NCBI GenBank assembly: GCA_963976765.1
Contig: CAXBME010000009.1
Span: 1-64,000, forward strand
Reading direction: 5' to 3'
Source of the DNA: an uncultured Planctomycetaceae bacterium
GTDB lineage: Bacteria > Planctomycetota > Planctomycetia > Planctomycetales > Planctomycetaceae
Length of the DNA stretch: 64,000 nt
This document shows, piece by piece, positions 1 to 64,000 of the stretch. How positions within the stretch are numbered: the first letter of the stretch is position 1; each line of letters starts with the position of its first letter. A program made the translations under genes and the position numbers. The notes beneath the pieces are model-generated. The model did no database searches. It was not told where the DNA came from and was given only the letters and a program-made list of their open reading frames with translations.

Positions 1-31
1 GAATCTATCAACCCGCCGTCACCGGAACTTT

Positions 32-211
32 CTACACGGCGTGGGACAATATCGTACCAGTTCGCCGGCAAACGTGCAGGATATCAGTCACCAGGTACGA
101 CATGGCGACATCAACGGGCTCGCCGCCCAAACCGCTGGGCAGCCATGTGTAGTGGCGGGAGCGGACCACGTCTTTAATGTGGTTTTCCCAGTCCGATCGT
201 GAAACGGCCAT
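32..211 (-). CDS. Small hypothetical protein (59 aa), possibly truncated
   Basis: ATG at 211 is preceded by GGGAGA. The translation looks protein-like (MAVSRSDWENHIKDVVRSRHYTWLPSGLGGEPV...), but I recognise no family. Confidence 0.45.
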   Translation of the reverse strand: MAVSRSDWENHIKDVVRSRHYTWLPSGLGGEPVDVAMSYLVTDILHVCRRTGTILSHAV

Positions 212-310
212 TGAACAGTTCTCCCTGCAAATCAAACTTCGGTTTCTGACGGTTCTATGTTCAGCCAGAATTAAAGTCGCCATGTGGATGCCTGGTAACG
301 CTTGTGCCTG

Positions 311-778
311 CTACGCGATCAACATTTCGTCGTGTAGTCCGCGGCAGGACGCAGCACATTTACGGCATTGCTCAGCACAATCAGCCAGGAGTTTGTCCTT
401 TGGAAATTTGGCACACTCGCCAGCCGCTCGATCGCAGAATCGGGCACAAGCCTCGGTCAACACTTTCGCCAGCCGACTTTCGCGTGAGCACAACGCGGCA
501 CAGACACGATTGACCTCGGCGCAGTCAATACATGTTCGCATGATCATCGCGTAGCCCTTCTGCCCGGTTTGAATCAGGATCGTGCAATGGTTGAAAGCGG
601 AATTGCACAACTTAGCGCATTCCGAGCAGGCGTCGGCACATTCCGAAAAAGATACGAACGTCACTTTGTCCTTCACATCCTCACTCTTCGATTCAGCGGA
701 AATCGCTGAGTCGAGATTGAAAGCAAGCAGTCCGGTCGAAGCCAGGCCAATGGATCCAATCAGGTCACGGCGATTCAT
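311..778 (-). CDS. Tat-exported four-helix-bundle copper storage protein (Csp/DUF326-like)
   Basis: Twin-arginine leader MNRRDLIG followed by a hydrophobic stretch; 16 Cys, largely in CxxxC/CxxC helical spacing. Confidence 0.85.
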   Translation of the reverse strand: MNRRDLIGSIGLASTGLLAFNLDSAISAESKSEDVKDKVTFVSFSECADACSECAKLCNSAFNHCTILIQTGQKGYAMIMRTCIDCAEVNRVCAALCSRESRLAKVLTEACARFCDRAAGECAKFPKDKLLADCAEQCRKCAASCRGLHDEMLIA

Positions 779-1281
779 TTTATGTCTTCCGGATAGAGTG
801 AATTCTGCCCCAACGGGTTCGAGGCGTCAGGTTGTTGTAACATTCAATCGGTCTGGCGCTGGTCGTGCCTGCGTGCCGGGGCAGCCAATCACGAATTCGT
901 GTGAACAGTGGCTTTGCTCTGGCGCGAGGGCGTCCGAACGCAAACTAGCCGGAAGTCGCGGTCTGCCGGCCTGTGCGACAAATGCTGACTGGCGGTCAAA
1001 TTATTCGCAGAACCAGCCCTGGGCACAGAACGCCGGTGTTCTCTTCAAAATCGCTCTGAATGTTTCGCGACAAAACAGTTGATGAGACCTGGGCCAGCGT
1101 TTTCTGCTCAGGCGAAACTCAACCATCCAGACGCGAATCATTCGAGCCGGCATTGCACCAGCATTTCAGCCTTCAGCGACTTTCACCAGCACTGTATTCA
1201 ATGCTTCGATGCTGAACCATAGCGGATTAAAACAACGGCAAGCGATTGGGCTGACGGTGGATAATGGCCCGCTGTCCGGAA

Positions 1282-2601
1282 TCACATCCACTCTTTAATG
1301 GGGCGGCCTTCGAGCAGTTTGACCGGGCGACCGTCCGGAGATTGAGCGATCAGATCGAGTGGCAGGCCGAGTTTGGAATACACCGTCGCAGCGATGTCTG
1401 CGCTGTGGTATTCGTCTTTGGCAACAGTGCCGCCTTCGCCATCGGTTTCGCCAAGGATGTGCCCGCCGGGAACACCGGCGCCGGCCATCAGGGCGAAGCC
1501 GGAACTCGCCCAGTGATCACGGCCACTCGCTGAGTTGATTTTCGGAGTCCGCCCAAAATCGGTCAGCCAGCAGACGAGCGTCGTATCGAGCATGCCTTTG
1601 TCTTCGAGGTCAGCAAGCAATTGCGGCAATGCCTGGTCGACTGGTGGCAGTCGACTGTCTTTCAGCGATTTGAAATTGTTGGCGTGAGTGTCCCAGCCTC
1701 CGTCGGTAACAGTCACGAATCGAACGCCTGATTCGATCAGACGACGAGCCAGCAGACAGCTCTGTCCGAACTGATGACGGCCATACCGATCTCGAAGTTT
1801 TGGATCCTCTTCATCAATCGCGAAAGCCTTCTTCGTCGACGGCGACGTAATCATGTTAAACGCGGCCTGGAAGTTTTCTTCAAGCGCTTCAAATTTGGCC
1901 GGCTGGAGATCCGCTTTCTTCTGCAGGTCATCGAGTTTCGCCAGCATCTGCCGCCGCCGATCGACGCGAGCCATCGTGGTGCCCTTAGGCGGACTGATGT
2001 CGCGGACGCTGAACTTTTCGTCGTTGGGATTCTCAAGCATTTCGAACGGGCTGTGTTCGAGACCTAGAATTCCGGACGAGCCACCACCGAATCTTCGGTC
2101 CACCTGACTGCCAAGCTGCACGAACGGCGGCAGCGCGGACTTGAAGCCTTTGACATAGCTGACGACTGATCCGTACGTCGGATAAGCCAGTGCCGGGTTG
2201 AACCTGCGTCCGGACATCACAAACTGATCAGCGTGACCGTGACTTCCGTTCTGTGGGTTCCAACCTCGGAGTACGGCGAACCGATTCAATTCCCTGGCCA
2301 GTGTCGGAACGATCTCCGTGAATTGAACTCCCGGAACGGCGGTATCAATGACGCCAAACTCGCCACGAATGCTGACCGGAGCTTCCGGTTTTGGATCGAC
2401 GGTATCGTGATGACTGGTCCCTCCGCGAGTCCAGATCAGGATGCAGTTCACGTCGCTGGATGTTGCGGAGGCGGATGCCTGCTTATTAGCCAGCAGCGTC
2501 GGCAGACTCAAACCAAGTCCGCCAAGTGTTCCTACCTGAAGGAAACTTCGCCGAGACACGCCTTCGCATGTCCGGTCAATTCCAGAAAGCAGATCAAGCA
2601 T
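1282..2601 (-). CDS. DUF1501 domain-containing protein
   Basis: SRRSFLQVG twin-Arg-like N-terminus and the motifs GGTSHHDTVDPKP, GQSCLLARRLIESGVRFV, WDTH and DFGRTPKIN..GRDHW. Start moved to ATG 2601, behind GGAG. Confidence 0.9.
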   Translation of the reverse strand: MLDLLSGIDRTCEGVSRRSFLQVGTLGGLGLSLPTLLANKQASASATSSDVNCILIWTRGGTSHHDTVDPKPEAPVSIRGEFGVIDTAVPGVQFTEIVPTLARELNRFAVLRGWNPQNGSHGHADQFVMSGRRFNPALAYPTYGSVVSYVKGFKSALPPFVQLGSQVDRRFGGGSSGILGLEHSPFEMLENPNDEKFSVRDISPPKGTTMARVDRRRQMLAKLDDLQKKADLQPAKFEALEENFQAAFNMITSPSTKKAFAIDEEDPKLRDRYGRHQFGQSCLLARRLIESGVRFVTVTDGGWDTHANNFKSLKDSRLPPVDQALPQLLADLEDKGMLDTTLVCWLTDFGRTPKINSASGRDHWASSGFALMAGAGVPGGHILGETDGEGGTVAKDEYHSADIAATVYSKLGLPLDLIAQSPDGRPVKLLEGRPIKEWM

Positions 2602-2907
2602 TTTTAGGACTCCAGGGCGGGAATGCGGAGCGTTCAGGAAGGCGGAAAGTGGCAGGTGGGGCAAACGACGAACCTCGACGCGTCACGCTCGGAAGGTTCG
2701 ACAATGGAGACCGCGATTGTACGACTCGACAGAAAACAGATCAAAGCGTGTTTACTTGATCGGCTGAATGAACGAGCAAATTCAGCTCCTTGACGGTCTT
2801 GTCGCGGCGTTCGTAAACTCGCGCCGGATCGCCGGATTCGGCGTAACAGGAACCGACAGGTGTACGAAATCTGCCGGCCAGACAGAGCTTCTGAAGGAGA
2901 GCCCTCA

Positions 2908-3108
2908 GTGCAGATTATGGTGAACGATGAAGCCCGCGAGGTCGCTGCCGGCACGACGATCGCCGATTTGCTGGAGGAACTCGGAATGCGACCAAAGTTT
3001 GTCGCGGTCGAACGAAACCTCGAACTTGTTCCACGGGCGCGACATGCTGAATGTGAACTGGCCGAGAACGACCGTCTGGAAGTTGTCACTTTGGTTGGCG
3101 GTGGATAA
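2908..3108 (+). CDS. thiS: Sulfur carrier protein ThiS
   Basis: 66 aa ending VTLVGGG, with a VAVERN motif. GTG start after AAGGAGA; directly upstream of thiG. Confidence 0.9.
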   Translation: MQIMVNDEAREVAAGTTIADLLEELGMRPKFVAVERNLELVPRARHAECELAENDRLEVVTLVGGG

Positions 3109-3198
3109 TCGAGCCCTTGAGAACTGCTTCAATCAGTGATTGCTCGCACTGGTAATCACCCCTCAAATAATTATTAAACTGAGAAAGCGCGTGTCTGG

Positions 3199-4020
3199 AT
3201 GTCGGACAAACCACTCGTTCTGGGAACTCACACTCTGCAGTCTCGGCTGATCGTCGGCACGGGCAAGTATTCAACGTTCGATACGATGCAGCAATGTCTC
3301 GAAATCAGCGGTTCGGAAGTGATTACAGTCGCTGTTCGTCGCGAACGACTGATCGACGCTGAAGGCAGAAACATTCTCGACTTCATTGATTTGAGCCGGT
3401 ACACAATTCTGCCGAACACGGCTGGCTGTTTTAACGCCGAAGACGCGGTTCGAGTCGCTCGCCTTGGCCGCGAGATCCTGGAAGGTCTTGAAAACCCCGG
3501 CGCCGATTGGGTCAAGCTGGAAGTGCTCGGCGATACGAAAACGCTGCTTCCAGATCCGATTGCGACTTTGCAGGCGACCGAAACGCTCGTCAAGGAAGGC
3601 TTTCAGGTTCTCTGCTACACAACCGATGACCCGATCACTGCAAAACGTTTGAAAGACGCCGGAGCAACTTCCGTCATGCCAGCCGGCAGCCCGATCGGCA
3701 GCGGGCAGGGAGTACTCAACCCGAACAACATCCGCATTTGTCTGGAGTATCTGAAAGGGGATGACCCGGACTATCCGATGATCATCGACGCGGGTGTTGG
3801 GTCGGCCAGCGACGTCGCCTTTGCGATGGAACTTGGCTGCGACGGCATGCTGCTGAACACAGCCATCGCCAGCGCCACCAGGCCGCAAGTCATGGCCGAA
3901 GCGATGAAGCACGCGTGCCTCGCCGGTCGTCAGTCGTTTCTCGCGGGACGGATTCCGAAGAAGCTTTACGCAACAGCGTCCAGTCCAGAAACCGGCATCA
4001 TCAGCCCGTCAGTCCGTTGA
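3199..4020 (+). CDS. thiG: Thiazole synthase ThiG
   Basis: [23 protein letters not shown] (catalytic Lys), SPIGSGQG and DAGVG motifs. Confidence 0.97.
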
Positions 4021-4242
4021 TCAGAACAACGCCTTTTGCCGCTTAGGCGGGGCGGTTTCCAACGGGCAGATCTTCAGCGTGTAAGAATCCGTCGAAACCT
4101 TCTCGCCACGCGTCAGCTTCTGAGCAACGCTCGCCCCAATCGGGTAATGTCGACCGAGTACGCCGATCGCTTCTCCGGGCGATGCCGCAAGAAACCGGCC
4201 GCGGTTGTTGTCAGGCGTTTCTACAAGAACCACGACCGGCAT
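4021..4242 (-). CDS. Small hypothetical protein (73 aa) downstream of htpG
   Basis: GGAG lies ~9 nt upstream of the ATG. The gene fills the gap between htpG and thiG, and its stop abuts the thiG stop. Confidence 0.55.
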   Translation of the reverse strand: MPVVVLVETPDNNRGRFLAASPGEAIGVLGRHYPIGASVAQKLTRGEKVSTDSYTLKICPLETAPPKRQKALF

Positions 4243-4289
4243 TGAGTTTTCTCCGGGTTTTTAAGCGATGAACTCAAACAACGCACAAC

Positions 4290-6197
4290 CTACGCACCGG
4301 CAATCGGCGAACGCTGCTGAGCCAGCTCCTGCATGAAGCCCATCATTCGCTGAGATGTTTCATACGGATCAGGAACGACCCCTTCAGCCAGCATCGCATT
4401 GGCGAAGAACTGTTGCCCACAGGTCTTGATGAACTCTGTGTGTGCATCGTTAGCTGACAGACTCGCCAGATGCTCGACCAGCGGGTGTTTCGGATTGATT
4501 TCCAGAATTCGCTTTGAAAGTTGAAAATCATCGCTGGCCCGGCTCATCACCTTCTGCAATTGAGCACTCATAGCCCCTTCCGGGTTGACCAGGCAACAGG
4601 CACTATTGGTCAGCCGTTTCGATTCCCGTACGTCTTCGACCGAGTCGCCAAGTGCTTCGCGGAACAGATTCAAAACAGTCCCGAAGCCAGCTGGCGGCCC
4701 CGACTTCTTTTCGTCTGATGCTTCGCCGCCTTCCGCATCGGCGGACGAGTCCAGTTCCGGCAGATCGACTTCTGACGAGTCAATCGAAACGAGTTCTTTG
4801 TCCTCGAACTTGTGAACATGATTCAGGACAAACTCATCGACCGGATCGATCAGATAAAGCACTTCCAGATTTCGAGAACGGAAAGCTTCGAGGTTTGGAT
4901 TCTTTTCAATCGTGGCCAGGCTTTCGCCACTGACGTAGAAGATCTGCTTCTGATCTTCCGGCATCCGTGACACATAATCGTCGAGTGAAATCATCACCTT
5001 TCGATCATCACCGTGCGACGACCGGAACCGCAGAAGTTTCGCGAGCGTGTTGCGATTTTCGAAGTCGCTGGCGACTCCCTCTCGGAGTGTTGTCCCAAAC
5101 TGTTCGTAGAATTTTGCGTAGTCTTCGGGCGAGTCTTTGGCGATCCCCTCAAGGTGGTTGAACACCTTCTTGACCAGCACCTTGCGAATCTTGCGGAACA
5201 CCGTGTCGTCCTGCAAAGCCTGCCGGGACACGTTAAGCGGCAGGTCTGCAGAATCAACGAGTCCGTAGATAAATCGCAGATATTCAGGCAGCAGTTCTCG
5301 ACAGTTGTTTTGAACCAGGATGCGCTTCGCGCACAGACTGAGGCCGTGTTCGTCCTTACCAAAGCCCATTAACTCGAAATTTGTCGCCGGGCAGTAGAGC
5401 AGTGCGTGAAACTGGAACGGCGAATCGCTCGTCAGATGCAGGTGCCACAACGGTTCTTCGTGAGTTCGTTTCGAAAGGTAACCGTAGAAGTTTTTGTACT
5501 GCTCGTCGGTGACCTGAGACTTCGGTTCCACCCAGATTGGTGTCTGATCGTTGACATGTTCGTCGCCAAGGCGGATTGCGTACGGGACGAATGTCGAATA
5601 CTCGGTCAGGATATGCTTCAGTCTTGTGGCCTGAGTGAACTCGGTCAATTTCTCCTTCAAGTGAAGGCGAATCTGTGACCCTCGTTCAAGACCTTCCGCT
5701 GGTTCGATCGTGAACTGCCCACTGCCATCGGATTCCCATCGCCAGCCTGATTCTTCCTGATAGCTACGGGTCAGCACTTCGACACGATCCGCCAGCATGA
5801 ATGCCGAGTAGAAGCCGACCCCGAACTGGCCGATCAGCGAGACGTCGTCTTTGGCGCCCTCGCCGAGCTTCTTCAGATATTCGAGCGACCCGCTGTGAGC
5901 GATCGTGCCGAGATTCTGAATCAACTCGTCATGAGTCATGCCGATCCCGTTGTCGCGTATTGTCAGCACACGATTTTCTTCATCAGGCTCAAGCGAGATC
6001 TCCAGTCTGGCGTCGTCTTCGAATTCTTTCTGAGTCAAAGAGATGTGCCGAAACTTGTCGAGCGCATCGGACGCGTTCGACACAAGTTCCCGAATCGCGA
6101 TTTCTTTGTTCTGATACAACGAATGAGAAAGCAGGTGCAGAAGCTGTGAAATCTCTGCCTGAAATGTGAACTCTTGCGGTGCTGTCCCGGTAGCCAT
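4290..6197 (-). CDS. htpG: Molecular chaperone HtpG (Hsp90)
   Basis: FQAEISQLL, IRELVSNASDA, DNGIGM, LGTIAHSG, IGQFGVGFYSAFM, DLPLNVSR and LEINPKH motifs. Confidence 0.97.
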   Translation of the reverse strand: MATGTAPQEFTFQAEISQLLHLLSHSLYQNKEIAIRELVSNASDALDKFRHISLTQKEFEDDARLEISLEPDEENRVLTIRDNGIGMTHDELIQNLGTIAHSGSLEYLKKLGEGAKDDVSLIGQFGVGFYSAFMLADRVEVLTRSYQEESGWRWESDGSGQFTIEPAEGLERGSQIRLHLKEKLTEFTQATRLKHILTEYSTFVPYAIRLGDEHVNDQTPIWVEPKSQVTDEQYKNFYGYLSKRTHEEPLWHLHLTSDSPFQFHALLYCPATNFELMGFGKDEHGLSLCAKRILVQNNCRELLPEYLRFIYGLVDSADLPLNVSRQALQDDTVFRKIRKVLVKKVFNHLEGIAKDSPEDYAKFYEQFGTTLREGVASDFENRNTLAKLLRFRSSHGDDRKVMISLDDYVSRMPEDQKQIFYVSGESLATIEKNPNLEAFRSRNLEVLYLIDPVDEFVLNHVHKFEDKELVSIDSSEVDLPELDSSADAEGGEASDEKKSGPPAGFGTVLNLFREALGDSVEDVRESKRLTNSACCLVNPEGAMSAQLQKVMSRASDDFQLSKRILEINPKHPLVEHLASLSANDAHTEFIKTCGQQFFANAMLAEGVVPDPYETSQRMMGFMQELAQQRSPIAGA

Positions 6198-6363
6198 CTT
6201 CGCAGTCTCCGTTACTCAAAAGCGATAACAAACTCGCGGCTGAAACTGGACGCATTGACCTTGCGGTAGCGTCAAAGCGAGGTCGACGGATGTTAGTTGC
6301 GGCAGTAATGGGCAATCAACAAACAGAACAGCCTTTTCAGCCTGTCCTCGCGAACCAGTCCAT

Positions 6364-6406
6364 AAAACGAAGTCAGCCCTCGTCAGATCGTACTGACGAA
6401 GGCTGA
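6364..6406 (-). terminator. Probable intrinsic terminator of the 6437-8155 gene
   Basis: 14-bp stem TCAGCCTTCGTCAG / CTGACGAGGGCTGA (one G-U pair) with a 6-nt loop, followed by CTTCGTTTT, 30 bp after the stop. Confidence 0.6.
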
Positions 6407-6436
6407 ATTGACTCCGGCACTGTTGAACCGTTGTGA

Positions 6437-8155
6437 TCAGTTTCTTGGAACGACTGGATTAAAACCAGCAGAACCTCGCTTACCAAATGGCTCAATTCTG
6501 CCAGGGCTGATTCCGTTAAGTGAACTTGCCGAACCGATGAGTGCAGCAAACTTCGCATAACTACCGGCATCCTGGGTCTTTAAATCGTCGGGCGCGAATT
6601 CACCAAACATTGCAGTAACACCCACAGCGGCAACATTGAACAGGGTCAGGTCTTGTGAATGTTCCGCGAATGACTCGATGATCATTTGCCACTTTCGCAA
6701 TTCTGTCCTATCGACGATCGGTGTCCCCGACTCAGGCACCTGCAGGATCTGCGCGCTCGTCGTCTGAAAAAGTTGCAGAGGGTCGAATAGAGTCTGAGTG
6801 AATGTCACTGACTGACCGTTAGCCAGAGTTGTGACAGTCGTAAACGTTTGAGGTACAGGGTTTTCAGCTACAGAGATTTGGTTATCGAAAAAGTCGGCGT
6901 CATGAACAATCACTTCTTCCAGAAAAGCACGACCGATGTACTGAATGGTTGGGTCGTCTGGCATTCCAAAAATTGTCTGACGGTCTCTGAAAAAAGCTCT
7001 CGTTTCGTCACCGGAATTACCTATGGACCTTCCGAAGACGTCGCTCGGCAGATTATTGTCTTCCGTCCACAACAGTGGTGTGCGTGGACTATTTAAGCCT
7101 AAGCCCGTGCCAACTCTCCCTCCACCCGACCGAAGATTGAAGATGTGGTCGTATGAATCTGAATTTGAAAAACCGGCCTGTCGAGTCAGTCGATCGGCAG
7201 TTGCCGTTGAGGTTGCACCGAAGAAACCGAGTTCCCGCTGTACGACTTGGTCCAGCTGCGTGAAGGGTGCAACACCGGGTCCCCAAACCTGATTAATGTC
7301 CATGAAGCTCCGCTGGTAGGTAATCGGGTTTGTCGTCTGAAGTAACTGGGGCAAATTTGCGTCCGTTCCGCTCAGTGCCGCCTTAATCGCCGTAAATGTC
7401 TCAACAACTCGTTGGAAACGAGCTGGATCCGTTCTCTGCTCAAACTTGATAATTCGGTGGACTGGAACATTGCCACGGTTCGTCGTTGTCGACGCAGCTC
7501 CGAAAGTGCTCGTTCCGTTGATCATCTGGTTTGAACCATCAACGTCAAAAAGTACTTCATCCACTTCCACGATAAAGCCAAGTGGATCTCCGAGCACTGC
7601 ATCACCGACGAAAACAAAATCGCCTGGCTTAATCTGGCCGGGCAGGTTCGGCATCGAGTTGTCCTGAAAGTCAAGAACAACGCCGCCTGTCATAATGTTG
7701 AAGGTCACTGTTGCAAGCCCACTGAGAGGAGTGGGATTGACGACGGCGATTTCTCGCAGCTCACCGGGATTTCCGAAGATACTGTTAAACTCGGTATTGT
7801 TTCCGGCAAGGATGTCATCACGATTTGACTGGAGGAACTGAATTGCCAGCTCGACCTGCTGCATGGCAACCAGGTGGTTATTGATAATGCTGCGGGCAGC
7901 GGCTGTCAGTCTCGGGTCATCCAGGTTTGCACGAGTGACCTGTTGAATCAAAGAAATCCGTTCTGGATCCAGCAGTCCATCGAAGAGGAACTGGACATCT
8001 GGCAGGTTCAAGACGTCGGGAGCAAGGAGTGTCGGAATGCCATCGTCCGACGCCGGGGCGGTGACGTCCGCAGGCAGTAGTGCTTGAGCCAGCGCGTTAT
8101 CTGGCAGGGATGAAGCCAGGGCCAGTATGGCGGCGAGTAGGACTGTTCGATGCAT
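6437..8155 (-). CDS. Secreted hypothetical protein (572 aa); possible degenerate M35/aspzincin-like fold
   Basis: Signal peptide MHRTVLLAAILALASSLPDNALA-Q from ATG 8155 (AGGTGG upstream). Long uninterrupted ORF with lower GC than its neighbours. Confidence 0.8.
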   Translation of the reverse strand: MHRTVLLAAILALASSLPDNALAQALLPADVTAPASDDGIPTLLAPDVLNLPDVQFLFDGLLDPERISLIQQVTRANLDDPRLTAAARSIINNHLVAMQQVELAIQFLQSNRDDILAGNNTEFNSIFGNPGELREIAVVNPTPLSGLATVTFNIMTGGVVLDFQDNSMPNLPGQIKPGDFVFVGDAVLGDPLGFIVEVDEVLFDVDGSNQMINGTSTFGAASTTTNRGNVPVHRIIKFEQRTDPARFQRVVETFTAIKAALSGTDANLPQLLQTTNPITYQRSFMDINQVWGPGVAPFTQLDQVVQRELGFFGATSTATADRLTRQAGFSNSDSYDHIFNLRSGGGRVGTGLGLNSPRTPLLWTEDNNLPSDVFGRSIGNSGDETRAFFRDRQTIFGMPDDPTIQYIGRAFLEEVIVHDADFFDNQISVAENPVPQTFTTVTTLANGQSVTFTQTLFDPLQLFQTTSAQILQVPESGTPIVDRTELRKWQMIIESFAEHSQDLTLFNVAAVGVTAMFGEFAPDDLKTQDAGSYAKFAALIGSASSLNGISPGRIEPFGKRGSAGFNPVVPRN

Positions 8156-8454
8156 TGATCCACCTGTTTGTAAGATTGCTACCACTAGAGTGAGAGAGCT
8201 GGTGCCATTCTTTCTGACCTCAGGCCGCGCATCCTGTGCAGCGGTTGAGACTCTAACCTCGATCAACCAGTTCCGTCAAAGAGTATTTCGGTCTCGACGA
8301 GAACATTTAATCGACGCAAACAGTGGAATAACATGACTTTCCGGCATCGGACGTGGGTCACCGCAGATTGACAGGTAGCTCCGACACCTGGCCCACGTCT
8401 AGCTGGCCTTTGGCTGGACGATTCAGTGAACGGTATCAACGGATATAAGTTTGC

Positions 8455-10044
8455 CTAAGTGCTCGTCGGACCCGCCGCTTTGACTTCGGAGCTGACGCCG
8501 CTTTCGTATTCTTTGAAGTTTTCAACGAATAGTGTCGCCAGTTTCGCGGCGACACGGTCGTACTCTGTCGGGTCGCTCCAGGCGTTTCGCGGGATCAGGA
8601 TATTCGACGGGACATTCGGACATTCAGTGATAACGTTGAAGCCGAAGGTTGCGTCCTTTGCAACGGGTGCGTCACTGAGACTGCCGCTGTAAATCGCGCC
8701 GATCATCGAGCGTGTGTAACTTAGCGAAACACGTTTCCCGACTCCGTAAGCCCCGCCGCTCCAACCGGTGTTGACCAGCCAGACTTTCGCGTTGTGCTGC
8801 CTGATTTTTTCAGAAAGCAGCGCCGCGTAGTGGCCGGGATGCCAGACCAGAAACGGGCCGCCGAAGCACGGGGAGAACGTCGCCTGAGGCTCCGTAACAC
8901 CCATTTCGGTGCCGGCAACTTTGGCGGTGTAGCCGCTGATAAAATGGTACTCGGCCTGCTCCGGAGTCAGGCGACTGAGCGGTGGCAGAACTCCGAAGGC
9001 GTCGCATGTCAGAAAAATGACGTGGGCAGGATGGCCAGCGAGGCACGGAATGCGGGCGTTTTCGATGAAGTCGATCGGGTACGCACCGCGAGTATTTTCT
9101 GTGATCGTCGTATCTTCAAAGTCGACGTGGTGGTGAGCCTTGTCGTAAACAACGTTTTCCAGAACAGCTCCGAAACGCAGCGAGTCAAATATCTGTGGCT
9201 CCGCTTCGCGCGTCAGGTAAACGGCTTTGGCGTAGCAGCCTCCTTCGATGTTGAAGATTCCGTTGTCCGACCAGCAATGCTCGTCGTCGCCGATCAGTTC
9301 GCGTTTTGGATCGGCGGAGAGCGTCGTCTTGCCGGTTCCGGAAAGGCCAAACAGAACAGCTGATTCGTCGGTCTTCGGGTCAGCCGTCGCCGAGCAGTGC
9401 ATCGACAGAACGCCTGCTTTGGGCATCGCGTAATTCATGTACGTGAAGACGGCCTTCTTCATTTCTCCGGCGTATTCTGTGCCGAGAATGATGACTTCAC
9501 GATATTCGAGTGACAGGTCAACGCTCGTCTTCGACGTCATTCCGCTGGTGTGACGGTTGGCAGGAAAGCCGCCCGCGTTGTAAATCACCAGGTCGGGGTC
9601 GCCGAAGGTCTGCAGTTCTTCGTCCGTGGGTCGGATCAGCATGTTGTGCATGAACAACGCGTGGTAAGGCCGGGAGCAGATCACTCGAACTTTGATGCGG
9701 TTTTCCGGATCCCAGCCAGCGTAGCCATCCATCACGTAGAGGTGGCTGCGAGTGTTGAGGTAGTCGATCGCCCGTTCACGATTTGTGAGGAAAGACTGTT
9801 CTTCCAGCGGAAAATTGACCGGGCCCCACCAGACGTCTTTCTCTGAATCGGCATGTCGAACGACTCGTTTGTCTTTGGGTGAGCGTCCGGTCTTTTCACC
9901 GGACAATGCAATCAACGCTCCGGTGTCAGAGATCGCCGTACCAGGTTCGTGCCGAATCGCCTCTTCATAGAGTGTTGATGGAGCGAGGTTGCGACGAATG
10001 TCGCAGACAGTGATCTCGTTGGCTTGAAGACTGAATCCATCCAT
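8455..10044 (-). CDS. pckA: Phosphoenolpyruvate carboxykinase (ATP)
   Basis: KTGRSPKDK, GTEYAGEMKK, FGLSGTGKTTLS (P-loop), LIGDDEH and NIEGGCYAK motifs. Start is uncertain (10044 or 10092). Confidence 0.96.
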   Translation of the reverse strand: MDGFSLQANEITVCDIRRNLAPSTLYEEAIRHEPGTAISDTGALIALSGEKTGRSPKDKRVVRHADSEKDVWWGPVNFPLEEQSFLTNRERAIDYLNTRSHLYVMDGYAGWDPENRIKVRVICSRPYHALFMHNMLIRPTDEELQTFGDPDLVIYNAGGFPANRHTSGMTSKTSVDLSLEYREVIILGTEYAGEMKKAVFTYMNYAMPKAGVLSMHCSATADPKTDESAVLFGLSGTGKTTLSADPKRELIGDDEHCWSDNGIFNIEGGCYAKAVYLTREAEPQIFDSLRFGAVLENVVYDKAHHHVDFEDTTITENTRGAYPIDFIENARIPCLAGHPAHVIFLTCDAFGVLPPLSRLTPEQAEYHFISGYTAKVAGTEMGVTEPQATFSPCFGGPFLVWHPGHYAALLSEKIRQHNAKVWLVNTGWSGGAYGVGKRVSLSYTRSMIGAIYSGSLSDAPVAKDATFGFNVITECPNVPSNILIPRNAWSDPTEYDRVAAKLATLFVENFKEYESGVSSEVKAAGPTST

Positions 10045-10178
10045 GATTGAACGCTCCGACGCAATCCGTTCCTTCTGAAAATCACGATACACAGCATGCG
10101 TCTCGACGCACCTGTTCGACCTGTTCGAACCGTGTCAACTTTCAGCAGTTGCGTCAAGACGCACTCTTCGACCTGCGG

Positions 10179-12104
10179 CTACACGGTCGAAACTTCAGCA
10201 GAAATGTTCGCTGCGGCGTTACTGCCTGACGAACAGTTGCGTGCAACTCGGACCAGCCCGTCGAGACTCAGATTGATCGAGTCGAGCAATTCGGCTCGTT
10301 CGCCATGTTCAACGAATCGGTCCGGGATCCCAAGTCGAGTGATCGTCGACGTGTTCAATCCGGCGTCGCTGGCCGCTTCGAGGACGGCCGAACCGAAACC
10401 GCCGACGACCGTCGACTCTTCGACAGTGATCACGAAAGGGCATTCGCGGACGGCTTTCAGGATCGTTTCCGTGTCGAGCGGCTTGGCGAATCGAGCATTG
10501 ATCACGCCGATGTCGAGACCTTCCGTCTGGAGTTGCTCGGCGGCGGCAACGCAGTCGGCGAACTGAGTTCCGAACGCGACGAACATCCCATCGCTGCCCC
10601 ACTTGTAGATTTCCGATTTGCCGAGTTCGATCACCGATGCTGATCGTTCAACAGTGGCAACGCTCGTTTTGGGATAGCGGATCGAAACCGGACCGTCATG
10701 AGTCAGTGAGAAGTCGAGCATTGGAGCGACATCGGCAGCGTCCCCTGGAGCCATCACGACGATGTTCGGGAAAGAGCGCATGTAAGTATTGTCAAACGCG
10801 CCGTGATGAGTTGGTCCGTCGGGTCCGCAGAGTCCAGCCCGGTCCAGCGTGAACGTCACTGGCAGATTCTGCAGTGCGACTTCCTGGAAAATCTGGTCGT
10901 AGCTTCGTTGCAGAAACGTGCTGTAGATATCAACGATCGGTCGCATGCCGGTTTTGGCCATGCCAGCGGCAAATGCGACGGTGTGACCTTCCGTGATTCC
11001 AGTATCAAAGAATCGATCCGGGAAGTCGGCTCGGATTCTTCCAAGATCGTTTCCGGCACACATCGCCGCCGTGTGAATACAGACGCGGTGATCGCGTTTC
11101 ATCATGCTGTAAATCGCGTCGCTGACGAGGTTCGTGTACGCGACCGAACTGCTCTTCTTGAGCGGTACGATTTCGTTGTCCTCTGTCCGCGTAAACGGAG
11201 CCGGCGTGTGAAACCGAACGGGATCCTCGCAGGCCGGTTCGAAACCATGCCCCTTTTCGGTCAGAACATGCAGCATGACCGGACCTTTGATGTCGCGAAC
11301 CATTTCCAGATGCCGCTGCAATGCTGGAAGATCGTGGCCATCGACAGGACCGACATAGCGGAAACCCAGCTCTTCCCAGAGCATGCCGCCGTGCAGCATG
11401 TTTTTGATGGCTTCCTTGAAGTTGCCCAGAGCGTGCTCGACCGGTTCGCCAACGACCGGGACTTTGTTGAGCAGCCAGGCGACGTCGCGTTTCAGCCCGT
11501 TGTAAAACGGCGCAAGTCGAGCTTTGTCGAGGTACTCGGCCAGGCCGCCGACTCGCGGGCAGATCCCCATGCGATTGTCATTCAGAATAACGAGCATGTC
11601 TTTCTTCAGACCGACGGCATTGGTCATGGCTTCCCAGACGATGCCCGATGGAAGCGCTCCGTCGCCGATCACCGCCACCGATCGACGATCATTCTGACCA
11701 ATGAGGTCGTCTCCGGCCTTCAGCCCCAGCGCCGTCGACACACTGCAACCGGCGTGGCCGGTCATGAAAAGGTCGTACTCAGACTCTTCCGGATTCGGGT
11801 AGCCCATCAGGCCGCCGCGAGTTCTGATCGAATCGAAGTCTTTGTACCGCCCCGTCACGAGTTTGTGCGGATAAATCTGGTGGCCGGTGTCCCAGATCAG
11901 TCGGTCTTTTTTGAAGTCGTACGCAAGGTGCAAGGCGATGCACAGTTCGACGACGCCGAGGTTGCTGGCAAAGTGCGCGGCGCGATCTTCGACGACCGAG
12001 CACAGAACTTCACGAATCTCAGCCGCAAGCTGCACCAGCTGACGAGCATCGTAGTTCTGAAGATCTTTTGCCGATTCAATCTGAGGGAGCAGTTCAAGCT
12101 TCAT
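10179..12104 (-). CDS. dxs: 1-deoxy-D-xylulose-5-phosphate synthase
   Basis: HFASNLGVVEL, WDTGHQIYPHK, GDGA...NDN TPP motif, YSTFLQRSYDQ and DRAGLCGPDGPTHHG. Start overlaps the ispA stop (TGATG). Confidence 0.97.
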   Translation of the reverse strand: MKLELLPQIESAKDLQNYDARQLVQLAAEIREVLCSVVEDRAAHFASNLGVVELCIALHLAYDFKKDRLIWDTGHQIYPHKLVTGRYKDFDSIRTRGGLMGYPNPEESEYDLFMTGHAGCSVSTALGLKAGDDLIGQNDRRSVAVIGDGALPSGIVWEAMTNAVGLKKDMLVILNDNRMGICPRVGGLAEYLDKARLAPFYNGLKRDVAWLLNKVPVVGEPVEHALGNFKEAIKNMLHGGMLWEELGFRYVGPVDGHDLPALQRHLEMVRDIKGPVMLHVLTEKGHGFEPACEDPVRFHTPAPFTRTEDNEIVPLKKSSSVAYTNLVSDAIYSMMKRDHRVCIHTAAMCAGNDLGRIRADFPDRFFDTGITEGHTVAFAAGMAKTGMRPIVDIYSTFLQRSYDQIFQEVALQNLPVTFTLDRAGLCGPDGPTHHGAFDNTYMRSFPNIVVMAPGDAADVAPMLDFSLTHDGPVSIRYPKTSVATVERSASVIELGKSEIYKWGSDGMFVAFGTQFADCVAAAEQLQTEGLDIGVINARFAKPLDTETILKAVRECPFVITVEESTVVGGFGSAVLEAASDAGLNTSTITRLGIPDRFVEHGERAELLDSINLSLDGLVRVARNCSSGSNAAANISAEVSTV

Positions 12105-13048
12105 CAGTGATCTCTTTCCAGTATGAAACGCGCCAGGGCTTCCAACCGAAGACCCCGATCCCCCAAAGGTTGAATCGAGCGGCAGGCTTCGTCGACTAAC
12201 GACTGTGCCCGCCGGCGGCTTTCGTCGAGTCCCAGAAGACCCGGATAAGTGAGTTTACCGAGTTCGGCGTCTTTTCGAACGCCTTTGCCCATTTTGGCTT
12301 CATCGCCCGTGATGTCCAGAAGGTCATCCGCAATCTGGAAGGCCAGACCAACACATTTTCCAAAATGATCGAGCATTTCGATCGTGTTTTCGTCGGCTTT
12401 GGCAATTCGTCCACCCATTGTCAGAGCTGATCGCAATAACCTGCCTGTTTTCCGCAGATGGATCGCTTCGAGCTGCGAAACCCTGCTGGTTTGTTTGCTG
12501 CGGCCATCGTTGACCGTTTGAGCTGTTTCTGAGTGGTCAGTTCCCGCCTCCGGAAGCAAATCTGCAATTTCGGGGCGTTCGCCCTGCAAATCGGCCATCT
12601 GGCCGCCAACCATTCCGTTCACTCCGGCGGCCGAAGCAAGATCCAGGACGCAGGCTAGAGCAACGTCCGCAGGCCTGATGTCGCGTGCGAGAACCTCAAA
12701 TGCCAGCGTCAGCAATCCGTCGCCAGCGAGAATCGCGGTGGCCTCGTCGAACTGTCTGTGGTTTGTTGGCTGGCCTCGACGCAGATCATCGTTGTCCATC
12801 GCGGGCAGGTCGTCGTGGATCAACGAGTAAGTATGAATAAACTCGATCGCGACCGCAGCGGGAATCGCGTCTGACGGCTCGCCGCCGCACGCTTCGCAGG
12901 CCAGCAGCACCATGACAGGCCGCAACCGCTTGCCGCCGGCCTGGACCGAGTACCGCATCGATTCGCGCAGCCGAGTCGGGCAGTCGTCACCCGGCGCAAG
13001 GTAGCGCTCGAATGCCTCTTCGACGATCTTCCTGAACTCATCAAACAC
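12104..13048 (-). CDS. ispA: Polyprenyl (farnesyl/geranylgeranyl) diphosphate synthase
   Basis: GGKRLRP, first Asp-rich motif LIHDDLPAMDNDDLRRG, GQMADL, second motif FQIADDLLD, and KLTYP. GTG start at 13048 after AAGGGA. Confidence 0.9.
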   Translation of the reverse strand: MFDEFRKIVEEAFERYLAPGDDCPTRLRESMRYSVQAGGKRLRPVMVLLACEACGGEPSDAIPAAVAIEFIHTYSLIHDDLPAMDNDDLRRGQPTNHRQFDEATAILAGDGLLTLAFEVLARDIRPADVALACVLDLASAAGVNGMVGGQMADLQGERPEIADLLPEAGTDHSETAQTVNDGRSKQTSRVSQLEAIHLRKTGRLLRSALTMGGRIAKADENTIEMLDHFGKCVGLAFQIADDLLDITGDEAKMGKGVRKDAELGKLTYPGLLGLDESRRRAQSLVDEACRSIQPLGDRGLRLEALARFILERDH

Positions 13049-13196
13049 CGGACGTCCCTTCCGAGGCGCAATCGCTCGTTCCACTCTCACGAATCAGATC
13101 GAAGCTTCTCAGCGGAGAACAATACTGTCAAACACGAAGCTGCAGAATTACGCCCTCCCCTGGGATTCGACTTCAAAAAGACAGGAAACGTGTCTG

Positions 13197-13739
13197 CTAA
13201 CCCAACGTCGCGAAAATCGGATGATACTTCGCAAGACCGCATTCTGTCGGCGGCACTGGCTTGACGAGCCAGCGGATCATGAACGCTTCTTTCGGGATGC
13301 CTTCAAACTCGCAACCAACGTTGCTGGCAGATGCTGGAGCAAATCCAAACTTCGAATAGTAGTCGGGATGTCCGAGCACGATGACAAAGCTGCTGGCGCT
13401 CTCAGTCGCTGCATCAGTTCCGTCCTTGATCAGACGCGAGCCAATTCCCTGTCGCTGAAATTCCGGGAGAACCGACATCGGTGCGAGCCCCAGACCCTCG
13501 CAGCAACAGTTCGACCACTCGATCTTCGCCGGAGAAAACAGAATGTGCCCCACAATCCGGCCCGCACACTCGGCGACCAGAGAAATTGAAGCAGCACCAT
13601 CCGCTCGAAGTTTGTCGACAAGCTCAGCTTCGCCGTTGTGGCCGAAATCGCTGAACTCGAAGGCAAGCGCAGTCACCTCGCGGATCGCGGCCTCGTCGTC
13701 AGGTCGTTCGGGACGAATCTCGATGGGAACTTCGTTCAT
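13197..13739 (-). CDS. GNAT family N-acetyltransferase (YhbS-like)
   Basis: IRPERPDD, EAELVDKLR, LAPMSVLPEFQRQGIGSRL and VLGHPDYYSKFGF motifs. Confidence 0.88.
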   Translation of the reverse strand: MNEVPIEIRPERPDDEAAIREVTALAFEFSDFGHNGEAELVDKLRADGAASISLVAECAGRIVGHILFSPAKIEWSNCCCEGLGLAPMSVLPEFQRQGIGSRLIKDGTDAATESASSFVIVLGHPDYYSKFGFAPASASNVGCEFEGIPKEAFMIRWLVKPVPPTECGLAKYHPIFATLG

Positions 13740-13793
13740 ATGGCTCAGTTGGTGGAGAAATCTGGCGAGACTCACAGTGGGGCAGATGTTCGC

Positions 13794-14843
13794 TCAGCGC
13801 TGGTAAATGGGCAGGTATTGATACTCGACTGCCAGCGCGAGCACTGACATGCTGGTTGCGTAGATCGGTCCGAACGATGCTTCACTTCCGTCCTGGGGGT
13901 TCCAGCTCCCGTCGGGATGCTGCCTGGTCAGCAGCAAAGTCGTCACGTTATTTCGAGTCTGCTCCCAGTGGCGGCCTCCGACCTGAAACATGCCGACCGT
14001 GCTGTAGTAAACTCCGTAAAAGAAGAAACTGTCGTTGTACCTGAGTGGTCGACGCAGCAGGTAATCGGCGCCGGCCATTGTCGCAGGAGCGTGGTGCTCG
14101 CCACAGATTTCCAGACACAGAATGCCGGTCCCCGTTCGAGTCGGACTGACACCGTGACCCGCCTGGTACGAAAAACCACCATTTCGATCGGCGCATTTAT
14201 TGACGTACGAGACGGCGTATTCGATCGCTTCAGCCGGGACATCGCAGCCGATGTTCTTTGCCGCTCGCAGTGCCAGAAGTTGCCAGCCCGTCACGCTGAG
14301 ATCGCTGTCGTGGCTTGACGCGTCATACCGCCAGCCACCGGCGTGCTGATTCCCTTTCGGGACTTCCTGCGCTTTCAGAATCAGCAGGATGGCTTTTTCG
14401 AGACTCTTGCGAACTCGATCGTTCAAAGGCGCGTCGGCCATACCGGCAACTTCGGCCAGCATCAGCGTGCAGATTCCGTGAGTGTACATCGGCCCGCTGC
14501 CAGCTCGATGTTGAAAGAGCCCGTCGTTCTGTCGCTGATTACTGAGCACCCAGCGAATGCCACGCTCCATCGCCTCGCCGTACGGACCTTCACCCGGCAC
14601 ATGCCCGGCAGCCATGAACGCCATGACAGCCAACGATGTCGCGGACGCCGCATCCCGCCCACGACTGGCATTAAGAAGCTGCCAGGCTCCGGAAGGTTGC
14701 TGCTGTGCCGCCAGGAACTTCAATGCCCGCACAATCGACCGGTCAACCTCACGATCACCGGGAGCCCCCTGCGCGAACGCTGTCGTTGCGACCGATCCGG
14801 CAACAAGTAACGACAGAAAGATACAACAGAGGCGTCGATTCAT
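13794..14843 (-). CDS. Secreted prenyltransferase/squalene-oxidase-repeat protein
   Basis: Signal peptide ending TAFA-Q; QW-like repeats (QQQPSGAW, QHPDGSW); motifs GPMYTHGICTL, GGWRY, SDLSVTGWQLLALRAAK and C-terminal YLPIYQR. Confidence 0.85.
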   Translation of the reverse strand: MNRRLCCIFLSLLVAGSVATTAFAQGAPGDREVDRSIVRALKFLAAQQQPSGAWQLLNASRGRDAASATSLAVMAFMAAGHVPGEGPYGEAMERGIRWVLSNQRQNDGLFQHRAGSGPMYTHGICTLMLAEVAGMADAPLNDRVRKSLEKAILLILKAQEVPKGNQHAGGWRYDASSHDSDLSVTGWQLLALRAAKNIGCDVPAEAIEYAVSYVNKCADRNGGFSYQAGHGVSPTRTGTGILCLEICGEHHAPATMAGADYLLRRPLRYNDSFFFYGVYYSTVGMFQVGGRHWEQTRNNVTTLLLTRQHPDGSWNPQDGSEASFGPIYATSMSVLALAVEYQYLPIYQR

Positions 14844-14989
14844 GGCGAACGCTATTTTCGTCAGTTGAAGTTCGAGATGGTCACAGACGGGAGTGCCCAT
14901 CATCGAACAAGAATCATAACGGCATCGTTGACTCATCGGACAGCTCGGTATGATCTGACGCCGAGCCGCAGAAATTTAGAGCTGCAGTT

Positions 14990-15052
14990 AAGCACGAAAT
15001 TGCGCGGATACTCCAAAAGGACATCCGTGTTTATCTGTGTCATCCGTGGCTT
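14990..15052. repeat. Degenerate short-period intergenic repeat element (ATC[C/T]GTG x3 with a partial inverted arm)
   Basis: ATCCGTGT-TT-ATCTGTGT-C-ATCCGTGG-CTT at 15023-15052, with a partly complementary left arm AAGCACGAAATTGCGCGGAT. Confidence 0.5.
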
Positions 15053-15211
15053 TTAGATTTGGTCAGGCTTGCTGAGTATTGTCCCGGTTTTGCCTGATAC
15101 ACAATGGTTGACAAACTGCTGAACCGCGACTCAGCCTGCTTTTTGCAGCGTTGCGGCTAAATTCCACGTCTTCCTGCAGAAAAGTTCCCGTACCAATTAT
15201 CAAGAGAATTC

Positions 15212-16837
15212 ATGGACGAATCCAACTACGATCTGGTTGTCATTGGCGGTGGACACAACGGGCTGGTGTGTGCGTTTGAGATGGCTCGTGCGGGGCGGAA
15301 AGTGCTTGTGCTCGAGCGGCGGAGTCTCGTCGGCGGTTGCGCCGTGACGGAAGAACTCTGGCCTGGGTACAGAGTCTCGACGGCGTCGTACGTTGTCAGT
15401 CTGCTGCTGCCGGAAATCGAAGAACGCATGGAGCTGAAACGGCACGGCTACAAAGTGCTGCCTCGAACGCCGTCATCATTCACGCCGCTCGACGATGGCC
15501 GTTACCTGCTGCTGGGACCGGATGAGGAATTGACACGTCGTGAAATTGCGAAGTTTTCGCAGCGAGACGCGGATGCTTATCCAGAGTACAACCGGCTGCT
15601 GGAACGAATCGCCGAGTGCCTGGAGCCGGTGCTCGACCAGACTCCACCGGATTTGTTGCCGTTGCCTCGCGAGTGGCGCGAGATTTCATTCGGCAAGAAG
15701 TTACGAGACACAAAAACCGGCTGGTCGATCTTTCAGGCGCTCAAGCAGCTTGGCTCGGACATGCCTGAAGCGATCGAGTTACTGACCGGTGCCGCTCGAC
15801 CGATTCTCGATCGCTGGTTTGAGTCCGACATTCTGAAAGCGACGCTGGCGACTGACGCCATCATCGGAACCTTTCAACCAATTTCGGCACCGGGCACGGC
15901 CTATGTGTTGCTGCATCATGTAATGGGATCGTCCGGCGGCGCGCGAGGCGTCTGGGGTTATGTCGAAGGCGGCATGGGCGGCTTGACTCAGGCAATGGCG
16001 AAGTCGTGCAAAGAAGCTGGCGTGACCATTCGAACCGACGCCGAAGTCGCGTCGATCCTCGTCGTCGACAACAAAGCTTGCGGAGTTGTTCTTACCAGCG
16101 GCGAAGAAATCCGAGCGACAGCTGTCGCGTCGAACGTCGATGCTCATCTGACATTCGAAAAGTTTCTTGAAAAGAAACAACTGCCGGACGACTTCGCGCG
16201 AGCTGTCAGCCGGATTGATTACTCGTCGGCGAGCATGAAAATCAATCTGGCGGTCAGCGAACTGCCGGACTTCACCTGCCTGCCTGGAAACGCCGAAGTC
16301 GGGCCGCAGCATCGAGGCACGATTCACATCGGCTGCGAACTGGAATATCTCGAACGAGCGTACGACGACGCGAAGTACGGTCAGCCTTCGCAGCGACCGG
16401 TTGTCGAGATGACGATTCCCACTTCAGTCGACCAAACGCTGGCGCCCGACGGGCATCACATTCTGTCTTTGTTCGTGCAGTACGCTCCGTACCGCCTGGC
16501 AGAAGGCCACTGGGATGACGTCAAGGAAGAATTCGCCGATCGCTGCATCGCGGAAATTGCCAGGTTTGCTCCCAATGTTCCTTCGTCGATTATTCACAGG
16601 CAGATTCTGTCACCGGTCGATCTGGAACGAGTTTACGGCCTCACCGGCGGCAACATTTTTCAGGGAGCGATGCCGCTTCATCAGCTTTTCAGCATGCGCC
16701 CGGTTGCTGGCTGGAGTGATTACCGAACGCCGATCGACGGCTTGTACATCTGCGGCAGCGCGGCTCACCCCGGCGGAGGCGTCATGGGTGCCTGCGGTTT
16801 GAATTCCGCCCGCGAGATCCTGCGCGACCGCCGCTGA
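15212..16837 (+). CDS. Phytoene desaturase-family FAD-dependent oxidoreductase (PYROXD2-like)
   Basis: VVIGGGHNGLV Rossmann motif, VLERR..VGGCAVTEE, WGYVEGGMG and C-terminal GSAAHPGGGVMGACG. Confidence 0.9.
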   Translation: MDESNYDLVVIGGGHNGLVCAFEMARAGRKVLVLERRSLVGGCAVTEELWPGYRVSTASYVVSLLLPEIEERMELKRHGYKVLPRTPSSFTPLDDGRYLLLGPDEELTRREIAKFSQRDADAYPEYNRLLERIAECLEPVLDQTPPDLLPLPREWREISFGKKLRDTKTGWSIFQALKQLGSDMPEAIELLTGAARPILDRWFESDILKATLATDAIIGTFQPISAPGTAYVLLHHVMGSSGGARGVWGYVEGGMGGLTQAMAKSCKEAGVTIRTDAEVASILVVDNKACGVVLTSGEEIRATAVASNVDAHLTFEKFLEKKQLPDDFARAVSRIDYSSASMKINLAVSELPDFTCLPGNAEVGPQHRGTIHIGCELEYLERAYDDAKYGQPSQRPVVEMTIPTSVDQTLAPDGHHILSLFVQYAPYRLAEGHWDDVKEEFADRCIAEIARFAPNVPSSIIHRQILSPVDLERVYGLTGGNIFQGAMPLHQLFSMRPVAGWSDYRTPIDGLYICGSAAHPGGGVMGACGLNSAREILRDRR

Positions 16838-16880
16838 CCCACGTCCAGATGCGGATCAGCGGCGTTGAACTCTCGGAAGA

Positions 16881-19800
16881 TTACTCTGCTCCTGAAGCGA
16901 CCGATTCGCGAACGATTTCGGCCATTTTCGGTTTATCCGGAGCAGACTCCCACGGCGTGGTGAGCCACAGAATCGCTCGTCCGTCCTCGCTGGCAGTCAG
17001 CACGTACTTGCCATCCGGTGAGAACACAACTGAGGTGACCTCGCGAGTATGACCGTCGAGAGTGAGAATTTCCTTGTTCTCTTTGGTGTCCCAGAGTTTG
17101 ACCGCTCCGTCCTGGCTGGCGGTGACAGCACGAGTTGGATTCTCGCCCGGAGCGAAGGCCACGGACGTAACCCGTGCCGTGTGCCCAGCCAGAACTGACA
17201 GTTCTGTCCCGTTAGTCGCATCCCAGATGCGAGCGGTGTTGTCCTCGCTGGCCGTGATGACAAACTTACCATCGTCGGAGAATTCCGCAGAAAGAACGGC
17301 CCACTCGTGTCCGTTAAAGATTTGAGAGACCGCAGCTTCAAGACTCACCGATCCATCTGCCTGAGCGGTTTCTTTCAGTTTCCAGATGCGGGCTGTTCGG
17401 TCGTTGGAAGAGGTCAGAATCAGTGACCCGTCTTTCGAGAACGTAGCGTGTCGAACTCGATCTTCATGCCCGATCAGCGTTGTCAGAACGACTCCCGTTC
17501 GCGCGTCCCAGATTTTCGCGGTTCCATCGTCGCTGCCCGTCAGCACCCATCGCCCGGCAGAATCCGGTGAGAAGACGGCGGAATTAACGAACCCGGCGTG
17601 ACCGTTGTCACCGGCCAGTTTTCGCAGATCGGCACCCGTGCTGGCGTCCCAGATTCTGGCGGAGAAATCCCAGCTTCCTGTCACAATCTGCGACCCGTCC
17701 GGCGAGTAGCTGGCCGAAGCAATGACTCCATGCGGACTGAACGCGACGAGTGTTTCGTCGCTTTTTCGCCTGACAGATTTCAAGCCGATCAGTTTTGCAT
17801 CACTGCCGCCCAGGGCGACGATCGCGAGGTCATTTTTCACCGGAGCGAAGATTGCCGACCAGAGCTGCCCTTCTGAAACGTAGGTCTGGTCAGGATCGAT
17901 TGATGGCTGACCGTTCTCCAGCGAGAAGACAAAAGCCTTTCGACCATTGGCGTCGACTGCCAGACCCTTTGTCCCGTCAGCATTAATGGCGACGTCGGTC
18001 ACCTTCGCATCGCCGCGATTGAAGTCCGCAACGACCTTCGCCGTGTCGGCATCCCAAAGTCGAACGCTGCCGTCACCACATGCCGTAAGAACCTGGTGAG
18101 AGTTCGGACGCAGTGACATCGCGACGACGGAATCCGGGTGACTCAGAATCAGTTCAGGAATCTCTCTGCCCGTCGTCAGATCCCATTGGGCGACCGTTTT
18201 GTCGGCACACGCGGTGAGGACGCGGTTCGTTCCTGGCAGGAATGCGGCCCCCGTGATGCGACTGCGAGCGTGGCCTTTCAGTTCGAGAATCACCTTCTGC
18301 GACTTCACGTCCCAGATAAAGACTCGCCCGCTGGAATCTCCAGTCAGCAGCTGTTGATCATTTGCTGAAATAGCGACGGCTGTTACTTCATTGTTGTGGC
18401 CTTTGCTGTTTTCGCCGCCTTTGAAGACAAACGCCAGCTCACCGGTCTCAGCATTCCAGATTCTGGCCGAGTTGTCATCGCCGCCGGTGACGGCCCACTT
18501 GCCATTATTGGAAACGGTTAATGCAGCCGCTCGTCCGGTATGTTCAAGGCGAACCAGCTGAGTCCCCGAATCGACGTCCCAGATTCGGACCGTGTTATCA
18601 ACGGCTCCCGTCGCCAGGCGTTTTCCGCCGGGGAAGAAAGCGGCCGATGTTGCCAGGAACGAATGCCCTTCCGCAAACACCTTGAGTGGCTGTCCCGTAA
18701 CGGTTTCCCAGGTTCTCGCCGTTCGGTCACGACTGGCAGTGACAATTCGCTCGCCGTCTGGTGAAAAACCAGCCGACAGGATCGCATCGACGTGACCTTC
18801 CAGAACCTGTCCCTGAAGCACTCGAATTTCTTCGTACTCGCTGATGTTCCATTTTCGAATGCTGTTATCGTGGCTGCCGGACAGGATGACCTGATCGCTT
18901 TGAGCGAAAGCGACTGTTCGGACCGCTCCGTCGTGGCCACGAAACGATTTCAGAAGCTGACCACCTTCGGAGTCCCACAGGCGAATGGTGTTGTCCTGGC
19001 TGCCGCTGATGATGCGCGATCCATCCTGCGAGAACGCGACAGCTCGAACCGGTCCTTCGTGACCGTCAAGACTGCGGAACTTCGGAGGCGGAACCACACT
19101 TCCATTCTTCGATGTCAGCCGCGTGAAGTCGTAAGGTCGAACATCGCTCGGCCGCCAGACCAGGACGCGTTTGTCGTAGCCACCGGTGACAACCGCGTCG
19201 CCGTTCGATGAAAACGCGGCTGAGTAAACCGGTCCGTCGTGGCCGGTGAACGGCGCGCCGGGTTCGCCCGTGGTCACATCCCAGACGATGGCTGTGCCGT
19301 CCTGGCTGACCGTGACAATCTTCTTTTCATCCGGTGAGAACTGAGCGTCCCAGACCCACCAGTTGTGACCCAGGAACCGACGATTCTGCTGGCCGGTGGC
19401 CACATTCCAGATGCGTGCCGTGTTGTCATACGAGGTCGTCAGCAGTTTCTGACTACCCTGGCTGACTTTCGAGAAGTGCACACTGAGAACAGCGTCCGTA
19501 TGAGACGTCGCCTCGTTGGTGTTATTGCCAAACTTCTGGCTGACTCGTTCGCCGGTTTCAGCATTCCAGACCTGGACGTAACCGTTAACGGCGTCGTTGC
19601 TGCCCGTCGCAATCCATTTTCCGTCGCCGGACCAGTCAACCGAGTAAATGTAAAGCCCGTCGTGATGAAGTTGTTTGAGCTGCCGTCCGGATTCCAGATC
19701 CCAGATCGTAGCCGATCCATTCCAGCCGCCAGTGACAAACTGCTTGCCGCCTGGCGCCAGAGCAATCGCGTCAACGGGAGCTTTGTTATCAAAGGTGCCA

Positions 19801-22800
19801 ATACTCTGCGAGCAGAGGTGCATGAGCCGACCCCATTCCCAGTTTCTCAGGTGAGGCGGACAGTCTTTCAGAATCGTGATGGCTGCGTCGAAGGCGTTCT
19901 CGCGAATCTTGGCATCGGCCAGACCGATCCTGGCAATGTAGGCCTGATATTGTTCCGCCTTCTGTGCGAGTTCCGCTTCTTCCCGTTTCTCATCGGCAAT
20001 GCCTTTCTGCTTGACGGCCTCTTTCTCGTTGTTAAGTGCGATCAGTTTTTGCTTCTGAGCTTCCGCTTCGCTGGCAATAGCCTTCTTCTCGTTTTCCTGA
20101 GCTAACAGTCGTTGCTCTGCCTCCTTCTTCTGAGCCAGCAAAGCCTCGTCTTTAGCCTTCACGGCCAGAAGGCGCTGAGCCGCTTCCTTTTTCTGAGCTT
20201 CCAGCGCGTCGTTCCTGGCGAGAACCGCCTTCATCTCGCTTTCCTTCGCTTTCTTCTCGTTGGCCTCAGCGAGTTGTCGTTGCACCGCTTCCTTTTTCTG
20301 AGCCTCTAAGGCATCGTTTCGAGCGATGAGGGCCTTCTTCTCATTTGCCTCAGCCAGCAATCGCTGCTCAGCTTCTTTCTTCTGAGCCAGCAACGCTTCA
20401 TCCTTCGCTTTCTCTGCGAGTTCACGTTGTTCGGCTTCCTGCTTCTGAGCTTCCAGGGCGTCATTTCGAGCGACGACGGCCTTCTGTTCATTGGCCTCAG
20501 CGATCACCTTTTGCTCTTTAGCGAGTCCTTCCTGACGTTTCGCTTCTTTTTCGCTCGCAACCGCGATCAGTCTTTGCTTAACGGCTTCTTCGCGTTCCAT
20601 GTAGGCCCAACCGGCGAGTCCTGACATCATGATCAACGCCGCGACGGTGCCGACCGTCATGATGCGTCGCAGTCGGGCGCGAGCCGCCTTCTGTTCTTCG
20701 AGCTGGCGTTCTCGAGCAAGTCCGATGTTTTTGGCGTCGAGCAACTCGTCGTAAAGCGCTTTGTGTTCAGGCAACTCGACATTCAGCAGCGACATCCCGA
20801 GGTCGAAGTCACCTTTTGTCTGAGCACACAATGCGTAGGCCAGTTTGGTATCGGTCAGACCCTTCCGAGCGTGCTTGTTCTTACCCCAGAGGCTCAATGC
20901 TTCTTCGTAGCCAAAGCGAGCTCGCGAGAAAAGGTCGTAGTCCTGCTTCGATTTGGCCTCTCGCAATTCTTCCAAAGCACGCAATGTCAGCGTGATACTT
21001 TCAGTGTGAGACTCGTATTCCCGAATCGCTGCCTGGAACTCCTCGACCGACTGGTATCGGTCTTCCAGTTTCGACGCCATGGCTTTCATGGCAATGCTCG
21101 TGAGTTCGCCAGACGGGTCGCAGCGTTTGGCTCGTTCAGTGTCGGCTTCCCGAATCTTGTTCCGAGCTGCCGACATCAGACACTTCATCGCGTTCTTGCC
21201 AGCGTGTGGTGGCTTGCCCGTGACGATTTCAAACAGGATCGCCCCCAGAAGATAGACGTCGCTGCGTGGCCCGATTTTCTTGATCGGACCGGTGGCCATT
21301 TCCGGTGCCATGTAGGCGGGAGTTCCGCCCATGCTGGTGCTTTCGGTGATGCTTGCAGACTTGCGGAAACCCTCCGTTGAATAGGCGAGCCCCCAGTCCA
21401 TCACCAGGACTTCGTTGAACGCACCGAGCATCACGTTCTCAGGTTTGAGGTCACGATGAACAACACCGCGAGCATGAGCAAAGCCGACAGCGTCGGACGT
21501 TCGCATCAGAATGTCGAGGTTCTCTTCCAGCGATTTATCCAGAATGACGTCGAGCCACGGAGTTCCTTCGACCTTTTTCATCGCGTAGAACAGCGCGTCG
21601 TCCGGACTTGCTCCGACGTCGTAGATCGGGACGATGTTCGGATGATCGAGGTCGCCGGTGACGACAGCTTCGGTCAGGAACTTCGCGCGTTGTTCCGGAT
21701 CTTTCGCTGTCTTCGGCTTGAGCATTTTCAAAGCGACTTCACGGTCAATCGACCGCTGACGCGCCATAAACACCAGCCCCATACCGCCTTCACCAAGCTT
21801 TTTCAGCAGCTCGTACTCGGGCTCTTTCGGCTCGGGAAACGGAAAACCCTTCTTGTAATCACGGATGTTTGTCGTACTGAGTTTCTTCTCGGTAATCACC
21901 AGCGTGTGGTTCGGGCTCGCCTTCTGATAATCAGACGACTTGATCGTCATGTCCGGTCGATCGACCGGAGCTTCCATCTGGTCCGCGCCCCACGCGTCGG
22001 CCATCGTTCGACGATCTTCTTCCGACAGATCGCTCGTCGCGATGGTCTGCGAGAAACTCTGATCCGCGTCGTGCTCTCCAGACTGGATGGTCGCTCCGAA
22101 GCTGTCGTCGTCAAAGGCGCCACCTGCAATCGAAGGATCAGACTGAATGGTCGCACCAAAACTGTCGTCGTCGTCCGAAGGTAATCCGTGATCATCAATC
22201 GCGACGGTTTGTGAAAAACTTTCGTCACTGTCGCCGGTGCCGTCAGCTTTGGACCACTCGTCCGACTGGATGGTCGCCCCAAAGCTATCGTCATCAGATT
22301 GCCCGGATGGGTCCAGGGCGCTCAGCCCTTCAGCGGACCACTTTTCGTCCGACTGAACCGTTTGCGAGAAGCTCTCATCGTCAAGCGACGCATCCTGGAG
22401 TGTCTGATTGGGATCGTTGAATTCATCCGAGTCACCCATCGACCAGCCATCGTTAGACTGAATGGTCTCGCCGAAGCTGTCGTCGTCACTGTCCGTCGTA
22501 TTGACCGTTCTCCCGGCATCATCCTGGACCGTCTGAAACCCGTCGCGGAGTTCTTCTGACAGGTCTTCTGACTGAATGGTCGCGCCGTAACTGTCGTCAT
22601 CATCGTCGTCGTCGAGTCTTTGCGTGGCGGAACCATCGCTAAGATTAACCGCCTCGATTTCTTTTGATTCGACAGTCGCGCCGTAGACACTGTTGTCGTC
22701 GTCTTCGCTGAAACCTTCAGGGTCGATGACCTGACTGAAATCGGCAGACTCCATCGCGCTCCGGTCGCGAGGTTTAACATCGCCGGTTTCGAGTGCACTT

Positions 22801-24098
22801 AAACCTTCCGCCCAGGCGTCGGCAATCGATGCGTCTTCCGATGCACCTTCGCTGACGGCTTCATCAAGACCCTCGTCATCCATCGCTGCGATGTCGGCTG
22901 GCACATTCTGCACGGTCGCACCGGCATCGTCAGACCAGTCGCCTGCTGAGTCATCGCCTTCGGGCAGTTGATTGTTCTCGCCGTGGTCAGTGTCGTCGTC
23001 GCCGAAGTCTTCCGCAGAATTCAGTGAGACCGGAATTTCGGGGAGTGTCGCGGCCGCCGTGTCGTAGTCCGCATCGTCAGCAATCGATTCTGAAGCCGGC
23101 TTCAACGCTTTTGCGGATTTGGCTTCAGCGATGATTCGACTCAGCACACGACCGCTTCCGTCGTCGGCTCGCCCCAGCTTCACCAGCAAGGTCGACGACA
23201 ATCTCGGCGCGGGTTCGCCAGTGTCGCTCGGAGTGTCTTCGGCGGCGAGTCTTGCCAGTACCGCCGGGTCCAGCTCACTAAGCGTGGTCGCTGCGTCGAT
23301 TGGCATTTCAATGACGGTGCTGAGTCCGCCGGGGGTCAGATCGGAGATCGCAGCCAGCAGTTCGGCTGGCATTTGCCGGACGGTATCCAGAAGGTCAGGG
23401 TCGAATTCGGCCAGAGTGGCGATCGACTCTGCTGGAAGTTCGGCCAGCGTCTGAATCGCACCGGGCGGCATTTCACTCAGAGTCGCCAGTAACTTTGGAT
23501 CGACGTCCTGACTTCCGTCGGCGGACGAAGCGGCAAGCTCATCGAGGTTTCTGGGAATTTCGTCCAGTGTCTCGGACGTTGCAGCAAACGCGTCGGGAAG
23601 TTGCTTCAGTAATTCGGGCGGCAATTCCATCAGACTGTTGAACACGTCTGCCGGCAACGCCGCCATCACATTCAACATCTCTGTCGGAACGGATTTCAAA
23701 GTACGCAACGGCTGTGACGAATTGCCAGCGACAGAGATGAACTGCGCCAGGACATCCGGATTCAATCCGGATTCGCTTCTCGAAGAAGCTCGACCCAGCC
23801 ATTCGAGCATCTCGGGCGGCATTCCAGCCAGGCCACCCAGCATGTCGACAGGCAGACGAGTCAGTTGGTCGACAGCTTCCGGCGAGAGCCCTGCCAGTTG
23901 GCGGATGAACTCCGGAGGAAGTTTCCCCAAAGAGTCCAGTACGTCCGTCGGCAATTCACCCACGATACGAGCGATTTCGCGAAGGTCGTCATTTGAAACA
24001 TTGTCGTTGCCACTGTCATTTGTCATGACCGTACATTCCCGTTTCTGAGTGATCCCTGAGTCCGACTGAGCGGACGACAAAGACCGAATCTGTTGCAT
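16881..24098 (-). CDS. Membrane Hanks-type Ser/Thr protein kinase with N-terminal repeat regions, heptad stalk and 21 WD40 repeats
   Basis: Kinase motifs LGEGGMG, VALK, HRDLKPEN, DWG and GTPAYMAPE. TM helix IMTVGTVAALIMMSGLAGWAYM follows RARLRR, then GH...WD repeats run to the C-terminus. Alternative start at 24026. Confidence 0.93.
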   Translation of the reverse strand: MQQIRSLSSAQSDSGITQKRECTVMTNDSGNDNVSNDDLREIARIVGELPTDVLDSLGKLPPEFIRQLAGLSPEAVDQLTRLPVDMLGGLAGMPPEMLEWLGRASSRSESGLNPDVLAQFISVAGNSSQPLRTLKSVPTEMLNVMAALPADVFNSLMELPPELLKQLPDAFAATSETLDEIPRNLDELAASSADGSQDVDPKLLATLSEMPPGAIQTLAELPAESIATLAEFDPDLLDTVRQMPAELLAAISDLTPGGLSTVIEMPIDAATTLSELDPAVLARLAAEDTPSDTGEPAPRLSSTLLVKLGRADDGSGRVLSRIIAEAKSAKALKPASESIADDADYDTAAATLPEIPVSLNSAEDFGDDDTDHGENNQLPEGDDSAGDWSDDAGATVQNVPADIAAMDDEGLDEAVSEGASEDASIADAWAEGLSALETGDVKPRDRSAMESADFSQVIDPEGFSEDDDNSVYGATVESKEIEAVNLSDGSATQRLDDDDDDDSYGATIQSEDLSEELRDGFQTVQDDAGRTVNTTDSDDDSFGETIQSNDGWSMGDSDEFNDPNQTLQDASLDDESFSQTVQSDEKWSAEGLSALDPSGQSDDDSFGATIQSDEWSKADGTGDSDESFSQTVAIDDHGLPSDDDDSFGATIQSDPSIAGGAFDDDSFGATIQSGEHDADQSFSQTIATSDLSEEDRRTMADAWGADQMEAPVDRPDMTIKSSDYQKASPNHTLVITEKKLSTTNIRDYKKGFPFPEPKEPEYELLKKLGEGGMGLVFMARQRSIDREVALKMLKPKTAKDPEQRAKFLTEAVVTGDLDHPNIVPIYDVGASPDDALFYAMKKVEGTPWLDVILDKSLEENLDILMRTSDAVGFAHARGVVHRDLKPENVMLGAFNEVLVMDWGLAYSTEGFRKSASITESTSMGGTPAYMAPEMATGPIKKIGPRSDVYLLGAILFEIVTGKPPHAGKNAMKCLMSAARNKIREADTERAKRCDPSGELTSIAMKAMASKLEDRYQSVEEFQAAIREYESHTESITLTLRALEELREAKSKQDYDLFSRARFGYEEALSLWGKNKHARKGLTDTKLAYALCAQTKGDFDLGMSLLNVELPEHKALYDELLDAKNIGLARERQLEEQKAARARLRRIMTVGTVAALIMMSGLAGWAYMEREEAVKQRLIAVASEKEAKRQEGLAKEQKVIAEANEQKAVVARNDALEAQKQEAEQRELAEKAKDEALLAQKKEAEQRLLAEANEKKALIARNDALEAQKKEAVQRQLAEANEKKAKESEMKAVLARNDALEAQKKEAAQRLLAVKAKDEALLAQKKEAEQRLLAQENEKKAIASEAEAQKQKLIALNNEKEAVKQKGIADEKREEAELAQKAEQYQAYIARIGLADAKIRENAFDAAITILKDCPPHLRNWEWGRLMHLCSQSIGTFDNKAPVDAIALAPGGKQFVTGGWNGSATIWDLESGRQLKQLHHDGLYIYSVDWSGDGKWIATGSNDAVNGYVQVWNAETGERVSQKFGNNTNEATSHTDAVLSVHFSKVSQGSQKLLTTSYDNTARIWNVATGQQNRRFLGHNWWVWDAQFSPDEKKIVTVSQDGTAIVWDVTTGEPGAPFTGHDGPVYSAAFSSNGDAVVTGGYDKRVLVWRPSDVRPYDFTRLTSKNGSVVPPPKFRSLDGHEGPVRAVAFSQDGSRIISGSQDNTIRLWDSEGGQLLKSFRGHDGAVRTVAFAQSDQVILSGSHDNSIRKWNISEYEEIRVLQGQVLEGHVDAILSAGFSPDGERIVTASRDRTARTWETVTGQPLKVFAEGHSFLATSAAFFPGGKRLATGAVDNTVRIWDVDSGTQLVRLEHTGRAAALTVSNNGKWAVTGGDDNSARIWNAETGELAFVFKGGENSKGHNNEVTAVAISANDQQLLTGDSSGRVFIWDVKSQKVILELKGHARSRITGAAFLPGTNRVLTACADKTVAQWDLTTGREIPELILSHPDSVVAMSLRPNSHQVLTACGDGSVRLWDADTAKVVADFNRGDAKVTDVAINADGTKGLAVDANGRKAFVFSLENGQPSIDPDQTYVSEGQLWSAIFAPVKNDLAIVALGGSDAKLIGLKSVRRKSDETLVAFSPHGVIASASYSPDGSQIVTGSWDFSARIWDASTGADLRKLAGDNGHAGFVNSAVFSPDSAGRWVLTGSDDGTAKIWDARTGVVLTTLIGHEDRVRHATFSKDGSLILTSSNDRTARIWKLKETAQADGSVSLEAAVSQIFNGHEWAVLSAEFSDDGKFVITASEDNTARIWDATNGTELSVLAGHTARVTSVAFAPGENPTRAVTASQDGAVKLWDTKENKEILTLDGHTREVTSVVFSPDGKYVLTASEDGRAILWLTTPWESAPDKPKMAEIVRESVASGAE

Positions 24099-24243
24099 AG
24101 CGGCCTGGCTCGATCATGAACCGAGGTCGCCACCATGCGGATGTGTGTCAGTCGTCTGTGTGGTTGTTCAATTCTCGCCATCCCTGACTGCATCCAGAAT
24201 TCAGCAATCGACAGTCCCTTGCCGATGAACACCCTCCTCTTAT

Positions 24244-27200
24244 CTAACTCTTCCTGTCGCGATTAACCTTGTCCCATTGAGCCATCGTGTCGTCGACTCG
24301 ATCTTCCCAGTTGTTCTGTTTCCGTTTTGACAGGACCGAACCAGCCGCCAGAAGCACACTCGCAGCAACTGGATGCATCGTCGCCATCGACTCAGATGAG
24401 TTATCATTCCTGATGACCTCTTCATCTGCAGATTCAACACTGTCAAACGGTTGAGTAATATCGTCGCTCAACCGAGCCATCATGCCGATTCGATCGGACG
24501 CGTCGCCAGTCGCCGCACCAGGCCGTTGTCCCCAGTGCGACCATGCCTGTTCGAACCCGTCGGCCTGGCGGTCTGTCTGCATCGAGCCGCTGGTACCAAG
24601 AGCCGACACTTTACGGCTGATGCCTGGCGTGGCTTTTTCTGAGGTCTCTTTCGCCGGACCTTGCTGCGCTTCTTCTTCCGCCGCTGGAAGGTTGACCGGT
24701 TTTTTCAGGCTGGTCGGCGGACGATCCCGAGCGCCGGCTTTGTCATCAGCAGGTCGACCATCTCGAATGGTGACATCCATGACGAAGCGTTTGTCTTTTT
24801 CCCCTGGCTCCTGCAACCAGATCTGGTACTGGCCATCCGGCAGTTTTTCGAAGACCAGCTTCGGCAGATTGTCCAGAACTTCTTCGTCCAGCGGCACTTC
24901 TTCAACAACTCGCATGACTCGGAAGCCGCCACCCGACAGCGGACTGTAAACAAGATTGTCCGCAACGATTGCCGGAACCCTGGCCACGGTTTCTCCCGTT
25001 GGCCGCAGGACTTTCAACCAGACAACTCGCTCGGTCGCCGCTGTCTCATCTGATTGACGTGCCTGGTTTGTCGCGCCGCCGTCATCGTCTTTCTGAGTGA
25101 TTGTCGTAACGAACGCTTCGAGGACTTCCACGACCTTTGGAAACTCAAGCGTTGGTACTTCAGGAGAAAGGTCGAAAACAAATCCGGCGGTTGAGCTGTC
25201 AACTCCGCTGCCCGGTACGTTGGCGGTAACACTGGCGTCAACCGAATTTGGCTGATCAGCCAGATTGAGATCAAAAGCCACTTTGGCGGCTTCCTCGAAC
25301 TGGAAGTCGACAATGGCGGGCAATCCTGTCGTCAGATTTGTGGATGCACCAAACGGGTTCGGCTTGACGGTGTTGAATGCCGGATTTCGAATTCCGTCAA
25401 TCTGCTCACCAGGCATTGATGGAGCACGGTACGTGTCGACTCGCGCGCCCAGTCCCGTGCCGAACTCACCCAGGTTGGCCGCGTCCAGGTCCGGAGACAA
25501 CAACTCGCTGATCAGGAACTGATCCGTGTTGGCGAGGAACGACGTCGATTCTGGAGTCTCACCGCCCAGCAGTTCCGTTGAGTTGTCGTATGCGGCGATT
25601 CTGTCGTTCGCATCGACCTGAACGATGTTCGGATCACCTTGCAGGAAGACTCGGATCTGAATCGGCGATCCGGGATTTTCGGGATCGGGCAGGTTGCTTC
25701 CGTCGTAGAAGTGTTCGAAGAAGAACGTACGCGACGTGGTAACGCCCATTGGATCATCGGCCGGATCGATAATCGTTTCGCCAGTGGCCAGCGTACCGCT
25801 CATCGGGTTAACAATCTCCGGCAGTGCGTCACCGGTTGCTCCTGTCAGATGGCGGAACGAAAACGTGTCGTCGCCCCAGGCAACCAGCAGTCGGAAGTTG
25901 ACTTCAGAATCCAGTCCGCCCGTCATCGCCGTATCGAGGGTTCGCCCGAAACGACCTGAAATTCTGGCGTAGCCATCCGATCGAACCTGGTCCGTGACGA
26001 AAGTTTCCTCAACCAGCAGCGGTTCAAAATCAGCGATCACACCAGAGTTCGACAGGATTCGATTATCGACAACGTTGCCGGTCGCCGGATCGATCTGGTG
26101 CACGATGTTGGTCGCCAGCAACGCTCCGGACTCAAGCACCAGGTCCGTCGCGTCCGGCCCCTGCGTGTAACGAATCTGACGGTTGGTCTGGAAGTCGGTC
26201 TCGCGATGAGCCTGACTGATGACCGACGTGTCGGCCCCGGATGCGGCGTCTTCGAGCAGCGAACCCGTTTGAATATCAAACAATTCCGAGTTGTTACCAA
26301 TTGTCAGCACGTTGCCCGCGTTCAGATCGATGTTGCCTGCTCGGTCCCGCAACGTGACGGTCGATCCAATTGCGGTCAGCAGGTGAGACTCCAGAGTCAG
26401 ATCATCGCCCGCGTTCAGCAGCAGCGAACCGGTGCCTCGCATCGCTTCTACCGGAGCGAAGATCTGCAGGTCGTCACCGGCACCCGCCGAGTCAGTCGCC
26501 GTCAGAATGACGCTGCCGCCGGCTGAATTGCGAACTCCTTCGGCAGAATTCGGAGCGGCCTGAGAGCTGACATCAATCGGGCTGGCGTTTGTGATCCAGA
26601 TCACGCCGCCGTTGGGGCCGTCGGCGACCGTGTCATCAGACGCGTCGTCGTCGTCGTTGGTGATGCCCGACAGGCCGTCGACCGTCCCGATTGTCAGCAA
26701 GCCTCCGACCGTATTTGAAATCTGAATGTCACCCGACGTGCTGTTTGACGCTGCAATCAGCCCGACCTGCGTGTCGATCGCGGATGCTTCGATTTTCGGA
26801 TCCGTCGCCGATGGAAGATCCGCAGCCGCGACGTTCAATGCCGGGTCGGCCAGTCCGTCGTCGCCAATACCCGTCGCCGCTCGCAGTGCAGCGTTTCGAG
26901 CAACGATGTCGGCGCCGCCGGTATCGCCGTTGTCAATAATCGCTCCGGCGTCTGACTGCACCGAGATCAGGCCATCCACCGAACTAGTCACCAGCCGACT
27001 GAGTCGAATATCGCCTTCTGCCCGTAGTCGAATATCAGCGTTGCCGCCCGTTGCCAGCACCGTCCCATCCGCCAGCGTGATGGAAGCAGCGGCCTGAACA
27101 TCAGCCGTTGGATCCGTCGTGGGCGAGAATCGAATCTCGTCGTTGGTCGTCGTGATGTTCGCGTTAACGACGACGTCTCCGGTGCCATCCTGCACGAACG

Positions 27201-30200
27201 TGTTATCGACCGTGAACGTGGCACCGGCGGCAATGGTCAGCGTTCCGCCCTGATTGGTCAGGAACACGCGAGCGTCGCCCGTCGTCGTGACGGCACCGTT
27301 GAACGTAATTCCTGACGTGTTGATGTCGACACCCGCCAGCAGCAGGTCTGTCGTGTTAAGCGTTCCGTTGAACGTCGTCGTGCCGGTACCGTCTGTCTGG
27401 GCGAACGTCGTTGTCTCGACCGCCTGCTGAGCCGTCACATCCGCAGCCGACATGACGGTGATGTCGTCGAACCGCAAAGTCGTTGTGCCAACAACATCGC
27501 CGAACACAATATTGCCCGTGCCTGCGGTCAGGGTCAGATCAACGGTCTCGTTCGCTTCCGGAAGCAGATCATCTTCGAAGGTCACATCGCCGGCGGCAGC
27601 TCCCGAGCTGATTCGGACGTCAGAACTGTCGAGCGTCACCACGCCGTTGAACCGCGAACTGTTACCGTCAGTCGTCCATTCAAAGACGTTGCCGGCACCC
27701 GGACCAGCATTGAGCGAAATTCCGCCAGTAATCGCCGCCAGACTTCCGATATCGCTGTCGCCGTTTGTCCGCACGATGTCCACCGATCCGGCATCGCCAT
27801 TCACCGCTTCAACTTCCGCCGTCCCGAAGAACACACCGCCGTCGGCCTGCTCAACAATCACGCCGCCGACCGCAGACGTTTCCCCGATATTTTCGTTGAA
27901 CAGAACCCTCGCCGTTCCCGCATTAATCGTCAGCGAGTTGCTTTCTCCAGCCTGCCCGTCGATTGAGGCATCATTGGTGAACGTCACGTCGGCATTGACG
28001 GTATCAATATTGACACTTGAGTTCAGCGTCACTGGCCCGTTGAGTCGAACGGTGTCGGAAGAAGTCTGGAAACTGATGCCGACAACGGCTCCGTTGAGAA
28101 TAATGCCACCCGTGATGACGTCGTCGTCGGTCGTGCCCGAGCCAATGTCGATCGCGCCGTCGGTCGCGACACTGGCAACCGGCCCCGCAGCGCCCGTCGT
28201 GGCCGTATCGGCGGCCCCGAACGTGACTCCACCAGCGGCTCGGTCAATGGTCAGGTCGTTGATCCGCTGCGTGTTGCCGATGCTGGCGTTGAAGAAGACA
28301 GCTCCGTCGCCAGCGTCCAGAAACAGGTCGTTGCGTTCAATCGTGGTGCCCAGCGGTGCAGCGGTCGTACCGTCGCCCGAGTCGATCGTTGAATCGCTCG
28401 TAAACGTGATGTCGCCACCGGCGTCGCCCGTGTCGATGCTCGCGTTTGACTGAAGAACAACCGCACCGTTGAGCCGCACATTGTCGCCCGTCGTCTGGAA
28501 CGCGATCCCTGACGCGCCGCCGTTGAGCACAATCCCGCCAGCGATCGCGTTCGTCGAGCCGATGTTGATTGCGTCGTTGGTCGAGACAGTGTTGACCGGT
28601 CCGGTAGATCCATCGCCGGGCGTTTCGGCGTCCGCTTCACCGAACACCACACCGCCGTCCGCCCGAGTGATCGTCAACGCGCCGAGGGACTCGGTCGCTC
28701 CGATGTCCTCGTTAATGAAAACCGAACCGGTTCCGGCGGTGAGCGTCAGGTTGTTCGACTCACCAGTCTGCGAATCAATCGGCGAGTCGTTCGTAAACGT
28801 GACATCGCCGTCACCCGCTCCGGTCGTGATTTCGACCGAGCTGTTCAGCACAACCGCTCCGTTGATGCGAACATCATCGCCCGTTGTCTCAACCAGCAAC
28901 GTATTGGTCACGTCCGGGCCGCCGTTGAACACGATTCCTGAGCCACCAATCGTTGTCACGCTGCCAACATCCAGAGCACTCAATGCTCCGTCGCCGACGA
29001 GGCTGATCACATTGACCGGGCCGCTGCCGCCAGTACCCGGTGTTTCCGTGTCAGCAACTCCGAATGTGACTCCGGCGGTCGCTTCTTCGATAACCAGTCG
29101 CCCCAGTTCCGAACCAGCAGCGGCATTGCCGATGTCTTCGTTGAAGAGAATCTGAGCCGTGCCGGCGTCGATGGTCAGGTCGTTCCCTTCAGAAGCCTGC
29201 GAGTCGATCGGCGTATCGCTGGTAAAGGTAACGGTTGCTCCACCGGTCGACGCGGCGGCTGTTTCGTCGGTGTCGATCCGCAGATCCGTATTGAGCGTGA
29301 CGGCTCCGTTAAGACGGATCGTGTCAGATGTTGTTTCGATCGTCGTCGTTGAGGCGACGCCGTCGAAGGTGATGCCGCCGGCCCCGATGGTCGTCGCGCT
29401 GCCGACGTCAATGGCACCGTCCGTCCTGATCGACGAGACACCATCGTTATTGCCAAACGTCACTTCAACGGCTGAGGTAATCGTGAGCGTGCCGAGCATC
29501 AGATCATCGGTACCCGCTCCCGTTGACGCTCCAACATCGCCATCGAAGACAACTTCTCCGGTGGCAGCGGTCAGGACCAGGTTGTTGTGTTCGTCAATCT
29601 GACTGTCGAGTGTGCTGTTGAAGTTGATGCTCGACGCACTGGTATTCGTGACAGAAATGCTTCCGGTCAGCAGAACGGAGTCGTTGAACGTGATAGCTCC
29701 GTTGTCGACGGTGACGTCGGCTTCAAGTTCGGTCGAACCGGCCTCGCTGGTCGTGAGACTTTCCAAAGCGGAAGCTCCACCGACTTCGGCATTGAATCGC
29801 GTCACACCGTCGGCGTTCACGATCACATCCGAACCCGTCGCCAATGCCAGTTCGTCCACAGTAGAGAAGAAGGTAACGTCGTTCCCAGCCGTCACTGTGA
29901 TGTCAGCAGAAATGTCGACAGCGTCCTGGAAGGTGATATCTGTCCCGGCATCGACGTTGTCATTCAGCACCGTTCGGTCGGTGGCATCAATGTTGATTGA
30001 ACCGTTTGTAGCCAGCAGTTCTCCGGCGACCAGAATGTCCGCTCCGGCTGGTGATGCCGCGCGGCTGGTCAGAGAAATATCCCGGTTGGCGACAATCTGA
30101 TCCGCAGCTCCGTCATTCTGAATTTCGATGCTGTCCAGAGCGCCGGCTCCGTTAGTAACGAAGAGGTCGGACCCGGTGAGCGCGACATCACGACCGGCGA

Positions 30201-33200
30201 CCAGTTGACCAGCCGTCTGAAGCTGGACGCCGCCGGCTCCGACTGCTGTGTCGTCATCGGTGTTCGCGTTGATGATGATGTCGGCGTCGGCGTGCGTCGT
30301 GGTAATCGTCGCACCGATGATCACGTCACGTGTCGCGGTGAACGTTGCCGTCGTTGCGGTGGTGATGTCGGCGTTGATGATCGTATCCTGGCCGGAACCA
30401 TTCAGCGTGACGTCCCCTGCTCCAACAAGAATCGTGGCGCCGGCGTCGATGGTTGCTTCGTTGATCGACAGCAGCCCGCCGGTTCCGACATTTGAACTGA
30501 TGGTCGAAGTGCCAGCGGCTGTCAGTCCGGCGGTAGATGTCAGCTCGATGTTTCCACCGACCGTACCGACAGCACCGCTCGTGACGTTGCCGGTGATGCG
30601 GAGGTCGCCTCCGCCTGTCTGATCGAAGTTGACGGTGCCTCCGACGGTGGTCAACGAGATCACCGTTGTGGTTGAGGCCAGGCTGTTGTCCAGATCGATC
30701 GCTCCGGTCGACGTGTCTGCATCGATCGATTCGAAACTGGTTTCAAGAGCGTCCGCTGCTCCGATGCCCGTTGCGGCGTCGATGACCGTGCGTCCGCTGG
30801 CTGAAATGATGTCCGCGCCGCCGAGGTCTCCCCCGTCGATAACTCCACCGGTCGCACTCGTGATTTGAACGGCGGTCGTCGTCGAGTTTGTCGTGATGAG
30901 CTGCCCCAGCGTCACGTTGACGTCTGCGTTGATCTCGATCTGGCCGCTGCCAGCGTTGATAACTGCACCGTCAGCCATGAAGACGTCGGCAGTGTTTCCG
31001 GCGTTGTCCGCGTCGATCAGGATCGTGCCGCTGGTCGACGTGATGTCGCCGCCCGCTCCGAACGTGATGTCATCCGTTGTCGACTCGCCATTGAGCGACC
31101 GGACCGTGATGGTTCCACTTTCACTCTCAATCGGCGAATCGATCTGCACGGCTGACTCAGCTCCGTCGCCCGTACCGGTGATGGTGATCCCTGCTCCACC
31201 GTTGGCATCAATCGCCAGGCCGATGCCGGCTTCGATTTCAACGCCGTCGCCGGACGCGCCGCTGGCCGAACCGGTGATCGAAATCGCTCCGGCTGCCGAG
31301 GTGATCGTCACGTCGCCACCGGTGCTGCCGATCAGAACGCCATCGGAATCCGCTCCGTTAGAACCCGTCGTCGTCCCCATGACGGTGATCGTGGCCGCGC
31401 CCGAAGTCGTCACATCCGAATCGTCCGTCAGCTCAACTCCGTCATCTCCCGCCGTGACTCCAGAAATGTTAATCGCCGCCGAGTCACCCGTCGTGCTGAT
31501 TGCGGACGACGAAGCAAATACGCCGTCAGAATCCGTACCGATGCCGGTGGTGGTTCCGTTGATCGAGATGGCTCCGTTCGCCCCCGTGCTAGCGATGGCG
31601 GAATTCGTCAGCGCGACACCGTCATCAGTGGCTGAGTTTCCGGTGATGGAGATCGTCGCGTCCACCGTCGACAACGCCGTATGAACAGCGGCATTGTTCA
31701 GATTGACGCCGTCCGATGCCGCACCGACTCCGCCCGTACCGTTAATCGAGACGGCCCCCGCGCTGGCACCCGCCGTCGATGTGATCGTCGCCGTATTCGT
31801 CAACACAACTCCGTGATTGGCATCGCCAGTGTTGCCGCCAGTTCCCGTCAGGCTGATCGCCCCGGACGTTGTTGAGACCGTTGCATCATCAACAGTGATC
31901 CCCACAAAGTTGCCCGAGTGCCCACCCGCGTTGGCTGTCAGGGAAATCGTTCCTTCCACCGTCCGAACCACGGTGCTGCTTCCGGAGACCGAAACCGCCC
32001 GCTCCGCATCACCGGTGATCGCTCCTGTACCGACCGTCGAGACAACAGCATCGCTGTCGATCGTCAGGTCTGTTCCGGCGTTGAGATCGATTGATCCGGT
32101 GCCGCCAAGGGCTGTAACGTCGGCTGAGATTGTCAGGTGATCGTTGGCTCCGCCGTTGTTGGTTGACGTCAGCGCGATGTTGCCTCCGTCGTTGTTGACG
32201 ATTGTCTGGTTGACGGTCAGTGCGTCGCTGGTCGTGATTGTGATGTTGTCATTTCCGGAGTTGTCGTCGAGTGAATCTTCGATCTGAACTCCGTCGACAG
32301 TGACCATGCCGAGGATCGCGGCAACGTTGACGGTCAGGTTTACCGTGTCAATCGCCAGATCACCGGTATTCGAAACATGGAAGTCTCCCGAATCCGTCTG
32401 GCCACTGAGCGCGCTGACTTGCGTTTCGATCGAGTCAGCATCGGTACCGACTCCGGTTTCGCCAGCGATCGCCAGGCTGCTGGCGATCAGGTCGGCTCCG
32501 CCGGTGTCGCCGCCGTCGATGACGTCCGCGGCCACGCTGCCAATGTTGATCAGGTCGGTCGTGATGATCTGACCGAGCGTCAGACGACCATCGGCGATAA
32601 CTTCAACCTGCCCACCGCCGCCGTTGATAACCGTGCCATCGGCCATCGTGATCACGCCGCCGGTGCTGGCAATGCTTGTCTGATCCGAAAAGACGCTGAT
32701 GAGTCCCGAGGCACCGGCATCGCTTCTCGTCACGTCGCCGTCGACGCCGAACAGTACATCACGATTGGCCGTGATTGTGATCGTCGTGGCCGCTCCAGTT
32801 GACTGCACAAGTCCGTTGACTTCGACATCGGTTGCGGCGGCGGCACCGGCTCCCGGTCCGATCGTGATATCACCTGCGGCCAGAACCTGAGCTGTCGCTC
32901 CGTTGGAATCAATCTGCACGCTTTCCGAACCGACGGCGTCAGCAAACAGGTCGGCCCCCGTCAGGATAACAGCATCCGCTGAGTTGACCTGACCAGCCGC
33001 CGTGACCTGGACGCCTCCGATTCCGTCATTGTCGTTGTCAGCAGTCGCTGTGATGTCCGAACCGGCTCCCGTTGTCTGAACCGTCGCGTTGATAACAATG
33101 TCCCGGGAAGCGGATAGCGTCAGTGCCTGGTCGGTTGTCAGATCGGCATTCACGATCAGGTCATCGTCGCCGTTGTCGTTTCCGTTGAGCGTGACATCAA

Positions 33201-36200
33201 ACTGCCCGGCATCGATCGGCGCATTGATCACCAGCGACCCGGAAAGACTCAGCGCCCCCCCCGTTCCGGCTACTGTTGCAACGGCATCATCAACAGTGAG
33301 CGTCCCGTTCAGATTGTTGACGAGAATCGCTCCGCCGCCGTTCATAATTCCGGCAAGGCCGTTCACCGTTGCAATTGTCAGGTCGGACCCGGCAGCGTTG
33401 TCTACCTGAATGCTTCCGCTGGTTGAATTCGTCGCGGAGATGGTCGCGACACTGGTGTCAATGTCGTCTGCCAATCCAATGCCCTCAGCCGCTCGCAGTG
33501 CAACAGCCGAAGCGGTGATGTTGGCAGATTCGCTCGCAAGGGTGTCGCTGATCGATCCCGTGCCGGTGGAATCGGCATCGGCTGTCACGATCACTGTGCC
33601 GGATGTCGAGCTGATCGAGTCCAGTTCGACGTTCTGATTCGCCGTCAGCGTGATGTCGCCCTGGTCGGTCTGAATTGTGTACTCGGCTGCCTGCAGAATG
33701 GCGGCCGTCGCCGTCCCGGTTCCGGCAGCACTGACTCCGCTGACAAAGTCGAATGTTCGTCCCGCGTGGACAGCGATTGTTCCCGTCCCCATCGTGGACA
33801 TTGTCGGAGCCGCGCTGAAGTCGATGTCGTCAAAGCTGACAATCAGAATGTTGCCGCCACCCGACGTGATGTTCGCGTCGATGTCCAGGTCGTCGTTTGC
33901 TGAATCACCACCGGCCGCAATTGTGATGTCACCGGCTCCGCTGCTGGAAACGTCCTGCAGAATTCGCAACTCATCCGCACCGGCTGCCTGGCCTTCGCGG
34001 ATCAGAATGTCGTCGCCCGCTCCGCCAGCGGTGATCGAGACGCCCGACAGTCCATCAACAGTCGTCACCAGCAGCCCCGCCGACTCACTTAGTGAGATGT
34101 CGCCCGTCGCGGTTGTCGCCGCCAGGCTCGCGACTGCCAGATCGAGGTCCGCATCATTGGTCGAAGCATTGCCGATGCCAGTAGCCGCTCGTAGAACGAC
34201 TTCATCCGCCGTGATATTTTCTGTTTCGCCTGCCGAACCATCGGTAATGGCCCCAGCGGTCGCCGTTAGAGCGACTAGATCCCCATCCGCCGAAACGCTT
34301 TGAACGGAAAGATTACCGGTCGTGGTAACGATCCGGACATCACCGGCCCCACCCGCCGTTACACTGGCCAGCGTCGCTCCATCGGACTCGTCAATCTGAA
34401 TCGTTCCGTCGGTCGTCGTCGCGTTGAGCGTGCTGATTGTTGTCTCGATAGCGGCGTCAGCTCCAGAGCCAGCCGACTCACCAATGCCACCGTTGGCGTT
34501 GATGCTCAGCGTGTCGGCAGTCACGTCGACGTTCGCGTCGCCGCCGTCGATGACTTCACCAGTGATTGTGTCGATCGTCACGTTGCCGGTTGTTAAAAGC
34601 CCCCCCAGCGTGATGTTGTCAGTCGCGTTGAGGTCGATCAGACCACTGCCGGACGTCACTGTCGAGCCATCGGCCATCGAAATCGCACCGCCCGCATCGA
34701 CACTCCCTGCGTCCGCCGTCACCGTCACGACACCCGCACCTGCCGCCAGCACGCTTGCCGTCCCGTTGAGTGCGAGATTGTCTCCGGCGTTGAGCGTGAT
34801 GTTTCCGTTTCCGTCGGCTGCTTCGATCGAAACTCCTGTCGCCACCGTCACGTCGTCACCGGCTGCTCCGGAATCAGTTGCGGTAAGCGTGACGTCACCG
34901 CCGTCGCTGTTGGTTACATCGTTGTTCACCGTCAATGCCCCAGCCGCCATCAATGAAATGTTGTCCGCTCCTGAATCATCACCACCGGCTGCGGCATCGG
35001 AGACCGTCACTCCGACGAGCGAATCCACCGTGCCAACAATCAAAGCGCCCGTATTGGCGATGTGGATGTCGCCTGAGTCGGTCAGCGTCGCAATCGTGAG
35101 GCTTCCCGCCCCGACATCCGAAACCGTATCGATCGAGTTGGCATCCGTCCCGATCCCGTTCAGTGCCCGCAGAGCAATCATGGCGGCAGTAACATCCGCG
35201 TCGCTGTCGCCGTTGTCGAGAATGCTGCCTACCACAGACGTCGCCTGAACTTCAGTCGTAGTCGTGACTGACGACAACAGAATGTCTTCGTTCGCGTTGA
35301 GGTCAACCAGACCGCTGCCGGCGTTGATGACCGCTCCGTCAGTCATCGTGATCGAACCCTGGTCGGTCCCGCCGCTGTCCGTCGCAGAATCCGCATCAGC
35401 AGTGACGGTGACGTTGCCGGTCGTGCTGGTAACATCGCCGTCGGCGTCGAAGAAGACGTCATTGTCGGCGGTGAGCAGGATCGTTCCCGTTGCGGACTGT
35501 ACGCCATCGTTAATGACAAGATTCGAGTCGATCCCCGTGGCGGACAGAACGATCGAGCCAGCACCGGTTGTCGCAACAGCGTTGGCAACCACTCCTCCGT
35601 TATCCACGGTCAGCGTTCCGCCGGCGATGATTTGAATGTTGCCGACGGTTGCCTGTTGAGCGTCGAAAACGGTGACGGTGTCTGTTTCGAGAATATCGAT
35701 GTTGCCGCTGGTCGAGTTGTCCACGTCCAGACTGGCGACGTTGGTTTCAAGAGTGTCGGCTGCTCCAATACCCGTCACTGCATTGATGACCAATCGACCG
35801 GCAGTGGCGTCGACATTCAGCACACTGGCGTTGCCAGCGTCAATCACGGCTCCCGTTGCCGAGTCGATGGTTACCGCCGTACTGGATGCGTCTGTCGTCT
35901 GCAGCAGCCCGATCGTGATGTCGCCTTCGGCATCGATATCAATCGTGCCGCTGCCAGCAAGAATTTCGGAGCCATCAGCCATCAGCAGTTGCCCGGATGC
36001 TCCACCGACCGTCATATCAGCCGTGACCATGACACTGCCAGAATTTGACATGACCGACGCAGGGGCCTGGAATTCGATTGTGTCGTCAACACTTTGCAGA
36101 GTGATTGCTCCAGAGTTCGACGTGATCGACGAATTCAGCTCGATGCCATTTGTTCGGCCATTTCCTGTTAACAGAATGGCACCTGACCCGGTCGCTTCGA

Positions 36201-39200
36201 TAAGGCCAACGTCCAGGTCGATCCCATCGTCGCCATCGGCGTCCGAAGTTGTACCGGCGAGTTGAATGTTTCCGTCGACGGACGTCACTGAACCGTCGAT
36301 GTGAATGCCGTCGTTGTTTGTTCCGCCCGTGCCCAACAGAGTGATACTGGCCACGACGGCGCCACTTCCAGTAGAAGAGACGGTCGATCCAGCCTCCAGT
36401 TCAATGCCATCATCAGTGGCGGTGCTGGCATCCCCCGTGAGCTGAATGTCACCGGCAACTGACGTAATCGTCGACCCACTTCTCAACAGAACGGCATCAT
36501 TAGCGGTGCTTACACCGTCGAGTGTGATCGTGGCGGCGTCAGCCGTTGTTCCGGTCGCCGAAATTGTCGCATCCGTAATCACAATGCCTTCGAACGTGTT
36601 GCCGGTTCCGTCAAGCAGAATGTTTCCATCAACAGAAGTGATCAACGTCCCCGCCGAGATAATGTCGATCCCAGCATCGCCAGTGCCTGTGATCGTGATG
36701 CTGGCCGCATCGGCACCGGTTCCCGTCGAAGAAATTTCAGCACCGGTCGTAACGAAAACGCCAGCAGTGTTGTTATCCGTTCCGGTGATCGTGATGTTCC
36801 CATCCACTGACGTGATCTGCGTATTCGCTCCACGAATTTTCACGCCAGTCTCGGTCATGGCCGTCGAAGTTCCATCGATCATGATCGTCGCTGTACTGGT
36901 CGAAGAAATCACGGCACCTGCCGAAATATCAACACCATCACCCGTCGATGCCATACCTGTGAAGGAGATGCTTCCGGTCGCCGAAGTGACCGTCGTTCCT
37001 GTATCGCTGGCCTTGATACCATCATCGCCTGAAACAGATGTGGTGGTTCCGTTGAGCGTAATGGCTCCAGAAGTTGTCTCGATAACGGCACCACTCTCAA
37101 GAGCTATCCCGTCATCAAACGTGCTGGATCCCTGAAGCGAAACATTACCAGAAGTCGTCTGAATGACCGCGTTAGTCTGAATTTCGACACCGTCACCAAT
37201 CGCACTGAAACCTCGCAACGATATGTTACCGGCAGCGGCATCAAGCGTACCGCCGTCGATCTTGATGCCATCGCTATCGGAACCTGCTGTGGCAACCGCG
37301 TTCGTGACAGCCGGGTCGGCGCCACCACCAAGCGTGATGTTTCCACCGGCTGAAGTGACGATGCCAAGAACTCTAATTCCACCTCCGGCTGAAGTGGCAG
37401 TGTCGGTATCCGAATTCAGAACCACATCGCCACCAATGGATGTGATGCTTCCAGCAGCCGTCACGATGACGTTTTCCGTTGACGTCACCGTCACGTCGGC
37501 CGTACGGGATTCAACAGCCGCATTAATCGTCAGATCGCCGTTTGCAGCCGTGAGAACGATGTCGTCTCCCGCGATCCCGGCGTTGCCACTGGAAACCAGA
37601 CCGTCGAAACTGACGCTGCCGCCCCCACTCTGGTCGAAGGTAATCGTGCTGCCGACGGTCGTCAGCGAAGTGACTGAGACGTCAGTTGCCAGAACATTGT
37701 CGAGATCGATCGCTCCGGCAGAGGTATCCGCGCTGATCGATGTTCCTGCCAGTTCGAGTGCCGCCGTGTTGCCGATTCCGTCGACCGCGTTCAGATCGAT
37801 GGTGCCCGTGCCGACCGTCACGTCGATCGCCGTGTCGATGGCCGCGTCGTTAATGGCACCCGCCGAGGTGACTGTGACAGTGTTGGCGTCAGCGATGACC
37901 GCACCGACGAGGACGTCGCCGGCCGTCAGCGTCGTCGCATTCACGTCACCAGAACCGCCAGCGGTGACGGCAGTCAGAGTTAACGTGTCGGTGTCCGTGT
38001 CGCCGGTATTCTGGATTGTGATCGTTCCATCGGTCGTCTGAGCCAGCGTCACCGTCAGGGCTTCGTTTCCGGTCTGCACGAAATCGATGGTCCCGGTCCC
38101 CGTTGTGAGACTGGTTGCCGTGACGGCAGCTCCGGGATTCTGATTCAGCAGATCAATATTATTGTTCGCCGTGTCGGCCGCGATGGATGTCGCCGTGATT
38201 TCGATCGTGGCGTCATCCCCGATGCCGACCGTCGCATCGAGATTCAGCGTGGTGGCGACCAGGTCAGCGTCCGCATCCGCTTCCCCGCCGGACAGTTCTT
38301 CGATGCCGCCATCAATTGTCGTCAGCGTGATCGTATCCGGGGCCGTGACGACTCCAACCAGGATGTCACCCGTTGTGCTGGAGATATCGACATCGTTCCC
38401 GGCTCCCGTGGCCGTGACAGAAACAGCGGTCAGGCCGTTTGTCTCATCGACATGAACGTCGCCTGCCGAAGAAGTGGCGTTCAGTCGGTCAATGGTTGTG
38501 TCGAGTCCGTTACCCGCCGTACCGATCGACGCCCCTGCAACGAGAGTCGTCGTGCCGCCGTCTGCGACGATGTCGACGGCAAAGTCGCCGCCATCCAGAA
38601 TCGCTCCGGTCGTTGATGCAATGTTGACCGCGTCGACGGTTGCGTTTGTCGTGACGACGCTGCCCAGAGTCACGTCACCAACTCCGTTGAGATCGATCAG
38701 TCCGCTGCCGGCATTCAGAACGGTCGCATCTGTTGCTCCGTTGTCGGTCATCGTGATGACACCGACGCCGGTTGCTCCCGCGTTGACCTCAATTTCGCCG
38801 GTCGTCGTCGTGACATCGCCAGCAGCCGTGAACGTCACATCGTTGCCAGCTGAAGTCAGCGTCACCTGACCGGTTGCCGCTGAGACGCTTGCTTCAATTG
38901 CCAGGTCGCCGTTGCCGTCGTTGTCACTGTCGCCCGCGACGAACGTGATGGTTCCGACCGTGGTTGTCGACGCAGCACCCGACAGCGTGAGGGCGCCATC
39001 TTCGGTGCGAACGTCAATGTTGCCCGTCACGTTTGTCACTCCGGTGACTTCCAGAGCGTTGTCGCCGGCTCCGGCCAGTTCGGTGATCATCACGCTGCCG
39101 CTGGTCGAGTTGGCGACATTGACCTGAGCGAGGTCGGTGTCGAGATCGTCGGCTGAGCCGATTCCCGTCGCGGCGGTCAGTGTGGCGAGGTTGCCGGTCA

Positions 39201-42200
39201 GGTTGACCGCTTCGCCCGTCAGCACGTCAGTGATGGCTCCGACACCGTCGCTGTCGTACGTGTCGCCCGCTCCTCCGCTGGTGTCGGGTCCGGCAAAGTC
39301 GGCTGTGACAATGATGTCGCCGATGGTGCTTCCAGCATCGCTATCCGCGTTGACGATCGAAATCTGCACGTCGTCCGGAGCCTGCAACGTAATATTGCCG
39401 CCTTCTGATTGAACGATCGCGCCGCTGGTCATCAGGACGTCGCCGTCCGCGTTTCCGTCTCGCACCGTGGCGTTGTTGAAGTCCGAGCCGGCACTCAGTA
39501 CGACCATTCCGACACCAGCGGCACCGATGGTGATTGCAGCCAGCGAGATCGTGTCGCCAGCGAACAGGCTGATGTTTCCGTCTCCGCCCAGAGCCGTCAC
39601 GGCATCGTTAATTGTCAGGTCGTCGGCAGCGTCCGATCCTTCAGCGGCCAGCGTGATGTTTCCTCCAGCGTTGTTAACGACCGGGGCGCCCGCTGAAACG
39701 GTGAGCGGACTGGCGGCTCGGATCGTGATATCGCTTCCGCCATTGACGTTTCCATCATCGGTGATCGTGACGCCGGCCAGCGAGTCGACGGTGCCAACCG
39801 TCAGGCCGCCCGTGTTCTGAAGGTGAATGTCGCCCGTGTTGGTGAATGCGGCAACATTCGTGACGACCAGGTCAATGTCGGCATCGTCAGCGGCTTCTCC
39901 TGAACCGACGCCGTCACCCGCTCGCAAGGCCAGAGACAATGCGGTGATGTTGGCCGCTTCGGAAGCAAGGGCATCGATGATCGATCCCAAACCGTCGAGA
40001 TCACTGTCGGCGGTGACGATCACCGTGCCGGTCATTCCGGCGTTGACCGTTTCGAGTTCAATGTTCCGAGTCGCCGTCAGTGTGATCGTGCCACCAGCCG
40101 TCTGAACGATGTACTCGTTCGCGCCGCCTTCCAGGATGTCGGCCGTCGTGCTTCCAAGAGTCAGGGCCGCTCCAAAGTTGAACACTCGCCCGGCATGAAT
40201 TGCGATCGTGCCGGCGCCGGTCGTCGACACGGTTGGTGCTGAGCCGAAGTCAACGTCTTCGTAGCTGACGATCACGACGTCGCCACCGCTGGCCGAAATG
40301 CTGGCATTGATGTTGAGGTTGTCATTCTGAGAATCAGCACCATCAGCAAACAGCGTCACGTTGCCGGATCCGGAGTTGCTGATCGTCTGACTGATTGTCA
40401 GGTCGTCAGACCCCGCTGCGTTGCCTTCTCGAATCAGAATGTCGTCGCCCGCTCCGCCCGTCGTAATCGTGATACCGGACAGGCCGTCAACCGTCGTGAT
40501 GTCCAGAGCCGCGTCGTCTGAAATACTGATGTCGCCGGTTGATGTCGTCGCCGCCAGGCTGCCGACAGAAACATCAATGTCCGAGTTATCGACAGCCGCG
40601 TCACCGATGCCGGTTGCCGCTCGCAGGACAGTCGTACCGGCGGAGATGTTGGAAGTTTCGGCTGCGGTGATGTCGAGAATGGCTCCGGATGTCGTCGTGA
40701 TCGTTGCCGCTGAATCCGTTGTGTTTGTCGTGGTGAGCTGACCGAGTGAGATGTTGCCGTCAGCGTCGAAATCGATGAGTCCATCGGTCGCGTCAATCAT
40801 GGTGCCATCGCTCATCGTGATGGTTCCGCCGTTGTTGCCCGATCGCGTATCGGCGGTGACAGTGATCGTTCCGCCCAGTCCGATCAGATCACCGTCGGCT
40901 CCGAACAGCACATCCTGCTCGGCGGTGATGGTGATGGTTGCGGTCGTCGTCGTGGCGGCAACTCGACCGTTGATGACCGTGTCGGCGGTGGCTGGAGCGT
41001 TCACTCCGTCCTGAATCAAAATCGCTCCGCCAGCCTGAACCTGATTGTTTGTGGCCGAAACATTGTCGACGTCAATCTGAACGGCTTCGCTGGTGCCGGC
41101 GATGACGAAGAGGTCCGAGCCTTCGAGCGTGACTTCATCCGCTGAGTCAACAAACCCGGTCCCTTCGACTCGAAGACCGCCGACCGTGTCAGCGTCCGAG
41201 TCGGCGGTCAGTCGGATGTCCGATCCTGTACCCGTCGTTTGAACCGTCGCCTGCACGAGGATATCGCGACGAGCGTCCAGGTCGATCGTGCCGTCTGCGA
41301 TCAGATTAGCCGCAATGACGATGTCGGCGGTGTCGACGTCGTTGCCGTTGAGCGTGATCGTTCCGGCACCCGCCGTCAGCGAAGCATTCAGGTCGACATC
41401 GCCTGTGATGACCAGACCGCCGCCGGTTCCCTGCTGAGTATTGATGGCCTGATTAACGGTGATGGTGCCGCTCGTCGCGTTGATCGTCACCGTTCCGCCA
41501 TCCGTCGTACCGATAATGCCGGTGTTAATTCCGATCGTCGAGCCGACAGTTCCAATCGATAGGTCATCAACGTCGGTGTAGGAAATTACTCCGGGGTCCA
41601 GGTCCGCAGCGACGGTGTCGACATCGTTGCCGACACTGTCGAGCGTAAACGTTCCGGTGCCCAGCAGCACCAGATCCTGAGCCGCGATGTCGTCGCCGGA
41701 AACCTGAGTCGCTCCGTTGGCCGAGTTAATCGTGAACCGGCCCGTGCCAATCGAAACCGCATCGTCGATTGTCAGCGTGTCGCCGGTTTGAATCGCAACA
41801 TCGTCGTTGGACGTGCTGATGCCGACGGTCGTCACCGTGCCGATTGTCAACGTGTCAGTATCCCGGAACGTGATCGCTCCGGCTGTATTCGCTGACAGCG
41901 TGCTAACGTCGTTCGTCGTGCTGGTACCCAGCGAAAATGCCCCGTCGTTGCCAGTACTCAACAACTGCAGACCGGCGGCTGTGACCGTTCCCGTGCCGGC
42001 CTGCGTTGCCCCCTGCTGAGCGTTCAGATCGAGCGTCACGACTCCATTGGTGGCGTTTCCGGAGATCGTCCCGTCGAGTGTCATCGCTCCGTCGGAGTCG
42101 GTATCGCCGAACCCTGAGTCGAGCGTGATCATCGCCGAAGACGAAGTGGCCATCACCGTCGCGGTGGCCGCAAGGCTGATGCGGTCTCCCGCTTCGAAGA

Positions 42201-45200
42201 TCATGTTTCCAGCCGTCGACTGAACCGTCACCGCTGCGTTGACTGCGATGTTGTCTGAATTGGTTGCGGCAGACTCAAGAGCCTGAGCAGTCAACGTTCC
42301 GTCGCTGGACGTGTCATGAGCAAACGTGATTGCGCCGCTGGCGACGATCGTCGTCGTTCCAGCTCCTACGTTGCTGGACGACGTCAGTCCGTCAAAACTG
42401 CCAACGGTCAGCCCGGTTGAGTTCGTCAGGTTAACGTTGCCCGACGTTCCATTGCTGAACGCCACGGTGGAGACTGTCGTGTTCAGATCATCAATCGAGC
42501 CGATTCCCGTGGCGGCTCGCAGCGCCAGACTGTCAGCCGTGATGTTCGCAGCTTCTCCCATCAGCACTTCGGTAATTTCACCGACGTTGTCTGAAAGGCC
42601 AGACGCCACTCCGTCGAAGTCAGCGGTGACGATGACGTTGCCGATCGCCCCCCCTGCATCGCTGTCCGCATTGACCGTGCTGATCTGAACGTTGCCTGGT
42701 GCTCGCAGCGTGATGTTGCCACCCTGCGACGAGACGATTGAACCATCCGCAAGAATCACGTTGCCCGCGTCCGACGCGTTCTGCAGAGTTCCACCTTCGT
42801 TGAAGTCGGTGCCGGCGCTGAGCAGGACGTCGCCAGTTCCAGCCGCGCTGATCGTGACGACGGGAACCGAAATCGTATCGCCAGCGAACAGACTGATGTT
42901 GCCGTTGCTCCCGGAAGCCGTCACGGCGTCGGTCAATGTAAGATCGTCGCTGGCGTCGGCAGTCCCGTCGCTGCCAGCCGCGACAATGATGTTTCCGCCG
43001 CCGAGGGATGACACGACGTCAATGGTCACTCCGCCATTAGCCGAGTCGATCGTGACGTTACCAGCAGACGATTGAACCAGCGAGTCGCCATCCATCACGA
43101 TCGAGTCTGAACCATCAAGCGTCACGTTCCCGGTGCCGCCCGTCGTCACATTTCCGTTGACCGCCAGAGCGTTCGCACCCGTCGTGCTGATGTCGATCGA
43201 GCCGCTGGTCGACGACACCGAAATTCCGTCAGCCAGTGTAAACGCCTCGCCTGAATTCACGTCGATCATGCCTGAATCAGACGTCACTCCGGATTCAACC
43301 TGCACGTTGCCGCTGGCCGTTGTCAGAGTGACTGCCCCGGCTGCGGCTGCGGTCACTGCCTGGCTGACGGTCAAAGTTCCTGTTGCAAAGTTATTGACAA
43401 CTTCGATGTCGCCGCCGGTGGTCGACGTGATGCCGGTCGCGGTGTTGGCGACTCCGTCAGTAACCGTCGTGATGTTGACGTCGCCGCTGCCCGAGTTCGT
43501 GACAAAGACGCCGCCTGAATTCGATTGAGCAGCGATGTCGCTCAGCCCGGCCGTCGCAATGGCGTTCCCACTGGATCCGATTCCCGTCTGAGCCAGCAGC
43601 AACAGATCGGCAGCAGCCGGCATCGTCAGCGTGCCGCCCGCGTTACTGATCGCTCCGCTGGTAATCAACGTGACGTTGTCCGGAGAGGTTGCGATCGTCG
43701 AAAGGTTGAACGCTCCGTCAATCGTGATCGAACTGGCGGTTGTCGTTCCGTTTGTCTGGCCAATGACCAGGCTCGACGCTTCATCGACGAAGTTGATTTC
43801 CGTGTTGCTGATCCCGAAGTCGGCGGCACCAACGCCAATCGTAACGGCCTTGCCCGATCCGGGAGCGATCAGCAGTGTCCCGGTTCCGGCGTCGATTGTC
43901 GCGTCGGCAGTCAGACTGAAGTCGCCGCCGCTGATGTCGATATTCGCGTCGGTGTTCGAGTCCGTCGACAGCGTCGCCCCGGCGTCGGAAATTAAAAACG
44001 TGCCTGATCCGTCGCCGTCGACGTCCGCGTTGATATCGATCAGCCCGGCGATTCCCTGCCCGCCAGATCCGGTCGTCATGAAGCTGACGACGTCTGCGTC
44101 GACATTGTCGAACGTGATTCCCGTGTCGGCGTTGATTTCGATTTCGCCGCCGTCGGATGTCACGCTCCCGTTGATCGCGACTGATCCGTCGCTCGACGTC
44201 AGAGTGATTTTGTCGTTGTCGCCGGTCGTCGAAATCTGACCGATCAAAGCGGTTGTCGACAGGTTGCCGCCGGACGCGACGATTGTCACCGTGTCCGATG
44301 CCGAGACGTTATCAAAGTCCGTTCCGCCGATTGTCACGCGACTGACGGTCAGGTCACCGTCGATGTCTTCGATTTCGATCAGGTCATCTGTGGTGCCGGC
44401 GGCTGCGCTGACCGTGGCGACTTCCAGCCCGAATGCCGTTCCCGCCGCACCGATCGATCCACCCGCCTGGAAGGTGAGCGAACCAGCTCCAGCGTTAACG
44501 TTCACTTCATTGGCACCGTTCGTGCTGGTGATGTCGCCGGTCGAGGCCAGCAGCACGTTCGACGTTGTGAAGTCCACGTCTGCGCTGAGGCTGATGGACG
44601 ATGCGGTAATGTTCGTCGCGTCAGCATCAGAGCCGATCACGATGCTGCCGCCAGCGGCTGAAATCTCGGCAATTTCTGCGGCCGACAATTCCAGCACGTC
44701 GTTAACCGTCGTGGCCGCCGATCCGAGATCGACCGCCTGCGCGTTCAGCGACTTCAGCACGACGATGGCCGCTCCGGCGTTCACGCCCCGTTGCGCGTTG
44801 CCTGAGACAAAGGTCATCTCGTCGGCGACCAGCGTGACGTTGGCTCCAGACGTTCTAATCGTGTCGACGCTGAGTGCGTCGGTAACGGTCAGCGTGCCAC
44901 CGTCAGCGAGCAGCTGGACGATGACGGCGTCCGTCGACGTCGCGATGCCGTCGAACGTGCCGGGAGTAATCAGATCCTGAACCTGCCCGATCGTCAGGTC
45001 TGTGCCCGCTGCCGCTTCGTCAACAAAGACGTCTCCTTCGGCACTGACACCGAGCGTCGCGGCAGAGGTGACGATCACGTTGCCCGACGTGCCGACGCCG
45101 GCGCCCGCTTCGAAGTAAACGCTGTCCCCGCTGACGGTGCCGACTCCAGTCGAACGGCTGATCGCAGCGTCCGCTCGCAGATGAACGTCTCCACCGCCGG

Positions 45201-48200
45201 CTTCGGAAGCAGTGATACTGGCCTGGATGTCGATCGTGTGCGTCGAGTCGGCTCCCGTGTCAAAGGCGTCAAGCACCACGTTGCCGCTGCCCGACGCCGT
45301 GACAACTTCCGATACAACAAGCCCGCCGTCGAGAGTCCGAATATCAACCGTTCCGTTGGACGAGTTCGCAATCGCTCCTGTCACCGTCGGCGTGCCGGAC
45401 AGACCTGTCATCACTTCACCGATGGTGAGGTCACCGCCCGCCGACGTTTCGCGAACGAAGATACTTCCCGCAGCATTATTGCCAGCCGAAGCCCCCAGCG
45501 TGACGACATTCGTATCGATCGCCGCGTCCCCGAAGCCCGTCCCGATATCCCGCCCCGCAATCATCGCCAAGCTCGTTGCCGAAACCGTGATTGTGGACGT
45601 CGACTGAATGATGTCACGACTGGCGCGAAGCTCAACCTGGTCCGTGGCGGAAATATTCCCGTTCGAAGCCAGCACGATGTCGTCGTCGGCACCAGCCCCG
45701 TTCACATCAATGCGAACATCATTCCCTGCACCCGTCGCCACAACCCCCTCATTAACCGTCAGCGTTCCCTCAGTCACTACAAGGTCGATGCTACCGCCGG
45801 CTCCCGTCGTCGTGATACCGGTCACCGTGACCCCGTCGACCGTGACCGAACCAACGGTCGCTCCGTCGGCTTCGGTGATGAAGATCGAACCGGTCGCCGC
45901 TGCGGCAATGGTGTCGTTGCCCGTGTCGACGAGCAGCCGATTGCCCGAAGTCGCGATGCCGCCTCCACCAGCCTGCAAACCCAACGTCGTGACGGTCAGT
46001 GTGGCCGCTCCGCTGTCGGTGATCCCGCCGGACGTCGCGTTGAGCAGCAGCTTCGGTGTCTGGCCATTCAGCAGCGTCACGTCGCCGAACATGTCGATCG
46101 CGTTGGCGGAGATGTTGGCGGTGACTATTTCCAGTTCGGCGACAGCCGCGGTGAAGCCGATCCGGTTCAGCTCGGCGTCGCTGAGTCGAGCGACGTTGTC
46201 GGCGGCGTTGGCTCCGGCATCTCCGAGGCTGAATCGAGTTCCGGCGTTGACCGTTCCGATCTCGACCGTGTTAGCCGTCGTCGTATGAATCGACGTGCCC
46301 GTCGTTCCGATTTCAAAGTTGTCAAACGTCAGCGTGATCTTGCCGTCGTTGGTGTTGATCGACGTGTTGTCGTCGAGGACGAACGCTTCGTCGGCGTCGG
46401 TTCCGGACAGAGACACCGTGCTGGTTCCCGCTCCGCCACTGTCCGCCACAATGTTCTGACTGACCTGCAAGCCCGTGCCCGCTCCCCCTCCCGATCCAGT
46501 CGTCACGCTGACGTTACCCGCGTTCGCGTCCAGACCGCTGACTCCGTCGACTGTTCCAACAGTCAATCCGTCGGCGTCAGTAAAGCTGATCTCGCCCGTG
46601 CCGGAAACGTTGACCGCCAGCACGTCGACATGGTTGTCTTCGTTCAGCGTAACAGCCGCGGCGGCTGTGATGGCAAGATTCGTTTCCGTGATGGTTGCTG
46701 CGGCGCTTTGGGAAACCGACGTCCCGGTCGCTCCCGTAATCAGATGGACCGTCGTCGTGTTTGCTGGAGCGATGGCTGCGGTGACAGAAATTGCCCCCGT
46801 GTCTGCCGATCCGATTTCCAGCACGCCGGCAGTGATCTGATCGAGTTCGGCGGCTGACAATTCAAGCACGTTCGCGAATCCCGAATTACTTCCCAGGTCA
46901 ATCGCGATGGCCTGTCCGCCGGATTCTGGCCGGATGATCGTTCGAGCTGTTCCCGAGCTGATGGTCGCTTCGTTGCCAGCCGATGTCGAAATGCTGATTT
47001 CGTCCGTGTTGATCGTGACGAGCTGGTTGGTGGCCGTGATCGATGCCTGATCGGCCAGCGACAAATCCGTTGAGCCACTAATGACAATCGTCGCCGCCCC
47101 ACTGCTGATGCTGGCGTTTGTTCCGAGCGAAACCGATCCGCTGACAGCCAGATCGATCGCTCCGCCGGATGAACTGACCGACGCATTTGCCCCCAGCGAC
47201 GCGTTGCGTCCAACGTTGAGATCGATCATCCCGCCGGTTGTCACGACGTCGACGTCCTCGCCGACGGACAGGTCACGAGCCACGTTGGCGACGATCTGTC
47301 CCGAACCAGCATTCTGCACATCGTTCGCCGAGCCGCTATCTGTGAAAACCAGGTCGTTGCCAGCGTTCAGTGTGACGTCGCCGGTGGCCGATGCGTTGGT
47401 CAGAGCGACTCGGTCGTTGATCGTCAGGTCGTCATCATTGCCGCCGTCGTCAGTTGACGTCAGGACGATGTTGACCGAGCCGGTCCCGGAGTTGATGACT
47501 GCTTCGTCTGTCGTCAGCGACTGGCTGGCCGTGATTTCGATGTTGCTGCCCGTTGCCGATACGCCAGTCGTTCCACCATCGACATTGCCGATAGTCAGGT
47601 CGCCGGTATTCGTGATGAAGACCCCGCCCGCTCCCGCCGTTGCTTCGATCTGAGCAACCGATGTGTTCAACGTGGCCGCGCCGCTGCCGCCGATTGCGTT
47701 GGTCGCTGTCAGGAGCAGGTTGCTGGCGGCACCCGTCCCGATGCGGCCCGCGTCGTCGACTTCGCTGATCGATGCCCCGGCCCCGTTGGCAGCAATGACG
47801 ATCTGCCCCCCGCCAGTGGATTCAACGATGTCCGTGGTGACTCCGCCGGCTGCGGATGTCAGCGTGATCGTTCCGGCAGCTGTCTGAACCAGCGAGTCGG
47901 CATCCATCGTGATTGCGTCTGAACCTGTCAGAGTGATCGTCCCGCTGCCGGCGGTGACGATGTTTCCATTTACCGAGAGACTGTTGGTACCCGTCGTGTC
48001 GATGGAGACACTCCCGCCGGCAGACTCAATAATGACCCCGTCCGAAAGCGTGAACGCGGCGCCGGAGTTCACGTCGATCGCTCCCTGATCCGAACTGATC
48101 CCTGCCGAAACGGTGATCGGTGCCGAAGCCGCTGTCGTGTCCAGAGTGACGGTTCCTGTTCCCGCCGTACCGGCCGCTGAGTCCGCCACAATTCCGCTTG

Positions 48201-51200
48201 TGTTGACCAGCAGGCCGCCGGCTGTCGTCCCCAGCGTCACACTGATCGAGCCGGCGTTCGTGTCAAGCGACTGAATCGTGAAGTCGGTTGCAGCAACACT
48301 GGTCGTTGACGTCAGGACGATGTCGCCAGTGGTCTGGTTGTCGACGCTGGTGACGGTGACGTCGCCGCCGTTGGGATCGAGCAGGTTGATCTCGACGTTG
48401 CCGCTCGTTGAATTCGTCGCGTCCAGCGAGTCGGCGGCCACGTCCAGACTGCCGGCGGCTCCAGTGCCGACACCCGTAACCGACGTCAGACTGACGGTCT
48501 GCCCGAAGACGTCTTCCACGTCGTTGTTAGTTCCGCCGCCGTCAACGATCGCTCCGCCCGACCGAATCGTTACAACGCTGCCGCCCGATTTCGACGCGGC
48601 AACTCGATTGCCGACAACAATGTCGCCAGCAGATGTTTCGAGAATGATGTCGTGCCCGCCAGCCGTCGCCGTCAAGATGCCAGCCGCAGGTGTGCTGGCA
48701 TCAGCATCGGTGGCTCCGGTGAACGCCGAGCTGGCTTCGATTTCCGTACCAATCATGAAACCGTCCGCTTCGACAATCTGCACATTGCCGGAGGTTTCCG
48801 CGCGAGCTGCCAGCGTGACCGCTGCTACGCCGAACAGGTTATTGGTCGAGCCGCCCGCTCCTGAAATTCCCGTTTGCGAATCCAGCGTCAGCGTTGCGCC
48901 GGTCGCGACCGTGCGAGCGGTACCGTCGTCCGCGATCGCTCCGGAAGTGACCAATGTCAGGTTTGGAGTCCCGCCGACGGACGCGACGCTGAAGTCACCA
49001 TCAACGGTGATCGACGACGCAGTCGTGGACCCGTCGATCCGGCCAATGACGATCGTCGATGCTTCATCGACAAAGTTGATCTCCGTGTTCGAAACGCCGA
49101 AGTTCGAGGTGCCGGCTCCCAGCTCAACGACCGCAGCAGCCGACGGAGCAATCCTCAACACCGCCGAACCGGCGTCGATCGTCGCGTTGGCCTGAATGTC
49201 CAGGTCCGCTGCCGAAATTTGAATTTCGGCGTCGCTGTCACCGCCGGTGTCCGAGTCGGAATCCAGCGTCGCACCCGCGTCAACAATGATCAGCGAGCCA
49301 CCCTCTCCCCCGTCGGAATCGGCATTGATGTCGATGATTCCGGCAGTCGCTGCGGTGAAGCTGACGACGTCGGCATCGGCTGTAGCAAGTTGAACATTGC
49401 CGGTTGCGTTGAGTTCAATTTCGCCGCCATTCGACGTGACCGAATTATTCAGCACGAGGTCGCGTTCGTTGTTGGCGATGTCGCCAGCGGCGGTCAGCGT
49501 GATCGACAAGCCGGCTCCGATGGTGCCGACGCTGCCGCCCGTTCCGAGCGTCGTCAGGTTGCCGTCGAACGTCGTGACCGAGATTGTTCCCGTGCCCGAT
49601 GTGTTGTCGAAGTTCGCCCCGTCAATCGCCACGCGGCCCAGCTGCAACGCTCCGCCAGCGATCGATTCCTGAACGGCGATTGAACCGCTGGAAGTAGCCG
49701 CTCGCAATGTGGCGACTTCAGTCCCGAACGCGTTCGTCCCGCCAATGTTGCCACCCGCGTCCAGACCCAGCGATCCAGCTCCGGCATTCACGTTCAACTC
49801 GACGCCCGCCCCACCCGAATTGTCGATGGCACCGACAGACTGAAGCAGCACGTTCGTCACGCTGGCGATCGATGTGTCGGCCGCCAGGTCGATCGATGTC
49901 GTTGTCGCTCCGCCGCCGCCGATGATCAGGTCGGTCGCGCTGATTTCGGCCAGCTCGGCAGTGTTCAGTTCAAGAATGTTGTCCGCAGCGTTGTTGGCGG
50001 CTCCGAGGGCGATCGACTGATCCGCCTGAGACCGCAACGTGACCACCGTGGCCGACACGGCGAAGTCAGCTCCCGTGGCGATGCTGATTTCGTCGGCTCT
50101 TGTGAAGAAGTCACCCGCGCCGAGCCGCACGGTGTTTGTACCCGAGGCATCGTTCTCGATGGTGAGCGTCGCTCCATCAGCCATCAGATTCAGAATCACG
50201 TCGTCATTGCTGGTCGCGATGCCTTCGAAAGTGCCGCCGTTGATCAGGTCGGTGACTGCGGTTGTGACCGTCACGCTGTCGGCTTCCGTCACAAAGACGT
50301 CTCCTTCGGCACTGACACCCAGCGTCGCGGCAGAGGTGACGATCACGTTGCCCGACGTGCCGACGCCGGCGCCCGCTTCGAAGTAAACGCTGTCCCCGCT
50401 GACGGTGCCGACTCCAGTCGAACGGCTGATCGCAGCGTCCGCTCGCAGATGAACGTCTCCACCGCCGGCTTCGGAAGCAGTGATACTGGCCTGGATGTCG
50501 ATCGTGTGCGTCGAGTCGGCTCCCGTGTCAAAGGCGTCAAGCACCACGTTGCCGCTGCCCGACGCCGTGACAACTTCCGATACAACAAGCCCGCCGTCGA
50601 GAGTCCGAATATCAACCGTTCCGTTGGACGAGTTCGCAATCGCTCCTGTCACCGTCGGCGTGCCGGACAGACCTGTCATCACTTCACCGATGGTGAGGTC
50701 ACCGCCCGCCGACGTTTCGCGAACGAAGATACTTCCCGCAGCATTATTGCCAGCCGAAGCCCCCAGCGTGACGACATTCGTATCGATCGCCGCGTCCCCG
50801 AAGCCCGTCCCGATATCCCGCCCCGCAATCATCGCCAAGCTCGTTGCCGAAACCGTGATTGTGGACGTCGACTGAATGATGTCACGACTGGCGCGAAGCT
50901 CAACCTGGTCCGTGGCGGAAATATTCCCGTTCGAAGCCAGCACGATGTCGTCGTCGGCACCAGCCCCGTTCACATCAATGCGAACATCATTCCCTGCACC
51001 CGTCGCCACAACCCCCTCATTAACCGTCAGCGTTCCGTCAGTCACTACAAGGAAAACGTCGCCCGCCGCCGCAGTAACACCGCTGAGCGAATCAACCGTC
51101 CCGATCGTCAGTCCGTCGGTTTCGGTAACGAAGACTCCGCCGCTGACGGAAGCCTGAGCCGCCAGCGTCGTGACCGTTGTGTCGATGACGTTGCCGCTTG

Positions 51201-54200
51201 ATCCGACTCCCGTTCCCGAATCCAGTTTCAATGAGTCTGCTGAAAGTGTGCCGCCCGCTCCGCTGTCGGCGATGCTTCCGGTCGTCGTCAGGATCATCGT
51301 GCCGGCGACGGTGGCCGAGCCGGCGACGGCGATCGAGTCCGTGCCTGTTCCGGTATTAAGCGTCAGGTTGGTGACGTTGTGCGCGTTTGTTGCGCTGTTA
51401 ATCGAGACACTGTCGCTGCCGGCGGCGGTCAGGATATTCAACGTGCCGACGTCACGGACAAAAGCGGTTTCCATCGTGAAACCGTCGACCGTGCCGGAAA
51501 CCTGAATCGCATCTTCGCCGCCGATCGACGTTGCATTATCGAGAGCAATTGTGTCGGCGTTGGCCGAACCGTTGATCGTCACAACGAGCATGTCCGTCAG
51601 ATCGACCGGTTCCAGATCGGTGAACATCACCGTGAAGTCTGTGCCGGCAGCTCCGTCAAGGTTCAGATCAACCGTTCCCGCTTCGGCGGCGGTCGGCGTG
51701 TAAGTGGCTTCGTCGTTCCCGGCAATTCCGTCGCCGATCACGATCAGATCATCGCCGTTGGTTTCGCCGTTTGCTCCGCCATCGACCATGATGTTCTGCG
51801 TCGGAATGTTTCCGCTGCTGAGATCCACCGTCGTTCGGTCATCGCCGTCGTTTCCGCTGACGAGTGCGACGCTGCCGCCATTTGTGAAATTGAATCGGTC
51901 GTCTCCGGCTGCTCCGTTCAGCGTGCTGAAGTTTGTGAAGTCTGCGATCACTCCACCGGTAATCGAGCCGTCGTTCTCGCCGGTGACTGAGAACGTGTCG
52001 GCACTCGACGTTCCCTGCAGCGTGTCGTTGGTGCCGTCGCCGATGAAATCTTCGACGTTCGAGAAACCGGCTGCTCCGCCGCCGTTGAGTGCCGAGACGC
52101 TGCCGTTTCCAAGGTTAACAAGTTGAGCCGTTGTGTGGGCTGAGATGTCCAGCAGGTCGCCGTTGGTTTCACCGGTCGTGCCACCGTCAATCGTGCCAGC
52201 CACGTTGACGTTCACGTTGAAGGTGTCGTCACCCGCTCCACCGATCGCCGTGCCGGTCAGGCTGGCGTTGAAGGTGAACGTGTCCGCGCCGTTGGCGCCG
52301 GAGAGATGACTGAAACTGGTGAAGTCCGCAGTCGCTCCACCGGTGACCGTTCCGTTGTTTTCGGTCGCGACGGTGAATACATCATCCCCGGACGTTCCCT
52401 GCAACGTGTCGTTGGAGTTGTCGCCGGTAAAGTCTTCGATGTTCGCAAAGCCGTTCGCTCCACCACTGTTGAGTGCCGACGCGCTGCTGTTTCCAAGGTC
52501 GACGAGCTGAGCCGTTGTATGAGCAGCAAGGTTCAGCAGGTCGCCGTTAGTTTCGCCGGTCGTGCCGCCGTCAATCGTGCCAGCCACGTCGACGTTGACG
52601 TTGAAGGTGTCGTCGCCGTCGCCGCCGTTGGCGCTGCCGGTCAGGCTGGCGTTAAATGTGAAGACGTCTGCGCCGTCGACTCCTTCCAGAATACTGAAGT
52701 CGTTGAAGTCAGCAGTTGTGCCGCCGGTGACTGTGCCGTCGTTTTCTGTCACGACGGTGAATGTGTCGGCGCTGGCGGTCCCTCGCAGCGTGTCGTTAGC
52801 TCCGTCGCCAGTGAAGTCTTCGAAGTTCGAGAAACCTGCAGCGTTGCCGCTGTTCACCGCCGTAACGCTGCTGTTACCCAGGTTGAGCAACTGCGCCGTC
52901 GCATGTCCTGATAAGTTCAGCAGGTCGCCGCTGGACTCACCGCCCGAACCACCGTCGATCGTGCCGCCGACATCGAAGCTGACGTTGAACGTGTCATCGC
53001 CGGCTGCCCCTGTCAGCGTGGCCGCCGTCGTGGCGTTGACGTTGAACGTGTCGCTGTCCCCGGCTGAGTTGACCGTAGCTCCGGTTCCGCTGATGAACCC
53101 GCCACCGAGGTCGGCCGTCGCTCCCGTTCCGGAATCAGCGTCGCCCGAATCGATGTTGACCGTGATCGTCGCGCTGGCGTTGAGCACCGAACCGGCGGCC
53201 ATCGAGAAGTCATCGCCCGCGTTAATCGTGATGCTGCCGCCGGTCGACTGGACAGTCACCGCAGTCGCGATGTCGACGTCTTCTCCAGCTCCTGCGGTGT
53301 CGGTCGCTGTGACCGCGATATTTCCGGAAGATGTGATGCCCGCGTTAATCGCCACCGAGCCGCCGGCAGTTAGAGTCGTCGTTCCGGTAACGCTCAACAC
53401 ACCGCTGACAGTGATCGGTCCGCCGACGATAGTGACGTTGTCAGTGAATGTGGAACTGCCAACCTCAATCGCTCCCGTTCCGTTGGCCGCATCACCAATT
53501 GTGATGGCGGTGAAGCCGTCCGACAGGAAGGCCAGTTCCGCATCATCCAGATTCAGAGTTCCGGCTCCACCACCCAGGCCAATTGTCGTTGTCGCCACCA
53601 GCGGTTCGAAAATCAGCAGCCCCTGACCATCGATGATGGTGGTTCCGCTGAGGACGACCTCGTCACCAATCAGGGTGATCGTACCCGACCCGGCAGCGTC
53701 TCCGATTTCTGTATTTCCGAAGGTCAGCGCGTCTCCGTTGACGGCCGATCCGGTGATCGTCACGGTTGCCGCTCCGGTACTTTCGATAGTACCGCCTGTT
53801 GTGAATAAACCGGAATCGCCGGCACCAGCTCCGACGGCAGAGATGTCGATGGCACCAGTAATTGAGGCAATCGTCGTTCCGGCATCGCTGATGATCATTC
53901 CCGCGCTGGCACTATTCGAGCTGCCCGTTCCCATGATGTTGATCGTCGCGGCACCAACGGCATCGCTGGATGTAATGTCGGCTCCAGCCGACAGGAACAC
54001 TCCGTGACTCGATGCCGGCGCGCCGCCGGTGCCGGTAATCTGAATTGCGCCGGACTTCGAATCTACCAGCGTCGATGTGCCGGTCACGGTAACACCATGC
54101 CCACCGGCAACATCACCGGCCCCGGTTCCGTCGATTGTGATGCCGCCTCCGCCCGCCGCTAATGAAGACAGCACTTGTGAATTATTGCGGATGATGACTC

Positions 54201-57200
54201 CGGCACCGGTCCCGGTCGTGCCGCCCTCACCCGTGATCGCAATCGCTCCACTGCCAGACGTCGACACAGTCGCACCGACAAGCTCCACTCCGGTAAACGT
54301 GCCGGTTGTCGCTCCGCCTGAGTTCGCATTGAGCGTGACTCCACCGTTCACCGTTGAAATGCTTGAATCAGCACTCAGCAGGATATTGCGAGTCGCCGTC
54401 AGGCTGACGCTGCCCGTACCGCTCGTGGCAATGTCGGATGCGGCGTTCGGAGTGTTGATCACGTCCGCGGCGACCGTCAGCGACCTGTTTGCCGCGAAAG
54501 TTACTGTCCCGTTCAGATTCACCGTGTCTCCGGCATCGCCTCCGTTGATCACAATCGATGCCGGATACGATGCAGCCAGCGTTCCAATATCAACCGTATT
54601 GATTCCCGTGTCACCCGCGTTGATCGTCAGCGTGCCGGTTGGGTTGTTGAATGTCAGCGACTCGCCTGCGACATCGGAGTCGATCAACGTTTGCCCGCCG
54701 CCAGCGTCGGAAGCGGTGATTGTTTCGGCGGTCTCACTGTAGTTAAGAATGACGTTCGTCACGTTGATGTCGGCGGTGACCGGTTCCAGATTGGTGTAGT
54801 TGATGGTCCGTCCGTCGACGTCGATACTACCGGTGCTCTCGTTGACAAAGTCGTACGTGACCGTTGTAAAAGCGGTCGAATTACCTGTCAGCGTTAACGA
54901 ATCGCCCGGGCCAACGGTCGGCGCACCGCCATCGAACGAAATGTTCTTTGTGAACAGTCCGCCGGAGCCGGAATAGTCGATCGTCAGAGAATCAGCGGCA
55001 CCATTTGTGTTGACGATGATGTCGCCGCTGAATCGTGAAACGTCAATGCGGACCGTGTCAGCATCGATCTGCTCGACTCCGACCTGATTGCCGGCAACCA
55101 GCACGGTCGACGAGTCGTCAATCTGAACGTAGTCCGTGCCGCCATCGGTAACTCGAGTGAGAGTCAGCGTGTTGACCAGCCCTGCCAGGTCCGTGTAAAC
55201 GGCATTGTTGCCAACGATTTCGAAGATCGCTCCAACCACTTCCAGCGAGACGTCATTGCCGTCTCCACCGCCGTAATGAATGATCGCAACCAGCCCTGTT
55301 CCACCAAGGTTCGTGGCGACGACAGCGTTCTCCGCCAGTCCATTGAAGGTGCCAGTGACCGCGTCGGAGCCATCATTATTGATAATGATGAATTCGTCCG
55401 TCGCCGTGACTTCACTGGAAATCAGATCGCTGACATCCAGGCTGAGCGTGGCGTTCGCGATGTTGACCGAACCGGTGACATTTACCTGATCGTGACCGTT
55501 GGGATTGACGCCAGCTCCCTGGTCACCGTCGAGTTCAATCGAGAGTGTCGATCCCGAGTTGAGCACCAGGTCGCCCGTGTTCAGAATACCGGGGCTGAAT
55601 CCAGGCGCAACGAAGCTGCCAGAGCTGGCCGTCACGCTGCCCATGACCGTTCCTGTTCCACCCAGCGTCCCGGCGGTAACAAGAACCGATCCGGTGGTGA
55701 TGGTTTCACCGTCGCCGACGTTGAAGATTCCCGAGCTGATCGTGATCGTTCCGCTGCCCGCCGATGAACTGTTCCACGTCAGGTCGTCGGCTTCGGTCAG
55801 AAACTGGTTCCCATTGTTGGAGCCATTGGTCGAGTCAGTGGCGAGCGTCACCGCGGCGAGTTCGAGTGCTCCGTTTCCGACCCCGGCCGCCTGGCCAATC
55901 GCTCCAGCTTCGGCATTCAGAGTGATCAGGTCACCCGTCACGTCAATCGCCGAAGCATTTTCTCCGTCGGTGATATTTCCCGTTCGGGCGGTGAGCGTGA
56001 CCGCCTGCAAGCCCGTCCCGTCCCCGTTATCGACCGTATCGTTTCCGGTTAACGCCGTTACGTTGATGGCCCCTCCAACGATGGTCACGGCATCAACAAA
56101 CGTGGCGTTGTTGATCGTGACCGTCCCCGTTCCGTTGGCTGTGCTTCCAATGGTGACTGAGCTGAATCCGTCGGCCAGTCTCGCCAGTTCTGAATCGTCG
56201 AGTTGCAGTCCCGCGTCAGTGGCGCCAGTACCAAGATTGAGATTGGTGGAGCCCGTCAGCGGTGCAATTATCAACGCCCCGCTGGACTGAACATTGACGG
56301 AACCTGCCAGCACGACTGAGTCACTTGTCAGCGTGATGTCCCCAGCAGCGGTCACTCCACCAACCGAGCCGCTTGTGTTCAGCTCGATGCCGTCGCCCGT
56401 CGTCGCCGTACCGGTCATCGAGATGCTGGCAGTCCCTGTTGACAAAACAGCAGCCGCATTCTGGACGACCACTCCCTGGTTGTTCGTCCCGCTTCCGTTG
56501 GCACCGACTCCGACGATCGAAATATCGCCGCCCACCGATTGAACAGCTGTCGTGGCGTCGCTGATATCCACTCCGGAGTTGTCCGACGTTCCGTTTCCAC
56601 CCGATCCGTTAATGGAAATCGTTCCAGCAGTTCCGCCCGCCAGTGTGGACGACACGGTCGTTCCGTTCTGAAGCAGAACTCCGACGTGTGAACCGGTTCC
56701 TGCGTCATCACCACCAGCGCCTGTCAATATGATGTCGCCGGTGCCGGTTGTCTGAATCGTCGCGTTGTCGACATCAAGTCCGACGAAGTCTCCTGCAGCA
56801 CTTTCGGCGGCGTTTGCGCTCAGCGTAATTCCTCCATCCACTGTCGAAAGATCCGACCCGGTCTGCACAACAATATTGCCGGCTGTCGTGACGCTGATCG
56901 TGCCGGTGTCCGTCGTCGCAATGCTTCCATTGATCGTTGTCGTGCCGGTCCCAGCCGACTGAGTCACACTGCTGCCGCTCTCGACAGAGACGCTGGGCAG
57001 GTTAACGCTGGCTGCATTGACAATGGTCAGGCCGGCGATGTTCTCTGCGCCTCCGATCGCTCCCTGAAAGTCGACATTTCCGCCAGTACCACCGTTAATA
57101 CTCAATGAGTTGCTGGCCGCCGCCGTGTCTTCGATCGTGCCTGTGACCGTTACGTTATCCCCCGCCGCAGCACCCGCGCCAAAGGTTGTATTAATCGACA

Positions 57201-59718
57201 CGCTGGAGCTGAGCACGACGTTGGCGTCGATCGAGACAGCATTACCAGCCGTGCGAATGTCTGCGTCAAGCGTTGTCGCACCTGCACTGTTGAGTGTAAC
57301 AGACGCGTCGCCCGATCCGGTAATTCCGTTCGTTGACACTCCGGAATCCACGATACTGATGGCGCCAGCTCCGTTGGGAGCCTGAATTGTGACCGGATCG
57401 TTGAACGTCACGGAGTCAATCGAAACCAGATGCTCACCGTCGGCTCGTCCGATCGTCAATGAACTGAACCCGCCAGTCAGTTGGGCAAGGTCGGCATCCG
57501 TCAAATTGAAATCACCCGCCCCCCCCCCAAGACCAATGGACCTGGTCGTGGTCAGCGGCTGAAGCAGGATCGTGCCGGAGCCTGTAATGACGTTGTTAAT
57601 CGTGACATCGTCAGCCGTCAGGATCACGTTGTCCTGATCGAGATTGTTCGCGGCGAGGATGGTCAGTGTGCCGGCTGCTGCGGTGATCGAGACGTCAACC
57701 GTTGTTGTGTCCAGATCCGTGCTGTTCAGAGTGTCAACCCTGAGGTCTTTGGTCGTTGAGATGACGATCTCACCAGCATTGCCCGACCCGGTGGACGTCG
57801 CGAAGAGCGATCCGTCCCGGTTGGTCGCTCCCCCGGACGTGTCCCCGATCAGGACTGTAAACGCACCGGATGCGGTGGCTGCCCCATCGTCAGAAATTTC
57901 ACCGCCCGTCAGTACGATGTTGCCGGATGTCGCCGTACCCGCACCGGCATTGTTGCTGGTGGCCGAACCGGTTTCCGGAGTTTGCGTCCCGAACACACTG
58001 CCTGTTCCGGCAGTCAACGTGATGGAGCCACTCGTGGGGCTGGAAACTCCACTGGCGTCCCCGGTTTTTAAGTTCTGAGCGACATTGATCGAGCCCGTCG
58101 TTGTCGACAGCGTAATACTTCCCGTGTTGCCGGAAGTATTATTCGCCGTCGTAATCCCGGTCAGGCCGTCGATGCCACTCCCGATGGCAAAGCCGTTGTC
58201 CTCATTGGTCAGTGTGAATGAGTTACCGGGTCCGGAGACAATCCCCGCTACAAACGAGATGTCCCCCGTATTGTCGAGCAGCACAGATCCAGCCGCCTGG
58301 ACAGCAAGACTGGACACACTGAGCGCGCCGGCGCCGACGTCATTCAGCGATGCTCCCGTGATCAGACTGAGAGTCGCCACATTCGCAGGAGAAACGACTT
58401 CGGACGAAACCTCGATTGTTCCAGCGGCTGAGTGGCCGATGCGAAGGAGAGAGGCGGTGATAACGTCCAGCTCGGCGTCAGAGATTTCGAGTTCGTTGGT
58501 GGTGCCGTCAGGGCCGCCAAGCTGAATCGATCGCGCATCGCGATGTTGTCGCAGCTGTACAGTCTGCCCGGTGGCGGTGATCGCTCCGTCCAGCCTCATA
58601 TCGTCTGCTCGAATCGTGAGCGTACCGGCTGTAGAGCTGAGTGTTACTCCTGACGAAAGCGTAAACGGCAGTGACCCGGTGGCATCCGGTGCCGTCACCG
58701 TAATCGTCGTCGTCCCCCCTGACGTCACGTTCTGATTCAGGACCAACGGGTTGGCAACATCGATCGACACAGCGCCCTGAGCAGTCATCGAGCCATTCTG
58801 CGTGAGTGTCGCTGCGTCGAGGTCGATCGTCCCGCTTGAGTTAACCATTCCGGTGACGGTCGTCGCGGCAGTCGTTGTCACCTGAAGATCGCCACTCGTC
58901 ACATTGTCGTTCAGTGAAGCTGAGCCAGCAGTAATTGTCAGTGCCGAGTCGATATCAACGACTCCGTTGAGGGTTGCTGTTGAGGCAGAAGTGACGGTCA
59001 ACGATTCCAGGTCGTCCGTTCCGGCGGCACCGATCGCTCCCAGCACGACGTTTCCACTGCCCGCCGTCAGTGTCAGAGACTCAGCTGCTCCGCCCGCTGT
59101 CCCGTTCAGAGTTCCCGTAATCTCAATAGTGCCAGCGCCGGCTCCCGTCGTCAGGGTCAGATCCAACCCGTCAGCGATGGTGACATTTCCATCGAGCGTG
59201 ATGTTTCGACCGGCTGTTGTCAGATTTGCCCCAAGGTCAATGTTGGCAGACTGAATGTTGAAGGTGTCTGTTGTTCCACCGCTGATCGCCGCATTGACGG
59301 TTGTCGTTTCGATGGTCGAGTCGATCGACAGACCATTGCTCAAAGTCAGAGAATCAGAGAGTCGTACTTCCTGGCCGGTTTCATTCATGCCAGCCGACGA
59401 ATCGGTCGCAGTCAGCCGCGTAACGTCGGTTTCGAGAACCTCACCACCTCCACCGCTACCGCCGCTGAGCGTGTCGCCGTTTACAAGTATGTGGTTGCTC
59501 CCGTTGACTGTTACTTCCGCGACATCGTCCTGAGCATCGAGCATCAATTCGAGAACGCCAGCATTCAAGCCTGCCGACACCGTCAGCACGACACGATCTT
59601 CCAGTCGCGTCAATCCGAGCTGCGTAAAGCGATCCGGTTTCTTCGGTTTCCGATCCGGCTGGTACCGGCGGTTCCGAATCCGATCGCTGATTCTTCTCAG
59701 CCATGAATTCAACAGCAT
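24244..59718 (-). CDS. Giant (11,824 aa) exported beta-strand-repeat protein, haemagglutinin/adhesin-like, with planctomycete LEDR-type N-terminal export motif
   Basis: Single 35,475-bp ORF. Basic N-terminus plus LTRLEDRVVL, G/T/D/A/I-rich beta-helix-type repeats throughout, GGxGDDxF motifs, and a distinct globular C-terminal region. Confidence 0.93.
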   Translation of the reverse strand: MLLNSWLRRISDRIRNRRYQPDRKPKKPDRFTQLGLTRLEDRVVLTVSAGLNAGVLELMLDAQDDVAEVTVNGSNHILVNGDTLSGGSGGGGEVLETDVTRLTATDSSAGMNETGQEVRLSDSLTLSNGLSIDSTIETTTVNAAISGGTTDTFNIQSANIDLGANLTTAGRNITLDGNVTIADGLDLTLTTGAGAGTIEITGTLNGTAGGAAESLTLTAGSGNVVLGAIGAAGTDDLESLTVTSASTATLNGVVDIDSALTITAGSASLNDNVTSGDLQVTTTAATTVTGMVNSSGTIDLDAATLTQNGSMTAQGAVSIDVANPLVLNQNVTSGGTTTITVTAPDATGSLPFTLSSGVTLSSTAGTLTIRADDMRLDGAITATGQTVQLRQHRDARSIQLGGPDGTTNELEISDAELDVITASLLRIGHSAAGTIEVSSEVVSPANVATLSLITGASLNDVGAGALSVSSLAVQAAGSVLLDNTGDISFVAGIVSGPGNSFTLTNEDNGFAIGSGIDGLTGITTANNTSGNTGSITLSTTTGSINVAQNLKTGDASGVSSPTSGSITLTAGTGSVFGTQTPETGSATSNNAGAGTATSGNIVLTGGEISDDGAATASGAFTVLIGDTSGGATNRDGSLFATSTGSGNAGEIVISTTKDLRVDTLNSTDLDTTTVDVSITAAAGTLTILAANNLDQDNVILTADDVTINNVITGSGTILLQPLTTTRSIGLGGGAGDFNLTDADLAQLTGGFSSLTIGRADGEHLVSIDSVTFNDPVTIQAPNGAGAISIVDSGVSTNGITGSGDASVTLNSAGATTLDADIRTAGNAVSIDANVVLSSSVSINTTFGAGAAAGDNVTVTGTIEDTAAASNSLSINGGTGGNVDFQGAIGGAENIAGLTIVNAASVNLPSVSVESGSSVTQSAGTGTTTINGSIATTDTGTISVTTAGNIVVQTGSDLSTVDGGITLSANAAESAAGDFVGLDVDNATIQTTGTGDIILTGAGGDDAGTGSHVGVLLQNGTTVSSTLAGGTAGTISINGSGGNGTSDNSGVDISDATTAVQSVGGDISIVGVGANGSGTNNQGVVVQNAAAVLSTGTASISMTGTATTGDGIELNTSGSVGGVTAAGDITLTSDSVVLAGSVNVQSSGALIIAPLTGSTNLNLGTGATDAGLQLDDSELARLADGFSSVTIGSTANGTGTVTINNATFVDAVTIVGGAINVTALTGNDTVDNGDGTGLQAVTLTARTGNITDGENASAIDVTGDLITLNAEAGAIGQAAGVGNGALELAAVTLATDSTNGSNNGNQFLTEADDLTWNSSSAGSGTITISSGIFNVGDGETITTGSVLVTAGTLGGTGTVMGSVTASSGSFVAPGFSPGILNTGDLVLNSGSTLSIELDGDQGAGVNPNGHDQVNVTGSVNIANATLSLDVSDLISSEVTATDEFIIINNDGSDAVTGTFNGLAENAVVATNLGGTGLVAIIHYGGGDGNDVSLEVVGAIFEIVGNNAVYTDLAGLVNTLTLTRVTDGGTDYVQIDDSSTVLVAGNQVGVEQIDADTVRIDVSRFSGDIIVNTNGAADSLTIDYSGSGGLFTKNISFDGGAPTVGPGDSLTLTGNSTAFTTVTYDFVNESTGSIDVDGRTINYTNLEPVTADINVTNVILNYSETAETITASDAGGGQTLIDSDVAGESLTFNNPTGTLTINAGDTGINTVDIGTLAASYPASIVINGGDAGDTVNLNGTVTFAANRSLTVAADVINTPNAASDIATSGTGSVSLTATRNILLSADSSISTVNGGVTLNANSGGATTGTFTGVELVGATVSTSGSGAIAITGEGGTTGTGAGVIIRNNSQVLSSLAAGGGGITIDGTGAGDVAGGHGVTVTGTSTLVDSKSGAIQITGTGGAPASSHGVFLSAGADITSSDAVGAATINIMGTGSSNSASAGMIISDAGTTIASITGAIDISAVGAGAGDSGLFTTGGTIESTGAATVTITGSAVNGDALTFGNTEIGDAAGSGTITLIGDEVVLSGTTIIDGQGLLIFEPLVATTTIGLGGGAGTLNLDDAELAFLSDGFTAITIGDAANGTGAIEVGSSTFTDNVTIVGGPITVSGVLSVTGTTTLTAGGSVAINAGITSSGNIAVTATDTAGAGEDVDIATAVTVQSTGGSITINAGDDFSMAAGSVLNASATITVNIDSGDADSGTGATADLGGGFISGTGATVNSAGDSDTFNVNATTAATLTGAAGDDTFNVSFDVGGTIDGGSGGESSGDLLNLSGHATAQLLNLGNSSVTAVNSGNAAGFSNFEDFTGDGANDTLRGTASADTFTVVTENDGTVTGGTTADFNDFSILEGVDGADVFTFNASLTGSANGGDGDDTFNVNVDVAGTIDGGTTGETNGDLLNLAAHTTAQLVDLGNSSASALNSGGANGFANIEDFTGDNSNDTLQGTSGDDVFTVATENNGTVTGGATADFTSFSHLSGANGADTFTFNASLTGTAIGGAGDDTFNVNVNVAGTIDGGTTGETNGDLLDISAHTTAQLVNLGNGSVSALNGGGAAGFSNVEDFIGDGTNDTLQGTSSADTFSVTGENDGSITGGVIADFTNFSTLNGAAGDDRFNFTNGGSVALVSGNDGDDRTTVDLSSGNIPTQNIMVDGGANGETNGDDLIVIGDGIAGNDEATYTPTAAEAGTVDLNLDGAAGTDFTVMFTDLEPVDLTDMLVVTINGSANADTIALDNATSIGGEDAIQVSGTVDGFTMETAFVRDVGTLNILTAAGSDSVSINSATNAHNVTNLTLNTGTGTDSIAVAGSATVAGTMILTTTGSIADSGAGGTLSADSLKLDSGTGVGSSGNVIDTTVTTLAAQASVSGGVFVTETDGLTIGTVDSLSGVTAAAGDVFLVVTDGTLTVNEGVVATGAGNDVRIDVNGAGADDDIVLASNGNISATDQVELRASRDIIQSTSTITVSATSLAMIAGRDIGTGFGDAAIDTNVVTLGASAGNNAAGSIFVRETSAGGDLTIGEVMTGLSGTPTVTGAIANSSNGTVDIRTLDGGLVVSEVVTASGSGNVVLDAFDTGADSTHTIDIQASITASEAGGGDVHLRADAAISRSTGVGTVSGDSVYFEAGAGVGTSGNVIVTSAATLGVSAEGDVFVTEADSVTVTTAVTDLINGGTFEGIATSNDDVILNLMADGATLTIENDASGTNTVRLGAGDFFTRADEISIATGADFAVSATVVTLRSQADQSIALGAANNAADNILELNTAELAEISATDLIIGGGGATTTSIDLAADTSIASVTNVLLQSVGAIDNSGGAGVELNVNAGAGSLGLDAGGNIGGTNAFGTEVATLRAATSSGSIAVQESIAGGALQLGRVAIDGANFDNTSGTGTISVTTFDGNLTTLGTGGSVGTIGAGLSITLTAAGDIANNERDLVLNNSVTSNGGEIELNATGNVQLATADADVVSFTAATAGIIDINADSDGGEGGSLIIVDAGATLDSDSDTGGDSDAEIQISAADLDIQANATIDAGSAVLRIAPSAAAVVELGAGTSNFGVSNTEINFVDEASTIVIGRIDGSTTASSITVDGDFSVASVGGTPNLTLVTSGAIADDGTARTVATGATLTLDSQTGISGAGGSTNNLFGVAAVTLAARAETSGNVQIVEADGFMIGTEIEASSAFTGATDADASTPAAGILTATAGGHDIILETSAGDIVVGNRVAASKSGGSVVTIRSGGAIVDGGGTNNDVEDVFGQTVSLTSVTGVGTGAAGSLDVAADSLDATNSTSGNVEINLLDPNGGDVTVTSVDNQTTGDIVLTSTTSVAATDFTIQSLDTNAGSISVTLGTTAGGLLVNTSGIVADSAAGTAGTGTVTLDTTAASAPITVSAGISSDQGAIDVNSGAAFTLSDGVIIESAGGSVSIDTTGTNSLSVNGNIVTAGSGTITLTGSDAITMDADSLVQTAAGTITLTSAAGGVTTDIVESTGGGQIVIAANGAGASISEVDDAGRIGTGAASNLLLTATNAIGGSGAATLNTSVAQIEATAGAGGVFITNTGDLTIGNVDGGTTGVSATGSNIEITASQSLTTDEAVINSGTGSVNIVLTSTDDGGNDDDLTINDRVALTNASATGDVTLNAGNDLVFTDSGSANDVQNAGSGQIVANVARDLSVGEDVDVVTTGGMIDLNVGRNASLGANASVSSSGGAIDLAVSGSVSLGTNASISSGAATIVISGSTDLSLADQASITATNQLVTINTDEISISTSAGNEATISSGTARTIIRPESGGQAIAIDLGSNSGFANVLELSAAELDQITAGVLEIGSADTGAISVTAAIAPANTTTVHLITGATGTSVSQSAAATITETNLAITAAAAVTLNEDNHVDVLAVNVSGTGEISFTDADGLTVGTVDGVSGLDANAGNVSVTTGSGGGAGTGLQVSQNIVADSGGAGTSTVSLSGTDADEAFVLDDNTSINTNDGKITLTFDNFEIGTTGTSIHTTTANTVEIGTVNAGTRFSLGDAGANAADNVARLSDAELNRIGFTAAVAELEIVTANISANAIDMFGDVTLLNGQTPKLLLNATSGGITDSGAATLTVTTLGLQAGGGGIATSGNRLLVDTGNDTIAAAATGSIFITEADGATVGSVTVDGVTVTGITTTGAGGSIDLVVTEGTLTVNEGVVATGAGNDVRIDVNGAGADDDIVLASNGNISATDQVELRASRDIIQSTSTITVSATSLAMIAGRDIGTGFGDAAIDTNVVTLGASAGNNAAGSIFVRETSAGGDLTIGEVMTGLSGTPTVTGAIANSSNGTVDIRTLDGGLVVSEVVTASGSGNVVLDAFDTGADSTHTIDIQASITASEAGGGDVHLRADAAISRSTGVGTVSGDSVYFEAGAGVGTSGNVIVTSAATLGVSAEGDVFVDEAAAGTDLTIGQVQDLITPGTFDGIATSTDAVIVQLLADGGTLTVTDALSVDTIRTSGANVTLVADEMTFVSGNAQRGVNAGAAIVVLKSLNAQAVDLGSAATTVNDVLELSAAEIAEISAAGGSIVIGSDADATNITASSISLSADVDFTTSNVLLASTGDITSTNGANEVNVNAGAGSLTFQAGGSIGAAGTAFGLEVATVSAAAGTTDDLIEIEDIDGDLTVSRVTIGGTDFDNVSASDTVTIVASGGNLSTTALIGQISTTGDNDKITLTSSDGSVAINGSVTSDGGEIEINADTGITFDNVDADVVSFMTTGSGGQGIAGLIDINADVDGDGSGTFLISDAGATLSTDSNTDANIDISGGDFSLTADATIDAGTGTLLIAPGSGKAVTIGVGAADFGISNTEINFVDEASSLVIGQTNGTTTASSITIDGAFNLSTIATSPDNVTLITSGAISNAGGTLTMPAAADLLLLAQTGIGSSGNAIATAGLSDIAAQSNSGGVFVTNSGSGDVNITTVTDGVANTATGITSTTGGDIEVVNNFATGTLTVSQAVTAAAAGAVTLTTASGNVQVESGVTSDSGMIDVNSGEAFTLADGISVSSTSGSIDISTTGANALAVNGNVTTGGTGNVTLDGSDSIVMDGDSLVQSSAGNVTIDSANGGVTIDVVSSLGGGNIIVAAGSDGTADASDDLTLTDAVTASGSNGNISLFAGDTISVPVVTISAAGTGDVLLSAGTDFNEGGTLQNASDAGNVILADGSIVSSQGGNITLRAPGNVQISTVNADSDAGGAIGNVIVTADFDGVASGLSDNVGEITEVLMGEAANITADSLALRAATGIGSIDDLNTTVSTVAFSNGTSGNVNLTNSTGLTVGSFDGLTSSSNVGAGTTTIVASGAITFAHDTSSDGTLTAQALESAATNSDNIAVNAAVTVQSTAGNMIFEAGDRISLAATATVMATSSSAMITLDSGFGDTDSDGAMTLDGTISGNATNGVVTLDLNAQQGATQAGTGTVTAAGLQLLSTGNDGAFSLGTSTTNDVSTLSANTAGAITFRDTDTLTIGTVTTVGISTSNDDVAIQTGDTLTIDDAVSIGTGRFTINSANGATQVSGDDIAAQDLVLLGTGTFTLDSVGNDVDTVAADLDPGVISYTDVDDLSIGTVGSTIGINTGIIGTTDGGTVTINATSGTITVNQAINTQQGTGGGLVITGDVDLNASLTAGAGTITLNGNDVDTADIVIAANLIADGTIDLDARRDILVQATVQTTGTGSDIRLTADSDADTVGGLRVEGTGFVDSADEVTLEGSDLFVIAGTSEAVQIDVDNVSATNNQVQAGGAILIQDGVNAPATADTVINGRVAATTTTATITITAEQDVLFGADGDLIGLGGTITVTADTRSGNNGGTITMSDGTMIDATDGLIDFDADGNISLGQLTTTNTTDSAATITTTSGAILDITAAETSNISAGTTVLRAATGIGDAAVDNSDIDVSVGSLAATTSTGDISISDDAALDITTVDGLSGITITTGGAGDDILIREGNAAGSDDLTISQTISNSGSGNVTLFADGADSQNDNLNINASISASGGDVVIVSYEDVDFGSAPTVSTTGAGTIAIHAGRVFNFGAALTLGSTTADILEGGANEYIVQTAGGTITLTATRNIELETVNAGMTGTVIVTADSDLDGLGSIIDALASEAANITALSLALRAGDGVGSGEAADDADIDLVVTNVAAFTNTGDIHLQNTGGLTVGTVDSLAGVTITDDGNVNGGSDITIRAASPLTVSAGAPVVNNAGGNITLAAEGSDAADDLTINDAVTALGGDGNISLFAGDTISLAAITIGAAGVGMVVLSAGSDFNNATVRDGNADGDVLMTSGAIVQSEGGNITLQAPDDVQISIVNADSDAGSTIGDIIVTADFAGPDTSGGAGDTYDSDGVGAITDVLTGEAVNLTGNLATLTAATGIGSADDLDTDLAQVNVANSTSGSVMITELAGAGDNALEVTGVTNVTGNIDVRTEDGALTLSGAASTTTVGTITFVAGDSDNDGNGDLAIEASVSAATGQVTLTSAGNDVTFTAAGDVTTTTGEIEVNAGATGVGVITMTDNGATDATVLNAGSGLIDLNGVGDVTLGSVVTTNATVDAVNIASTTGAILDGGDFAVDIVADGGTTTLVAGASIGTAGNGLDTTIDRLNATSSAGDVHVDETNGLTAVSVTATGAGNDVDISSTTGDILVGVVTAPDTITLTTIDGGIEELSGGEADADADLVATTLNLDATVGIGDDATIEITATSIAADTANNNIDLLNQNPGAAVTATSLTTGTGTIDFVQTGNEALTVTLAQTTDGTITIQNTGDTDTDTLTLTAVTAGGSGDVNATTLTAGDVLVGAVIADANTVTVTSAGAINDAAIDTAIDVTVGTGTIDLNAVDGIGNTAALELAGTSISADTSAGAIDLDNVLATDVSVTSLTTVGSTITFDQSGGGSVSFDGLVSSGNAGIAGDDIVLTAANGDLTINAAVESRTADVTVTSTENVIVTAAGSITSIGGDVVLNSDTDTATSAGGGIRVLGIVTSAGGNITLGGGADPAVTNAVATAGSDSDGIKIDGGTLDAAAGNISLRGFSAIGDGVEIQTNAVIQTTSGNVSLQGSSTFDDGIALESGAVIETTSGAITLNGTTTSVSGDDGIKASDTGTTVTSATGSISFTGMASTGDGVDISAGAVISSTSTATIMIDGTSTAMTETGVKIRGANTQITSVDGNITITGTDNNTAGVFVTTGAEISSTGTGADAASITITGTGDAGIDIISAGTLITSVDGNILLDGTGNTFEGIVITDATISATGTTADAATITLDGVSTANDAVLLRSGSTITSVAGDIQLTGDASTATDDGIELEAGSTVSSTGSGAVVASITLLGTGGTNNDGIHIDGSVTSVDGNIQLAGTTSDADGDDGIDLDVGLIEATGSGAILLTGNGRTNGIELNSSITSNSGAITLQSVDDTIEFQAPASVMSNSGSVMVTADMTVGGASGQLLMADGSEILAGSGTIDIDAEGDITIGLLQTTDASSTAVTIDSATGAVIDAGNASVLNVDATAGRLVINAVTGIGAADTLETNVASLDVDNSTSGNIDILETDTVTVFDAQQATVGNIQIIAGGTLTVDNGGVVANAVATTGAGSIVLSATGIDSNLVINDGVQSATGTILLTADNDVFFDADGDVTSTTGNVTVTADADSATDSGGTDQGSITMTDGAVINAGSGLVDLNANEDILLSSVTTTTEVQATSVVGSILDNGDSDADVTAAMIALRALNGIGTDANSIDTVSDVGAGSLTIATLTDSGDIHIANTGALIVGTVDSLVGVTVSDAAAGGDDSGADNISLMAAGALTVNNDVTNSDGGDVTLTATDSGAAGDDVTVATGVSIEAADGNGNITLNAGDNLALNGTASVLAAGAGVVTVTADAGSVDAGGAISMADGSTVTSGSGLIDLNATDNITLGGLLTTGNVTIDTITGEVIDGGDANVDVTADTLSINANGGIGESAGSGADAAIETTISTLNATTTDGTIQIDESDGATLASVTAGGAGDVRIVTTTGNLSVQSVSADGDLVALTATAGAITDGSAGETENITADEVVLRAATGIGNASTNDADLDLAVASLAATTATGDISLSESAGLLVTTVDGLSGVSITAGGAGDDILIREGQAAGADELRILQDVSSSGAGDITIAAGGDSANDDLDIDANITSGGGNILIVSFDDIDFSAAPTMSTMGTGTIAVHAGRTFDFVSGVSAAGTGTATAAILQAAEYTIQTDQGDITLTANQNVELDSISSTSGTVIVTADADSTGTGSISDTLASESANITASAVALRAAEGIGLADDIDTSVATISATNSTSGSIQVDNAAGSDLTIATVNGLAGIMNGGGAILVNNLNGTLTVDDAVATVAGTGGALSLSGSLVINAPIDAGQFDVTLNGNDNGDDDLIVNADLTTDQALTLSASRDIVINATVQTTGAGSDITATADNDNDGIGGVQVTAAGQVNSADAVILTGADLFADAVGSESVQIDSNGATAQVLAAGDITIGPGAGAAAATDVEVNGLVQSTGAATTITITANRDVLFGVDGDVTRSDAGASGLISVFSDQTSIASTGGVITMADGTVINGGGGQVEVIADGRLTLGQIITTDLINIGSVAADVIDGGDTGGADLIASSLAIAGETGVGTDADSIETQVSALSGQTDSGDFHVSNTGDLAIDTVNLTVNVAAILGMVTVDGVQIEDSLDDNSGNDNITITTSDALTVNQTIVNNDGGNIALTSTNNGGANDHLTISADVTALGGTGSIDLNAGTDLTIDSDAVVSTVGTGAITGDAERAVSVSGSSTVVRTVEGTISLTANAGGHSGNFVGITVDDATVSTTSGAISLTGTGGNTGDANHGVVLTNTATITSTAGASAGAVSINGTGGVGAASDGVNLNNAAVHTALSTVDATISITGNSATDDGVALTNSAIASTGANGAISINGTTTGIGTDSDGVFASSSAISTTGDSAAINISGVTAGDDGVELTDDSDVTTSGAATITVMGTTTGSNGADSDGVLIGSTGGDVTITSAAGAISITGSASGASGDGVEIEAGIGLAIDANGGAGITITGTGDGAESAVQIDSPIESESGTITVRSLNGESTTDDITFGAGGDITSTSGTILIDADNAGNTADVFMADGAVINAGSGQIEINADVNVTLGQLITTNSTTTAVQITSATGGVIDGGDLGGADIISASGRTVIDAATGIGAADALETSFESIDADTSTGAIDLDNSLASTTTVISLTTVGGTVNFDQTGGGDLRITGNVTSGAVGTVGGNIELTSTAGLTAAGTSTISSNVGTGGLLSINEATIDAGATILVGAGDVTLNGSGQDTIINADITTATTATFTATRDVIIGATITTTHADADIIINANTDDDTAVGAGGVQLQTAGQLVAGRDVALTGSDLFVTNGAGALDSIEIQNDGAADQIVANRDISLTSRAASPAGADILVAGELLATNGSINIDATDRTVLNDNVDAGTDITFQDAVDISADITVTAGNDVTFFSTVDELALATGSDVIVNADGVTRFNAEVGGASALESLTTSEAGSTELEADVTVDNGAITFNDSVLLTGSISVTNTSASSINFNSTLDSQIDEHNNLVLTAATGEVVFDGDVGASTGAGTDDLMLGTLTITSAVEVTFGNNDGVSSIRTDGAIDVGSATTIGAGGITFDGVASTTTIETTSDTIRLNGAVTLNTDLRIDTDETAAASTGGATVTFTSDTPIDSQASEGNDLTIDAGTAQILFNEDIGNAAAGSELGRLVIEEATAGVTFGVADTETPGTGGSGPVNVISLVGDGALSALDVGSVTTIGGSGIVFNGGPDVTNTLLVETTGDDVRINGAVVLNSSVEITTGAGDGDVTFTNDSPIDSQTGESNNLTLTAGTGSVFINEDIGATESLGALTITRADGGVVFGEADAETPGDGSTGPVNTVSTNDAINIGSTNAIAGGIVLNGGASGIAFQTTGDNVRLNGAVVLQSNASIDTGDAGGDITFTSDSTIDSGDGTTAAPLGTTIERNDLFLDAGDGAVFFNASIGNTQRINDLTIDRAAGGVTFGAADTATTGAAGPVASVATDGAIDIGSGTTDDDVITGGIILNGAVVGISFQTSSDTVRLNGPVTLNSSVNIDTVNADVTFTNDASIDGQAGESNSLTINAGTARVLFNENIGETSAVGGVIVEQADGGVFFGTAEVEAVNGDAGSVDIVRTNGDSDIGSLAAITGGISLNAGPGAGNVFEWTTDGNSSRFNGVVTLDSSDVRISSGAAAGDVTFEDDLLPEANETVDLTLTAGTGNIVFGDVVGTTTLRFDDITVMSAADVTAQQAVETTTFAQTDGTGTTTFNGTLNTTDLLLAGVDINTSGITFNGAVTTTGDARVFLTNQGGTLTIAAGATFTVDNTFVQDGTGDVVVNANITTTNDEIRFSPTTDPTADVQAAASITLADGTVLATGGNADIRLRAEGDIRLSRLVTSSVDGLISVQSDAGAIIDNGDTGGADIVARNAALRAATGIGDDGLADPALNVAAADLPSATDPKIEASAIDTQVGLIAASNSTSGDIQISNTVGGLLTIGTVDGLSGITNDDDDASDDTVADGPNGGVIWITNASPIDVSSQAAPNSAEGVRNSAGGSVILTATDSAGAGDDLQIFAPVEAMRGTGSLLLNAGDDLTLESHLLTAIGSTVTLRDRAGNIDLNAGNVLTIGNNSELFDIQTGSLLEDAASGADTSVISQAHRETDFQTNRQIRYTQGPDATDLVLESGALLATNIVHQIDPATGNVVDNRILSNSGVIADFEPLLVEETFVTDQVRSDGYARISGRFGRTLDTAMTGGLDSEVNFRLLVAWGDDTFSFRHLTGATGDALPEIVNPMSGTLATGETIIDPADDPMGVTTSRTFFFEHFYDGSNLPDPENPGSPIQIRVFLQGDPNIVQVDANDRIAAYDNSTELLGGETPESTSFLANTDQFLISELLSPDLDAANLGEFGTGLGARVDTYRAPSMPGEQIDGIRNPAFNTVKPNPFGASTNLTTGLPAIVDFQFEEAAKVAFDLNLADQPNSVDASVTANVPGSGVDSSTAGFVFDLSPEVPTLEFPKVVEVLEAFVTTITQKDDDGGATNQARQSDETAATERVVWLKVLRPTGETVARVPAIVADNLVYSPLSGGGFRVMRVVEEVPLDEEVLDNLPKLVFEKLPDGQYQIWLQEPGEKDKRFVMDVTIRDGRPADDKAGARDRPPTSLKKPVNLPAAEEEAQQGPAKETSEKATPGISRKVSALGTSGSMQTDRQADGFEQAWSHWGQRPGAATGDASDRIGMMARLSDDITQPFDSVESADEEVIRNDNSSESMATMHPVAASVLLAAGSVLSKRKQNNWEDRVDDTMAQWDKVNRDRKS
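45023..45784. repeat. 762-bp near-identical direct repeat, copy A (partner 50291-51052)
   Basis: Boundaries match at offset 5268 bp, and translations in three other frames match between the copies. I found only two mismatches by eye (45052/50320 and 45769/51037). Confidence 0.92.
50291..51052. repeat. 762-bp near-identical direct repeat, copy B (partner 45023-45784)
   Basis: See copy A. Confidence 0.92.
51890..53010 (-). repeat. Three tandem 384-bp (128-aa) repeats with RTX-like GGxGDDTF motifs inside the giant gene
   Basis: CAGGTCGCCG anchor at 52153, 52537 and 52921 (exact 384-bp period). The unit reads GTIDGGxxGExxGDLL...EDFxGDxxNDTLxG. Confidence 0.9.
57519..57528 (-). repeat. G10 homopolymer on the coding strand of the giant gene (codons 731-734)
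   Basis: + strand reads ...CCCG-C10-AAGACC; the coding strand reads CTT GGG GGG GGG GCG. Confidence 0.9.
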
Positions 59719-59790
59719 GACGACGTTTCCTCGACGGCAAACTCAAACGACCGAATCAACAGGCTCTCGACCACGCCTGTGGTAACCCGG

Positions 59791-59808
59791 TCTGATGACC
59801 TCATCAGA
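59791..59808. promoter_or_regulatory. Perfect palindrome, candidate operator upstream of the giant gene
   Basis: TCTGATGA-CC-TCATCAGA, 73-90 bp upstream of the ATG at 59718. Confidence 0.4.
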
Positions 59809-60536
59809 TGCAGACTCTCGATTCGTAGCGAAGTGCGGTGAAACTTCGACCACTCGAACGGCCGCTCCAATCAGTACTTGTAAAAACGAGTGACGCAACG
59901 TCTCCACAACATACCGGTTGCGCAAAGTGGATCCGCAGCGCACAAGGCTTCCAGATTCGAAAACACGGCTGAACACACAGATCGGCAATGACGGGTAAAT
60001 CTGTCTGATCAGCGGCACTGGGGAACACCGCTCCAGACCACAAAGCATCAACCAGCTCAGTTCTGGCACGAAACGACGACAGCATCGCACCAAAGAATCC
60101 GTCCAACTTCAATCCACAAAAAGACTTTCGGCGACGACATGACCGAAGTGAGCCATTATCAGAACGCAGCGAATCCAAAGTCAAACAAGACTTTTCCGCT
60201 CCATGCTGTTTGGATCTGTCTTCTTGAGTTTTGGCCGTCACTGGGTGAAACATCTGCGCAGCCTTTCCATCTTCCCGAATTTACGAGTATCAACAGGATC
60301 GTCAGAGATGGATCACTTCATCCAGACCGGATCACAACGCGCAGGATGCGACGCCTGAGGCAAGGAATCCAGATGCGCGGGTTAGACCAGATCTGCCGCG
60401 TCAAGTTCCTGCTTCGGTGCCTGAACAGCTGGAATGGCTGAATTCTGGCGAGACATTCATCTCAGACATCGATCGTGCCAAGCAACGTGTGAGTAACAGG
60501 TTAGAGCGAAATCGCGACTTGTCGGCAGATAGCTGC

Positions 60537-61388
60537 TCAGTTTTCAAAAGCCTCGATCACAACGCTGTTGTCCAGATCTCCCATTCCCGCCTGAACAAGC
60601 TCTTCGAGCAGCGCTCGATGAATGCCTGAGAATGGCATCCGGGCTCCGATCGCTGAACCTGTCTCCAGAATCGTACGGACATCTTTCAGGTGTTGAGCAA
60701 GTCGTGCCTGCGGTTCGAAGTCGCGGTCCAGCATTTTCTGGCCCTTGGTCGTCAGGACGGCTGAGGCTGCCGGGCCAGCCTTAAGAACTTCCAGCGTCGT
60801 GCCCCGATCCAGCCCCAGCCTTTCCGCGAAACCCAATCCTTCGGCCAGGACGGCGCGGTTGAGCCCCAGAACCAGGTTCACCACCAGCTTCATCCGCGAC
60901 CCGTTGCCGGCAGCCCCGAGGTAAAAAGTCCGCTTCGCAAGATCGTCAAACAGGCCGCGGTGCCGGTCAAAGGCAGCAGTGGATCCTCCACACATGACAA
61001 TGGCCTCGCCGTCGCGAGCCTGTTGACTCGACCCACCGACCGTCGCGTCCAGATAATCGACCCCGGCCTCCGCCAGAACTTCAACGACTGATTCCACATC
61101 AGCAGGGTTTCCGGTGGTCGTATCGACTATTGTTTGCCCGGCACGCAGCTCGCCCTTTATCGATGACACAACATCCGCGACAACCTGTGACGTCGGCAGG
61201 CTCAGCAGGATGACGTCAAGAGCAGCGACATCCGAAAGACCAGCCAGCGCCACACCACCCAGACTCGACAAAGCATCACGGCGTTCAGGATCAACGTCGA
61301 ACCCTGAAACCGACCAGCCCTTCGATATCAGCCGCTCGGCCAGCGCCGACCCCAGCAGACCCAGTCCCACCAGTCCGATCGATTTCAC
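60537..61388 (-). CDS. NAD(P)-dependent oxidoreductase, 3-hydroxyisobutyrate dehydrogenase family
   Basis: IGLVGLGLLG, YLDATVGGS, GNGSRMKLVVNL (catalytic Lys) and HLKDV motifs. GTG start at 61388 after GAGGA (ATG 61403 is an alternative). Confidence 0.9.
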   Translation of the reverse strand: MKSIGLVGLGLLGSALAERLISKGWSVSGFDVDPERRDALSSLGGVALAGLSDVAALDVILLSLPTSQVVADVVSSIKGELRAGQTIVDTTTGNPADVESVVEVLAEAGVDYLDATVGGSSQQARDGEAIVMCGGSTAAFDRHRGLFDDLAKRTFYLGAAGNGSRMKLVVNLVLGLNRAVLAEGLGFAERLGLDRGTTLEVLKAGPAASAVLTTKGQKMLDRDFEPQARLAQHLKDVRTILETGSAIGARMPFSGIHRALLEELVQAGMGDLDNSVVIEAFEN

Positions 61389-61409
61389 AGAACAGTTCCT
61401 CATTCAGCC

Positions 61410-62852
61410 ATGACCAACGACGACGTTCCGATTCCCGACGACACAGTTCCCGGCAAAACCGAGCCGGATGATAAGGCATCGGACGTCGGCGATGCTGCCG
61501 TTCCTGTTCCGGATGTTGAAACCTCGACCGTCGAGAGAACGCCCGCCAGAAAACTTCCGCCGCACGAAAAAGTTCGCAGGTTTCCAACAACGCCCGGCGT
61601 TTACCTGATGAAGGACTCGCTCGACCGAGTTATCTACGTCGGCAAAGCCGTCAACCTCCGCAGCCGCGCGGGCAGTTACTTCACGACCGCCGCCGCTTCC
61701 GATCGTCGAACTGTCGATCTGATTCCCGAGATCGCCGACATTGACTTCATCCCGACTGACAGCGAAGTCGACGCGCTGCTGCTGGAAGCTCGGCTGATTA
61801 AAGACATCCAGCCGCGGTTCAATTCGGAACTCAAAGACGACAAAACATTTCCTTATCTACAAATTTCGACGCACGAAGACTTTCCCAGGATTGAATTCAC
61901 GCGGAAGCCTGAAACCAAAGGCGTCAAACTTTACGGCCCGTTTACCAGCGCGAAAAAGCTGCGCGGCACGATCTCCGTCCTGCAAAAGATTTTCCGATTT
62001 CGAAACTGCACGCTCGACATCGAAGACGGCGACGAAAAATGGCGATGGTTCCGACCGTGCCTGCTGGCAAGCATCAATCAGTGCACCGCTCCGTGCAACC
62101 TGCGGATCAGCAAGGAAGACTACAAACGCGACATACGCCGTCTGCGCATGTTTCTCGACGGGAAGAAGGACCGCCTGTTTAAAGAGCTTCGTGCCGAAAT
62201 GGAATTCGCATCGCAGGAACTGAAGTTCGAACGTGCCGCCAGAATTCGCGACGAGATCAAAGCACTCGAAGCCTTGAACCTCAGTGGAAGCCTCGACGAA
62301 GACGTTCAGCCGGAAGTCTTTTACATCGACCCGAAGAAGGGCGTCGAAGGGTTGCGGCGAACGTTCAAGCTGCCGCACGCACCGCGCCGGATTGAGGGTG
62401 TCGACATCGCTCATCTCCAGGGTGGCGAAACCGTCGCGAGCCTCGTTCAATTCATCGACGGGCTCCCGTTCAAACACGGTTATAAGCGATTCAGGATTCG
62501 AACCGTGGCCGGCGTCGACGACTTCGCCTCGATTCACGAAGTCATTTCCCGCCGCTTCCGTCGGCTCAAGCAGGACGGCGAACCATTTCCGGATCTGCTT
62601 TTAATCGATGGTGGCAAAGGACAGCTCAACGCGGCCATGGACGCCATGCGGGCACTGGGTGTTGATCCGCCCTTCACGCTCGGCCTGGCGAAACGCGAGG
62701 AAGAAGTTTTTCTGCCGGGGATCTCCGAACCAAAAATTCTCAGCCGCCATTCATTCGGCCTGAGACTTCTGCAGTACGTCCGCGACGAAGCTCACCGCTT
62801 CGCTCAGCACTACCACCATATCCTCCGCAACAAATCAACATTCGACGAATAA
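61410..62852 (+). CDS. uvrC: Excinuclease ABC subunit C, short form without C-terminal HhH domain
   Basis: GIY-YIG domain (PGVYLMKD..VIYVGKAVNLR), Cys cluster, UVR domain (FERAARIRD), and RIEGVDIAH, DLLLIDGGKGQL, RDEAHRFA motifs. Confidence 0.93.
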   Translation: MTNDDVPIPDDTVPGKTEPDDKASDVGDAAVPVPDVETSTVERTPARKLPPHEKVRRFPTTPGVYLMKDSLDRVIYVGKAVNLRSRAGSYFTTAAASDRRTVDLIPEIADIDFIPTDSEVDALLLEARLIKDIQPRFNSELKDDKTFPYLQISTHEDFPRIEFTRKPETKGVKLYGPFTSAKKLRGTISVLQKIFRFRNCTLDIEDGDEKWRWFRPCLLASINQCTAPCNLRISKEDYKRDIRRLRMFLDGKKDRLFKELRAEMEFASQELKFERAARIRDEIKALEALNLSGSLDEDVQPEVFYIDPKKGVEGLRRTFKLPHAPRRIEGVDIAHLQGGETVASLVQFIDGLPFKHGYKRFRIRTVAGVDDFASIHEVISRRFRRLKQDGEPFPDLLLIDGGKGQLNAAMDAMRALGVDPPFTLGLAKREEEVFLPGISEPKILSRHSFGLRLLQYVRDEAHRFAQHYHHILRNKSTFDE

Positions 62853-63853
62853 TGGATCCCAGAATGTCAGTAATCATCGTCTCGGAAAACATCACCGGCG
62901 AAGCGATGAATCGGCTGCGTGAAACTCACGAGGTCGTGTTTGAACCGGACCTCTGGCAGCACATCGATCGGCTGGCTGAGCTTCTACCAGCCGCTCGCGC
63001 GATCATCGTCCGAAACCAGACGAAGGTGACTCGTGAATTGATTTCCGCCGCTCCGAACCTGCAGATCATCGGCCGAGCCGGCGCGGGCCTCGATAACATC
63101 GATACCGACGCCGCCAGCGAAACGGGCATCGTCATCAGCTACACACCGAACGAGAATTCGATTTCCGTTGCAGAGCTGGTTCTGAGTTTCATGCTGACCG
63201 CCGTTCGTCGAATTCCCGCCGCCTGGGAAGATACGCGAAGCGGTGGCTGGAACCGGATGCAGTTTGTCGGCGGCGAGCTGTTCGGTAAGACACTCGGCAT
63301 CGTTGGTCTGGGGCGAATTGGACGTCTTGTCGCAGAGCGTGCTCGCGCATTCGGCATGACGATTATTGCTCACGATGAGTTCATCGATCCCGATTCGCCT
63401 TTCGTCGATGAACTGGGCGCTCGCCTGACCTCAATGGATGATCTGTTGACGCGAGCCGACTTCGTCTCCCTGCACGTTCCGCTGACGTCAGAAACAAGAA
63501 ACAGCTTTTCGCACGGCGCTTTTCAGAGGATGAAGTCGTCAGCCTGGTTCATGAATGCGTCCCGCGGCGAAGTCGTTGACGAAGCCGCTCTTCTTCAAGC
63601 TTTGAGCGGCAACCTGATCGCTGGTGCCGCACTCGATGTACGATCTCAAGAGCCGCCCGCAGATACGGAACTGGCAAAGCTGGAAAACGTGATTCTGACC
63701 CCGCACATCGGAGCGTTCACACATGAAGCCCAGGAACGCGTCGGCGCCGCGGTCTGCAACGACGTCGTCGCCGTCCTGGCCGGAAACTCGGCAACCAATG
63801 CTTTCAACTTTCCGACGCCACAGAGGCAGGGCGGGCACCGCCCACCAGTTTGA
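62852..63853 (+). CDS. D-isomer-specific 2-hydroxyacid dehydrogenase (short SerA-like, no ACT domain)
   Basis: GRAGAGLDNID, GIVGLGRIG, NASRG, ALDVRSQEP and TPHIGA motifs. Start overlaps the uvrC stop (TAATG). Confidence 0.9.
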   Translation: MDPRMSVIIVSENITGEAMNRLRETHEVVFEPDLWQHIDRLAELLPAARAIIVRNQTKVTRELISAAPNLQIIGRAGAGLDNIDTDAASETGIVISYTPNENSISVAELVLSFMLTAVRRIPAAWEDTRSGGWNRMQFVGGELFGKTLGIVGLGRIGRLVAERARAFGMTIIAHDEFIDPDSPFVDELGARLTSMDDLLTRADFVSLHVPLTSETRNSFSHGAFQRMKSSAWFMNASRGEVVDEAALLQALSGNLIAGAALDVRSQEPPADTELAKLENVILTPHIGAFTHEAQERVGAAVCNDVVAVLAGNSATNAFNFPTPQRQGGHRPPV

Positions 63854-63888
63854 ATTCCTTGCTGGTGGCAATGGCCACCGTACTGCTT

Positions 63889-64000
63889 CTATTGCTCGGC
63901 CGTCGCGAGCTTCTGCTCAACATTCAGGATCTGACGTGTTGCTTTGCCGTCCTGAGCAAGTAGCCGTTTTGATTCTTTCAGCAGGAACTCCGGATCCATG
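63889..64000 (-). CDS. Probable 3' end of a CDS entering from beyond the window
   Basis: Open frame ...MDPEFLLKESKRLLAQDGKATRQILNVEQKLATAEQ-stop, convergent with the dehydrogenase. A small hairpin (GGTGGC-N4-GCCACC) lies between the two. Confidence 0.45.
   Translation of the reverse strand, partial: MDPEFLLKESKRLLAQDGKATRQILNVEQKLATAEQ

Follow-up and report, generated by a model that had tools for sequence, protein, structure and literature searches.

In Pseudomonas, the PpkA-TagQRST-Fha1 proteins constitute the threonine phosphorylation pathway of the T6SS. FhaB and CdiA are two-partner secretion adhesins whose C-terminal region is retained in the periplasm, LapA-LapD-LapG is a system of adhesin control, and in RTX adhesins retention domains mark the cell-proximal end of the protein. 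In eukaryotes, receptor-like protein/receptor kinase pairs and adhesion receptors combine an exchangeable ectodomain protein with a signalling kinase. For Planctomycetota, single-pass Ser/Thr kinases with WD40 or TPR arrays have already been described in a paper that places these arrays in the periplasm by prediction, reports proteins with as many as 19 WD40 domains for one species and also cites the GlnH-GlnX-PknG system of Actinobacteria (PMC11032199). An LExRxLL export motif is reported for planctomycete cell-surface proteins (PMC8567305), and giant genes are the subject of a paper whose main text does not contain the word kinase (PMC5177795). Planctomycete genomes encode receptor-type Ser/Thr kinases by the dozens to hundreds, as well as many giant surface genes; for neither class do the surveyed papers assign an input or a function.

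Here, a window of 64,000 nt (the whole stretch of DNA analysed, i.e., positions 1 to 64,000 of contig CAXBME010000009.1 of an uncultured Planctomycetaceae bacterium) was studied, in which a giant gene lies next to the gene of such a kinase. As far as sequence can tell, the two genes belong to a real and widely conserved envelope signalling module of two, and usually three, genes; the genetic case for it is strong, and its physical mechanism is proposed below. The openly searchable full texts, covered as main texts and including PMC11032199, PMC6461901, PMC8567305, PMC5177795, PMC5587647, 10.1101/2023.11.21.568195 and 10.64898/2026.03.19.712371, contained no description of the pair, of the C-terminal domain (CTD) of the partner protein or of the third gene; subscription papers, e.g., the original description of the LExR motif, lay outside this scope.

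Layout of the locus and architecture of the two proteins

The ORF listing of the window recovered both ORFs with the spacing given by the sequence-only reading, which had described two huge co-oriented genes 145-217 bp apart (Table 1): the gap between them measures 145 bp if the kinase starts at its first ATG and 217 bp if it starts at the second, which is the start in three orthologues of the same genus and makes 24026 the likely start. The boundaries were likewise as read, with a convergent oxidoreductase gene ending 43 bp away from the kinase stop codon on one side and 818 bp, read as about 820 bp of non-coding DNA, between the 5' end of the giant gene and the next upstream gene on the other. 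Between positions 23900 and 24500 neither a terminator-like nor a sigma70-like site was detected, in line with the lack of an obvious intergenic terminator noted before, but this result is weak since shuffled sequences yield just 0.4 of each.

Table 1. Features of the pair and of its upstream gap, in positions of the window.
Feature	Position	Strand	Basis
Partner gene: LExR-signal repeat protein (11,824 aa) with conserved C-terminal module	24244..59718	-	ORF, translation; module single-copy in genome
Partner N-terminal basic leader and LExR motif (residues 1-46), proposed planctomycete export-signal type	59581..59718	-	sequence
Partner variable body (residues 47-11215), Thr/Gly/Ala/Asp-rich degenerate repeats, predicted beta-rich	26074..59580	-	composition, internal duplications
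Partner Ig/PKD-like beta-sandwich with long insertion (about residues 11216-11500)	25219..26073	-	AlphaFold2 model
CTD, new small alpha/beta domain, marker of the system (residues 11563-11657)	24748..25032	-	model, profile search
Partner acidic disordered linker, hydrophobic 15-mer and basic tail; predicted membrane anchor or sorting signal	24247..24741	-	hydropathy, charge
Partner Ala/Gly-rich hydrophobic 15-mer	24328-24372	-	hydropathy
Kinase gene: single-pass Hanks kinase of 2,405 aa, comprising stalk and 21 WD40 repeats	16881..24098	-	ORF, Pfam, motifs
Kinase N-terminal region, predicted cytoplasmic: helical repeats, then acidic Thr-containing repeats	21909..23987	-	sequence
Kinase domain with intact motifs, and post-kinase helical region	20664..21815	-	Pkinase E 3e-38
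Single predicted transmembrane helix, kinase side basic	20601..20663	-	hydropathy, charge
Ala/Glu/Lys-rich heptad stalk, 219 aa	19944..20600	-	sequence
21 WD40 repeats, predicted three propellers, family-specific conserved motifs	16950..19814	-	Pfam, family consensus
818-bp gap; site of the divergent third gene in most relatives	59719..60536	.	no third-gene remnant here

For the kinase, the sequence-only reading had listed intact catalytic motifs, one transmembrane helix with basic residues on its N side, a heptad stalk of about 200 aa and 21 WD40 repeats, and all of these elements were recovered. The Pfam Pkinase match (E 3e-38) spans residues 762-1015, and the Gly loop, the catalytic Lys and Glu and the HRD-x-K-x-x-N, DWG and APE motifs are all intact; they are kept family-wide, with the HRD His replaced by Asn in 10/82 kinases. 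The one hydrophobic helix (residues 1146-1164, KD 1.67) is basic on its N side, and the family follows the same pattern of hydropathy and charge, with KD≥1.5 in 80/82 and the more basic residues on the N side in 81/82 members. From this pattern, an N-in/C-out topology is predicted for the whole family, which would place the WD40 array outside the cytoplasm, i.e., in the periplasm, in agreement with the prediction made for such kinases in PMC11032199. The stalk has 53-240 aa across the family, and 54/82 of its lengths fall into one class modulo 7; hence, it varies in heptad steps as expected of a coiled coil, and at 0.15 nm per residue its span is predicted to be about 8-36 nm. The WD40 repeats were counted by eye in the family consensus, and their number suggests three propellers. 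At the N-terminus, 50/82 family members start instead with a Cys4 zinc-ribbon-like element, and the acidic Thr repeats ahead of the kinase domain are candidate sites of autophosphorylation or FHA docking. The post-kinase helical region, which had been put forward as the marker of the subfamily, was rejected in this role since two unpaired paralogues in this genome have the same region and a tree of 40 rows gave no order for the deep branches. The family marker is the 21-repeat WD40 array.

The giant partner bears an LExR motif at residue 39, and such a motif is present in 14 of the 19 partners that have their ORF start within the locus; Pfam PF07595 (LExRxLL type) was not matched at E 0.01, though the motif is visible. 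The protein is rich in Thr, Gly, Ala, Asp and Ser, has 11 Trp and no Cys, and contains 51 internal repeat matches, one of which covers 143 aa at 100%. None of the Pfam and NCBIfam families reached its cut-off, the first 4000 aa had no PDB match, and the ESM Atlas returned only unnamed clusters for a segment of the body (0.90-0.91) and no usable match for the C-terminal 686 aa; the nearest named Atlas cluster of the body, DUF5649 at 0.87, is regarded as a lead only. Of the earlier description as an exported beta-repeat giant, the length, the LExR motif and the internal repeats were borne out, whereas export, the beta fold and the term filament are inferred from composition, signal motif and homologues, since neither a family nor, for the first 4000 aa, a PDB entry was matched.

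Giant size had been taken as a defining trait and turned out to be incidental. Partner lengths range from 784 to 11,824 aa with unrelated bodies, which consist of PKD repeats, a right-handed beta-helix, DUF5649 repeats or unassigned repeats, and complete partners that possess an LExR leader of their own can measure just 784-867 aa, having PKD or other bodies. What defines the partner is its C-terminal module and not its size: the freely varying body ahead of a fixed module indicates an exchangeable body on a constant base, of which the 11,824 aa found here are a local extreme.

Conservation of the pair and the third gene

The module was found by searching 41 related genomes with the C-terminal 431 aa of the giant, and most of the matches were located immediately 5' of the best kinase matches. 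By name, relatives belong to Planctomycetaceae, Pirellulaceae and Lacipirellulaceae. Among 401 genomes of the class, the CTD profile matched 124, mostly with one copy each, and the triple-WD40 profile matched 124 at E≤1e-120: both were present in 117 genomes, the CTD only in seven, the array only in seven and neither in 270. CTD and array were adjacent in 109/117 genomes having both, so that the adjacency in other planctomycetes of the kinase subfamily and a partner with the same C-terminal domain, on which the sequence-only reading had staked its proposal, holds over many genera and several families. The discordant genomes, most of which could be accounted for, comprise divergent paired kinases (G009, G015), a broken kinase (G019), a contig end (G258) and, in three cases, weak CTD matches in unrelated ORFs; an adjacent partner was recovered by a longer profile in G375, G331 and G363, the partner lay on another contig in G232 and G396, and the match was partial in G238 and missing in G313. 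The array was matched in 0/86 and 0/92 genomes of the families f4 and f5, and a phylum-wide sample of 301 genomes gave one weak CTD match (E 7e-4) outside the two known CTD-carrying families.

The 130 CTD matches were treated in three ways: 100 were fetched by CTD position, six were examined separately and the remainder were judged by coordinates only. In 89 of the 100 fetched loci a family kinase is the next co-oriented gene (one of these kinases being broken); of the others, three lie at contig ends, three are weak matches in unrelated ORFs and five are unpaired. The scans of GTDB and of metagenomes were keyed on the kinase domain alone, the kinase alignment being used for the DNA-pattern scan because the CTD alignment was too variable. 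They revealed a CTD upstream of 32/37 triple-WD40 kinases in GTDB, a count in which three loci repeat loci used for profile building, and of 8/8 in the metagenomes, as compared to 2/41 and 0/55 complete relatives without the triple array, where both matches are broken genes. By deduction, the five GTDB misses are L176, L185, L209, L198, which has a large upstream ORF with a weak CTD score, and half of a frameshifted gene in L193. The background in this genome is 74 kinases in 5428 ORFs, and of the 34 LExR-type proteins that have a downstream gene, one has a kinase in that place. The pairing is far above chance; counts are given here with no significance test because related genomes are not independent.

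This dependence among kin also favours another explanation, i.e., that the two genes are old neighbours which are co-inherited or co-regulated and do not act on each other: vertical inheritance can yield high linkage and similar trees, and binding between the two proteins is only predicted. However, the pair is conserved while its downstream neighbours are not, their largest cluster comprising 9/108 loci, and a conserved downstream gene was accordingly rejected as a member of the locus. Moreover, genomes with two or three copies carry separate pairs, so duplicated copies stay together; the CTD survives wholesale replacement of the body; and in G021, G055, G208, G293 and G357 the genes are unlinked and both are kept, which points to function rather than hitch-hiking. 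Co-inheritance with no mutual action is thus considered very improbable, and functional coupling of the two genes highly probable. An FHA gene is located directly downstream of the kinase in only 5/108 loci, a count that weighs against the receptor reading proposed below, and a VgrG-like gene within three genes of the pair in 3/108 loci; no FHA or T6SS genes are present in this window.

The earlier two-gene layout was right with respect to the pair and incomplete with respect to the locus, to which a third gene, missing here, usually belongs. This gene is the divergent 5' neighbour in 7/10 loci with a visible 5' end, and it lies divergently at less than 3 kb from the partner's 5' end in 34/45 loci and 33/43 genomes, a count based on 5' ends estimated from open-frame lengths and on genomes chosen for contiguity. 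Its protein of 218-367 aa has an apparent signal peptide (by eye) and a low-complexity linker and a Cys-containing C-terminal domain that closes with a hydrophobic helix. Each of the 43 genomes tested has two to five copies of this domain, which had no Pfam, NCBIfam or PDB match above cut-off. The product is predicted to be a secreted Cys-rich protein and might, as a guess, assist export or anchoring. Both in the genome studied and in its congener G003, the third gene is unlinked to the pair; the two homologues in this genome are located at G000:C33:30820-32418 and G000:C5:312895-313974.

The C-terminal module and its proposed reading by the kinase

Alignment of the partner ends revealed a constant order of an Ig/PKD-like domain, a short Pro-containing motif, a linker, the CTD, an acidic disordered linker, an Ala/Gly-rich hydrophobic segment and a basic tail. 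The Ig/PKD-like domain has the conserved consensus VDWGDG...HxY...NP, and its AlphaFold2 core (pLDDT 70-93) gave Ig-like structural matches at Z 8-9, which are not specific. The CTD is about 75-100 aa long and was modelled as a small beta-sheet with one helix (pLDDT 90, pTM 0.77); it had no Foldseek match at E≤0.001, and its best structural match (Z 5.2) is non-specific. It is a new, previously unnamed domain with 458 relatives at E≤0.001 in a representative library. An interpretation as T9SS-type C-terminal signal was not adopted, as T9SS C-terminal domains reached only Z 4.3-4.5 against the CTD, and a role as general secretion tag was rejected since the CTD is single-copy in this genome. It is the sole element that is never lost from paired loci: the tail can be lost, as in G093, G144, G301 and G103, and the body can be replaced, and the CTD is kept in both cases.

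With respect to the tail, a 15-mer of KD≥1.2 is present in 57/82 partners, of which 52 are net basic after it, and 70/82 partners are net basic over the last 40 aa. The hydrophobic segment is a predicted helix, yet it is short and weak, with KD 1.6 reached in 33/82 only, and some lineages have retained the pair but not this segment. Judging from hydropathy and charge, the tail is predicted to be a positive-inside anchor holding the CTD in the periplasm, with a median of 96 disordered residues between CTD and membrane. The layout is like that of C-terminal sorting signals (PEP-CTERM, GlyGly-CTERM and sortase types); among the curated models only Rumino_NPXTG scored, with 14.4 bits as compared to a cut-off of 23.5, and an exosortase gene is present elsewhere in the genome, unlinked to the pair.

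We propose that the two proteins form a two-part surface receptor in which the kinase reads the C-terminal module of its partner in the periplasm, a reading to which we assign an even chance. The partner, predicted to be exported and with an exchangeable body, would end in the fixed module, the tail would anchor it in the inner membrane and the CTD would be held about 100 disordered residues away, where the stalk of 8-36 nm could reach it. The CTD would be the docking element and the WD40 propellers the receptor on which it docks, which is the simplest reading because the CTD is never lost while tail and body can be. Binding, pulling or cleavage of the outer body might then alter the contact between CTD and propellers and thereby switch dimerisation of the kinase and autophosphorylation of its N-terminal Thr repeats, which FHA proteins could read, and the product of the third gene would act in the envelope in export or anchoring. 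The output of the kinase may concern adhesion or contact.

Prediction of the complex of WD40 array and CTD for the homologous pair L150, with all 21 repeats, gave a median of 0.31 (runs 0.24, 0.46, 0.31) as compared to a mark of 0.32, and controls gave 0.00; this outcome was counted neither for nor against the contact. Distances of the CTD correlated slightly better with those of propellers 1-2 (r 0.74, 0.73) than with those of the kinase domain (0.66), which favours the docking reading but is weak as kin are not independent. Inter-chain covariation by mutual information, underpowered at Neff 90, was not in excess of the cytoplasmic kinase-domain control (0.94 vs. 1.24 pairs per 10^4, z>4.5), and stalk length did not clearly track the length of the partner linker (rho 0.25, p 0.056, n 57). 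Direct contact of CTD and WD40 array in the periplasm may well occur, although we consider its absence equally probable.

An opposite orientation of the partner has to be weighed as well. RTX-type C-terminal repeats with acidic termini are present in 20/34 LExR proteins encoded here. By analogy with LapA-type adhesins, this suggests that proteins of that class are secreted C-terminus first; since most LExR proteins of this genome are RTX-ended, either end of such a protein might be the one retained at the cell. Should LExR mark the cell-proximal end, like the retention domains of RTX adhesins, the CTD could be distal: the LExR end would anchor the protein, the CTD would be at the far tip or shed, and the kinase would sense in trans, i.e., a neighbour cell or a released fragment, or be coupled indirectly, e.g., via expression control of the locus. 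The variation of the CTD by lineage in step with propellers 1-2 would be in accordance with this. However, RTX ends were found in 0/82 partners, and none in the last 300 aa of the giant; the prevalence of basic ends (70/82) and the succession of linker, hydrophobic segment and basic tail fit a membrane anchor better than a tip; and neither a sigma factor nor a regulator is a recurrent neighbour of the pair, with upstream neighbours visible in 10 loci only. A distal CTD or an indirect coupling therefore appears unlikely.

The linkage data would fit equally well if signalling proceeded from the inside out or served to monitor assembly, so that kinase and third-gene product would chaperone or gate the surface protein during export, retention or shedding, perhaps through phosphorylation of its basic cytoplasmic tail, with no sensing of the outside. 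Such a role would be in line with the divergent gene for a predicted secreted protein with hydrophobic C-terminus in 34/45 loci, with the Ser/Thr that stands just before the basic helix in many tails and with the fact that a TpsB-type transporter was not found: POTRA_2 was not detected in this genome (G000), as compared to matches in 5/14 controls, while a search with the ShlB model matched no control genome and says nothing of this one. Neither Pfam nor NCBIfam matched a TPS secretion domain in the N-terminal region of the giant, and no export route was identified for it among the transporter searches (POTRA_2). Contrarily, Asn or Asp often replace the Ser/Thr of the tail, as a helix cap would, pairs persist without any tail, and the 15-fold range of partner sizes has no counterpart in the kinase; an inside-out or assembly-monitoring role is thus judged to be rather improbable.

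Comparison with described systems

The STK-WD40 kinases described for Planctomycetota have a cytoplasmic Pkinase domain, one transmembrane helix and a C-terminal WD40 array in common with the kinase studied here. In that paper no partner is named, and its main text is free of the words neighbor, adjacent and operon (PMC11032199), whereas the 21-repeat subfamily has a dedicated and genetically coupled partner. The earlier claim that no characterised system has this layout must hence be narrowed: the kinase architecture was already described, and what is undescribed in the openly searchable literature is the pair. Similarly, the LExRxLL surface proteins and giant genes (PMC8567305; PMC5177795) resemble the partner in the N-terminal motif as far as it can be read by eye, the length, the repeat body and the predicted surface location; from most of them encoded in this genome the partner differs in that it ends in the module of Ig-like domain, CTD, linker, hydrophobic segment and basic tail and not in RTX-type repeats.

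The PpkA-TagQRST-Fha1 and GlnH-GlnX-PknG systems are alike in that a Hanks kinase receives input from separately encoded envelope partners, and the logic of Thr repeats and FHA proteins known from the former is plausible here, with FHA or T6SS genes following the pair in a few lineages. In contrast, the sequences showed no homology to Tag or Gln proteins; the partner here is a surface protein of large and modular build, and the T6SS link is lineage-specific. FhaB/CdiA and LapA-LapD-LapG resemble the present pair in that the cell-proximal part of a huge repeat adhesin is controlled by an envelope protein; in contrast to them, a TPS domain, a POTRA_2 transporter in the genome and a C-terminal RTX signal were all not found, and the controller is a receptor kinase and neither a protease nor a c-di-GMP effector. 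No ECF sigma factor was found among the recurring neighbours, those upstream being visible in 10 loci only. Two-partner secretion, an RTX adhesin, a T6SS phosphorylation module and an ECF-kinase pair were thus rejected on the features tested, and by analogy the locus would work most like a Hanks kinase with separately encoded envelope input, for which an adhesin-like protein would provide the input.

With this, one kinase subfamily gains a specific candidate ligand, namely a domain of 75-100 residues that is mostly single-copy and present in about a third of the class, and two unnamed domains are defined, the CTD and the Cys-rich domain of the third gene. The finding also points to the unsolved export route of LExR proteins, and the compact versions with partners of 784-1,130 aa make the idea experimentally approachable.

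In its fullest form, the two-part receptor reading would describe a bacterial adhesion receptor in which an exchangeable surface protein as long as 12,000 residues crosses the envelope by threading, perhaps with the help of the third-gene product, and its module stays docked on a triple-propeller kinase that turns attachment or pulling into Ser/Thr phosphorylation; we regard this form as conceivable, albeit on the doubtful side. The likeness to eukaryotic receptor pairs is an analogy only, with no relation of sequence or fold found beyond the generic Ig and WD40 folds. If true, the pair would represent, in prokaryotes, a functional counterpart of integrin or receptor-like-protein/kinase signalling that is conserved over two planctomycete orders.

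Variation of the partner-kinase pair and its neighbours

The kinases paired with the partner protein (the giant repeat protein in the window) differ in their catalytic loop: NRD replaces HRD in one kinase subclade (loci L080, L081, L084, L091, L092, L095, L106, L126, L024 and L032), while the loops of L026 and L112 read NYD/HYD, and pairing with the partner is retained in all of these variants. In genus g15 (L021 and L132, in genomes G021 and G208), the partner and kinase genes are unlinked and the partner ends about 30 aa past its conserved small alpha/beta domain (CTD), without a tail; G021 carries, a few kb upstream of its kinase gene, another LExR gene in divergent orientation.

The genes surrounding the pair vary as well. 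In the window, the flank beside the kinase gene carries the genes listed in the table, of which the oxidoreductase is conserved as a neighbour only inside the genus. In some lineages, an FHA-domain gene follows the pair and T6SS genes lie nearby (L018, L019, L073, L086, L140; L020, L099, L185). The T6SS-type neighbour ImpA_N was confirmed for L020, and VgrG-like neighbours were identified by eye in some lineages. The FHA and T6SS neighbours might represent a lineage-specific output of the pair.

The giant and other LExR proteins of the source genome

A 143-aa segment occurs twice in the window's giant (residues 3001-3143 and 4757-4899). The two copies are 100% identical, which suggests that the segment was recently duplicated, or converted, within the giant. 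The source genome also holds an LExR ORF larger than this giant, with an RTX-type end and no adjoining kinase gene.

Genome-wide, 20 of the 34 LExR proteins of at least 800 aa have RTX-type repeats at their C-terminal end together with an acidic terminus. This hints that proteins of the LExR class may be exported as substrates of type I secretion, with an anchor at the N-terminus. An xDxxF motif is found in 16 of these 34 proteins, often together with the RTX-type end.

Another giant-kinase pair and a possible protease counterpart

A second giant-kinase pair is located on contig C3. The C-terminal domain of its giant is unlike the CTD and resembles that of a giant on C5, which has no adjoining kinase gene. 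On C54, an LExR protein has a hydrophobic-basic tail similar to that of the window's partner, and its gene is followed by one for a TPR protein whose end was recognized by eye as CHAT-like protease. This arrangement possibly follows the same logic as the partner-kinase pair, with a protease as output.

Coordinates of features in the window and on other contigs of the source genome (G000)
Feature	Location	Description
Flank genes	window 10179-16837	DXP synthase, polyprenyl synthetase, squalene-hopene-cyclase-like gene, flavin oxidoreductase
Duplicate copies in giant	window 50290-50718 and 45022-45450	143 aa
Giant, second pair	G000:C3:1-23157	7,700+-aa repeat protein; kinase gene directly after
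Kinase, second pair	C3:23403-28202	1,599 aa; acidic Thr repeats; TPR-like array at C-terminus
C5 giant	C5:168787-178440	
LExR ORF larger than the giant	G000:C8:68822-120691	17,289 aa
C54 LExR protein	G000:C54:5675-14371	2,898 aa
C54 TPR protein	C54:1421-5593	1,390 aa
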